A stretch of 64,000 nt of DNA from positions 28,582,001 through 28,646,000 of the forward strand of contig OZ320322.1 of NCBI GenBank assembly GCA_976226885.1, written 5' to 3'. Below the pieces are notes generated by a model. The model did no database searches. It was given only the letters and a program-made list of their open reading frames with translations, and was not told where the DNA came from. The position numbers and the translations under genes are program-made. Below, one piece after another: positions 1 through 64,000 of the stretch. Within the stretch, counting starts at the first letter, position 1, and each line of letters starts with the position of its first letter. The DNA comes from Iphione sp. A-MEVVRFRX5 (Eukaryota).

Positions 1-1401
1 AATCTCTTTCTCCCCAGTTTCTCAAGTTATAGCCTAATATTTTAATAATCTCTTGAGAGATTTCAATTTGCATGAGGTATTCTTGAAAGAGAAAGTCAAA
101 TATATAATTATTCTCATAGTTTGATACACAATGGAAAAATGAGTAAAAACCTATATGGAAAAGACTTTATGAAACCAGGAACAGCTCTGACGGCATGAGT
201 GGTTGTAGGTACATTGTTTTTCTTTTGGCAGTAAATAGTAAGAAGGACAGGTAAAGGTGACAAGAGAAGAGTAAGGATGTGAATGTGGGTGTCATGGAGA
301 TCATTAGGAGGGTTACAAGGGGATCTGTAAGATAATGCATTCAGAGGAACAGAACTTGTTCCATTATGATGAAAGTTGATGGAGCTATCAACGAACATTA
401 GAAGGATGCTAAGAGAAGTATAAGATTATGGATTCAGGACACAAGAGTGCTAATAGATATAAGAAAGCAGGGTGATGGAGATAGTTCTCAGAATATGAAC
501 GTGAGCGTTGGGGTTGTCTGTGGGAATGTGGAGAATACTATGAGAGGAGTGAAGATGTGGTCACTGAGCACAGGTGTGTTAGTAGACACCAGAAGTACCC
601 TGAGGATGTGATTGCTGGGTGAGGCTGTTAGTAACAGAAAAATCAAAGCTACTCACTTAAGTGTGCTCCTGGGATAACTGCATACAGAATGAAGTAGATA
701 GTTTATCAAGGTGGTCCCTGGCAAAAATGTTCACTCTATTTGTATCCTCTCATATTTGATTTATCTAGCTTGAACAGCTATTTCTAATCTAATACTAGTA
801 ATGCAGAGCAATTTCACACTTCTTCATACTTAATGTCATAATATGTAAGCTGTCATTGCTATTAAATACATCAAATACAACTAGGATAGTATTAAATGTT
901 TTAATTCAACCTATAATTTAAAGTTTTATACTGGGAATAATCTGAGTGCACAGCATTTGATTAGTTCTTCCTCTTATATTGTCTTGAAACTTTGGAGATT
1001 TTCTATGTAGGGATTTCATTACTAGTACATTCATGTGGTCTTAAGCTTATCATCAGTGCTGGCATTGACACTCTGTGTGTTTCATAGTTATTTCTGTACC
1101 TGTGATAACCTTGCAGATGTCATAATGATGTTCCTGCCTATATATATATGCTTAATTGGTAGTACTGTAGTGATGATTATGACTTAGCATATGACCTCTA
1201 CACACTATGGTAAACTATTCTAAATATGAATTTCATGAACACATATTATTTTTTGTAGAAAATGTGTGATGTTGTTACTTCCTTGCTTTCCTTGATAACT
1301 ATTAGTCTAAGTTGGTTTGATATCTTATTTAATCACAGTTTTTTTACCTGTATTGATGAATCCAAGCTCTCAGTTGTACTTTATTTCATTTATGTGGACA
1401 G

Positions 1402-4400
1402 AGTATCTGGGAGTGGTCTTCCTGGCACTATAGCAACTTACAGATGCAGAGCTGGTTTCAGTCTTCAAGGCCTTGCCACAAGAACTTGTGGTGCCAATGG
1501 TGTCTATAGTGGCCAGATACCACAGTGTCTACGTAGGTTTTGTATATAATTTAGTATTCCTTTATTTCATTGATAATATTCAGAGTCTTTTTTAGTGAAG
1601 ACAATGTGTATTTTGTTGTATTTCAACTGGTTTGAACTACAAACATTAAGTAATTAATAATGAAAAGTAATATTCTAATGGAGTTGAATTTGGAAGAGAA
1701 TGATTTGCATTATATAATGAAAAAACTTATTGTAGATGTTTAGAGCATTAAATATAAAAAATGGTCCCCTCAGGTCAACTCCATATGGAAATGTTAAATT
1801 CTGTTTACAGAACTTAACTGCCCTCCACCCATTGCTCCTCTGAATGGCTTTGTTCAGTAAGTCTGGCAACCTTTGGTTATATAGAGAACTAAGGCTTCTA
1901 TCTACATGAGAGAAATTCTACTCATGATTATATAATGAGCAGCTTGTGTACCCTTGTGTATATCTTATAGAGTACTTACTGTAAAATCTAAGTACAACTA
2001 ATCTTCTTTCATAATATTTATGAAGATTATGCTGCTAGATTCCTCACCTTGATAACACTGCATATGCATCTTAGAATCATTCAGTCTGTCACACAAGATG
2101 AGTCAATGAAGACCTGCCTTTCATCAGTTTCTCGTAGTCTCATAAGTTTAATCTCTTTCTCCCCAGTTTCTCAAGTTATAGCCTAATATTTTAATAATCT
2201 CTTGAGAGATTTCAATTTGCATGAGGTATTCTTGAAAGAGAAAGTCAAATATATAATTATTCTCATAGTTTGATACACAATGGAAAAATGAGTAAAAACC
2301 TATATGGAAAAGACTTTATGAAACCAGGAACAGCTCTGACGGCATGAGTGGTTGTAGGTACATTGTTTTTCTTTTGGCAGTAAATAGTAAGAAGGACAGG
2401 TAAAGGTGACAAGAGAAGAGTAAGGATGTGAATGTGGGTGTCATGGAGATCATTAGGAGGGTTACAAGGGGATCTGTAAGATAATGCATTCAGAGGAACA
2501 GAACTTGTTCCATTATAATGAAAGTTGATGGAGCTATCAACGAACATTAGAAGGATGCTAAGAGAAGTATAAGATTATGGATTCAGGACACAAGAGTGCT
2601 AATAGATATAAGAAAGCAGGGTGATGGAGATAGTTCTCAGAATATGAACGTGAGCGTTGGGGTTGTCTGTGGGAATGTGGAGAATACTATGAGAGGAGTG
2701 AAGATGTGGTCACTGAGCACAGGTGTGTTAGTAGACACCAGAAGTTCCCTGAGGATGTGATTGCTGGGTGAGGCTGTTAGTAACAGAAAAATCAAAGCTA
2801 CTCACTTAAGTGTGCTCCTGGGATAACTGCATACAGAATGAAGTAGATAGTTTATCAAGGTGGTCCCTGGCAAAAATGTTCACTCTATTTGTATCCTCTC
2901 ATATTTGATTTATCTAGCTTGAACAGCTATTTCTAATCTAATACTAGTAATGCAGAGCAATTTCACACTTCTTCATACTTAATGTCATAATATGTAAGCT
3001 GTCATTGCTATTAAATACATCAAATACAACTAGGATAGTATTAAATGTTTTAATTCAACCTATAATTTAAAGTTTTATACTGGGAATAATCTGAGTGCAC
3101 AGCATTTGATTAGTTCTTCCTCTTATATTGTCTTGAAACTTTGGAGATTTTCTATGTAGGGATTTCATTACTAGTACATTCATGTGGTCTTAAGCTTATC
3201 ATCAGTGCTGGCATTGACACTCTGTGTGTTTCATAGTTATTTCTGTACCTGTGATAACCTTGCAGATGTCATAATGATGTTCCTGCCTATATATATATGC
3301 TTAATTGGTAGTACTGTAGTGATGATTATGACTTAGCATATGACCTCTACACACTATGGTAAACTATTCTAAATATGAATTTCATGAACACATATTATTT
3401 TTTGTAGAAAATGTGTGATGTTGTTACTTCCTTGCTTTCCTTGATAACTATTAGTCTAAGTTGGTTTGATATCTTATTTAATCACAGTTTTTTTACCTGT
3501 ATTGATGAATCCAAGCTCTCAGTTGTACTTTATTTCATTTATGTGGACAGAGTATCTGGGAGTGGTCTTCCTGGCACTATAGCAACTTACAGATGCAGAG
3601 CTGGTTTCAGTCTTCAAGGCCTTGCCACAAGAACTTGTGGTGCCAATGGTGTCTATAGTGGCCAGATACCACAGTGTCTACGTAGGTTTTGTATATAATT
3701 TAGTATTCCTTTATTTCATTGATAATATTCAGAGTCTTTTTTAGTGAAGACAATGTGTATTTTGTTGTATTTCAACTGGTTTGAACTACAAACATTAAGT
3801 AATTAATAATGAAAAGTAATATTCTAATGGAGTTGAATTTGGAAGAGAATGATTTGCATTATATAATGAAAAAACTTATTGTAGATGTTTAGAGCATTAA
3901 ATATAAAAAATGGTCCCCTCAGGTCAACTCCATATGGAAATGTTAAATTCTGTTTACAGAACTTAACTGCCCTCCACCCATTGCTCCTCTGAATGGCTTT
4001 GTTCAGTAAGTCTGGCAACCTTTGGTTATATAGAGAACTAAGGCTTCTATCTACATGAGAGAAATTCTACTCATGATTATATAATGAGCAGCTTGTGTAC
4101 CCTTGTGTATATCTTATAGAGTACTTACTGTAAAATCTAAGTACAACTAATCTTCTTTCATAATATTTATGAAGATTATGCTGCTAGATTCCTCACCTTG
4201 ATAACACTGCATATGCATCTTAGAATCATTCAGTCTGTCACACAAGATGAGTCAATGAAGACCTGCCTTTCATCAGTTTCTCGTAGTCTCATAAGTTTAA
4301 TCTCTTTCTCCCCAGTTTCTCAAGTTATAGCCTAATATTTTAATAATCTCTTGAGAGATTTCAATTTGCATGAGGTATTCTTGAAAGAGAAAGTCAAATA

Positions 4401-7400
4401 TATAATTATTCTCATAGTTTGATACACAATGGAAAAATGAGTAAAAACCTATATGGAAAAGACTTTATGAAACCAGGAACAGCTCTGACGGCATGAGTGG
4501 TTGTAGGTACATTGTTTTTCTTTTGGCAGTAAATAGTAAGAAGGACAGGTAAAGGTGACAAGAGAAGAGTAAGGATGTGAATGTGGGTGTCATGGAGATC
4601 ATTAGGAGGGTTACAAGGGGATCTGTAAGATAATGCATTCAGAGGAACAGAACTTGTTCCATTATAATGAAAGTTGATGGAGCTATCAACGAACATTAGA
4701 AGGATGCTAAGAGAAGTATAAGATTATGGATTCAGGACACAAGAGTGCTAATAGATATAAGAAAGCAGGGTGATGGAGATAGTTCTCAGAATATGAACGT
4801 GAGCATTGGGGTTGTCTGTGGGAATGTGGAGAATACTATGAGAGGAGTGAAGATGTGGTCACTGAGCACAGGTGTGTTAGTAGACACCAGAAGTTCCCTG
4901 AGGATGTGATTGCTGGGTGAGGCTGTTAGTAACAGAAAAATCAAAGCTACTCACTTAAGTGTGCTCCTGGGATAACTGCATACAGAATGAAGTAGATAGT
5001 TTATCAAGGTGGTCCCTGGCAAAAATGTTCACTCTATTTGTATCCTCTCATATTTGATTTATCTAGCTTGAACAGCTATTTCTAATCTAATACTAGTAAT
5101 GCAGAGCAATTTCACACTTCTTCATACTTAATGTCATAATATGTAAGCTGTCATTGCTATTAAATACATCAAATACAACTAGGATAGTATTAAATGTTTT
5201 AATTCAACCTATAATTTAAAGTTTTATACTGGGAATAATCTGAGTGCACAGCATTTGATTAGTTCTTCCTCCTATATTGTCTTGAAACTTTGGAGATTTT
5301 CTATGTAGGGATGTCATTATTTGGACATTCATGTGGTGTTAAGCTTATCATCAGTGCTGGCATTGACACTCTGTGTGTTTCATAGTTATTTCTGTACCTG
5401 TGATAACCTTGCAGATGTCATAATGATGTTCCCGCCTATATATATATGCTTAATTGGTAGTACTGTAGTGATGATTATCACTTAGCATACGACCTCTACA
5501 CACTATGGTAAACTATTCTAAATATGAATTTCATGAACACATATTATTTTTGTAGAGAATGTGTGATGTTGTTACTTCCTTGCTTTCCTTGATAACTATT
5601 AGTCTAAGTTGGTTTGATACCTTATTTAATCATAGTTTTTTATCTGTATTGATGAATCCAAGCTCTCAGTTGTACTTTATTTCATTTATGTGGACAGAGT
5701 ATCTGGGAGTGGTCTTCCTGGCACTATAGCAACTTACAGTTGCAGAGCTGGTTTCAGTCTTCAAGGCCTTGCCACAAGAACTTGTGGTGCCAATGGTGTC
5801 TATAGTGGCCAGATACCACAGTGTCTACGTAGGTTTTGTATATAATTTAGTATTCCTTTATTTCATTGATAATATTCAGAGTCTTTTTTAGTGAAGACAA
5901 TGTGTATTTTGTTGTATTTCAGCTGGTTTGAAGTAGAAATATTTAGTTATTTATAATGGAAGGCAATGTTCTAATGATTGCAATAGGATGACTTACATTA
6001 TAAATGAAGTGACTTACTGTAGATGTTTAGAGCATTAAATATAAAAAATGGTCCCCTCTGGTTGACTGCATATGGAAATGTTAAATTCTGTTTTACAGAA
6101 CTTAACTGCCCTCCACCCATTGCTCCTCTGAATGGCTTTGTTCAGTAAGTCTGGCAACCTTTGGTTATATAGAGAACTAAGGCTTCTATCTACATGAGAG
6201 AAATTCTACTCATGATTATAATAATGAGCAGCTTTTGTACCCTTGTGTATATCTTATAGAGTACTTACTGTAAAATCTAAGTACAACTAATCTTCTTTCA
6301 TAATATTTATGAAGATTATGCTGCTACATTCCTCACCTTGATAACACTGCATATGCATTTTAGAATCATTCAGTCTGTCACACAAGATGAGTCAATGAAG
6401 TCCTGCCTTTCATCGGTTTCTTGTAGTCTCATAAGTTTAATCTCTTTCTCCCCAGTTTCTCAAGTTATAGCCTAATATATGTTAATAATCTCTTGAGAGA
6501 TTTCAATTTGCATGAGGTATTCTTAAAAGAGAAAGTCAAATATATAATTATTCTCATAGTTTGATACACAATGGAAAAATGAGTAAAAACCTATATGGAA
6601 AAGACTTTATGAAACCAGGAACAGCTCTGACTGCAGGAGTGTTTATAGGTACATTGTTTTTCTTTTGGCAGTAAATAGTAGGAAGGACATATAAAGGTGA
6701 CAAGAGAAGAGTAAGGATGTGAATGTGGGTGTCATGGAGATCATTAGGAGGGTTACAAGGGGATCTCTAAGATAATGCATTCAGAGGAACAGAACTTGTT
6801 CCATTATGATGAAAATTGATGGAGCTGTCAACGAACATTAGAAGGATGCTAAGAGAAGTATAAGATTATGGATTCAGGACACAAGAGTGCTAATAGATAT
6901 AAGAAAGCAGGGTGATGGAGATAGTTCTTAGAACATGAATGTGAGCATTGGGGTTGTCTGTGGGAATGTGGAGAATACTATGAGAGGAGTGAAGATGTGG
7001 TCACTGAGCACAGGTGTGTTAGTAGACACCAGAAGTACCCTGAGGATGTGATTGCTGGGTGAGGCTGTTAGTAACAGAAAAATCAAAGCTACTCACTTAA
7101 GTGTGCTCCTGGGATAACTGCATACAGAATGAAATAGATAGTTTATCAAGGTAGTCACTAGCAAAATGTTCATTCTATTTGTATCCTCTCATATTTGTTT
7201 TGTCTAGCTTAAAAAAACTATTTCTGATCTAAGACTAGTAATGCAGAGCAATTTCACACTCCTCATACTTAATGTCATAATATGTGAGCTGTCATTGCTA
7301 TTAAATACATCAAATACAACTAGGATAGTATTAGATGTTTTAATTCAACCTATAATTTAAAGTTTTATATGGGCAATAATCTGAGTGCACAGCATTTGAT

Positions 7401-9657
7401 TAGTTCTTCCTCTCATATTGTCTTGAAACTGTGGAGATTTTCTGTGTAGGGATTTCATTATTTGGACATTCATGTGATCTTAAGCTTATCATCAGTGCTG
7501 GCATTTACACTCTGTGTGTTTCATAGTTATTTCTGTACCTGTGATAACCTTGCAGATGTCATAATGATGTTCCCGCCTATATATATATGCTTAATTGGTA
7601 GTACTGTAGTGATGATTATCACTTAGCATATGATCTCTATACACTATGGTAAACTATTCTAAATATGAATTTCATGAACACATATTATTTTTTTGTAGAG
7701 AATGTATGATGTTGTTACTTCCTTGCTTTCCTTGATAACTATTAGTCTAAGTTGGTTTGATATCTTATTTAATCATAGTTTTTTTATCTGTATTGCTGAA
7801 TCCAGGCTCTCAGTTGTACTTTATTTCATTTATGTGGACAGAGTATCTGGGAGTGGTCTTCCTGGCACTATAGCAACTTACAGTTGCAGAGCTGGTTTCA
7901 GTCTTCAAGGCCTTGCCACAAGAACTTGTGGTGCCAATGGTGTCTATAGTGGCCAGATACCACAGTGCCTTCGTAGGTTTTGTATATAATTTAGTATTCC
8001 TTTATTTCCTTGATAATATTCAGAGTCTTTTTTTGTGAAGACAATGTGTATTTTGTTGTATTTCAGCTGGTTTGAAGTAGAAATATTTCATAATTAATAA
8101 TGGAAGGCAATGTTCAAATGATTGCAAGAGGATGACTTACATTATTAAATAAGGAGTCCTATTGTTTACAGCATTAAATATATAAAATGGTCCCCTCAGG
8201 TTGACTGCATATGGAAATGTTAAATTCTGTTTTACAGAACTTAACTGCCCTTCACCCATTGCTCCTCTGAATGGCTTTGTTCAGTAAGTCTGGCAACCTT
8301 TGGTTATATAGAGAACTAAGGCTTCTATTTACATGAGAGAAATTCTACTCTTGATCATATAATGAGCAGCTTGTGTATCCTTTTATTTATCTCATAAGTT
8401 ACTTGCCATAATATCTAGGGACAACTGATCTTCTTTTATGATATTTATAAAGATTATGCTGCTACATTCTGCCCTTTGATAACTCTGCATTTGATTAATT
8501 CCGCCAAAAGATGTACCAGCGGTTTTCCCTGGGACTATTAAAAACTACAGGAAGAAATAATTTTATAGTGCTAAAAAAATTGTGACAGCTTCCTCATGAG
8601 CCCTAGACCAAGCCATAGCAAAAAAGAAGTAAAATATCAATTGAAATTTAATTTACACCGCAAAAACACCATCCCAGAGATTACATTTTGGTACATCTGT
8701 TGGTGGAATCAGTCATATGCATTTTAGAATCATTCAGTCTGTCACCCAAGATGAATCCATCTAGATCAGTCTTTGATTAGCTGCTAAAAGTCTAATAAAG
8801 ACAATCCCTTTCTTTCTTAGTTTGTCAAGTTATGGCTAAATATCTCAATGATCACTTGAAAAAATTCACTTGATATCTATTATTCTTGAAAGAGAAAGTG
8901 AAAATATGATTGTTCTCATTGTTCAATACACAACAGAAAAATGGGATTGCAGGGTGATGGAGATAGTTCCCAGAACCTGAAAGTGAGCTTTGGGTTGTCT
9001 GGGGGAATGTGGAGGATGCTAGGAGAGGTGTGAGAATATGATCAAAGAGTATAGGGGTGTTAGTAGGCACCAGAAGAACCCTGAGAGAAGTGTGATTGCT
9101 GGGTGAGGCAGTTAGTTACAGAAAAATGAAAGCTGCTGATTTGTCTGACAGATTCTCATCTTAGATTTCACAGGACTTATGTTTGCTCCTGGGATAACTG
9201 CATACAGAAGTGAAGTAGATAGTTCACCATGATGGCACCTGGCAAAATGTTCACTCTATTTGCATTCTCTTATATTTAATTTATCTACTTTAAACAGTCA
9301 TTTTCAATCTAGCACTAATAATGCAAAGCAATTTCATTCTTCCTTATAATTAATGTCATAATATGTATGTTATCTTTACTATAAAATACATCAAATACAA
9401 CTATGATTAGTATTAAATTTTTTACTTTAACCTACACTTTAATGTCTTAAAGTGGCAATAATCTGAGTACACAACAATTGATGAGTTCTTCCTCTTATAT
9501 TGTCTTGAAACTATGGCGAATTTCTATGCAGTGATTTCATTACTAGTATATTAATGTGCTTTTCAGCTTATCATCAGTGCTGGCATTTACACTCTGTGTG
9601 TTTCATAGTTATTTCTGTACCTGTGATAACCTTGCAGATGTCATAATGATGTTCCCG

Positions 9658-9690
<33 letters not shown>

Positions 9691-12600
9691 TTAATTGGTA
9701 GTACTGTAGTGATGATTATCACTTAGCATATGATCTCTATACACTATGGTAAACTATTCTAAATATGAATTTCATGAACACATATTATTTTTTTGTAGAT
9801 AATGTGTGATGTTGTTACTTCCTTGCTTTCCTTGATAACTATTAGTCTAAGTTGGTTCGATATCTTATTTAATCATGGGATTTTTAAAATATTGATGAAT
9901 ACAAGCTCTCAGTTGTACTTCATTTCATTCATGTGGACAGAGTATCTGGGAGTGGTCTTCCTGGCACTATAGCAACTTACAGTTGCAGAGCTGGTTTCAG
10001 TCTTCAAGGCCCTGCCACAAGAACTTGTGGGGCCAATGGTGTCTATAGTGGCCAGATGCCACAGTGCCTTCGTAGGTTTTGTATATAATTTAGTATTTCT
10101 TCATTTCCTTAGTAATATTAAGGGTGGTTCTTGTTTAACAAAGTGTTTTTTTGGTATTTCATCTGGTTTAAAGTAGAAATGTTAAGTAATTAGTAATGTC
10201 TGACCATGGTCCCATATAGTTGGTGTTGTCAGAGATGAATTTGCATTATTCTGAAATAGTTATCCTAGATGTAAAGATAAGACAATATATACAAATGTTC
10301 CCTTAGTTTTGCTCCATCTTAAAATTTTAACTTCTGTTTCACAGGACTTGGCTGTCCTAGACCTAATGCTCCTCAGAATGGTTTTGTGGAGTAAGTCTAG
10401 CAACTTTGGTCATACAGAGAGCTAAGGCTTCTATGTAAATTTGACTAATTCTATTCTTTATTACATAATAAAGAGCTTTGTATCCTGGTACATGATGTGC
10501 AATGCTATTGCCTTAAAATTGAAGGGCAGTTTTGCTTCTTCCATAATACCTCTGAAGGTTATACTGCTGCTTTCTGAAACCTTGATAACTCTACTGATGC
10601 ATTTTAGGATTGCTCAATCTGACACCTAAGATGAGTCCATCCAGATCACTCTTTGATCAGTACCTAGTAATTTGATGAAGAAAATCCCCTTTTTCTCTTG
10701 AGATTTATGGAGAAGAGCTACATCTCAAATAATAGCCTAGCTTCTCAGTGATTAAACTTAACATATCAATTCTTATAAAGCATTCTTGTCAGAGAAATTA
10801 TATAATTGTTCTCATAGTTAGTGCCATGCTATCAATGTGATTACTATTGTATTAAAGGTGAAAATAGGTAAGGTTAGTGAAATATCTTTTATTACACCTG
10901 AACTTTGCAGTTACAAATCGACATAATTATAGCAAAGCATTGTCATGCATCTGACATTTACAGCATTTGCTGAAGGCAGAGGACTTCTATGTCGTTATGT
11001 TCGTACGAGTATAGGGATATATTCTAAAGCTTGTCAGACATGCTGGTCTTTATATTCTTAATGTTCCATTATTATCCTTGTTACTGTGTAAAGATTGCAG
11101 ATGTTATAATAGTCTTGCTGTTCATATTTATGCTATTTTTAAGACAGTATTAAGTATACTTCTAAATTAAAACTTTTCATTTATAATATGAACTTTCTGT
11201 CCTTTAGTAAACTATTAATCTGACTTGGATTAATAACCGACTACTTCATGAGTTTTCTAATCATATTGATGAATTAGGGCTCTGCATTACATTTTATATC
11301 ATTCATATGGACAGAGTATCTGGGACTGGTCTTCCTGGCACTAAAGCAACTTACAGCTGCAGTGCTGGATTTGCCCTTCAAGGAAGTCCAAAAAGAATAT
11401 GTGGTGCCAATGGTGTCTATAGTGGCCAGATGCCACAGTGCATTCGTCTATCTACTGGTGATTAGATATTCTTCAATACAAATGTCAATGTGTAAAATCC
11501 CTCTCAATAAAGACCAAATCTTTTACTTTTGTTATGTAGGACTTGAAGGAGAAATTATTAGTGATTACTTATACAAAGACATTCTTTCATCAAGTTATTC
11601 TTGCAAGAGATTAACACATATTAATCTATGAAAGAAATCATTTCTTAAATTTAAAGCAGATGCAATGGTGAATGTTTACCAATACTGTACTTGTCCTTCA
11701 GTACTTTGAAATGTTAACTTATGTTTTACAGCAATTAACTGTCCTCGACCCAATCCTCCTGAAAATGGTATTGTTGAGTAAGTTTGGCAGTGTTTAGTTA
11801 TGTCTTTCAATGTAAAGTTCTAAATACAAAAACAAATTTTTCTTGAATTAGAGGGTAACATTATTCTGATTTACAATGCAAAAAGATGTTCCATTTTAGA
11901 CCATTATCTACAATACACTTGCCTCAATTAAAAATGTCACTTTGACCTTTCCCAAGATATAAATACATATGTATATATAAGGATCATCCTTTAACTTTCA
12001 AAACATCAATATCATTGCTCACATTTTCTTACTGTTAACTATGACTCCTAAGATGAATCAATGAAAATATTTGCTGGATCAGTGTGAAAGTTTTTTTATT
12101 ATGAAATCTCCCTCTTGTATGAAGATCTGTAACAAAGATGATCTCTGTAAAAGCTCAGTACCTCATTTACAACTTTCAACATATCACAGGTTTGAAAATA
12201 ACATTTGAAAGACAGGAGAAAAATTAGATTTGTGTCCTTTCTGATTAAAATAGTAATATACTACACGGCCTTATAAAACATGCTCATTTATTCAACCCAA
12301 TTGACTACTCTGACTATAAGTGCCACTTTTACTCAGTGACTACTTATTTACTACAGTATTATCTATCTTCATTATTACTAACACGATATGTGTCTAAGTA
12401 TTGCTACTTGAAGATAAAAGTACCTAGGATTATCATCAATTCTTTATCCTCTGACTTGAACATTCAAGTCATGCATTGGTAATAATCTCAGTACAGAGTT
12501 TCACTGGGACTCATTTTCATGGATTTGAGGAAAGGCAGACAATTTCTATGTATTTAGTTGAGAACTATTATGCTGATATATTATGGAATTTGTCAAGCAA

Positions 12601-15600
12601 ACTGGTCTTTATATACTTTACATTGTATTATTATTTTCTATAAATGTGATCAGATCTTAGAGTTTGTAGTAGTATTATTGCCTATGAATATGTTTTATTG
12701 AAAGTAATGCAGTATTTTAAATACTTCTTAAATGACCGTTTTCATTTTGAAGGAGACCTATACTCCCTGAAGCCAACACTTTTCAACATTTAGTGTGTAA
12801 TTTCTTATTGAATTCTTTGTGGAGAATTTGAGGACCTGTTAGGGTTTTTTTTCAACTATAGGTATTACTCTAACATATATTTTGTATACTTCTGAAGGGA
12901 AAACCTTGATTAAGAATATAACCTATACACTCTATAGTAAGCTGTTCTCAATATATAGTAGGTTATCTTATACTGATTTCTTTTGTGCAGAATCCAAGAA
13001 GCTGTTTTGTACAATCATAAGTCTTACTCTATGTTGCTTTGATAATTACTCTTTAATGATTTTGTAATCATATAAATGAATGAAGACTCTGAACTGTATA
13101 ACATTTTATTAATATGAACAGTATATCTGGGACTGGTCTTCCTGGCACTATAGCAACTTATCGCTGCAATGCTGGCTTCACCCTTCAAGGCAGTATCACA
13201 AGAATTTGTGGTGCCAATGGTGTCTATGATGGCCAGATGCCACGATGCCTTCGTAGGTTTCTGCATGATTTAGTATTCCTTCATTTCATTAGTAGTATTA
13301 ATACTCTTTCTCAATAAGAGCAAAGTGTATTATTTTTATGTTATTTGCTTAAAAGTAGATATACTAAGTAATTTATAATGTCTGGTCATGCCCTTTTACA
13401 GTTGTTGCTGCAAGAGATTAGCTGGCATTATATTTTAGAAATTGAAAACTTATCATTGATGTATAGAGCTGGCAGTATGTACAAATATTTCATCAGTTTC
13501 ACAGTATCTTGAAATTTGAAATTCTGTTTTACAGAAATTAACTGTCCTCCACCCAATGCTCCTCTGAATGGTGTGGTTGAGTAAGTTTGACAGGTTTAGA
13601 TGTGTATAGAGTCAAGGCTTTTGTCATTACTGAGAATAAAATGCCATAACTGCATAGCTGATAAAGTCATACTATTGAAAACTAATCTGTATTGTCATTG
13701 CCTTTAATCCACAAGGCAATTTGGCTTATCCAACCTTATTTTCACAAAGGTATCATCATCTTGAGTGAACATCTGTGAGTTTGCTTGCAAATTTCAGTAT
13801 TGTTCACTCAGGCTCCAGGTAACTTTTCCTATAGACTATCAATGTTCTTGATTTTGGTATCTTCATGATCATATACATAAATTGAATCTCATATCATTAC
13901 TTTAGTTTACATCAAGAAGTTCTGTTTCCCTCCATGCGATGTAAATTACTAATGCCACATTATCCTTGGTACCTCTGCACACGCTTATTTCATAGTTCTA
14001 CAGTAGTTCTGCATAACTGTGCAAGGATATCTATTATTCAGAATATAACCATTCTATATAATATAAACAATATCATTATATGAGGATGTTTTATGCAATA
14101 CTGATTGGTTTTAATAATTGAAAGAATTTGAGCCTTTCTTTCATCTATAGATACATCATGTGAGATTACTTCATGACATATAGCTTGTATCTTTTTGTAT
14201 TTACCTTACAGAATTTCTGTAAATTGATAAGAATTATCAACTATTTTGCATTCTATTGATATGAACAGAGTTTTGGGGAATAATCTCCCTGGCACAGCGG
14301 CAGTTTACAGCTGCAATACTGGCTTCACTCTGCTAGGAAATGCAAAAAGAATTTGTGGGCCCAATAGTGTTTATGGTGGCCAGATACCACAGTGCCGTCC
14401 TATATCTACTGGTGATAAAATATTCTTCAATACAAATCTCAATATGTAAAATTCCTCTTGATGAGACTAAATCTTTCAATGTTGTCATGTAGGAGAAATT
14501 ATCAGTGATTACTTATACAAAGACATTCTTTTCTCAAGTCATTCTTGCAAGAGATTAACACATATTAATCTATAAAAGAAATCATTTCCTAGTTTTAAAG
14601 CAGATGCAATGGTTAATGTTTACCAATACTGAACTTGTCCTTCAGTACTTTGAAATGTTAACTTATGTTTTACAGCAATTAACTGTCCTCGACCCAATCC
14701 TCCTGAAAATGGTATTGTTGAGTAAGTTTGGCAGTGTTTAGTTATGTCTTTCAATGTAAAGTTCTAAATATAAAAACAAATTTTTCTTGAATTAGAGGGT
14801 AACATTATTCTGATTTACAATGCAAAAAGATGTTCCATTTTGAAACCATTATCTACAATACACTTGCCTCAATTAAAAAATGTCTCTTTGACCTTTCCCA
14901 AGATATAAATATATATATAAGGATCATCTTTTTACTTTCAAAACATTAATATCATTGCTCACATTTTCTTACTGTTAACTATGACTCCTAAGATGAATCA
15001 ATGAAAATATTTGCTGGATCAGTGTGAAAGTTTTTTTATTATGAAATCTCCCTCCTGTATGAAGATCTGTAACAAAGATGATCTCTGTAAAAGCTCAGTA
15101 CCTCATTTACAACTTTCAACATATCACAGGTTTGAAAATAACATTTGAAAGACAGGAGGAAAATAAGATTTGTGTCCTTGCTGATTAAAATAGTAATATA
15201 TACTACACGACCTTATAAAACATGCTCATTTATTCAACCCAATTGACTACTCTGACTATAAGTGCCACTATTACTCAGTGATTACTTATATACTACAGTA
15301 TTATCTATCTTCATTATTACTAACATGGTATGTGTCTAAGTATTGCTACTTGAAGATAAAAGTACCTAGGATTATCATCAATTCTTTATCCTCTGACTTG
15401 AACATTCAAGTCATGCATTGGTAATGATCTCAGTACAGAGTTTCACTGAAACTCATTTTCATAGATTTGGGGAGAGGCAGACAATTTCTATGTATTTAGT
15501 TGAGAACTATTATGCTGATATATTATGGAACTTGTCAGGGAAACTGGTCTTTATATACTTTATATTGTGTTATTATTTCTATAAATATGATCATATCTTA

Positions 15601-17816
15601 GAGTTTGTAGTAGTATTACTACCTATGAATATGTTTTATTGAAAGTAATGTTGTATTTTATATACTTTTTAACTGACCGTTTTCATTTTGAAGGAGACCT
15701 ATACTCCCTGAAGCCAACACTTTTCAACATTTAGTGTGTAATTTCTTATTGAATTCTTTGTGGAGAATTTGAGGACCTGTTAGGGTTTTTTTTTCAACTA
15801 TAGGTATTACTCTAACATATATTTTGTATATTTCTGAATGGAAAACCTTTATTAAGGATATTACCTGTACACTCTATAGTAAGCTGTTCTCAATATATAG
15901 TAGGTTCTCTTATACTGATTCCTTTTGTGCAGAATCCAAGAAGCTGTTTTGTACAATCATAGGTCTTACTCTAAGTTGCTTTGATGATAATTATTACTCT
16001 CAATGATTTTGTAATCATATGAAAGAATGAAGTCTTTGAGCTGGTCGATAATCACTTCTTCATGGTTTTTTAATCATATTAATGAATATAGATTCTGAAC
16101 TGTATAACATTTCATTAATATAAACAGTGTACCTGGGAGTGGTCTTCCTGGCACTATAGCAACTTTCCGCTGCAATGCTGGCTTCACCCTTCGAGGCAGT
16201 ATCACAAGAAATTGTGGTGCCAATGGTGTATATGATGGCCAGACACCACAATGCCTTCGTAGGTTTCTGAATATTTTATTATTCCTTCATTCCATTAGTA
16301 ATATTTGGATCCTTGCACAGTAAAGGCCAAATGTATTATTTGCTTCTCATTTACTTTCATGTAGAAATGGTACATAATTAGTAATGTATCTTTTCGATAT
16401 CATCGATCTTGTAAGACATAAGAAGTTCTTATATTATAAAAATGGAGAGCTACTCTTGTTGCAAAGAACATGAAAGAAGTAAAAGTATCTTAGAGGTTTT
16501 ATAAAAGTATCTCATAGGTTTTATCCCCCTTGAAATTTTCATTTTTGGTTTACAGAGTTACCTACAGCAATTAACTGTCCTCCTCCCAATGCTCCTCTGA
16601 ATGGTTATGTTCAGTAAGTCTGACAAGTTTGGTTACATCTAGAGCTAAGGCTTCTGTTTGAATTTCAGAGCAGTAATACTACACATTTTAGAATAACCAT
16701 CTATTTTCCTCTTGAGTCATATTTTCAAAAGTATTTGCATCAATGTTTTAGGACAATCTAGCTTCTTCCATGATATTTATGAATACGAGCCTGTTGCTTC
16801 TGAACCTTCATGACCCTGCTAGCAGATTTCATTGTTTTTATTGTGAGTCCTAGAACCAGTCCAGAGCACTAATAATGTTAGAGAAATTAGGACAAATCTT
16901 TGTACCAAATGCGGTATTGGTACACTGATATACTATCCAACTTGTCCCGGCATGCTGGTCTGTTGACCCTTCATGTTCTTCCTTGTCCTTGCTATACTGA
17001 TCATTCGTAGCTATTGATATGGTGCACTATCAAAATGGTCAGTTTCAAACTATTTCTGCATATTTGGGGCTGAAATGCTTATGATTAACCCATAAATAAA
17101 GCACGTAGATGATGTATCAGCCTTGCTGATTGTGCATTCACTATATCCCGTGTCTCCCAGTATTCATATGTCAAGAGAAAAGCACACATCAATATTCCTC
17201 CTCTACAATATCCATTTGTCTATGTGTTTTGTACTGCTTTTTTTGAAAACATAAGTTCTCATTTCATACTAATTAATTTTCAATATGATTCAAAGTTGTT
17301 AGTTTTTTTTTCTTCATAAACACATGTCTCTCAGCTGATAATTGTATCGCGGAGCTACTATAAAATGATGTGGTTTCGTAATTTAATTAACTTTTATTTT
17401 TACGGACAGAGTAACTGGGACTGGTGCTCCAAACACTGTAGCAGATTACTTTTGTAGTGCTGGTTTCATGCTGCAAGGCACTGATTGGAGAATTTGTGGC
17501 CCGAATGGTGTTTATAGTGGCCAAATGCCACAGTGCCTTCGTAGGTTAATCCATAATTCATCTTCTATTTGTTCTATCTACAAAGCTTTTCCGTGTGTAT
17601 GAAATTAATATTCTTAGCATAGGTGAAATCCAGAGATCATGATATCTAATGACTAATAAGAAAGAATCTTCTCAAGTTCTTTGCAAAAAATAACCTTGAG
17701 CTAGTAAAGAGAGACTAATGTGTAGCATATTTTTGTTTACCTCCTTGAGATGATAATTTGTATTTTACAGCAAGTAACTGTTCTTCACCAAATGCTCCTC
17801 AAAATGGTTTTGTTAC
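1402..17816 (+). CDS. Sushi array A: 10 long exons (131/143 nt, phase 2-1) and 10 short exons (46 nt, phase 1-2)
   Basis: Spliced unit reads LNCPPPIAPLNGFVQVSGSGLPGTIATYRCRAGFSLQGLATRTCGANGVYSGQIPQCL, a four-Cys CCP pattern (C-P..NG..C..GF.L.G...C...G.Y....P.C). All splice sites are AG/GT. Confidence 0.92.
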
Positions 17817-20800
17817 GTAAGTTTATCAAAGATTGGTTATACAGAGCTCAGGCTTTTGCTTCAATTTGAGAGCAATTCTGCTCTTGATTGCACTGTGAGG
17901 AGGTTTTCTACTCTTGAATCCTGTTATGCCATGTACTTGCCTCATCCTTAATGAAAATTATTCTGCTTCTTTTTCAATGGAAACTCTATAGGATTTTTCA
18001 GTGGCTTTCACCTGTTATGCAGTATTATTTGCATATTCTGTATGAAAAGATACCAGTATAACTTATACTTTATAACAAATTTGATAAAGGATAAGATAAC
18101 ACATCGATCGTCACATCGACCAAGGCGGCTTTATACAGTACAGCCGGGATGACAAGTAAAAAGATTTACCGGAGAAAATAAGATTCACAGGGATTTATGA
18201 TATACATATGTTAATAATGTTGTCACTACCTACAGACCCAAACATGCATATTTACATTTACCGAAATAGCTCACAGTGTCAATAATGTATCCACAAATAT
18301 ACTCTGGCTGGTAAGTCACTGTGGAAACCGAGATACCTTCCTAAGTGCCTCATTCTTTTTCTTTGATACCGTATTTGCACCTACTCAGTTAAAAAGTAAT
18401 ACACTTCGGGAATAATAATACTCTGGTTTTGTAAAACAGCTCCTATGTAGCAACCAGCAAGACAGCTTCCGGTTTCGTACCAGTTTCGTCTATGGATAAG
18501 GGCGTTGGGTACAACAGTTTGCAATAATCCATCATCATTCCAAAAGATATTAGCCTGGTCTGTGCACGATCTGTTGGTCAAAAGTTAAATTTCCTTCCGT
18601 TTACTGGGCTCTCCATGTGTTTAAACAGAGAAGCCATAGTAGAAGCATTGATTGCATTAGTGTTATTCTTATGGCTAGTTAGGGCGAAACGCGTGGATTG
18701 CAAGTGATTTATATGAGGTTGATATGATGAATTTTTGATGTTGTTGAATATGTGACTAGCATGCTCCAGTACTTATTGCTGCTCTACTAAAAAGGAATAT
18801 CTTTATCTTTTCCTTAGCGCTGCGCTTTCAGCGAAGTTTTGAGAGTTGCCTACTTAGTGGGGGATTGCATTTTGTGGTTCAGAAGTATATCTTGAAGGTG
18901 GTATCCATCGTGGCCACTAGCATAGACCTGATTTGACCGCTCAGTGGGCTAATCCTAGAGAAAAGTTGGGAGACAGAGACCCCATTGGATGTTGAGCCTC
19001 CTGTTCAACCTCACCACCCGCGGGTGAAGGGGTTGTCCATCCTATGCTTGCAGCTTTCTTTGCTGGGCCGTAAGGTGCTGCCATGGGAAATGGGAGATCA
19101 TATCAAAGTCATCTTAAAATCTAAGCTTACTGATACACTGGACAAAACATGTGAGTTCAGTTGGCTACTCCACAACCGTGTATGGTGGTCCTTGTATGCC
19201 TTCTGACGTATCTCGCATATGTCTCTGACCCTTCAGTCATAGCCATCCAAAAAGAATGTAGTACCCGCCCTCATTTACCAGATCACTGGTTAACCTTGTA
19301 ATGTAAGAAGCACAATTATAGAACCTTTTCATCGTTGTAACCGATCCCCTGCCGTGATTTGTTTGTATTTAAATTAGACAGATAGAATTATCCTTTGAGT
19401 AGAACCACCAATAATAGTACTTTTCAAACAACTAACAAACCTTTCATCGACAAAATTACATTAACATGAAAAACGTACCTAATGGGTATTTTTAGGGAAG
19501 TAGGGCAGTAAGAATATATCTTATACTTCAAGATCGGTTTACGATGGAATTTATTATTTTTCAACATTCAAATTACTATGGCAAAGAAGAATAGAGCCCT
19601 CCATCGGTTGATATTTCTTTATTTCACGTGTTTTTACTGCTCGTTTATCTACATGCCCCAGTTTCCACATCAACATCTCTAGGGTAATATATGTATGTAC
19701 TATTAGTAGATATTAATATACGATCATAATGTACATGTTAAATGATTTAGTGTGCATTTTCATAGCTAACTGTACAATAATATATGTGGATGTATGTGTA
19801 CAGTAGAAACTCGACAATACGACCACCTTAGGGACTGGGCTGATTTGCCTACAACTGCACGTTGTTCGCTTTTCTGAAATGGCTTAGAAGAGGGTCAAAC
19901 CTAAAAACATAATCCGTTTCTCCCTCTCTCTCTATGAATAAATATAAATGCACATGTAATTGTTTAGTAGGGGTGGAAACACGAAAAGATAATCCCCTTC
20001 TACCTCACTATCTACGAATAAAGGGTTGTTGAGAGAGACCATGACCGGGCGTAATTCACTAATCCACGCCGGGGAGTGTTTGTAGAGGGTTTGGAGATGT
20101 CCCCACACTTGCAGGAGCCTAGACAACCATTTAAATCACTAATCCACGCCCGGGAGAGTTAGTAGAGGGTTCGCTGATGTTCCCACGCCTGCATGATGCC
20201 CAATACTATCAAACAGACCATGAAAACGTGTTGGTAGAGGGCTAGTCGATGTCTCCACACCTGCAGGAGACCAGATATATTGTATTTTAAGCGTAATTCA
20301 CTCATCCAAGGCCGGCAGTGTTTGTAGAGGTTTCGCCGATGTCTCCACACCTGCAGGAGGCCTGACTATCAAACAGACCACGACGGAGAGTGTTAGTGGG
20401 GGGTTTGCCGATGTCCCCACGCCTGCAGGAGCCTAATACTATCAAGCAGACCGTGAAAATGGCAGAATATATCATATTTCTGGGTTAAATGGTTATTTAC
20501 CTATGTGGTCTTAGGGTGAGTCGCCCGTAAACCTATGTTGCCCGCCATTGCTCACGCTACTAAATAATAAGAATGAAGAGGACGAAGATTTGGAGGATTT
20601 TTAATTCTCTCACCACAATAATTAGGCGATAAAATCGACATAAAATTATTCATGCGCCAAGGTATAAGTTGTATACAATAAAAATACATAGAGTAAATAT
20701 AAAACAGTAAAAAAGGGTGGGAGTGGTGGGAAGCGAGGCGAAGGCGACTGAGGACGTGTGGCGGGCACGGGCCCTTTTATATGGTACAAAGGGGTGGCGT

Positions 20801-23800
20801 GATTTGTATTTTTAGCAACAGTCGTCGCAATGCCCTGCCATGTATCACATGCCCCAATCATTGCCCACACTACTAAATAATAAGAATGAAGAGGACGAAG
20901 ATTTGGAGGATTTTTAATTCTCTCACCACAATAATTAGGCGATAAAATCGACATAAAATTATTCATGCGCCAAGGGTGAGAGAATCAAGCATCCGACAGA
21001 GTATGCCCCAAGATCCGCGCCACCTGCTTCCCACGCTCAGTGTGTACATAATTGTAATAAGCATTGGAAGACCAATTGCCATAGGACTGAATAAAAGAAT
21101 CATCACAGCCTTGCTGGTGGGCGACCGTGGCGCCGGTCCGTCTTAAGCTATGCAACGTATATGCGTAAGAGGCAAGGCCGAGGCTATGAACAACGTCTTT
21201 AAACCTGTTTGCAAGGAACTGGGCCGTAACCGGACTTTTGTCGTGTGGATTTACCAATACCGGCTGCCCTTGCATAAATGTGGGTGAAAAGGCTAAAATG
21301 TCTGAATACGCATGAACTGCACATAAATGAGGGTCATCAGCCGCCGGGACGACGACGACCCGAGATGAGTCGAAGCGCTGCATGGTCTTGGACCATTTCT
21401 GTTGTATACGCAACGTAGCGTTCTCGATGACGATGTCGTCTCTGGTGAGGTGCCGACGAGGATCAAATTGGGCTGCAACACGAGGAGCCAATTCGGACTG
21501 TCAGAAGCCGGTGTAGAACAGGAACAGGATGGCGAACCGGAGGAGGAGCCCGTCAGGCAAGCCGATGACATGATAGACGATACACTTGAGCACCGTCGGT
21601 TCAATCGGAGGCCGTTGATGGACTGTATGCTGTCGTAGTCGTCGGGCGGCTTGTAACGCAAGGCAGACCGGTCGTGCATCAAATTCCGACGTTCCCATGC
21701 CGCGGTCGCGTAGAAACTCCCGCACCGCGGAGATAGAGTTGGACACGGAAGCAGGAGATCGGAGCCACGAGGTGAGGTATGTCACGTACATGACGGCCTG
21801 CATGGTAGATGGCGCAAGGGGATCCACACCAAGCCTATGGCAGAAGGCAAGGTATGAGGTAGCGGCCGCCCGCCGGTTCTCCATTGTACCAGGAGCCCTA
21901 GCGCGGGAAACCAGGCTGACAGATCTGGCCGCCAACTCCCTCGCAAGCGGATCTGAAGCAAATAGAAATTACACATCAAGATCGAAGTTAAGAAGCGCGA
22001 AGTCCGGGACAATCCGGGACATCGCAGCCGGGGCGATGAAGTCTTGGGCGATGAACTGGTACTTGGGGGCCATGTGCCACCTGGAGAGGGCGTCGGCGAA
22101 TTCCATCCGCGAGCCTGGCACATGCTCGAACCGAAGGACGAACCCGTACCGCGCCTGGTGTAGCCACAGCCTCCGAGCACACGCGAGGAGCACAGGATCG
22201 CGGCCTTTCCCGGTCGAAAAGACTTGGACAGCCGGCAAGTTATTGCAGCACACCCTGACCACTGTCCCCGTCTCGCCATCCCCGACCATCACACACACAG
22301 CAAGCATCGCGTTCACGGCCTCTATCTGCGAAATATGCATCCCATGCAACACAGCGGGCAGAGGTTCGGCATAGAACAGTTCACCATCCGCGGCCCCAAT
22401 CCCATCCAAACAGGCGTCCACCAGGATGGTCTTAGAGACGCGGTCGGTACCGATGATTTCGACGCCGTTCCATGACGGTAAGAATTTAATGAACCAAAGA
22501 AGGTCCTTCTTACCCTCTTGGCCAAGACGCAGGAAACGGCCACTAGCAGATCGTAGTATCGCCAGCAGCCGACTCACGAACAACCTGCCAGGATGGACGC
22601 ACCGTGAGATGTGGAGAAGTTTTCCAAGGATGCTCTGGAGTTGCTTGCGAGTCAGAGTCCGCGCCTTATGTAGGGATCGGAGTTCCTCGAGGAGGTCTGC
22701 GACTTTCTGCAAGGGAATAGATATCGTCATGTTTGATGTATTAATATCCACCCCAAGCCAGCTTACCCATTGTCCGGGCTCCTGTGTCTTATGCACAGCC
22801 TCCGGGAGGCCGAGTTGGGCGAACAGATCTCTGGTATTTGCGAACGCTCGCCGTGCTTCCGCCTGTCCGTCAGCTGCAACAACCAAGTCGTCCAAATACA
22901 TGAACCCATGAACATTGTATCGACTCAGGATACGTACGATGGCATCGGCCACCCGCTGCATATGATTTGATGAGCAGCGGGCGCCGAATGGAATGCTGGT
23001 ATCCATGTAGTATTTTCCCCCCCACCGAAATAAGAGGAGGGGCCAATCTGACGGACATGTTGGAAAGTTTTTGTAGGCTCTGGCTATGTCGATGGTGAAA
23101 AGATGCGTTTGACGACCGACCGACCTGATGCGGGCCAAGAGAGACTCCAGCGTTGGTAGGGAGTGGTCCCGGGTAATGCCCAGCACCATGTTTTTTGGTA
23201 CAAATGCGTTTATTGACAGCTCAGGTGGAAATGACATGTCAGTAATAATGCGGCGCGATTGTGATTCCCTTTTCGGTCTACTCATGAGGGGAGATATGTG
23301 TGCCCATTGTTTGAATGGGAGAACATCGAAAGGGCCAAACAGTGAGCCGTGTGAGATCTCATTACGTATGTACTCACTGACGTGCTGGAAAGTCTGTCGC
23401 AGATGGGTGGTTCTGGAGGTCCGTAGTATCAGATACCGGGCCATGGTAGCCAATGGGGAAGCCATACTGAAGTAGCTGCAGAAGTTGAGGATCATACTCG
23501 TCTTGTGATAAGTGCCACGCCCATGCCTCTATGTTGAGTGACGAGGGGACGCATACTTGAGCAGACACCAAGTTGGGGTAACCAGAAGAACGTACTGCAT
23601 CATATATAGCCACTAATTCCGAAGAGAGAACAGATGGATCTGACGCAGGCCAGTTATCACGTCGGTACCTTGCCAACTGGTGGACATCACATAGAGCAGC
23701 CATGTCCTGATTCTCATCTTTAGCGCAACATTCCCTTACAGCATTAAAGTCAATATGATGCAGAGTAGTATTTATCATACTCACTACATGGTTGCTAGGG

Positions 23801-26800
23801 TTGTTTGGTACCTCTGTGGCGACAGGGATGGGCCGGCCAGAGGTGCCTAGTCGTTTTTTGCTGCTGATGATTTCTGCGACGTGGCTGGCGGAGGGCCTGC
23901 TGGTTTGGCGAATACTGATGGACTATTCTGCCGCTGCGATGCCACATACTTGTTCTTTTTCGAACACACAGACAGAGTGTGGTTGTGCCTTGCTCCGGTT
24001 GCTGCAAAACAAAAGCTGCAAATATGGAGCAAACGTACCTGTCCCTCCATGTGAGCCTCAGTTTTGTCAGTACATGGTGCCATACTGTAGGCTTGACAGA
24101 CAGCCTCGATGGTGGTTGAGTGAGCCTCGACTGGAGCCATGCTGAGACGTAGTCTTTCATAGGCAATAACGTCTTGGTTCCTCCACGATATTTCATTGCG
24201 CTCAATGCGGTCGAAGATATAGTTGGACCATTTTCTTATGTTGGGCCAGGGCCTGTGTTGCGCATCTTGTGACACATTACAAGCGAGGCGAAGGCGACTG
24301 AGGACGTGTGGCGGGCACGGGCCCTTTTATATGGTACAAAGGGGTGGCGTGATTTGTATTTTTAGCAACAGTCGTCGCAATGCCCTGCCATGTATCACAT
24401 GCCCCAATCATTCTGATCTGAGTATCTATTACATTCGATTATATAGAAAACATGTTTGGGACTAACCAGAAACGCCCGCTGACACGCGTCACCTGCCTGC
24501 TCGAGTTGCCCGTAGGGCGGGTCGCTGCTGTATATATCTATACATATATACCATACTTCCTTACATATAAAAGGTTCAAGTTGTTACTGGCTGTAGTAGA
24601 GCTTGTGATGGTGTGTCTGGATATTCCCTATTTTCACGGATGCCGTGTACCAAATCACTGTATTTTTATTAAGACATGCCCTTATAACCAATGACTCAGT
24701 ACACTATCTGAAGGTTTCTTCCGAATGAGGTTTGTATTTTGAACTAAGACCATGTTGATTTAATCTTGGAGACAGCAAATTACAAAAGTACTGTCATTTC
24801 GGTTATATTTTTGTGAGAAATGGTCATTTTGTAGCAAGGTCATTATTCTAGATTAGAACATCACAACTAGGGACACCCTTGGTTCTCAGCCAAAGTTGTC
24901 CGATTTACGGGGTGTCCCTAGTTCTGAGTGGTCAACAAACACTAAATAAAAACCTTGGTTCCAACAAAATCTGTTCCAGATAAAAAGGGTGTCCAACGTT
25001 CTGGGTTGTCCCAAAATTCCAAGGTCCTACTGCATACTGGTTTTTGATTTACTTAGTCAGATGATCTCTTTATCAATTCATATACCTCCAGGTCTATTTG
25101 ATAGAAAAAACACTTGCAGAAATTTGTTCCTCTCTATTTGTATGGACAGACAAAATGGAGATGGTCGGCCCGGCACCACAGTAACTTACACATGCCAAAG
25201 TGGCTACAGACTCCAAGGCGATGTTACAAGGACGTGTGGAGCAAATGGCCTTTATAGTGGCCAGATGCCACAATGCATTCGTATGTTATCACATTATTTA
25301 CTTTTCATATTGCCATGGGTTCATATATCTTATTGTGCATATAAAATACATATTAAATAAAATTACATAATTTTCAGAGAGGACTATATTTATGACGGTT
25401 TCGTGTAAGAGACAGGGCCAATCTACGTGCCCAGAAAGGTCTCTAATCAGAATTATAATAGAGGCTAATATAAAAGAAAATATTTCGAAGTATCATATTT
25501 GTTAAGTACATTGTAGTTAAAAATTCTACATTACAGGTGTAGCATGTGCTCCGCCTACTCGTCCTGCAAATGGTGCTATCAGGTAAGTTTCAGGTTTAAA
25601 CCCAAGGTATAAAATTAAGAGAGCTTTACAATGTGTGGGGAAAAGTCTGGGAAATGTGAGGCTCTTCAGCTATGTTCATACTTCTCTGAATATTGTTCCA
25701 TACGTGGCAAAGATAGTGTAAAACCCCGGTGCGACCGCGAAAACGGTCCGTCAGGGGATGTTCATTCCTAATTTCATATATCAATTCTAGGTAATGGTAC
25801 CAAGCTTATACTTACCGTCCTTGAAGTTTATTTTAAAATGCAAAATATATACTGGAACTAATGTGATGGTTACTTGCCTGTTGAAAGAATACTTTAAAGA
25901 TGCCGTAATACCTCAATACCTTATTATCTCATTCTGGTCATAAGGCCTAAAAAGAAAAGTTCTGTGTTTCCGGTAACAAGCTGAAAAAATGTAGGGTCGG
26001 TAGGTTGGTGGTATATTTTTATTTATTACTCTTTTTTTCAATGTAAAATAATACTCCCATCAACAAAACAATCTGGTAATATGTGTTCTAATGGTTATAT
26101 CTTCATGAAATATATATCAAATGAAAGCTAATAGCATAAGGAACACAATGGTGTATTATATGAGTCTCTACCCTTATTCATGGCTGAGATATTCATAAAA
26201 CAAGAATAAAATAAAAATTCACATTAATACCCAAATAAGGGTCGGTCGGGTTACCGGAAACACAACTATTTTTTGTTTAGGCCTAAATACATATACGTAG
26301 ACCTCCTTCACAGAGAATTTACTATTTAACATTATTTTCCTGTCCTCAAATTCGATTCATTCAACAATAACTCATGTATCGCTACTGTTTATTTTATTTT
26401 TTCTCAATCTATGCTCTAATTATAAATTCTGTAGTTTTCTAGGAATATAGTTCTAAAAAGTAGACAGAACGTATGCAAAAATCTCTGTATTATTATATTA
26501 GCTCTCTCATTGTCATTAAAAGTCTACAATCAGTCCTTCGGGATTAACACAAAGATACAAGATGACTTCTAAATACTTGTTTGAAGCCATTGGCAGATGA
26601 ATACAACCCGTCGATACTAAGGCATAGATTCGAGTGTAGAATTGTGCATGCAGACGTGGGAGCTTTTATAATGATAGTATAATATGATAAATATCCCTAA
26701 TCCTATCGCCACTCGTTGTACAGGGTAAACGGTGGCGGCGTTCTCGGAAGCACAGTCGACTACAACTGCAATACTGGCTTCGAGCTTCGAGGCCCACGAA

Positions 26801-29800
26801 CAAGAACTTGCACCGCCACAGGTGCCTACGACGGCCAGGACCCCGTGTGTGTTGGTACGCTATGGGAAAGCATGTTTGAAAAATTCTCAGGCCCTTCTGG
26901 AAGATGGAAGGATGCACTTTACTAACAAGAGGGAATTACCTCTACTGTACCCCTTTTTTCTTTGCTGGGGGAATATGAAATACACAATGACTCAGTATTT
27001 GTTCTGCAGGTGACACTGTGTTCCCCTTTCAAAGACTTCTTGCCTGGGGTTATGGCATTAGGCCCGGTTTCCTTACATGCGTTGGAGTGCAGCGAGCTGC
27101 GGTGGACCTCTGCGTGCGTTTCCAGTGCGTTGGTGTGCGTTGTTGTTTTAAGGCACGGCGACGCACAGGGGTGTCCTTTAATGTGCGTGTGTTTGTGTGC
27201 GTGAACGTGAACGTGCGTAAAAAGTGTGGAAAATGACAGAAATGGTGCTAAAAGTCGTGAAAAACGGCCAAAATGTGCAGAAAAAGTGTGGAAAATGACA
27301 GAAATGGTGCTAAAAGTTGCGAAAAACGACAAAAATGTGCAGAAAAGTTCGGGAAAAAAACGACATTGTGCGGAAATGTGCGGTATCATCAGTCAAAAGT
27401 CAGTCAAATTCAGTCAAAGTCAGTCAAAATGAGGAAATACCGGTGCGTTGCCCTGCGGCTGCGGCAAATCAATTTTACGGTACCGGTCCGAAAACGGGCT
27501 CCACAGCTAACCACAGCTCACCGCAGCCGCAGCTCACCACAGGTAAGGAAACACTCTCACTGATACCCTACAGATCAATAATGACATAATTCACCACACC
27601 CCAACACACCCCAATGCACCCCAATGCACCCAGACAGCACCGCAGGTAAGGAAACCGGGCCTTAGACTTGAATAACGTATACCACAGCCTTTTAAACAAA
27701 TCTGCTAAACACTCAAAATATAGATATCAGTGTGGTATCTCCTGATCACACTACATGTATATTATGCGACCGTGTTTCCAACTTGCACTATAACAACTCT
27801 TAGTAAAACTTCAGAAACTACAGAATATGGCTCTTTCTATTTCAATTCCTAAATTCTGTTTGGATTCCAAACTTTGAAACCCGTCCTTTCGGGACGAATG
27901 AATCCATTCAGACAGAACAAAAATTATTCGGATCCTGATGAGGCTTACATAGGGAGGTTTGCAGATCGCAAGAGAAAGTTTTCATGCTTTTCGCATGTGA
28001 GCTAATGTCGGGGACCGTACCTATGTGTCTCAGTTTTTCTTAAGATCGTACGATCTTCAACCAATTGTAGCAGCAAGGGTAAATGCTGCTGGGAGCTGCA
28101 CAATAGTCTTCAATGCCCTTGTCTAGTACAACACGAGCACTATTTGTTACTGTGACAGATATTTCAATTGGACGATACAATTAGAATATACCATTTTTCC
28201 AGTACATAACGAGTTACGCGTAATGTGGTAGACGATATAAAAATCAAGAAAATTCAAAAACATTTTTTTAAAAAATCCATTTTTGTGCAGTTTCAGGATG
28301 CCCTGCACCGGCTCGCCCACAATTTGGAAATGTCGTGTAAGTAGACATTTTCATTGCTCCTTTTCATGGCATCTCAGCAAAAGTTTGTAACACCTAGTTG
28401 AAATCTAAAGCGTTATTCCCATGCATGCAAACTATATGTCGGCCACCTGTGGCATGGTCCATGCTGCCCGGACCTCCCCACCTCCTGTACACAGGTTATG
28501 TGCACTGTCTATATTGGCATGTTGCAGGCAAATTTGCCTGTGTTTTGCTGTTTTTCAGCCAAATATCCCTGAGCTTTGCTGTTTTTCAGGCAAATTAGCC
28601 TGAGTTTCACCATTCTTCAGGCAAATTTGCCTGAATTTTGCCATTTTTAGCCAATTTGCCTGAGTTTCACCATTTCCCACTGTTTTCGACCAAGTTTGCC
28701 TTATATTTGCCTTGTTTAGTGTCTATTTGCCTGGTTTTTGACTTATTCCCAGCCTACACAAGGGGGCTGGGTCCAGGCAGACCGGACCAACACCAATTGG
28801 CCTGCACGCATTAGGCGGCATGTCCGGCTAGTTCACTTACAAGGGGATAATTGTATCTTAATTGCTTGTAGCGGTCGTCCCACTTGTCAGGCACTAGGTG
28901 GTGGGTCTGGAGGGCTCGCATACATGGGGATAGCGCCTAATAGAAGAATGGGGAGAAACCCAAGCCAACATCAAGTTGTTACAATCTTGTAATATGGAGG
29001 TATATTTCCTTTAGCCGCACATAGTTTTTCATGTTTGAGGCCCTCTAAAGACTTAACCTGCTAGACTGAACCTGCGATAAATCACATCTAAACGTAATGA
29101 TTCTGTGGCGTGAACCCTTGACAGGAGGAATGGAGACGGCGGACCTTCAACAACCTACACCTTCTCCTGCCAAGTTGGCTATGCTCTGGCAGGGCAGGCA
29201 GTGCTCACTTGTCAGCCCGGAGGGTCATTGGACTTCAGTCCCCCACAATGCAGATGTGAGAATTTCGTATTTATTTTTTTCGTCTTTGTCGTAAATTGTA
29301 ACTTTAAAAAAGTGGCGTTCCAGCGTTCCAGTTTCCAGTCACACAGAGATCGTTACATTCACACGTTTTCCCCCATTTATTTCGCAGTGATAACCTGTCC
29401 TGCACTTCCGCCACCTAACAGTGGCCGCGTGAGGTACGTAGGCCGCACTTTCCAGGCTCGCACCTGCCATTGAGAAGAATTGTCCCCACACTTTCATACT
29501 ACTTAACGGATGGACTATGACCAGGGACACTCGCAATAGGGCAAATATTAAGGATCTAGATTGGACACTTTAGATTTGAGGTTGGCGAAAGTCAAAAGAC
29601 CTGAAACCGGGATTTAAAACTTTGGCCCTGTTGGCATTCTTTAATCAGTTATTTACATACCAAATTATCAGACGTGAATATATTTTATCCGAGAATGATA
29701 CATGTATTTAGAATAGATATCAAGCTATCACAAGGTACCACATTACAACGAAAGAGCCCCTGTCCTCAAACAATAAGATATTCTGAAACACCCATGCTCT

Positions 29801-32800
29801 CCATAGGGTATATACTAGTGAAGGCAACTATATTGAGCGCAAAAAATGGTAAGCAGTATTTACAAGGTGTGGTCATAGTTTCGATATGTTGCCTGTATAT
29901 ATTTCATGTAGAAGTCATGTAAGATTATTGTTTAAAATCCCCGACTTCACGAAATGAAGTGTATCGTTTGAACAATTTCTCAAAGTAACATTCAGGATCG
30001 TCAAGAGACTATGGGTGGATGATTTCTATATATGTATCCATACCATGCATCTTTCAAGGGTTAACGGTAACTTTGGACCAGGCACAGAATTCATTTTTGA
30101 ATGCGACCCCGGTTTTCAACTGGATGGTGCTCGAATCGTCACTTGTCTAACGGGTGGACGTTATGACAATCCGCCTCCCATATGTAGCAGTAAGTTGCCA
30201 TTTTGTCGATAATGCGCCACCTTTCTATGTAATGAAGACTGTAACCATCAGCACAAAGTGCCATTTGAAAAAATTATTCCTCAGTCGACTAGATAATACC
30301 TTAAATCTGAACAATTAGAATGGTATCTCTTCAATTCTCCACATTAAAAGGGTATTATCTTCCAATTAAGACAACTAAGATGGTGTGTATTCCTACAGAT
30401 ATGCCATCTATTGTAGTCTGGATTTCCATTCATGACAATAAAGCTTTTCTGTGATAACTTGTAAATACTTCTCCTCTTTTAGATACCGCATATACCTTTA
30501 TCGTAGGCTCCTGCTGTGAACTTCGTCGATTCTAGCTGTTTTATTTCTACAATGTTTTTGAAAACATACGCATGTTATTACTTCCTTGCCATTTGTTACG
30601 TTCAATTGTATATTGTCCGTGGTCTCCATCATACAAATGTCGCTCGCCTCCTGGCCTCGAGGCAGACTGCGTTTCTCTACCCTGTTTGCTCTTCTGTCTG
30701 CACCATACATTCGGTAGTGACTGTGACTGGATGCACGCTCCTCATACCTTGTCTTTCCCTTTCAGCCCTTGCATGCCTTGACCCGCCAAACCCTGCAAAC
30801 GGTTTCATCCGGTAAGTCGTCAGGGTAGATGTATATATAGCCGATACCAAATGATTTTTATCCGTCGAAAATCGAAACTTTGGGGGAGGAAAAAATTAAA
30901 TACACGCCGATCGTCCAAATATCCTGTTAGTCCATGAGCCAAAAGCCACTGAACATTTTAACTGCGAAAGTTTTGCCCAGACAGCTGGCATCAGAGCCAT
31001 TCTACGCAAACACCGACCCGTGCTACCATCGAAGTGGGCGCGAGGATGTGGAAACCTTTACACTTCTTTCTAACATACAGTAAATTTACTTCAGGAACCG
31101 ATCCAAGCAAAGTAAACGTGTTTGTTATTAATATCTCTGATGTAAATACATTCATTTCACACATCTTTCCGGTCCCTGATATGCGTGTGATACTTGCATG
31201 ACTGCATTATACAGCGACATTCACATAATCATTGTCGAGGTTTGACTTTATATGGCTTATCAGGTATGATTGCCATCTGTTACACTTACAAAAGAAATAA
31301 TTCACTGAGAAATAAGGTTAAAAACATGCACATATACATCTATAAGCAGAAATTACTTACTTGCAAAAGGCAAAACGCGAAAGGCATGACAATTCATGCT
31401 CGAATGGTGTTCCTCTGATGAAGAAATTTCCCTCGAAGATATTACACAACACATCTACGATGTAAACAGACTTATAGATACCTTCATTTTCTCTCGTACA
31501 TGCTTCGTAACTTCTTCCTTATCCATGCAGCCGGAACGGTGGTGGTGAACCAGGCACAACGTACACATACGTTTGCAACTTCGGCTTCCAGCTGCGTGGG
31601 CTTCCCGACTTGAGATGTCAGGCCGGTGGTGTTATAAGTGGAACTCCCCCAACATGTGTCGGTAAGAAGAATATTTAGGCTTCCATTTTTTGGACCGCCG
31701 ATCTATCGTATAGACCCATTGCCGCAAAAGTAGAATTACAACATGGAGAAAAGAGGGACACACTGATAAGAAAAAAATGAATTAAACATGGTAGAAAAGA
31801 AAACTAGAAAACCAAATTAGAAAAACGGCCACCTCTAGTTTGATAGGAACCAATTGACACATCATCATGTATACCATCATGAAGCCATGTGCACCCATTA
31901 CATGACATGACCGTCAAACTTTCACTATGGTCAAGCACAACGTTCAAAATAAAAACAAGTCACACTGTCAGTGTACTGCATTTTCTCATATACTTTCAAA
32001 ATATGTATGCATCACCATGCCATAATTATCTTTGCTTGTAGACAAGGTGGTGTTAGTATCAACACGAACGGATCAATTATAGTTGTGACATTGATATATA
32101 ATGGAATAGTATTTTTGACCTGCAAAATATGCAGATTTGCAGTAGTATCATATATCGGGTAACTGCCATTGCAAACCATTTTTTTCTGAGAGTACCATTT
32201 CATAGACTTTGTAGAGTGAACGTTATTGTACAACAAGCTTTGCTAAGTTCTGTTGCATCTGTTAAGTTGGAAGATCCAATGATTCAATTCAAAGTATCCC
32301 TTGTGAATGATTTCTCTTTATCAAAATTGTATATCAGCAATGTAGCATTGAAGACAAACTTTTGAAAGGAAACAAATACATTGGCAACCTCCGCATTAAT
32401 GAATGAACAATGGTTCATTACTCACTTTTAAGAAAATTCCAATAACCCTTTATCTATGACACAAAAGACGTCTGGTATGTTTACTGTATTGTATACCTCC
32501 AACATGAAAACACAGAGTCAAAGACCCTTAAGTTAACACGATTTGTCTTTTCAGTTATTCAGTGTCCCTCACCCACTGTACCACAATTTGGCAGAACAAA
32601 GTAAGTACCACCGACATATCGGCATTTATTATAACTTTTAATTGTAACTGGTAAAACTACACTGTGTGAAATAAATAAGTCGAAGTTTTATTCCTTAGAC
32701 TACAAGCCATGTTAGAACCTTATGTAACTTTGCCATCTAACGTTTAAGACACATAACAATCAAGACACAGAACATTAAAGAAATCAAATGTCTAGGGTGT

Positions 32801-35800
32801 ATAAAATAATGATCGGACGTGAAATAAGTGTAAAATGGATGATTTGGGGATCAGCATATATTAAAATAAAAGTACTATGTGTGAATGTTGGCACAATTGG
32901 TTACGCCGACACTTTCCCAGCGCTTACTCCTAATCACGAACGGACTTGGTTCTTTTCTGCATAAATCCTCTCCTAAACGTAAAGCAACACGCCATCTTTT
33001 TATGAAATCCTCCACAGATTGACTAGCACGACTCGTCCGTGTTCATTTTTCTAGTGTAACCGGATCACAGTTCCCCGAAGCAAGGGTTGCCTACGCTTGT
33101 GATCCTAGCTACGAGTTGAGAGGAGCAAGCATTCTTACCTGCAGACTGGGTGGACGGTATGACGCGACGCCTCCACAGTGCATCCGTAAGTACCTCATTT
33201 TCCTCGCCAGCTGTATTTTTTTCATTCTACGCGACGTTATGTGAAATATGTTGTATAGTTTTCTTTAAATAATTTTCAGACGTTGATCGTCACTGTGACC
33301 AACTGATCAGCTGTTGTACACAGTCAAATACAATGTACTACCATGTGGACGCATATATTCATTACCGGCGGAAGACAGATTGAAACCTATTTTGGGGGAG
33401 CTGGCTTAATAGTTACCACAAACAGGCCACTCCACACAACAGCTACCTATGTTTTGAAAGCTTAGGATGTGTTACTAGAGATCAACACTTTAGTGAATTA
33501 ACTTTCAAGGGGGTCATAACCAAAAATTTAATTCTTCATACTGAAGACAAATTCCAAATAGTATCTTTAACGAGATTTTGCTTTAATTTCCCGTATGTCT
33601 TTGGAAAGAACAGAATGAATAGAGAGAACAAAACAGGCTGAACAGAACAACAAAACTCAGCGAGCAGATTAAGTTCACCGATCGTACAACATAAATGTGT
33701 TCACAAAGAGATAAACGGTACCGATGACGCACTTTTAACCATTTGCGAAGACAGACGATTGCTCTGTCGGAGGAAGTACTTAAAAACAGGTCATTATGAT
33801 GCTGGATACAGAATGTTTTTAAGTTACATGCGATCGGTCAACGCGTAAGCCACAGTGTGCCAGGATGCTGTAAAGTAATCCCATCTGTCGGCCGAAAAAA
33901 TTCTCCACCATCTTGAAAGTACTGGCAGTGTCAGTAGAGAGTCGCGTACTTTCCAGATTGCATAAAAATATGTAAAAGTTACACGATGTGTAAAAAAAAA
34001 ACATTCATGCAGTGGTTTTGGGAAACTGCGCGCTTTTCAAGATTGTAGGCCTTCGAGGTTCATCCACTAAGGTGGTATGCATCATCACTTCCAACCATTT
34101 TCAACTCCAACTGCCAGTTTGAGAAAACAGTACGAAAACCTCATCTCATCTGGAAAAACGTTTTGATGTATTTTTGGGGGGGACGATTCTTTCCACACAG
34201 AACACGCCCATAGCGGTTCTTTGATAAATATGAGCATCGATGTTGCTCTACTTTTAAACTAGGGCTATAGGTACAGCTATAAATATAGAGACATGACCGG
34301 CAATGCAGCCAATTTGGTACGGTACGGACTAGTTGTCCACAATGTAGCATGCCATAAAAACGTACCATACGTCAATGCACAGATCTGTCTCCTACGTGAT
34401 TCACCTTGTTTTCCAGATTGAGTTTGATTTCCTTTCTTCCGTGTGACGTTTACATTGCATCAACTAATGCAAGTTTATTTCCAGCAGACTTCAAATGAGA
34501 TGATGATGTTCTAAACCCATTTCTGAAGACATATATCAATATATATATACATTTGTTCATATATATAGAGAGAGAGCTAATGTATGTTTATGACTCACTA
34601 GATCTGCGCTGCCTTCAGCGGCGTGACGAGGGTCCATGCTTCCAGTTCCTCCGCCGCTACTTTTTTAACCCTCTCACTCGGCGCTGCGAGCAGTTCATTT
34701 ACGGAGGTTGCAGGGGAAACTTGAACAGGTTCAGAGACATCCGAGAGTGTCAGAGAATCTGTGCCGGCACAGGTATAAGACTATGAGCAAAGGACCTGAG
34801 ACCTGTGCATACTACACACGATTTGCCATGCATGATACCCCCAGGTGTTACGTTTCATTTCAATGGGTTGGTCTCCTATGGCGCTGGAAAAGGTTGCATT
34901 CTTATACATGTACATGTGGTTGTATTGTGTATAAGTCTATGTGGTGATGAAGTCCTATGTCTTCTTTCAGTAAAGATCTACCTTTTTGTTTTGGTATTAT
35001 TGATGTTCTACCGCCCTTGTTCGGTCCATATCTGAAGGATTTATTTTGTTATAGATTGACACTCCATGATATCTTTGGTCTCGTAGATTTTCTACTTCCT
35101 TCTCGTTTCTCGATCATTTTAATTTTCAATGTCCATGAAAATGAGCTCTTCCTTTTTCACAACACACGACGCCCATGTGAAGTATAACTGTATAATATAT
35201 GTTATCTTTCAAGACGTGAGGTATTATTTTTTTCATGTATTTTTCACTTCCCCTCAGGTCTAAGATAAAGTTCGTATCATTGTTGTAAGATGACTATTTT
35301 TCCCCCACTGCCAAATTATATTTATGGAAGAGCATTGCAAGGCGTAACTGTTATGCATACAAAGCAAAAAATATACATTTGTAACTTACAAACGTTTGAA
35401 GAAATTGAAAAGTAAGTTAAATTCACTTCTGTGTACAGGATACATACGTGATTTATTTCTTGCATATATGTGGCTGACCACAATAGGATCCAATTTGTCT
35501 TCCAACCAGTTGAACTAAGGCCCTAAAAAATAAGATCTGTGTTTCCAGTAGCATGCAGAAAAAATAGAGGCTCGGTCGGTAGGTGGTATTTTTTTTAATT
35601 TTTATTTTTCTTCAGTGATAATTTATACTCAAAGCTACAAATATATGTAGAAGAATAGGTTTTACTGTTCAGATCTTAATGAATCCTATATTAAATGGAA
35701 GCTAATGATGTAAGCAACAAAATTATGTATTATATATGTCCCTACCATTATTTATTACGAATATATTCACAAAACAATAATAGAATAAAAAGTACCAATA

Positions 35801-38800
35801 TCCATAAAAGTAGGGTCAGTCGGGTTACCGGAAACACAGCTATTTTTTATTAGGCCTAATGTACAAGTGTGAAGTATGTCTGCCCTCAGTTACAAGGGCA
35901 ATCATCAATACCTTGTCTTTTGAATCAGGTCTATAATGCTGCTCATGACCAGTGAACCAATTTTGGCTAGTGTTCCAAATTTATTTATGAGAGCAAGTAT
36001 ATTATATTCATAGATTTTTATTACATCAATCTGAACCTATTAAAATATGATCCCTTATATTTCTGACTCGTTTCTGACCATTCGAAGTCTGAAAAGAACA
36101 GTGCTTACATATGAATATACAGTTCTAATTGAATTTGCCGACAAAGACCAATTTTCCACGTATTTCTCTCTATATAGGACACTTATAGGAACGTTTATAT
36201 GGTTCATATCAACCTTATTATTTTTCACAGAAATGGCTGATACTTGCCCACCAGTGTCAGATCCTATAAATGGTAGAGTTTTGTAAGTAACATATCTCTG
36301 ATTATGAAGGGAACCCTGTTACAAGTTAACCATGTTAGGCATTTGTAGGTTGTGTTAAATGAAATCAGAGTTGTTAAAGATTTTAAAGAACTAGTTTTTT
36401 GTCACTCTACTAAGACAAAAATGTAGAATGGGCTTTAAACATTAATGATTTTGACTGGCCAATAATATTACACTTTCTCACAATCATCAGAGTCCATGAG
36501 ATCCTTATGTTTGTTTTGCTTATTGTCATAGGCTTGAGGGAGTGGTTGTGCCAGGTACCATTGTGGAGTTTGTCTGTGATGCAGGCTATCAGTTACAAGG
36601 ACCATCATCTATACTTTGTCTATTGAATCTGGTTTATAATGAGAATCCCCCATCTTGTGTGCGTAAGTCACAACATTAATAGTCTACCAGGAAATGTATG
36701 AGTACAGTACTTTGAAAATGTCAATGTGATGCTCTTTATAGCCACATCTCTTCTGATGTTCTCTTTCGGATATATAGTACATACAGACAGAAGTGGTATT
36801 AGAAAATTTGTATTGGATCTATGTCAGACCCACAACTCACTTTATGATGTCCTTTCGTGCTGATAAGTTACATTTATAAACTATTTTATGAAATCTGCAT
36901 CCCAGTTGTTAAATCCTAAATGATCTCGCGTACAAATTGTCCTGTAGTCGGGCTCTATTTTATTGAAAGTTTAAAGGAATGAGACTAATTAACAAATTGT
37001 TTAGTTTCAATGGATTTTGTACCCTGACCTCATCATATAGCAGTACAGTCAGCCCACAGTCTTTACACAAACTCCATACCTGAATGTTCTTCATAGCTGC
37101 AACAGAACTATTATATGATCATGTACGAACAAAGGACTTTATAGTAGGGGAAGCTCATTTAACACCTTGTATACAGATAACTTAAAATATGACATTCACA
37201 GAAATAACAGAAGTTTTGCTCTGGGACAGGGTGTCAGGACATCACAGGGTCATGTCTGAGAGTGTATCAAGTTCACATAGCTAAATAATCCCATAGCCAA
37301 ATGATTTTAGGTGGCACATACCCCCGTTCAGTAAGCGTGGGCCGACTGTACTTTGCTTGTTGTTTCTCTGCTATACGTAAGATCGGAGGTTCATGTTAGT
37401 CACATATATTCCCACAGAAATGACTGGTTCTTGTCCATCACTGTCAAACCCTCTTAATGGTAGAGTGTTGTAAGTAAGAATCCTTTTCACTTCTTATGAA
37501 TCTGAATTATATATTAATTGATTTAGATTATGTAATAGGTATTGAAGCATCGACCTAAAATAGTATAATGTGAATAACGTTGATGTGATTTTCAGATATG
37601 ATTAATACCAAAGCACGGTAAATTGTATCTTCATTTTACTGGTCACCATAGGGTACAAGGAGTGGTTCTTCCAGGTACTATTGTGGAGTTTGTCTGTGAT
37701 ACAGGCTATCAGTTACAGGGGCCATCCTCTATACTTTGTCTATTGAATTTGGTGTATAATGCTGACCCCCCATCTTGCATGCGTAAGTTATAATACTTAT
37801 CCAGCTTAATAGAAAATCTAAATATACATAGAAGCATCAGTATGACTTCCTACACATCATCAAAATTACAGCTCATACAGTAACCGCAGAAGTACTGCCC
37901 ATTGTCATCATCAGATTTGCTGTCAAACAATTACTTTCTTGACGCGGAAAGTTTAACTTCATTTATTTGTTTTGATGATATCAATGTACAGCTTTTATCA
38001 TTCAGGGGAATAGGCAGATTTCGCAAATATTTCCCACAGTTCTTGTGTCAATTTAATTAAATATTCGGGCAACAATATGAATCAATGAATGAGCATTTGT
38101 AGTCGAATCTCTCAGTCTTCATTCAATAAGATAAAATAATGCACTCATTGTCATCTTCCCAAAAGGGAAAAACCATCCAGCTTATGATGCTTATATGAAT
38201 TTTAACAGAAGCAGCTGATACTTGCCCAACATTGTCAAATCCTCTAAACGGTAGAATAATGTAAGTACGATGCTGCCTTGTCATAAAAACAGTCAGAAAC
38301 TAATCATCTCATAAATTATAGACATAAGGATAAGTTGGGTCAGTGTTTAATTAGATTTGCATTAATCTATTGTATCAATAATCATCGTCTATTTAAAGTT
38401 TTGCAGTCTTCACTCTTAAATATTGAAATGAATGTTTTGATGACCTGTAGCAACTTTCATCACAGTGCAACAAATAATACCATTATTTTGCTGGTCACCA
38501 TAGGATTGAGGGAGTGGTTCTGCCAGGTACCATTGTGGAGTTTGCTTGTGATGCAGGCTATCAATTACAAGGGCCAACATCTATACTTTGTCTATCAAAT
38601 CTCATCTATAATGATGACCCACCATTTTGTGTCCGTAAGTCCTGATACTTGAAAATATGTAAGGAAATCTAAGTGCACTTAGAACAAGTTTGTATGATCC
38701 TTTCTCTTGCTATCTGCCTGGATGTTTCTTTCACTGTTTGGTTTATTCCTACTCTTTATTATGTCAAGCTGCAGAGCAGAGATAAGAGCCACAGCACTTT

Positions 38801-41800
38801 TCATTGTTCTCGTCCTTTCGATACTAGTTGGTTATGTTGTGTTTCTTCAGATCTTGATATAAGTGCAGGAAATATTTCATTATTTTAATTAATTCGTATT
38901 AGCTATTATTCTTTGATCCTTTCAAGCCAACAGGTTGTATTTTCTTCACCTCAGTTTTCTCATGCTAGTGACACACTATATCTAAAAAAACAGTAGATTC
39001 GATACACATTTATCATTGCACCTTCTCGATTACTTTGAACCATCAAGGGAAAAAGATAACGTAGGATTTAACACAAATGTTTTTACACTGAATGTGTTAG
39101 ACTTGACTTACTATGATAGTGATTACTTCACTTCATTCTTTCCTACATGGAACAGTTACAGGATTCATATTACTCATATATTTCTACAGAGATGGCTAAT
39201 ACTTGCCCATCAGTGTCAAACCCTTTGAATGGCAGAGTTATGTAAGTAAAATACATATGTTTATAGGTATAAACCTGTCATGTAAAGGGAACGTTTTAAA
39301 TTTGTAGCTTTTACATTAATACCAGAAGTTAACTCATTCAGGCCAACACTGTCCATTATTGCACTCCTACTGTGGGACGATGGTATGCATTAATGCACTC
39401 TTTGCCAAGTGTAGATTTATGGACAGAAAAATGAATGCTTGAAAACTAACCTGATGCTACTACGTTTAAAGGGTTAACAAAAGACTCTCTTAAAACAGGC
39501 ACCATAGTTCCACCTGTCATTGCTTTGAACTATAATTGATACAGACTTGCAAATATACATTTGAAAAATCTATTGGAAGAGCATTGATAATTGCAGGCTC
39601 TTGCTGTCAGGGAGCCTTTTTCATCATATTATCGCCCCATATTGACTTCATGGTATATGGTGCTGTCAGTTTTGAATGGGTTAAGTTGAGAATATATAAA
39701 GAGTTAGTTAAGTATACATGTATGTGAAAAAATATGTCAAGTGATAAACACATAAGACAAGATCAACACATGACATTATGAAATATTAAATGAATTTTGT
39801 TTGGAGCTGTCCACACCCTGAACAGAGTGCACCATATCATGCATACATTTTACTGCTAACCATAGGGTTGAGGGAGTGGTTCTGCCAGGTACCATTGTGG
39901 AGTTTGCCTGTGATGCAGGCTATGAGTTACAAGGGCCATCATCTATACTTTGTCTATTGAATCTCATCTATAATGCTGATCCTCCATCTTGTGTCCGTAA
40001 GTCACGATATTTACAAAATATACTAGAGAAGGTAAATGTACATGTACTCAGAAAAGGCTGTTTAATCTTGTCTACAGCTAAATACTGTCAGAGCTCTTTC
40101 CTCTTTTCTTTTATTCCTACTTTTCTTCGATTAGATTTCATGTGATAAATAGAAAACCAGCTTATTTGCAAAGTTAGAACTGTTTCAACTTTTTCATTAT
40201 GATGCTCCTAATGTTGAGAGGTGCATTTATCATATTTTAATGGGATCTCATTTTGAAACAATATTCATAAATTAATATTTTTATTTCACGTTTTTCTCTA
40301 TATTTTCTCACTTGCCTTTCGATATCCAAGCAAAACATTTACTAGATGAATTTATGAAATTTACTAAATTTCTTAATCTTGAATCGTTTATATGGCAATT
40401 TCCATGTTGTCTCCTTCACTATATGGGATGGTTATAAGGTTTATGTGCCTCATGTGTTTCCACAGGGATGACTGATTCTTGCCCATCGGTGTCAAACCCA
40501 TTAAATGGTAGAGTTTTGTAAGTAAAATACATCTGTATCATTACAAGAGAAAACCTGCCATGAATCATTCATCCTATGCATCTGTTACCTGCAATTCATG
40601 ATCAAATGTTAACATGAGATGCTCAATTATTTAGTGAAATATAATGTCAAATTACTAATTCACATGATGAACGCAGTAAGGAAATGTTAATATACTTCAT
40701 TTTTAAATATTGAAATCAGTTTCATTTTGCATTGTCTTCATCATAGACAGAGATGACAAAATCATGCATTTATTTTGCTGCTCACCATAGGGTTGAGGGA
40801 GTGGTTCTGCCAGGTACCATTGTGGAGTTTGCCTGTGATGCAGGCTATGAGTTACGAGGGCCATCATCTATACTTTGTCTCTTGAATCTTGTCTATAATG
40901 ATGACCCTCCATTTTGTATCCGTAAGTTATTAAAGTTAAATAGTATGGTAGAAAATCTGAATTCACCTAGAAAGATCTGAGTTGCTTTTATTCTGGCTAT
41001 CTTCATTTCAGTCTATTTCCCTTTTCATGTCATCTTTATTCTTCTTCAAATGGCATCTCCTGATTTTCTCAACACTCTCTCCCAGTTGGATACAAAGCTT
41101 TTCATCCTAACTTTTGTGGTACTTTTTATGCTGGCAACTTACCCTAAGTTCATTGTTATGGATATCTTTGTAATAATGTTTTCATGGATCAACAGAATTT
41201 AACAACATTTTGTACAACACTTTGTCCTTTACCTTAAGATATCAAAGCAAAATGTTAAGTGTATAAATCAATAATTCTCTTACACCACTCCTTATCACAG
41301 TGATTTCCTTGTTGTCTTTCCTGATCACTTGAGACAGATGCAAGATTCATGTGACTCATATATTTCTACAGAAATGACTGGTACTTGCCCATCAGTGCCA
41401 AACCCTTTAAATGGTAGAGTTTTGTAAGTAAGAGATATTGTTCTTATTACTAAAATGTCATGAATTACCATTTTAGATATTTGTAACGATTCTTGTAAAT
41501 ATTGTCAAAACATTAATGAGACATGTAAATATTAAGCTTAATAAATGTCAACTAATCATTGAAATTAGTTATGGACACATATGATACAGTTGGCATCCTT
41601 CGCTTTGAAACACTTATGTCAATTTCATTTTGGAATGAATCAGAGTACATCATATCATATGTCGCTTTTGCTAACCATAGGACTCAGGGAGTGGTTCTTC
41701 CAGGTACATCTGTGGAATTTATCTGTAATGTTGGCTATCAGTTACAAGGGCCATCATCCATACTTTGTCTTTTGAATTTCATCTATAATGATGACCCTCC

Positions 41801-44800
41801 ATCTTGTATCCGTAAGTCATACTACTTACATAACATACTAGGGGATCTCAATACAGTCACAAATGGTTTGCATTATCTTCTCTGCAACTATATACCTTCC
41901 CCTTTTTCTGTTTTTCTTATCCAATCTAATGTATAAGTCAAGACACAAACATGGGAAAGCTCATATTTGTATCTATTTTATATAACTGTTCCACTTCAAT
42001 TGCAATCATCCTTACATGTTTAAAAGTTTCAATCTTTAAATTGTCTTTGTCATCCCACTTTGATACAATACTTTCATGATGCAAGAGATTTCATACACAT
42101 TCTACACAATTGTGTCTGCACTGCTTCCAGACATCAAGGCCCAGCAAAAAATATATGGGACTATAATTTTAATTGAATCTGGTAGACTGTACTTGTGATA
42201 ATTATATCAACTTGTTCAATCAGTTATTGACATCAAATGGTTACAAGATTTATGTTACTCATATATTTCTACAGAGATGACTGATTATTGCCCATCAGTG
42301 TCAAACCCTCTAAATGGTAGAGTTTTGTAAGTAAGATATCTCATTTTTATCATCTGAAAAAACCCTTTATGAATTAGATATCGTAGGTTATGTAACCTCT
42401 TAACTAAAAATACAAATCAAAATGAAACATTTGCATATTCACTTAAAGATGTCAAATTATTAATGCAAATAGTAAACACATCATAGAAAAGTTTACATTC
42501 TTTACAAAAAATCATTGGGATCAATTTCATTTGATAAGTACTCACCCTAAACAGAGTGTATCCTGTTCTATCCTGTTCCATTGTGTTGGTCACCATAGGG
42601 TTGAGGGAGTGGTCCTTCCAGGTACCATTGTGGAATTTGTCTGTGATACAGGCTATCAGTTACAAGGGCCATCATCTATACTTTGTCTCTTGAATCTGGT
42701 CTACAATGATGATCCTCCATTTTGTGTCCGTAAGTCATAAAAATTACACCTACCAGATAATCTTAGTGAACTTAGTGAGTCAGAGCTATGGCTGCTATTT
42801 TCCATTTGCTCGTCCACCATCTCCACTCCTAACTGAAGTAACTGATCTTTATTTGACAAGCATATTTCTTATTGTTTTTCTTCTTTTTGTTGGTTATGGC
42901 ATTAAGTTCGGCAATTATCTTATTTCATGTTTTTCAATGGATAATTTTGAGCCTCTTAGTTTTACCGTAGGGTTACTCATGCTCTCAGTGATAAGTTCTT
43001 ATGTAATTTGACCACAGTCATGTTCCGATGATTTTTCGAAATTTCCTTGTCATGAAGACAAACGTCCTCCGTGAAAATGCTCATCGTTTATCCCTAATGT
43101 ATATGAAATTATATATGCCTACAAATCTTTCAAATATTTTCATTACGATTTGCTTTCTGGACTAGCCAAGCAATTGAGCTGATGTCTTTTGTTCACTAGC
43201 AATCGGTTGTGGACCATTTCCACCGCTACCAGCAGGTATCGACCCGGCTAGAGTACCTGAGAATCCTCAGACAAACCTTTCAAGCTTTCATTGGCTTGCT
43301 TGTCTTCCAAACTATCGGCCATTCTACGTTTCCCTTGCCTGCTCTGCCAATGGATGGCAGTTTGGCGGCGCCTGTAGAGGTTAGTCCGCTAGGGTACAAT
43401 AGACGTGGATTGCCATCTTTACGGTTTGGAAGAACTATACTTGCTTGTCAGGCATGAAAATCCGTTATCAATTGTTTGGTAGTGTACGTAGTGTGAGCTT
43501 GGATTTAATACGAATGAGCCATGATGCATCTGTGCAGCCATGGTTGCTAACTTTGAGTGATTACTAACACTTGTGTATTTCTATAAAGAGACAACCACGG
43601 GACGCTGTCCTGACGTGAACCCTCCGGCAAATGGTTCCATTGTGTAAGTTCAGATTATTTGCTTTGTTAGGTTAGAACGTGTGCTTTTTTACAGTGTTTT
43701 GCGAAACATTTTCATTCTCTGTAGCTAGACAGGCACGCGAAATAACATTGGATTGCCCGTGTTTTTTAGCTTAATGTAACTTTTCTCTAATGCATCAAAG
43801 GAATGCTGGGGATGGTTCGGAAGGATCATCTGTGTCATTCGCCTGCAATCCTGGATTTATGCTCTCTGGGTCTGATACAATTGTCTGCCTGAACACTCTT
43901 GGATACAACGCTGCCCCGCCTCAGTGTATACGTAAGAGGGTTTCGTTTAATGTATAAAACACGCATAATCATAAGCTATCCGCCCGGGGTGATTTCTCGA
44001 TGAATAATGTATTAGTGAATATACTTTCAAGAGAAGCATGAGAATCCTGTGAAGTCAGACGTGTGCTTACTAGCCTGATTTGTGCATTATGACATATAGA
44101 GGCGATCGTCTTTATTTCTATCAATTCCTTCCATCCCTGTCGATGTTCTTTGGGTCAATTTTCTGCACGTATGGTCTTCCCAAGCGAGGGACTGCGGTCC
44201 TTTCCCTTCGTTCCCCGCGGGAGTTGACCGTAGCCGACTCCCCGAAAACCCCAAGACGACCTTCCCCGCCTTCCATTGGATCCCTTGTCTGCCTGGGTAC
44301 GAGCCCTTCTATTTTGGCTTATCATGTACCGTTACTGGCGTCTGGGACAGCTCCGTCGAGTGCACAGGTTAGACACATGTCATTCTAAGTCAACTGAAGC
44401 CGCATGCCTTTGGTGGAACTACAAAACTAAGATTAAATGGAATACTTGCTCATGATCCTCTTCAGATGAACCCGTCGAATTATTGACTTGTCAGACAGAC
44501 GATAACAAACTGTTTTTGACATGTTCTTACCAAATTTGATCTTACGGCTAGCAACGGAAATGAGGTGTCCCGATGTTGCAGCGCCTGTAAACGGAAACCG
44601 GCAGTAAGTGTCTTTTTTTCAAGCCATGACACCTGATAATGTTTCCCAAATATAGGCCACCCATTCCTTTACCCCCTCCCTTTAGACGGTGTGATTAAAA
44701 GGGTATGTTCATTATCTTTTTTTTCTTGCAATAATGACGGAGTTTTGTCAGTAAAATGATGCGTTTCCATTAATGCCTACAAGGATAACTGGTGATAGAC

Positions 44801-47800
44801 TTCCCTCGTCCACAGTACAGTTCTCCTGTAATGAGGGATACTTGTTATTAGGCCCGACAGCTATCGTGTGTATGTTAAACTTTCAATACAACCAGGATCC
44901 ACCGATTTGCATGCGTAAGTTCCCAATTTTCTTGTTACTCTTTCTATTGAAATCGGATTAAAATATGTCGTGCCTAATTTGTCATTTGGTCGACCGGTAC
45001 TTCTTCTGCTGTAGGGGATAAAGGCCGTTGAAATACTGGCTTTTGGCATGCGGTTCCCTCACTAAACATTTGACAAAGCGTGAACGTCTTCCCCTGTCTC
45101 TTTCATTCCTTCCTGGTCGTTTCACTTTAAAACACAGTATTGTACATGCATGTCTATTTTTGTGCCTGATTTCTTAACTGAGGTCATCTGCTATTTCGCA
45201 TGACCGAATGAGTAGGTGCTATGTAAAAGGAAATTGCCTTCATGTAGAGACCATGGCGTATTTCACTGTGTTCCATTTTCACTGACTCGGGTCTGACAAT
45301 TTATTCCTCTTATAATTTCTTATACGTAATTCATGGATGGATATTCAAGTGAATAATCAGCAGTGCCAAGCTGTGCCTCCGCTAACTGATGGTTCCGTTC
45401 TGTAAGTGACCAATCACAGTAACAAATCCAACGAATCTGTCATAGTACAGTTCCTTCTGTAAACCGGAGGAATTCAGTATAAAATACTTAAACCACTAGG
45501 GCCGTTTGTATGGGGAAATGAACAAGAGCATTTGGTGTCTCCCTCATATCGATTTATACTTAATCCCTTGTTAAGTATTGTAGGGACAATTTTGTTTTTC
45601 GAACTAACGCTACTGAATATATTTGTCAGGGTTGATGGAGACTTTGGTATCGGCACACGCCTATATTTTGTCTGCGATATGGGCTTCGAGTTAGAGGGGG
45701 CATTTCTGATCACATGTCAGGCCGGTGCTAGGTATGACGCACCGCGCCCATCATGTAGGGGTAAGTTCTACTCCCCTCCCCCTCCCCCCCCTGCTAACCT
45801 AGCCGCGGTTGTTTCAAGTACGACCATGCTCATGTCAACTCAGTAGATATAGTTGGGTCCCTTACGATAATACGATATTTGAATACAGAAAATAGGTCTC
45901 AGTTTCACACTGCTGCTGCTTGACAGCTTTATATTACTGAGGAATGTGAAAGTGGGATCTGGGCTGTCAGTTAGCCGAAGTAGCATTGTAAAACAACAAT
46001 TTACAATGAAAGTTACTGATATTGTATTTTTAAAAGCTTGACGATGAGAGGAAAAAGAATGATTTATTCACGTATTGCCCTTTGGTTTTTAAGGATTAAT
46101 ATACTCTACTTTCACCTTGAATCCAATTATTTGAATACCGTCTCCTTTAAGTTGTGAGGGACAATTGGTTATATATCAATATATCCTTATATCTTAGCAT
46201 GCACCCATGAATACATTGATAGATTAAACTAACTACAGTTACTATAATCTAAACTTGGTCTTCCTCTAATGCTGTTCAAGCGCATGGTTTAAATTTTCCG
46301 ATTGTGGTCGGAGATGCCTCAGTCTGTGCCGTCTGTTGTTGGCAGTGTTAGACTGTGGGCCCCTACCCACCCTTCCCAATGTGATGGGTACATGGCCACA
46401 GGGCACTAGCACTAGGTATTTGGCCACCTATTCGCTGCTCTGTCAGCGCGGTTTCCTGCCTGAGTATGTGACTGCCTTCTGCAACGCAACGGGTATGTGG
46501 GAGGTCAGTGATACCTGCCAACCTGCGCCAGGTGAGCATTTACTCTCGAGCTGCACGCTATGTTAACTCGTGTCGGGGTCAATTCCGACACCATACCTGT
46601 TCGCGTGCAACCCTATTTATATACGTCCGTACCTTTTTCCATCTGCTCACCACCGTTTCCTGGAAAACCTGCGGAGCGCCCTAGTGTTACAAGCTGCTCT
46701 TGTGACGTCCGATCAGTCCTGAGGTCCTCACTCGTCCTCTGTACTATCCAACAGGGGCCTCAAACTGAAATGTTTTACTGTCCTTTTTCTAAAATAGTTT
46801 TCTGCTTTAGACTGAAAACTAGACAGCGAAGCGTTTAATAGACCATGTACATGTAATCGTCCTGTCATTGTTTCAGTCGTTGTTGGTGCTCATGTTACAT
46901 ATACCTGATGTAACTCGTATGCTTTAAACATTGTAAAAATGCATCATACACCTACCTACTCATACATGTTTTTCCTGGCTTCTCTACCTTGTGTGGGATA
47001 TCTATTTCAAAATAAGTGTGACATGTTTCTTTATGTAACATTGTAGAAACTCTTACGCTGTTGCTTACAGATTCCTGCTGTTTCAGTATTTCACCCGTGT
47101 GGAACCTTTCCTTTTGGGTTTTCCTTGTATTGGTATGTCCTTGTGTTCAAACTTTTTCTTAATATTGAACTCCCCATTTATTTCTAGGTTGTCAACTGTT
47201 CTTAAGTTAAAACCATATGGACAAACAGTTCAAGTTGTCAAATTGTTTGGTCGTATCAATTTGATGACATATACGGGATACCATCAGTGATTTCCGTTGA
47301 TATTGTATAAGACTTCACTGCCTAGGTCTTATCTCAAAAACCGTGTTGCATCTTTGAGGATATATTGATAATGTGATCCGTCAAATTTAATTGCGAATGA
47401 AAACAACCTGTCATAAATATTGTCTACGTTTCGCATTTTATATTCCATGTAGGCTAATTCCTGCGCGGAAAATATTCGTGCCATCTTTGACACGTAGGTA
47501 ATCTGTATGTTTTACAGAAGCTTCTTGTCCTCCGGTGCGAACGCCAGATCGTGGAAGCCAAAGGTGAGAATGTTTCTTTAAGTCTGTAGTTGATCTGCTT
47601 GTAAGTCTAATATCTACTTTGAATAGGGACATACTTCCGAGTGACCTATCAGAACTGAGAGACCTATGAAAACTGACCAAGAATAAGATTTCATCATTTT
47701 GTCCGTCATTTCCTCTTCTCTCCACTTACAGGCAGGAGGGTACTGGTGTGAACTCTCGAGTGGTCTTTAGTTGTGACCCAGGCCTACAACTGCAGGGACC

Positions 47801-50800
47801 TGCGTTCCTTACCTGCGTTCGGGTTGGAGGCCAACTGCGGTATGACGGCAACCCTCCAGTATGTGTCGGTGAGTAAGATAAACAGAAGTTTCATAATTTC
47901 GGCAGTTTTCACAAGTATGACAGTGTACTCCGCTCTTTGTTTTATCGCCCAAAAGGGCGCCACCCTATACTATTGTTCAGTTCTAGGGGTAGTGTGAGTG
48001 TCCACTGAGACTTAGCAATCTGGGTACAGTTAAAGCAAATATTTTATTGAAGTTCTGTGTTAAAAATATATTACGTGAGTTATTTATATTAACATACGTC
48101 ATTACCCCTTTCAGGGCCATGAGAACGGCAATAGGGCTGTGGTATGCATAAATGCGCTCTCGTTTTAGGGCCAGGTATACATTTATGCATAAACAAAATA
48201 TTCTTTAGAAATTCAACTAACCACATTACTGCTCCGAAATATTATTTACTCTGAGCAGATGAACAGTTCTCTTCATGATGTGACTAAAAAGGAGTTATAG
48301 CAAGGTAATTAGAGACATAATCTTACCTTCAAAGCATTCTGTAGTCCTTCAAATAATGAGCCAAACCTTTTACTCTTTGCTTGAGAGAATGATCGTTAAA
48401 ACGTTAACAGAGCTAGTTTGGGTACATTATATGATAACTGAGTAATAATGTTTCATAGATCCTTACCAACCGTATTGTGTCTAGAAGATTTTAATCAATA
48501 AAGACAGGTCATTTGGCCATGTCCTATTGTGTTATCTCTGTTACACACACATTCACACACATATATACATGCATATATCTATACATTTATGCATGCTGTA
48601 TGTACTGGAGACTTGGGATTCTTCTTCATTTTGGGAGTTAAGCTAAATCCATTCAGGAGGAAGGCCATACATACAGTCAAGCCTATGTCAGCTGGATTTC
48701 TGGTCACTGAGGACCGTAGGTCGTCAGCGCGGAACTAGTAGCTCGACCTTTATTGCCCTACGCATCACCCAAAGGTGGTTAGGATTAACCACTATGCACA
48801 GAAATTCGGTTGACAATATCAATGTAGTAAAACTATTACAGGGCTATGCGCATCTAGAATCCGCTGTGATATGGTTTATTCCGTGAGCTGGGTAAAGATA
48901 TGTGCTGTTACAATGATAACAGCCTCAGAGTGGCAGGAATCCGGTATTGCGGGGCCAGTTGTCGTTGGCTGACTGTTTATATTTATATACACAGAGATAG
49001 GCCTAGGGGAATGATTAAGTAACGGTAAGTAATTAATTTCATGGAATAATCATCCAGATAACTATACCAATGTATGCAAAGGTACAAGACGTGTTGGCTC
49101 TGGGCCCATGGGCCTGGAGACCGACCCCTGCTCTATGTTCATGCTCCTGCACTTCGATGCTAATCAAGTAGACCAACCGAAGAAACCCCCCTGATAGAGA
49201 ACAAAAGTGGTGAGTTAAGGCTCACCTGTTACACTGCAGTGCTATCTTGCTGACTGCTAGCGAGTTTGTGCTCAAAGGAGTCTTAACCCCACTAGGCAAT
49301 GCCACCTACCGTAGCCTTAGGGGTTATTATATTTGCCTAATCTGCTGCTGTACTTCAGCCTTCGTATAACTGTACCAAAATAAGAAGAGCGCACCAGTAT
49401 ATGTGTTGGTCGAACGCCTATAGGCCCGGATGCTTACACCTCAAGACCAAACAAACTGGAGTCTCGATGGGGGCACCTGTCCTGTCGCAGAAGGAAACCG
49501 GTTTACTTGACCTCAAGCCTTTAGTTCATGATTTTAGAAAGATGACTGTTTGCCATTCAGCGAGAGTGCCCGCCTGCTATTTCTCAGTAGAGCTCGGTGC
49601 CCTGATTGCTCAGTTCTCACTGCTAAAGAGCAGCTCTTTGAGACTTTTTACGTTAGAATACCACTTTCCAAGGGTATCATACAACTTGGTATAACAAAGA
49701 CACATCTGTAGATAGGGTTTTTTAAGAGTTCTTAAGCATCTGTGGGATTTAATTGCTACTACCCCACGCTCTACTCCATTAGCGTTCAATATGACAGTAC
49801 ATCAGGCAACATTTGTGAGTCTTCCTTACTGGCCTGTTTAACATTCACGTCTGCACACCTCCAAGGATGCTTCCTTCTTGCATCCTTGTGATGTACAAGA
49901 ATCATTCCAATGTTTTGTTAACCCCCTAAGCATAGCAGTATGCTCTGCACCCAGGTGAATGTTCTCTGCCTTACAAGCCACTGCCACATCGTAAGGGAGA
50001 ATACCACATGGTGGCCCTAGTAGGAAGGTGGTGCTCATATTTGGCTGGCTGTTTGCCAGAATATCGACGTTGATAACCTTGTCTGCCATATACCTGAATT
50101 GGACCGAGTAGTGGTTCACGCCCCAATTCCCCTTAGCTAGGGTATCTGTCGTGTACCAGCAGCTGTACACCAGCTCTCCATGATGACTTGTCTGTCAAAT
50201 AATACACTCTTGTGTCCTCCATTGTTGTGACCACTTTTCCCCCCTTCTGGTGTTTGGTACGGGCCGCTATCGGCACCAGGTCCATATTCTATGACTGTTT
50301 GCTGTCTGTCCACTAGCTGGCTTGCTCGACCTTCCCGAGCGACTACTCCAGCAGCTGTTGCTGGTACAACTGGGTAATCCCCAACTGTTGCTAGTCTTTT
50401 TTTGGCGAACTTTGGGCCTGTCATGCCCATCACTGCTTGGAGGTAAGTGGGGATTCCTGCTAAGTCCGCCCTCTCTAACTGAGTCCTGATCACCAAAGAC
50501 AACAAAACTTGTCGCTTACTGCTCGGCTGGTATCCGTGTCTCTGTCACTGCTGCAACCATGATCCCTGATTCCCCTGTTTCTTCCACTTACTCTAGCATC
50601 TTAGTCCGGGCTGCCATTTGTACACCTGGGCCACAGCTCAGGTGTTAACCGTGTAAATGTCCGCAACCCCGTTGCTTTGGACGTTCAGCCCGTTGCTAGC
50701 TGTGCCATTCAAGTGTTCTGTCTGCTTTCTGAATCTAAAACTTCTTGTCGACGCTTTAAGCGCAGCATTTCCCGATCCTCTTCTTCTTCCTCCGTATCCA

Positions 50801-62589: not shown

Positions 62590-63650
62590 CGTGCGTGCGC
62601 GTTGTTGTTAGTCTGCCGGATCCCCTCTTTGACAATAGAGACAACGGAGCCGGTTTGAAGATCGACGCCTTCATCCTGCATGTGGCAGAGCATTCTAATA
62701 TGCAATGGTTTTCAAACATGGCCATCTAACGCATCCTTGCACACGAATACACCGAACCCTCACACAGCCATTCATTCACTTTCTTCCACGAAAAATACAT
62801 TTAAAGTATGGCATTGATGAATCGGAATTGATTCTGATTGTGTAAACCATCGGTTTTAAAACTGCAAGACATGATATATGCGCGAGAATGACTGTGTCCT
62901 TTCTCTTTGTCTCGGTGTTCGGAATGGATCTGTCTGTGTCTTTGTTTGTCCGTCTTTCTGTCTTTCTGCATGTGTATGTGTGTATGTATGTACGTACGTA
63001 CGTACGCACGTCTGGTGGACTGGACGTGATAATGACAAGGTGTGGACTGCACCAGTCGCCTGCCGACTGGCCTTGACACGTTGGCTGACCTACCCCCGGA
63101 GTCAGACACGGCCTATGAGTCTTCCTTCACTCTGCCATGCCCGTTCGGCGCCACCCCAGCGAACGTGACGGTGACTTGCAGGGCCTCCGGTTTATGGGGC
63201 TTTTCCGACAGCTGCCGTAGTAAGTGCCCCTATGCACCGTGCCTCTGCCTCCAACAACTCGTTAATTCAGATATTGTGCCATTCTGGAGCCAAAACCGTC
63301 TACATAGGTGAAAATGGGTCTAAGTTCGTTTCGATACTCAGATTCTTCGTATTCTAATTCGGTTAAGCATTCGTACATCGATATCTCAAGGTAGCATGCA
63401 CCTTGTGTGGCTGGACCATTCAGGTGCGATTTGCCCCACGTGTAGAACATCCCTCGTGATTAGACGTTGTTCGGTGACTTGCCATAAATCATAGCCCTGT
63501 TTACAGATGCGCCAGCTTGCCCGGTACGTGAGAATCCCCCTATCCCGTGTGGAAACATGCCCGACCTGTGTACTGATAACATTCAATGTCGGTTCACTCA
63601 GCGGTGCTGCTTTGACGGCTGCCGCCGGACCTGCTCGCCGGCCGATCCGG
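1402..63650 (+). CDS. Partial multi-exon gene (no start or stop in window) for a large modular extracellular protein: Sushi x16 - Kunitz - Sushi x18 - Kunitz - Sushi x2 - WAP; about 2310 aa in window
   Basis: 69 hand-derived AG/GT exons join without an in-frame stop (6932 nt = 1+3x2310+1): 1402-1532, 1811-1856, 3551-3681, 3960-4005, 5698-5828, 6099-6144, 7842-7972, 8238-8283, 9941-10071, 10345-10390, 11315-11457, 11732-11777, 13122-13252, 13535-13580, 14269-14411, 14676-14721, 16128-16258, 16568(or 16556)-16613, 17410-17540, 17771-17816, 25150-25280, 25537-25582, 26724-26854, 28291-28336, 29125-29255, 29388-29433, 30059-30189, 30766-30811, 31531-31661, 32555-32600, 33055-33185, 34602-34772, 36231-36282, 36532-36662, 37418-37469, 37652-37782, 38209-38260, 38504-38634, 39190-39241, 39866-39996, 40466-40517, 40791-40921, 41372-41423, 41681-41811, 42275-42326, 42599-42729, 43589-43643, 43801-43931, 44552-44603, 44784-44914, 45350-45401, 45630-45760, 46346-46531, 47518-47563, 47732-47868, 51627-51672, 52247-52386, 53055-53234, 53683-53728, 55246-55376, 55785-55961, 57082-57130, 57924-58039, 59509-59682, 60073-60255, 61382-61430, 62389-62522, 63040-63219, 63507-63650. 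Joining them into a single transcript is inferred; there are no RNA data. Confidence 0.88.
8492..8715. mobile_element. 224-bp MITE with 26-bp imperfect TIRs, present in one repeat unit only
   Basis: TGATTAATTCCGCCAAAAGATGTACC vs the reverse complement of GGTACATCTGTTGGTGGAATCAGTCA match at 22/26. Sister units show the empty site ctgcatatgc (e.g. about 2058-2067). Confidence 0.8.
9660..9688. repeat. (TA)n microsatellite, expanded in one repeat unit
   Basis: About 14 TA units here versus about 5 at the homologous position in sister units (e.g. about 1139-1149). Confidence 0.95.
11446..16258 (+). repeat. Higher-order duplication of a two-Sushi cassette (about 11446-13252 vs about 14400-16258)
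   Basis: Short exons 11732 and 14676 are identical. Introns 11778-13121 and 14722-16127 are collinear and highly similar. The offset is 2944 bp, rising to 3006 bp after a local indel near 16020-16090. Confidence 0.92.
20050..20460. repeat. Degenerate 70-90-bp tandem repeat, about 5 units
   Basis: Core GTGTTTGTAGAGGG..GATGTCCCCACACCTGCAGGAG recurs at about 20077, 20157, 20229, 20319 and 20390. Confidence 0.85.
20557..20662 (-). repeat. Ngaro split direct repeat B2 (106 bp core)
   Basis: Identical to 20870-20975. Similarity extends with 2 mismatches to the CATT at 20546. Confidence 0.97.
20731..20862 (-). repeat. Ngaro split direct repeat A2 (132 bp)
   Basis: Identical to 24281-24412. Confidence 0.97.
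20870..20975 (-). repeat. Ngaro split direct repeat B1 (106 bp core)
   Basis: Identical to 20557-20662. Confidence 0.97.
20985..21935 (-). pseudogene. Ngaro tyrosine recombinase interrupted by an in-frame TGA at 21501-21503
   Basis: FYTGF*QSEL (expected G.LR.SE), then KWSKT, HSLRRTGA and GNWSSNAYYNY. The two track ORFs are in the same frame on either side of one TGA. Confidence 0.93.
21969..23852 (-). pseudogene. Ngaro pol (reverse transcriptase + RNase H) with one frameshift at about 23385-23388
   Basis: N-terminal part LNIEAW..LLQYGFPIGY..NHPSATDFP switches frame to QHVSEYIRNEI..GPF. RT motifs RRIITDMS, DIARAYKN, PFGARCSS, YLDD, WLG are present. RNase H motifs VDAC, IEAVN and ADALSR are present, but the expected cDN reads CNN. 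Confidence 0.92.
23807..23859 (-). promoter_or_regulatory. Putative -1 ribosomal frameshift signal (A AAA AAC + 5-nt spacer + stem-loop) at the gag/pol overlap
   Basis: The heptamer at 23859-23853 is correctly phased in gag, and a -1 shift enters the open pol frame. GGCACCTCTG (23847-23838) pairs with CAGAGGTACC (23816-23807) at 9 of 10 positions. Confidence 0.65.
23847..24275 (-). pseudogene. Ngaro gag, C-terminal part only (Cys/His zinc-finger region)
   Basis: Contains W..Y.FD...RNEISW and VCQAYSMAPC...HICSFC...HNHTLSVC. It abuts A1 directly and has no in-frame ATG upstream, so the 5' gag is probably deleted. Confidence 0.75.
24281..24412 (-). repeat. Ngaro split direct repeat A1 (132 bp)
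   Basis: Identical to 20731-20862. Confidence 0.97.
24849..25032. mobile_element. Degenerate Tc1/pogo-like MITE remnant with internal 14-bp inverted repeat
   Basis: AACTAGGGACACCC (24865-24878) and GGGTGTCCCTAGTT (24910-24923) form a perfect inverted repeat. The right end reads ..AAGGTCCTACTG. Ends are approximate. Confidence 0.45.
25150..33185 (+). CDS. Six more diverged split-exon Sushi domains (long exons 25150, 26724, 29125, 30059, 31531, 33055; short exons 25537, 28291, 29388, 30766, 32555)
   Basis: Example: CAPPTRPANGAIR/VNGGGVLGSTVDYNCNTGFELRGPRTRTCTATGAYDGQDPVC. Same 46+131-nt exon geometry and phases as array A. Confidence 0.9.
25944..26283. mobile_element. PIF/Harbinger-type (Tourist-like) MITE, copy 1
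   Basis: Ends GGCCTAAA..TGTGTTTCCGGTAAC and GTTACCGGAAACACA..TTTAGGCC, flanked by a TAA duplication (25941-25943, 26284-26286). Confidence 0.85.
27061..27661. mobile_element. 601-bp PIF/Harbinger-type MITE with internal minisatellites
   Basis: TIR GGCCCGGTTTCCTTAC(A/C)TGC matches at 19/20, with TTA target duplication (27058-27060, 27662-27664). Internally there is an approximately 62-bp x2 repeat plus cagtcaaaa and ccccaatgca repeats. Confidence 0.87.
28525..28735. repeat. 31-bp minisatellite with palindromic core CAGGCAAATTTGCCTG
   Basis: Cores at 28525, 28556, 28587, 28618 and 28649, decaying to about 28735. Confidence 0.85.
34602..34772 (+). CDS. Kunitz/BPTI domain exon 1 (six Cys, P1 = Phe)
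   Basis: LRCLQRRDEGPCFQFLRRYFFNPLTRRCEQFIYGGCRGNLNRFRDIRECQRICAGT has canonical Kunitz Cys spacing and FIYGGC.GN.N.F. Phase 1-1 exon with ctag/GTATAA sites. Confidence 0.95.
35519..35856. mobile_element. PIF/Harbinger-type MITE, copy 2 (same family as 25944-26283)
   Basis: TAA-GGCCCTAAAA..TGTGTTTCC ... GTTACCGGAAACACAGC..TTAGGCC-TAA. The interior is similar to copy 1 and in the same orientation. Confidence 0.82.
36231..42729 (+). CDS. Sushi array B: 7 tandem units (52-nt + 131-nt exons)
   Basis: Consensus MTDSCPSVSNPLNGRVL/VEGVVLPGTIVEFACDAGYQLQGPSSILCLLNLVYNDDPPSC. Acceptors c/tacag and catag, donors GTAAGT. Confidence 0.92.
43589..45760 (+). CDS. Three split-exon Sushi domains (43589/43801, 44552/44784, 45350/45630)
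   Basis: Example: CPDVAAPVNGNRQ/ITGDRLPSSTVQFSCNEGYLLLGPTAIVCMLNFQYNQDPPIC. Phases are consistent. Confidence 0.88.
46346..46531 (+). CDS. Single-exon (unsplit) Sushi domain
   Basis: LDCGPLPTLPNVMGTWPQGTSTRYLATYSLLCQRGFLPEYVTAFCNATGMWEVSDTC; phase 1-1, ggcag/GTGAGC. Confidence 0.85.
47518..47868 (+). CDS. Split Sushi domain (47518-47563 + 47732-47868)
   Basis: CPPVRTPDRGSQR/QEGTGVNSRVVFSCDPGLQLQGPAFLTCVRVGGQLRYDGNPPVC. Confidence 0.87.
51627..52386 (+). CDS. Split Sushi domain (51627-51672 + 52247-52386)
   Basis: CPPVNTDRPLLQQ/SSSQGEIGSQIFFSCEQGFILVGPNVINCRLIQGRAQYDSPPPQC. Confidence 0.85.
53055..53234 (+). CDS. Single-exon (unsplit) divergent Sushi domain
   Basis: IDCGPLPAVANAADDWPENPARSHRDTHSVRCQPISSNVVISATCNEQGRWLLNGSC; phase 1-1, donor GTCAGC is weak. 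Confidence 0.78.
53683..55376 (+). CDS. Split Sushi domain (53683-53728 + 55246-55376)
   Basis: CQTLRTPRNGRFT/FLQGTGDLGSVARFECDRGYTLNGQATITCQENGWTGNEPVC. Confidence 0.88.
55785..55961 (+). CDS. Single-exon (unsplit) Sushi domain
   Basis: VDCGNELPVANIVGGNVADGQTSYQAVIRRQCLDGFMPETIVFTCTERAVWVTDQQC; gcag/GTAAGT. Confidence 0.85.
57082..58039 (+). CDS. Split Sushi domain (57082-57130 + 57924-58039)
   Basis: CPRINLPDQAVMQ/LVDEVIIEFSCNPGFDMLGPGRIICRNGTWTNQPPVC. Confidence 0.85.
59509..59682 (+). CDS. Single-exon (unsplit) Sushi domain
   Basis: VDCGPFPEQPNVVNPPSTPVTTFPVTYIFTCRSGLTPETYTVVCGEDGVWRPRGQC; donor GTTTCA is weak. Confidence 0.8.
60073..60255 (+). CDS. Kunitz domain exon 2, four-Cys (two-disulfide) variant
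   Basis: ICGFRMDAGMGDASLSRYYYNATAGTCLQFTYRGSGGNGNNFRDLLECQRTCAFT keeps C5, C30, C51, C55 and the Y..N, F.Y.G..GN.NNF motifs (BPTI numbering). C14 is Gly and C38 is Ser. Confidence 0.9.
61382..62522 (+). CDS. Split Sushi domain (61382-61430 + 62389-62522)
   Basis: CPMLSTPANGNRN/VLSGDGRPQTVVEFSCNPGYRLVGSQRLTCLSNFAWDFPQPTC. Confidence 0.88.
61969..62285. repeat. Degenerate minisatellite of about 30 bp (core AGATGAGACCTAGTT)
   Basis: About 10 imperfect copies of gatgagacc-like motifs. Confidence 0.7.
62543..62600. repeat. (TG)n followed by (TGCG)n microsatellite
   Basis: Seen directly just downstream of exon 62389-62522. Confidence 0.95.
63040..63219 (+). CDS. Single-exon (unsplit) Sushi domain
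   Basis: VDCTSRLPTGLDTLADLPPESDTAYESSFTLPCPFGATPANVTVTCRASGLWGFSDSC; acaag/GTAAGT. Confidence 0.82.
63507..63650 (+). CDS. WAP (four-disulfide core) domain exon, not translated in the ORF track
   Basis: APACPVRENPPIPCGNMPDLCTDNIQCRFTQRCCFDGCRRTCSPADP has 8 Cys in WAP spacing (CP..C..C.....C.....CC..GC...C). Sites tttacag/GTAATC, phase 1-1. Confidence 0.88.
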
Positions 63651-64000
63651 GTAATCGTTATAGATTCACCACCAAGGCTGCTGCACTTCCGTGTCGTCGT
63701 TGAGCCCACCACTTTTCACTCGCAGCCAAATGTTCAAGTGGTAATCGCACTTGATTTTTGACTCTCGCCCCATCCACTTTGATGTTTCTCCCAGTTGCAT
63801 TTTCAACAGGTGTTTTTTTTTACACATGCAGTCGTGACTTTACTCTTGATGCCTTCGCCCTTCAATCCTGTCGTGATACTGAAACGTTCATTCCACCATC
63901 CGGTGAAAAGATGTGTGTGTTTTATTTATATTTTGGTCTCACTTTAATCACCACCTGTGCTCCGAACTTCCCGTGTCCAATTTAGAGGTAGAGCGTATCC

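Follow-up and report, generated by a model that had tools for sequence, protein, structure and literature searches.

Why would a very large protein of apparently extracellular type be built almost without lysine? The question is raised by the 64,000 nucleotides analysed here (the whole stretch is referred to below as the window), in which a first-pass annotation had seen a giant, Lys-depleted, multi-domain gene. That gene was confirmed by an independent reconstruction of its exons, guided by Cys patterns, AG/GT sites and the phases of the introns, and the rebuilt model allows the loss of Lys to be counted, compared with control sequences and weighed against several possible causes.

Gene model and domain architecture

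The rebuilt plus-strand gene consists of 71 phase-compatible exons (1402-63650), amounting to 7295 nt and 2431 codons with no in-frame stop. The window appears to hold most of one very large gene on this strand, whose predicted protein is of secreted type and rich in disulfides, with at least 38 Sushi (CCP) domains, two Kunitz domains and one WAP domain (about 41 domains); its architecture would be a long CCP stalk bearing protease-inhibitor-type domains. We infer a single transcript across the 71 predicted exons, and the domain types suggest that the protein is extracellular. The first exon begins mid-domain at the window edge and the WAP exon stops at a donor site without a stop codon, leaving the model open at both ends. 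The earlier figures of 69 exons and about 2300 aa become 71 exons and 2431 aa, still for a partial model, because 20 rather than 18 Sushi domains lie between the two Kunitz domains. The arrays had also been called AT-rich, which does not hold, as AT-richness is limited to the introns (37.6% GC) and the exons have 51% GC. The features are as follows.

1402..17540, plus strand: Sushi array 1, ten CCP domains of two exons each, A (46 nt, phase 1 to 2; starts 1811, 3960, 6099, 8238, 10345, 11732, 13535, 14676, 16568) and B (131 or 143 nt, phase 2 to 1; starts 1402, 3551, 5698, 7842, 9941, 11315, 13122, 14269, 16128, 17410)
17771..33185, plus strand: Sushi 11-16, six diverged two-exon domains with no Lys and no His (A exon starts 17771, 25537, 28291, 29388, 30766, 32555; B exon starts 25150, 26724, 29125, 30059, 31531, 33055)
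20653..24597, minus strand: retrotransposon, GC-rich, intronic, outside the protein
34602..34772, plus strand: Kunitz 1, a single phase 1-1 exon with six Cys, P1 = Phe, 12 Arg and no Lys
36231..42729, plus strand: Sushi array 2, seven two-exon CCP domains (A 52 nt, B 131 nt) spaced about 0.9-1.3 kb apart
43200..59682, plus strand: thirteen Sushi domains, single-exon F-type (starts 43200, 44185, 46346, 53055, 55785, 59509) mixed with two-exon domains (A/B starts 43589/43801, 44552/44784, 45350/45630, 47518/47732, 51627/52247, 53683/55246, 57082/57924)
60073..60255, plus strand: Kunitz 2, a single exon with four of the six canonical Cys, 6 Arg and no Lys
61382..63219, plus strand: last two Sushi, a two-exon domain (61382-61430, 62389-62522) and an F-type exon (63040-63219)
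63507..63650, plus strand: WAP exon with eight Cys including the central CC, and QRCC in place of the usual KCC

The partner A exon of the first B exon in array 1 falls upstream of the window, and the first five units of this array are near-identical to each other with a period of about 2.15 kb. Two B exons matched the Pfam Sushi profile (PF00084) at 31.4 bits (1403-1531) and 32.1 bits (36533-36661) against a cut-off of 20.7, both over profile positions 21-56. The F-type exons, compared with Pfam one by one, gave no match at E <= 0.01, and hhalign related them to the B-exon profile at only 37% probability. The assignment was settled by a profile search of the PDB, which returned the CCP modules of beta2-glycoprotein I, MASP-2, Crry and factor H (E ~1e-5) and by which the F-type exons are identified as CCP modules as well. 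Four Cys are present in all 37 of the complete Sushi modules; between Cys3 and Cys4, the consensus Trp occurs in the F-type and the last few two-exon modules, and Tyr in most two-exon modules. Median pairwise identity among the Sushi domains is 33%.

Kunitz 1 matches PF00014 at 73 bits and is 52% identical to Kunitz-1 of human TFPI, five Lys of which align with R, F, R, Q and R. Kunitz 2 scores 63.8 bits against the same profile and lacks Cys 14 and 38, that is, one disulfide fewer. The WAP exon reaches 25.5 bits against PF00095 (cut-off 20.8), and a sequence search of solved structures gave no match for it. It ends at a GGTAAT donor; an unspliced frame would reach a stop at 63701 and add one Lys. 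The retrotransposon lies in the first intron of the Sushi 11-16 region (7.3 kb) and carries open reading frames for a reverse transcriptase (21969-23495) and a tyrosine recombinase (20985-21491), with 3% Lys and 3-5% His; the hits obtained with the reverse transcriptase are only 49% identical.

GC islands outside the exons were considered as hidden exons and none was accepted; they correspond to the retroelement or to repeats, or lie within phase-2 introns that interrupt a Sushi domain. An upstream acceptor in array 1 (e.g., at 1339, adding 21 residues and one Lys) was also rejected, as it is not conserved among the units and would break the Sushi fold.

Lys and His content

The 2431 residues contain 4 Lys, 139 Arg, 5 His and 15 Trp. 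Three Lys had been reported earlier, two in exon 11315-11457 and one in exon 14269-14411; all three are there, and the total rises by one, in an exon (44185-44367) that was probably missed at first. The count of about 133 Arg beside near-absent Lys is close to that of the rebuilt model, and the absence of Lys does extend, as had been said, over the Sushi domains, both Kunitz domains and the WAP domain. The four Lys codons are distributed as follows.

11315..11457, plus strand: B exon of 143 nt, Lys AAA at 11343 and 11391 (two of the four Lys codons)
14269..14411, plus strand: B exon of 143 nt, Lys AAA at 14345, homologous to 11391 by alignment
44185..44367, plus strand: F-type Sushi exon, Lys AAG at 44253 (the fourth Lys) and one His

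The last of these exons is 51% identical to the paralogous exon 43200-43379. The longest run free of Lys is 1122 aa, the longest free of His 936 aa and the longest free of both 513 aa, so that the protein counts as a lysine desert, for which a Lys-free stretch of at least 150 aa is required (Szulc et al., PMC10665810). Arg makes up 5.7% of the protein, and charges nearly balance overall (D+E 158 vs K+R 143). Among 150 multi-Sushi proteins, its Gln content (5.5%) stands at the 97th percentile; Glu is low (2.6% vs a median of 5.2%), and Met (1.23% vs a median of 1.14%) is not depleted.

Selection at the protein level

The deficit belongs to the reading frame. In frame there are 4 AAR codons, against 60 and 73 when these exons are read in the two shifted frames, which rules out avoidance of A-rich triplets at the DNA level; CAY codons number 5 in frame vs 92 and 114. 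Lys accounts for 5.1% in each of the three intron frames. Taken together, the frame-specific deficit of both codon types and the intron value mean that neither DNA composition nor motif avoidance explains the pattern.

Nor is it just a copy effect of tandem duplication, as the first-pass annotation had already argued, for it persists when recent duplicates are removed: the 22 representative Sushi domains (1299 aa) left after single-linkage clustering at 60% identity contain 3 Lys and 79 Arg (P ~8e-14 vs an expectation of 3% Lys). A minimum spanning tree of 37 Sushi domains comprises 852 amino-acid differences, of which 8 involve Lys, 3 His and 122 Arg. Of all possible nonsynonymous mutations, 4-5% would lead to Lys and about 5% to His, and 538 codons are one step from Lys; among the paralogue differences Lys is under-used about 10-fold. 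A position-matched control was built on 4020 half-Sushi segments, taken from the 150 proteins with the best scores; for the 31 B parts it predicts about 31 Lys and 16 His, and 3 and 0 are observed. Pairwise dN/dS in array 2 (0.10-0.61) indicates coding constraint; in array 1 (about 0.5-1.0) many replacements have been accepted, almost never to Lys or His.

As the deficit is frame-specific and survives both the de-replicated and the position-matched tests, protein-level selection against Lys is well supported. Such selection had been proposed before, and the proposal stands on the AAR deficit, the paralogue differences and the TFPI Lys positions; what it had missed is the purge of His, no weaker than that of Lys and likewise tied to the reading frame. 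With both residues lost, it is more likely that reactive side-chain nitrogen, or titratable charge, is being avoided than that the cause concerns Lys only; the purge of His argues against such purely Lys-specific causes, among them transglutaminase, lysyl oxidase and Lys-directed proteases.

Possible causes of the Lys and His loss

The explanation that we put forward, tentatively and at somewhat less than even confidence, is that purifying selection on the protein purged Lys and His so as to keep it chemically inert in a fluid or matrix outside the cell. Lys and His are the two residues whose side chains carry reactive, titratable nitrogen; nearly all of them would have been removed in this way, while Arg would retain the positive charge and Gln and Asn would take the polar positions. 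Without epsilon-amines and imidazoles, the protein would escape covalent capture or cross-linking, the candidate chemistries being those of quinones, aldehydes, transglutaminase, activated thioester proteins (C3/TEP/alpha-2-macroglobulin class) and hypohalous oxidants, and it could stay mobile and functional while its surroundings undergo cross-linking or attack. It counts for inertness that the Lys-poor multi-Sushi proteins of amphioxus, ascidians and sponge are likewise His-poor, although these may reflect a different, low-charge regime. It counts against inertness that Met, the residue most sensitive to hypohalous acid, is undepleted, and that the hydroxyls of Ser, Thr and Tyr are kept, to which hydroxyl-attacking thioester proteins could still attach. 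Vertebrate CCP regulators act beside thioesters with a normal Lys content.

A wider claim, which we offer as speculation and think rather unlikely to hold, is that Lys/His-free CCP arrays represent a distinct functional class in marine invertebrates (here, amphioxus, ascidians and sponge), invisible to nucleophile-seeking extracellular chemistry. Members of such a class may serve as regulators, or as carriers of inhibitors, close to activated thioester proteins or in quinone- or aldehyde-cured matrices without being covalently trapped, and the present gene would be the extreme, Arg-retaining form of the class, with Kunitz and WAP warheads.

Joint loss of Lys and His with Arg kept would also be accounted for by charge constancy, to which we give a small probability. 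Lys (pKa ~10.5) and His (~6) titrate within the biologically reachable pH range and Arg does not; a protein charged by Arg, Asp and Glu only would be charged alike in acidic secretory granules and in alkaline or calcifying fluids, and its Arg-only positive charge would bind sulfate or phosphate more tightly. The near-neutral balance of the protein (158 vs 143) fits, and there are precedents for Lys-poor, Arg-rich proteins that function at high pH, such as activated Bacillus thuringiensis Cry toxins in the midgut of caterpillars. However, this animal gives no sign of a strongly alkaline compartment, Lys would remain protonated at seawater pH, so that the gain from removing it is hard to see, and the lowered Glu (2.6% vs a median of 5.2%) is not predicted. 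It is likewise doubtful that the cause was strictly Lys-directed, with the loss of His unrelated, as in escape from cross-linking by transglutaminase or lysyl oxidase, from a Lys-specific protease or from extracellular ubiquitylation, which has been described for an ascidian egg-coat sperm receptor. Arg does replace Lys at homologous Kunitz positions, Gln, the acyl donor of transglutaminase, is enriched (5.5%, 97th percentile of 150), and LOXL1 provides a precedent (PMC10169902), but the purge of His is equal in strength and equally frame-specific, and 139 Arg would still be open to cleavage by trypsin-like enzymes.

Much of the protein consists of tandem duplicates (array 1 near-identical, array 2 close paralogues), as would be expected if there had been no adaptive cause at all and a founder Sushi cassette free of Lys and His had been multiplied, its composition kept by concerted evolution and fold constraints. 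We consider this distinctly improbable, given a median Sushi identity of only 33%, a trait common to three unrelated folds (Sushi, Kunitz and WAP), and 852 accepted differences almost without Lys or His despite the 538 codons one step from Lys. Finally, the extreme value might partly be an artefact of an incomplete or wrong transcript model, with normal Lys content in unseen exons or in an upstream half, or with more than one gene involved. The 71-exon chain is a prediction that lacks both ends, and GC-rich islands that are possible exons occur in several introns (1.4-3.8 kb); yet tblastn of 150 multi-Sushi proteins against both strands of the window aligned nothing beyond the modelled exons, all domains are complete as modelled and an extra exon could therefore only be a linker, and alternative acceptors add no Lys apart from the one non-conserved site in array 1. 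Lys would stay below 1% even with 20 Lys added, and we would be surprised if an artefact were responsible.

Significance

To our knowledge, current explanations of lysine deserts cover only intracellular proteins of the ubiquitin system, and the more numerous extracellular deserts have been noted and left unexplained. The present gene is an unusually clean desert of the extracellular type, with more than 2400 residues in folded, disulfide-bonded modules of three families. Its AT-rich genomic setting means that GC bias cannot be invoked for the loss of Lys, and the frame-specific loss that extends to His narrows the field to causes that target reactive or titratable nitrogen. Should the trait turn out to mark a class of matrix or immune regulators that cannot be cross-linked, inert protein scaffolds could be designed on the same principle.

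Comparison with known systems

The best-scoring proteins in an exhaustive profile search are invertebrate multi-Sushi proteins annotated as 'SVEP1-like' or 'CSMD-like', for example those of Branchiostoma floridae (XP_035675655.1) and B. belcheri (XP_019630654.1), which are chains of 25-78 CCP modules. Their 25-30% identity to the model is generic Sushi similarity, and no orthologue was found in the exhaustive representative profile search. The VWA, EGF and pentraxin domains of SVEP1 and the CUB domain of CSMD were not seen within the window, where tblastn of the 150 proteins aligned over Sushi B exons only; conversely, none of the 150 has a Kunitz module vs two in the present model. Poverty in Lys and His is not unique to this gene, as some amphioxus, tunicate and sponge multi-Sushi proteins share it: XP_019630654.1 has no Lys in 1545 aa, Clavelina CAK8697585.1 has 3 Lys and 1 His in 1283 aa, and the Lys-poor proteins of amphioxus, ascidians and sponge contain 0.45% His vs 1.91% (P = 9e-7). 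In these proteins, however, Arg and Glu are scarce and Thr and Ala abundant; the present protein, in contrast, keeps 5.7% Arg.

Secreted proteins that combine Kunitz and/or WAP modules, as here, include WFIKKN, eppin, papilin and TFPI. Unlike in these inhibitors, no follistatin/Kazal, Ig, NTR, TSP1 or PLAC domain was seen, a stalk of 38 Sushi domains surrounds the inhibitor modules, Kunitz 1 has Phe at P1 and Kunitz 2 is one disulfide short. A search for look-alikes of Kunitz 1, limited by length with long annotated proteins left out, found none among short proteins.

Strong depletion of Lys with Arg retained is also a property of activated Bt Cry toxins. The A chains of AB toxins, which act outside the producing cell, are reported to show the same combination (PMC4030972). 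The accepted reasons for toxins, namely escape from ubiquitylation in the host cytosol and function in an alkaline midgut, are not obviously applicable to a CCP-array protein with no toxin domain.

A further parallel in composition is with lysine deserts, long Lys-free stretches with partial compensation by Arg, as here (PMC10169902; Szulc et al. 2023, PMC10665810; a 2026 review, PMC13696103). Most long human deserts are extracellular or membrane proteins, for which avoidance of Lys-linked cross-linking was proposed and illustrated by LOXL1 (Kampmeyer et al. 2023, PMC10169902), and the longest of them, mostly in these same categories, are without an accepted explanation (PMC10169902). The deserts studied so far are mostly disordered regions of intracellular ubiquitin-system proteins; the present one, in contrast, comprises folded, disulfide-bonded modules of three families, sits in an AT-rich genomic setting and is coupled with the loss of His.

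Gene architecture

No N runs occur in the 64-kb window, and its + strand carries a long succession of short open segments whose Cys are spaced as in Sushi domains. In the first repeat unit, the two-exon Sushi module consists of an A exon of 46 nt (phase 1 in, phase 2 out), which encodes Cys1 and a P..NG motif, and a B exon of 131 nt (phase 2 in, phase 1 out), which encodes Cys2 to Cys4. Exons were placed by simple splice-site scores combined with phase rules, as listed below.

Exons of the gene model (1402-63650)
B exons of two-exon Sushi modules: 31, + strand; splice-site scores and phase
A exons of two-exon Sushi modules: 30, + strand; splice-site scores and phase
Single-exon Sushi-like exons, phase 1-1: 7, + strand; splice-site scores and phase
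Kunitz exons (34602-34772 and 60073-60255): 2, + strand; Pfam 73 and 63.8 bits
WAP exon (63507-63650): 1, + strand; Pfam 25.5 bits

Joined, the 71 predicted exons comprise 7295 nt and read as 2431 stop-free codons, in the order 16 Sushi, Kunitz, 20 Sushi, Kunitz, 2 Sushi and WAP. Pfam Sushi was confirmed on the B exons, and the single-exon modules, searched as a profile, matched solved CCP modules. A tblastn search with 150 multi-Sushi proteins (the best-scoring proteins of the profile search described below) found no extra Sushi-coding segments on either strand of the window. The exon at 1402 covers just the latter half of a Sushi domain, which puts the gene start before the window; at the other end, the WAP exon lacks a stop codon and runs up to a plausible donor, and thus the 3' end of the model is also open. 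The model is therefore partial, and splicing, a single transcript and expression are predictions. The open frame, together with a dN/dS of 0.10-0.61 among the seven paralogues of array 2 (two-exon Sushi modules, 36231-42729), supports what appears to be a live gene.

In the 3' half (43200-63219), single-exon Sushi modules with a CGP.P motif and a retained Trp alternate with two-exon modules, which suggests an older two-domain repeat unit, separate from the arrays of 46+131 cassettes. Most two-exon modules have Tyr at the site between Cys3 and Cys4 where the Sushi consensus has Trp (e.g., 1402-1532 and 36532-36662).

Introns, repeats and mobile elements

Exons 17771-17816 and 25150-25280 are separated by a 7.3-kb intron that holds a GC-rich retrotransposon (20653-24597, - strand), whose reverse transcriptase (21969-23495, PF00078) and tyrosine recombinase (20985-21491, PF00589) ORFs mark it as DIRS-like; its reverse transcriptase shares only 49% identity with the nearest public ones. 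A GC-richer block of 2.5 kb (48610-51192), with long, Lys- and Cys-rich open frames, lies in the 3.8-kb intron that runs from exon 47732-47868 to exon 51627-51672 and is possibly another mobile element.

In array 1 (Sushi modules, 1402-17540), every unit carries in its long intron a roughly 200-bp island of raised GC content (463-674, 2612-2823, 4784-4972, 6931-7114 and 8915-9123). These islands have open frames on both strands; since the phase-2 intron that holds them splits a Sushi domain, they are probably not exons. The intron separating exons 26724-26854 and 28291-28336 contains two tandem arrays of 31-nt period (27219-27358, with a 62-nt super-period, and 28514-28675), and a (TG)n microsatellite (62523-62600) begins about 20 nt or less past the donor of exon 62389-62522.

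Depletion of Lys and His

The model contains 4 Lys, 139 Arg, 5 His and 15 Trp. The first-pass annotation had reported three Lys, all of which lie where it placed them; it apparently overlooked two Sushi modules, and one of these, exon 44185-44367, holds a fourth. Other splice choices bring no Lys, except for one non-conserved acceptor site that would break the fold. The depletion of Lys is real, statistically robust and wider than first reported, and the purge of His, a point absent from that annotation, is as strong.

Base composition predicts far more Lys. The exons have 51% GC and the introns 37.6%; the introns would give 5.1% Lys whatever the frame, and the position-specific base composition of the exons themselves leads one to expect about 49 Lys. 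In the same exons, AAR triplets number 4 in frame versus 60 and 73 in the two shifted frames, and CAY triplets 5 versus 92 and 114. Because the deficit is confined to the reading frame, avoidance acts on the protein and not on the DNA. In the ORFs of the intronic retroelement, Lys (about 3%) and His (3-5%) both occur at ordinary frequency, but these are two transposon ORFs only and uninformative on the secreted proteins of the species.

The earlier statement that the loss is no mere effect of tandem copying holds. The 37 complete Sushi modules have a median pairwise identity of 33%, and when one module was kept per single-linkage cluster at 60% identity, the remaining 22 modules (1299 residues) had 3 Lys, 79 Arg and 4 His. 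A minimum spanning tree that links the modules has 852 amino-acid differences, of which 122 involve Arg, 8 Lys and 3 His, while 4-5% of the possible nonsynonymous single-base changes lead to Lys and about 5% to His. In a position-matched control of 4020 homologous half-Sushi segments from the 150 proteins (exhaustive search), each segment has on average 0.99 Lys and 0.53 His, which predicts about 31 Lys and 16 His for the 31 B parts, versus 3 and 0 observed; this control is conservative, as the query profile itself lacks Lys. Taken together, the data demonstrate protein-level selection against Lys and His.

Possible causes

Lys and His have a nucleophilic, titratable side-chain nitrogen, and Arg is neither nucleophilic nor titratable in this way. 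This shared property leads to two ideas, chemical inertness and pH-independent charge. We tentatively prefer chemical inertness, whereby a protein without Lys and His would escape adduct formation and cross-linking by quinones, aldehydes, transglutaminase, activated thioesters or hypohalous acids; charge that does not vary with pH seems an improbable reason. The interpretation originally given, an escape from amine-directed chemistry, is plausible but unproven, and a purely Lys-directed cause would not account for the loss of His. The extent to which the modules have diverged contradicts a founder effect, and an incomplete model, which might inflate the depletion, could soften the numbers but not abolish the effect.

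For intracellular proteins of the ubiquitin system, lysine deserts are under active study (PMC10665810, PMC13696103). Kampmeyer et al. (2023) noted that the longest human deserts are mostly in extracellular-matrix or plasma-membrane proteins, where a different mechanism must operate, and proposed avoidance of Lys-linked modification, with LOXL1 as an example (PMC10169902). Our literature search found no publication on Lys-free Sushi proteins.

Comparison with known proteins

Human TFPI Kunitz-1 is 52% identical to the first Kunitz module (34602-34772); its five Lys align to R, F, R, Q and R here, and the P1 residue is Phe instead of Lys. The second (60073-60255) has only four Cys, lacking those at positions 14 and 38. 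Judged by sequence, neither looks like a trypsin-type inhibitor.

An exhaustive profile search over 1.84 billion representatives brought up numerous long Sushi chains but no orthologue; identity in the top alignment is 30%, and none of the 150 best-scoring multi-Sushi proteins has a Kunitz module. Relative to these 150, the protein lies at the 1st percentile for Lys, 5th for His and Ser, 3rd for Trp (0.62% of the protein), 97th for Pro, Gln and Leu, and 85th for Arg; its K/(K+R) is 0.028 versus a median of 0.43, the second lowest among 151. A dozen of the 150 are Lys-poor (<0.75%), including those below.

Lys-poor multi-Sushi proteins
Branchiostoma belcheri XP_019630654.1: 0 Lys in 1545 aa
Clavelina lepadiformis CAK8697585.1: 3 Lys and 1 His in 1283 aa
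Ciona savignyi: two proteins
Sycon ciliatum: one protein
Amphioxus: further proteins

This group is also His-poor (0.45% vs 1.91%, P = 9e-7), so the trait itself is not unique: similar composition is already known from a few public invertebrate proteins, as are extracellular deserts from humans. The Lys-poor Sushi proteins are Glu-poor and, unlike the present protein, contain little Arg and much Thr and Ala. What is unique among the compared proteins is the form that retains Arg and carries inhibitor modules.

What the first reader, a model, noticed from the sequence alone, without database searches (positions are those of the whole stretch)
1402..63650. Unrecognised domain architecture: (Sushi)16-Kunitz-(Sushi)18-Kunitz-(Sushi)2-WAP
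SEEN: a very long CCP chain is punctuated by two Kunitz domains and a WAP domain, all as phase 1-1 modules. KNOWN: CCP chains are typical of complement regulators, selectins and SVEP1/CSMD. Kunitz+WAP pairs occur in protease inhibitors such as WFIKKN and eppin. I do not recognise a named protein that combines dozens of CCPs with both inhibitor folds, and no EGF, CUB, VWA or pentraxin exon was found in the window. INFERENCE: a lineage-specific scaffold that presents protease-inhibitor modules on a long rod, perhaps in complement-like immunity or barrier defence.
Basis: partly seen in the sequence, partly recalled or inferred. Interest (0 to 1): 0.75.

Follow-up and report, generated by a model that had tools for sequence, protein, structure and literature searches.

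The report
Giant sushi-chain gene with inhibitor modules
The window holds the middle of one very large worm gene for a secreted protein, a chain of about 68 sushi (CCP) modules interrupted by three Kunitz and one or two WAP protease-inhibitor modules; this is an unusual but not unprecedented kind of mosaic.

Summary
On the + strand, 74 exons with AG/GT borders join into an open frame of 2422 codons. Pfam confirms both Kunitz exons, the WAP exon and the CCP exons. Thirty-one CCPs are split by a phase-2 intron into a 46-55 nt exon and a ~131 nt exon. Seven are single-exon "DCG" CCPs that Pfam misses, but a profile search and a fold search place them as CCPs.

The gene runs well beyond the window. 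My 125-exon model spans 150.6 kb and 4365 codons: signal peptide, WAP-like module, 36 CCP, Kunitz, 20 CCP, Kunitz, 2 CCP, WAP, 10 CCP, Kunitz, short Cys-rich tail, stop. It has no membrane segment.

The architecture is only partly unrecognised. WAP followed by a CCP chain is the described LEV-9/Hasp pattern. I found no paper and no related protein with Kunitz modules inside a CCP chain, but I could not run a true architecture search. No RNA evidence was available, so the single-gene reading rests on structure alone, and function is inferred.

The scan had already noted the upstream part of this gene (s1-312058) and Kunitz-2 (s1-312048), both on this same DNA.

The parts
1..9940 (+). In-window part of a tandem array of a ~2149-bp genomic unit. 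Each unit holds one 131-nt and one 46-nt CCP exon. The array starts at window -9343.
   Evidence: Unit spacing is 2149, 2149, 2149, 2149, 2149, 2149, 2147, 2144 bp. Eight units are 96-100% identical over introns and exons, and three are 100% identical. The ninth is 79% identical.
1402..33185 (+). CCP21-36 of the full model: 16 split CCP modules.
   Evidence: Large exons: 1402-1532, 3551-3681, 5698-5828, 7842-7972, 9941-10071, 11315-11445, 13122-13252, 14269-14396, 16128-16258, 17410-17540, 25150-25280, 26724-26854, 29125-29255, 30059-30189, 31531-31661, 33055-33185. Small exons: 1811-1856, 3960-4005, 6099-6144, 8238-8283, 10345-10390, 11732-11777, 13535-13580, 14676-14721, 16568-16613, 17771-17816, 25537-25582, 28291-28336, 29388-29433, 30766-30811, 32555-32600. 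Each small exon pairs with the next large one. All have AG/GT borders; small exons are phase 1 to 2 and large exons phase 2 to 1. Pfam Sushi E 2.6e-7 for 1403-1531. The donors at 11445 and 14396 are weak.
34602..34772 (+). Kunitz-1: single phase 1-1 exon, six Cys, P1 = Phe.
   Evidence: Pfam Kunitz_BPTI E 2.2e-20 over profile positions 1-53 of 53. Borders. Its closest Kunitz exon in the whole genome is Kunitz-3 of the same gene, at 54% identity.
35863..35943 (+). Decayed remnant of a large CCP exon, not part of the model.
   Evidence: Profile E 3.3e-6, but it has an internal deletion, no acceptor, and a stop just upstream and downstream.
36231..42729 (+). CCP37-43: seven split CCPs of one young subfamily, with Tyr in place of the consensus Trp.
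   Evidence: Exon pairs: 36231-36282 + 36532-36662; 37418-37469 + 37652-37782; 38209-38260 + 38504-38634; 39190-39241 + 39866-39996; 40466-40517 + 40791-40921; 41372-41423 + 41681-41811; 42275-42326 + 42599-42729. Mean pairwise identity is 82%. Pfam Sushi E 1.5e-7.
43200..43379 (+). F1: single-exon 'DCG-type' CCP (CCP44).
   Evidence: Phase 1-1 with four Cys and a Trp. No Pfam hit. It is a member of the F profile, which matches Sushi domains elsewhere.
43589..43931 (+). CCP45, split: 43589-43643 + 43801-43931.
44185..44367 (+). F2: single-exon DCG-type CCP (CCP46).
   Evidence: No Pfam hit. The AlphaFold model has pLDDT 94.9. In an unbiased search of 48,161 chains its best matches are nearly all CCP modules, with Z 4.1-6.4, rmsd 2.0-3.0 A and 51-59 of 60 residues aligned.
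44552..44914 (+). CCP47, split: 44552-44603 + 44784-44914.
45350..45760 (+). CCP48, split: 45350-45401 + 45630-45760.
46346..46531 (+). F3: single-exon DCG-type CCP (CCP49).
   Evidence: Pfam Sushi is below threshold at 17.4 bits, E 0.006, over profile positions 1-52 of 56.
47518..47868 (+). CCP50, split: 47518-47563 + 47732-47868.
51627..52386 (+). CCP51, split: 51627-51672 + 52247-52386.
53055..53234 (+). F4: single-exon DCG-type CCP (CCP52).
53683..55376 (+). CCP53, split: 53683-53728 + 55246-55376.
   Evidence: Pfam Sushi E 1.2e-11 for the large exon.
55785..55961 (+). F5: single-exon DCG-type CCP (CCP54).
   Evidence: Pfam Sushi is below threshold at 16.1 bits.
57082..58039 (+). CCP55, split: 57082-57130 + 57924-58039.
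   Evidence: Pfam Sushi E 1.4e-8 for the large exon.
59509..59682 (+). F6: single-exon DCG-type CCP (CCP56).
   Evidence: Pfam Sushi is below threshold at 16.6 bits.
60073..60255 (+). Kunitz-2: single phase 1-1 exon with four Cys only. Positions 14 and 38 in BPTI numbering are Gly and Ser, and P1 = Asp.
   Evidence: Pfam Kunitz_BPTI E 1.7e-17. Solved relatives include boophilin, the annelid inhibitor SmCI, TFPI and conkunitzin-S1 at E 3e-14. Cysteines were read from the sequence.
61382..62522 (+). CCP57, split: 61382-61430 + 62389-62522.
   Evidence: Pfam Sushi E 2.2e-10.
63040..63219 (+). F7: single-exon DCG-type CCP (CCP58).
   Evidence: Profile E 1.1e-8. No Pfam hit.
63507..63650 (+). WAP four-disulfide-core exon, phase 1-1, eight Cys.
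   Evidence: Pfam WAP 25.5 bits against a cut-off of 20.8, E 1.7e-5. The nearest solved chain, nawaprin, matches only weakly at E 0.41. A phase-1 donor at 63650 leads on to ten more CCP exons.

Best explanation
The window is the middle of one very large gene for a secreted extracellular protein.

My model has 125 exons over 150.6 kb (window -74452 to 76133) and 4365 codons, about 458 kDa. Its order is: signal peptide, WAP-like 8-Cys module, 36 CCP, Kunitz-1, 20 CCP, Kunitz-2, 2 CCP, WAP, 10 CCP, Kunitz-3, a 55-residue 4-Cys tail, then stop.

Shown:
- the exon chain, the splice phases and the domain identities;
- the absence of any hydrophobic segment other than the signal peptide;
- growth of the chain by tandem duplication of a two-exon CCP cassette (46 + 131 nt), the youngest copies being 96-100% identical including their introns.

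Inferred:
- The CCP chain acts as a long semi-rigid rod or scaffold in the extracellular space, and displays inhibitor-type modules at fixed points along it.
- Kunitz-3 (six Cys, P1 Arg, P1' Ala) is the best candidate for a working trypsin-type serine-protease inhibitor.
- Kunitz-1 (six Cys, P1 Phe) would be a chymotrypsin-type inhibitor.
- Kunitz-2 (no 14-38 disulfide, P1 Asp) is more likely a binding module than an inhibitor.
- The Kunitz modules probably arose by duplication within the gene and spread by phase-1 exon shuffling.
- In overall plan the protein is a greatly expanded WAP + CCP-chain protein of the LEV-9/Hasp kind with Kunitz modules added.
For: Gene model:
- All 74 in-window exons have AG/GT borders and give an open frame.
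- The extended model of 125 exons has a coding length of 13098 nt, divisible by three, with a single stop at the very end. Its only non-canonical sites are five GC donors of the sequence GCAAGT.
- An AATAAA lies 230 nt after the stop.
- Cysteine bookkeeping is exact: 68 x 4 + 6 + 4 + 6 + 8 + 8 + 4 = 308.

One gene rather than several:
- Five of the six introns over 4 kb lie between the small and large exon of a split CCP, so half-domains sit on either side of each gap. This includes the intron with the retroelement at 17817-25149. The sixth follows the signal-peptide exon.
- The WAP exon lies only 287 nt after the preceding CCP exon.

Domain identities:
- Pfam.
- Fold of the atypical CCPs.
- The F-module profile hits Sushi-rich invertebrate proteins at the same residues that Pfam calls Sushi.

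Secretion: the only hydrophobic stretch is the N-terminal signal peptide.

Kunitz origin: the best genome-wide match of Kunitz-1 is Kunitz-3 (54% identity, E 6.5e-13), and Kunitz-2 is also listed.

Ongoing amplification.

LEV-9/Hasp pattern: PMC9083331.
Against: - No RNA or protein evidence of any kind. A word search with the Kunitz-2 exon found nothing, and the gene's own product is not among the library hits.
- Because all modules are phase-1 symmetric, an open joined frame would arise even if some exons are skipped or if there are internal starts. It is weak proof of a single transcript.
- The N-terminal WAP-like module reaches only 11.8 bits in Pfam (E 0.31).
- The signal-peptide exon was chosen by eye from a scan that also throws up many chance candidates.
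- Two large exons have poor donors (11445, 14396).
- Three 100% identical 2149-bp units could reflect an assembly problem.
- Inhibitory activity is inferred only from P1 residues and cysteine patterns.
Confidence: 0.6

Rival explanations
1. The locus is two or more transcription units. For example, there could be an upstream CCP-only gene, a middle gene, and a LEV-9/Hasp-like product (WAP, 10 CCP, Kunitz-3) made from an internal promoter or by alternative splicing.
For: - Symmetric phase-1 modules make any sub-chain readable.
- The CCPs fall into blocks of different type and age: an upstream Trp-type block, a Tyr-type block, a mixed old block, and single-exon CCPs after the WAP.
- WAP followed by about 10 CCPs is on its own the known LEV-9/Hasp plan.
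- Many signal-peptide-like ATG exons with phase-1 donors can be found by chance inside the locus.
Against: - Five of the six large introns separate the two halves of a split CCP, which ties the blocks together.
- Only 287 nt separate the WAP exon from the preceding CCP exon, and no convincing first exon lies there.
- No in-frame terminal exon or polyadenylation-type end was seen before 76133.
- There is one clean signal peptide at the 5' end and one stop at the 3' end.
Confidence: 0.2
2. It is the annelid counterpart of LEV-9/Hasp. On this reading it is a synaptic-cleft matrix protein that clusters acetylcholine receptors or anchors partner proteins through its CCPs, and the WAP and Kunitz modules are dispensable or are binding modules rather than protease inhibitors.
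For: - The N-terminal plan is signal peptide, 8-Cys WAP-like module, then CCP chain.
- Hasp has one WAP followed by up to 17 CCPs, and the LEV-9 WAP is dispensable for receptor clustering (PMC9083331).
- The protein is secreted and has no membrane anchor.
Against: - The N-terminal WAP is below Pfam threshold.
- It has 68 CCPs against 8-17, and three Kunitz modules that LEV-9/Hasp lack.
- Orthology by sequence could not be tested, because no LEV-9/Hasp sequence could be brought in.
- I could not test whether a simpler WAP + CCP gene exists elsewhere in this genome. Six other WAP exons exist, but their surroundings could not be fetched.
Confidence: 0.2
3. It is a humoral immune or barrier protein: a complement-regulator-like CCP chain carrying inhibitors against pathogen or clotting proteases. 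On this reading the cassette array varies in copy number under diversifying pressure.
For: - CCP chains are the hallmark of complement regulators, and all fold matches are to such modules.
- The inhibitor-type modules have different P1 residues (Phe, Asp, Arg).
- The tandem amplification is very recent.
Against: - There is no evidence of expression site or inducibility.
- The amplified copies are near-identical rather than diversified.
- The CCP fold alone shows no function.
- I did not examine complement components of this species.
Confidence: 0.12
4. Part of the array is an assembly artefact or a decaying gene, so the real protein is shorter than modelled.
For: - Three 2149-bp units are 100% identical.
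- There are decayed exon remnants at 35863-35943, near -30070 and near -49642.
- Two exons have weak donors.
Against: - The frame is intact through all 125 exons, with no stops and a fully paired cysteine count.
- The units differ slightly from one another in a graded way (96-100%), as expected of real tandem copies.
- The contig is 65 Mb and the stretches read contain no N.
Confidence: 0.08

Closest known systems
LEV-9 (C. elegans) and Hasp (Drosophila): secreted WAP + CCP-chain synaptic matrix proteins
   Same: Both are secreted, have a WAP-type module at the N-terminus followed by a chain of CCPs, and have no membrane anchor. This gene also has a second WAP that is followed by 10 CCPs.
   Different: This gene has 68 CCPs against 8-17, three Kunitz modules and an internal WAP. 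Its N-terminal WAP is below Pfam threshold. Sequence orthology and synaptic function were not tested.
SVEP1/polydom-like and other giant invertebrate Sushi proteins (e.g. Mercenaria XP_053403087, 54 Sushi + VWD; 'SVEP1-like' entries of bivalves, amphioxus and corals)
   Same: They share dozens of CCPs, including the DCG-type subclass. They are the best library matches of the F-module profile and are 25-31% identical to the model over long stretches.
   Different: None of the 155 fetched proteins has a Kunitz or WAP module. This gene has no VWA, EGF, pentraxin, VWD, CUB or SRCR module.
Kunitz + WAP proteins: WFIKKN/GASP, eppin, papilin-type proteins
   Same: They combine Kunitz and WAP inhibitor folds in one secreted protein assembled from phase-1 modules (PMC3427181 abstract, listed; the rest from general knowledge).
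   Different: Those proteins carry follistatin/Kazal, Ig, NTR or TSP1 modules and no CCP chain. Here the inhibitor modules are a small minority on a CCP rod.
SmCI (tri-Kunitz inhibitor of the annelid Sabellastarte magnifica), TFPI, boophilin, conkunitzin-S1
   Same: These are the best solved relatives of the Kunitz modules. SmCI matches Kunitz-3 at E 6e-31. Conkunitzin-S1 matches Kunitz-2 at E 3e-14 and, from general knowledge, also lacks the 14-38 disulfide.
   Different: They are small free inhibitors or toxins of one to three Kunitz domains, not modules embedded in a 458-kDa chain.
Regulators of complement activation (factor H, CR1, C4BP, DAF, Crry)
   Same: They share the CCP fold and chain-of-beads design. 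The split CCP exons with an intron after the second codon base recall the split CCPs of CR1/CR2/factor H genes (general knowledge). The fold matches are to these proteins.
   Different: Those are built of CCPs only or CCP plus membrane anchor, are vertebrate, and have no inhibitor modules. In 36 of the 68 CCPs here, Tyr replaces the consensus Trp.

Membership tests
Sushi/CCP/SCR domain (PF00084) | Pfam score over the gathering cut-off (20.7 bits) | tested here: met
   Large exons of split CCPs score 31-45 bits and match profile positions 20-56. Downstream single-exon CCPs score 30-39 bits over positions 1-56. Only a sample of exons was scanned. The rest were tied in with a profile built from the window (E 1e-10 to 1e-22).
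Sushi/CCP/SCR domain (PF00084), the seven single-exon 'F' modules | Pfam score over the cut-off | tested here: not met
   F1, F2, F4 and F7 have no Sushi hit. F3, F5 and F6 score 16-17 bits. hhalign against canonical CCPs of the same gene gives probability 5.6%.
Sushi/CCP/SCR domain, the seven 'F' modules | CCP fold with four Cys in CCP spacing and a conserved Trp | tested here: met
   Four Cys and the Trp are invariant. The F profile hits Sushi-rich proteins at residues that Pfam calls Sushi. The AlphaFold model of F2 has pLDDT 94.9. The top 50 of 48,161 chains are nearly all CCP modules, with Z 4.1-6.4, rmsd 2.0-3.0 A and 51-59 of 60 residues aligned. The Z values are modest, as expected for a 60-residue domain.
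Kunitz/BPTI (PF00014) | Pfam score over the cut-off (21 bits), full-length match | tested here: met
   Kunitz-1 scores 73 bits, Kunitz-2 63.8 bits and Kunitz-3 69.4 bits.
Kunitz/BPTI (PF00014) | Six cysteines forming the 5-55, 14-38 and 30-51 disulfides | tested here: inconclusive
   Kunitz-1 and Kunitz-3 have all six. Kunitz-2 has Gly14 and Ser38 and so keeps only two disulfides. It is a known natural variant of the fold rather than an exclusion.
WAP four-disulfide core (PF00095), internal module 63507-63650 | Pfam score over the cut-off (20.8 bits) and eight Cys | tested here: met
   It scores 25.5 bits at E 1.7e-5. The eight Cys include the C-x5-C-x5-CC core.
WAP four-disulfide core (PF00095), N-terminal module (window -67825 to -67661; L014:2175-2339) | Pfam score over the cut-off and eight Cys | tested here: inconclusive
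   It scores 11.8 bits at E 0.31. WAP is the only family listed, over profile positions 4-39 of 41. Eight Cys with the C-x5-C-x5-CC core are present. There was no useful solved relative.
LEV-9 / Hasp family | Signal peptide, one N-terminal WAP, then an uninterrupted chain of CCPs, with no other domain type | tested here: not met
   The signal peptide and CCP chain are present and the N-terminal WAP is doubtful. However, three Kunitz modules and a second WAP interrupt the chain. The family plan is taken from PMC9083331.
LEV-9 / Hasp family | Sequence orthology to LEV-9/Hasp, and localisation at cholinergic synapses | not testable with these tools
   No LEV-9/Hasp sequence could be obtained, and no expression data were available.
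SVEP1 / polydom | VWA, EGF, HYR and pentraxin modules together with CCPs | tested here: not met
   Every exon of the 125-exon model is a signal peptide, CCP, Kunitz, WAP or tail exon, and all 308 Cys are accounted for. The introns were not scanned exhaustively against Pfam.
WFIKKN / eppin / papilin (Kunitz + WAP proteins) | Kunitz and WAP together with follistatin/Kazal, Ig and NTR (WFIKKN) or TSP1 and Ig (papilin), or WAP + Kunitz alone (eppin) | tested here: not met
   Kunitz and WAP co-occur, but none of the other modules is present, and 68 CCPs are.

The most novel reading that the evidence does not exclude
A single 458-kDa secreted protein really is made from all 125 exons. On this reading it is a domain combination not yet described (CCP chain + Kunitz + WAP), restricted to an annelid lineage. 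Its CCP cassette array is still expanding and varies in copy number between individuals. It would work as a multivalent 'inhibitor rod' that positions three differently specific Kunitz modules and WAP modules some hundreds of nanometres apart in the matrix, the cuticle or the synaptic cleft.
Probability: 0.3. Interest if true: 0.6.

Novelty: new variant of a known kind. Interest (0 to 1): 0.45.

Why it matters
If the model holds, this is one of the longest CCP chains on record (68 modules). It would also be a clear live example of how such proteins grow, through a two-exon cassette copied in tandem, with units still 100% identical including their introns.

It would extend the WAP + CCP scaffold proteins, known from worm and fly synapses, with Kunitz modules of three different predicted specificities. 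That gives a concrete set of small domains to express and assay.

It also shows that a subclass of CCP modules (the DCG type) escapes Pfam's Sushi model, so CCP counts in automatic annotation of invertebrate genomes are likely too low.

It does not open a long-standing question. Mosaic extracellular proteins built from phase-1 modules are common in invertebrates.

Tried and rejected
- **Joined model.** It was assembled only inside sandbox scripts, for frame and cysteine bookkeeping and for a local comparison with the 155 fetched proteins. So no CDART/InterPro-style architecture search was done.
- **Word search with the Kunitz-2 exon**. No candidate was found. The tool only sees proteins of 33-105 residues for this query, so this says nothing about long relatives.
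- **Library search with the F-module profile**. It found 422 proteins, the best being generic Sushi-rich invertebrate proteins. There was no close orthologue and none of the listed hits had Kunitz or WAP. Only the best 150 are listed, so absence is not shown.
- **hhalign of F modules against canonical CCPs**. Not significant; the question was settled by fold instead.
- **Foldseek against PDB**. All E values were above 0.1 although the hits were all CCPs, so I used the exhaustive aligner.
- **Literature**. No paper describing Sushi and Kunitz in one protein was found. The Echinococcus paper mentions the two domains in separate proteins.
- **Neighbourhoods of the six other WAP exons** of the genome, to look for a simpler LEV-9/Hasp gene.
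- **Scan for internal signal-peptide exons**. It gave 65 mostly chance candidates and was uninformative.
- **Solved-structure search for the N-terminal WAP-like module**. It returned only a chance match.
- **Reading of the large ORFs at 20-24 kb as part of the gene.** Rejected: they belong to a retroelement in an intron.
Full report
**What the window is.** The window is eukaryotic DNA with 31-51% G+C and no N. It lies at G000:C22:28582001-28646000 in a 1.18-Gb genome of 89 contigs. I did not verify that. It is not human sequence.

**Checking the observation.**
- A regular-expression pass and then a profile built from the window found 32 + strand matches to a 3-Cys piece of a CCP, with E from 1e-6 to 1e-22. 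Nothing on the - strand scored below E 1.
- Each of these 'large' exons has a phase-2 acceptor and a phase-1 donor, mostly GTAAGT or GTAGGT.
- The missing first cysteine of each module lies on a tiny exon of 46-55 nt, phase 1 to 2, with a Cys-Pro-x-Pro...Asn-Gly motif. It sits 200-7300 nt upstream of its large exon.
- Seven further modules are single phase 1-1 exons of 174-186 nt that begin Asp-Cys-Gly.
- Two Kunitz exons and one WAP exon are also phase 1-1.
- Joined inside a script, the 74 exons all have AG/GT borders and read 2422 codons without a stop.
- The order is 16 CCP, Kunitz, 20 CCP, Kunitz, 2 CCP, WAP.
- Exon by exon, Pfam gives Kunitz E 2.2e-20 and 1.7e-17, WAP 25.5 bits (cut-off 20.8), and Sushi 31-45 bits for the CCP exons.

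**The seven atypical CCPs.**
- Pfam gives nothing for four of them and 16-17 bits for three. hhalign against canonical CCPs of the same gene is not significant.
- In this genome the profile of the seven finds only these seven exons.
- In the library of 1.84 billion representatives it finds 422 proteins. The best are long Sushi-rich invertebrate proteins such as Mercenaria XP_053403087 (54 Sushi + VWD) and various 'SVEP1-like' entries. The matched stretches coincide with what Pfam calls Sushi.
- An AlphaFold model of one Pfam-negative module has pLDDT 94.9.
- An exhaustive comparison with 48,161 solved chains returns almost only CCP modules: Crry, C1s, PAPP-A, factor H, DAF, CD46 and beta-2-glycoprotein I. 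Z is 4.1-6.4, rmsd 2.0-3.0 A, with 51-59 of 60 residues aligned.
- They are therefore CCPs of a DCG-type subclass that the Pfam model under-detects.

**The gene beyond the window.** The first CCP lacks its small exon and the WAP exon ends in a donor, so I fetched flanks.
- Downstream lie ten canonical single-exon CCPs (Pfam 30-39 bits). A third Kunitz follows (E 3e-19) on an exon that reads on through a 55-residue, 4-Cys tail to a stop at 76131-76133. An AATAAA lies 230 nt later.
- Further downstream there is a - strand ORF of 297 codons at 86869-87759 and a retroelement-like region at about 96-107 kb.
- Upstream lie 20 more split CCPs. The first is at about -66.4 kb, and there are none in the 94 kb before that.
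- Ahead of them is an 8-Cys exon with the WAP core spacing. Pfam lists WAP as its only family, but at 11.8 bits and E 0.31.
- At -74452 there is an ATG exon encoding a typical signal peptide that ends in a phase-1 donor.

**The full model.**
- It has 125 exons over 150.6 kb and 13098 coding nt, giving 4365 codons with one stop, at the end.
- The only non-canonical splice sites are five GCAAGT donors, in five tandem copies of one cassette.
- The product would be 458 kDa, with no hydrophobic segment apart from the signal peptide.
- It has 308 cysteines, exactly the sum expected from 68 CCPs, three Kunitz modules (6 + 4 + 6), two 8-Cys modules and the tail.
- In the 274 kb examined there are exactly three Kunitz exons and one Pfam-grade WAP exon.

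**One gene or several.** I have no RNA evidence. Because the modules are phase-symmetric, an open joined frame alone proves little.
- The stronger argument is that five of the six introns longer than 4 kb lie between the small and the large exon of a split CCP, so each gap has half a domain on either side. The sixth follows the signal-peptide exon.
- The WAP exon follows the previous CCP exon by 287 nt.
- There is one good signal peptide and one terminal exon.
- Internal promoters or exon skipping cannot be excluded. A scan for internal signal-peptide exons gave only noise.

**How the gene grew.**
- Window positions 1-9940 belong to a tandem array of a 2149-bp unit that starts at -9343. Eight units are 96-100% identical over exons and introns, and three are identical.
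- At protein level CCP16-24 are 98-100% alike, CCP3-8 are 84-96% alike and CCP37-43 about 82%. The region holding the F modules, Kunitz-2 and the WAP is old, at 11-54%.
- Decayed exon remnants lie at 35863-35943 and at two upstream sites.
- The Kunitz modules are 41-51% identical to each other. The closest Kunitz exon to Kunitz-1 in the whole genome is Kunitz-3, which points to duplication within the gene.

**What the modules suggest.**
- Kunitz-3 has six Cys and a Gly-Pro-Cys-Arg-Ala reactive loop (P1 Arg). Its best solved relative is SmCI, a tri-Kunitz inhibitor from an annelid, followed by TFPI.
- Kunitz-1 has six Cys and P1 Phe.
Conkunitzin-S1 is among its solved relatives.
- From general knowledge of the family, P1 Arg/Lys goes with trypsin-type targets and P1 Phe/Leu/Tyr with chymotrypsin-type targets. 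Loss of the 14-38 bridge is compatible with a stable fold but is often seen in non-inhibitory members.
- These functional statements are inference. Nothing here measures activity.

**Comparison with what is known.**
- The review PMC9083331 describes LEV-9, and Hasp as one WAP followed by up to seventeen CCPs. Both are secreted synaptic-cleft matrix proteins, and the LEV-9 WAP is dispensable for receptor clustering.
- The N-terminal plan of this gene, and again its WAP + 10 CCP segment, repeat that pattern. The pairing of WAP with a CCP chain is therefore not new.
- Kunitz with WAP is known from WFIKKN/GASP, eppin and papilin-type proteins, which have no CCP chain.
- I found no paper and no fetched protein with Kunitz modules inside a CCP chain.
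- This absence is weak evidence. The joined protein could not be searched, the word search is length-limited, and only 150 library hits are listed.

**Verdict.** The feature is best filed as a new variant of a known kind: a giant WAP + CCP scaffold protein that has acquired Kunitz modules. Interest is moderate.

Noticed in passing
window 17817-25149 (intron between the small and large exon of CCP31): A G+C-rich retroelement is inserted in the intron. The - strand ORF 21972-23495 has a reverse-transcriptase domain (Pfam RVT_1, E 2.8e-11).
   Followed up: partly
L005:1653-4229 (window -38347 to -35771, + strand), in the 11.5-kb intron of an upstream split CCP: There is an uninterrupted 859-codon ORF with low-complexity Ser/Thr/Pro repeats and no Pfam family. 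It is probably a mobile-element protein.
   Followed up: partly
window -49431, -48934, -48436, -46174, -45671 (L005/L008 region): Five tandem copies of the small CCP exon use a GC donor (GCAAGT) instead of GT. This is a GC-AG intron propagated by cassette duplication.
   Followed up: partly
G000:C4:41140591-41149690 (+): At least nine Kunitz exons lie in a row and are followed within about 40 nt by a WAP exon (33 bits). This looks like a separate multi-Kunitz + WAP gene of the papilin/WFIKKN/eppin kind.
   Followed up: no
whole model; window examples 1402-1532 and 36532-36662: In 36 of the 68 CCPs the consensus Trp between the third and fourth Cys is replaced by Tyr, and three CCPs have neither. 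This is characteristic of the two young amplified blocks.
   Followed up: partly
window 62523-62620 and 62880-63000: (TG)n / (GT)n-rich microsatellite stretches sit in the introns flanking F7. They give long Cys/Val pseudo-ORFs in translation.
   Followed up: no
window 86869-87759 (- strand; L012): A 297-codon ORF rich in hydrophobic segments lies on the opposite strand about 10 kb past the end of the gene. It is probably the next gene.
   Followed up: no
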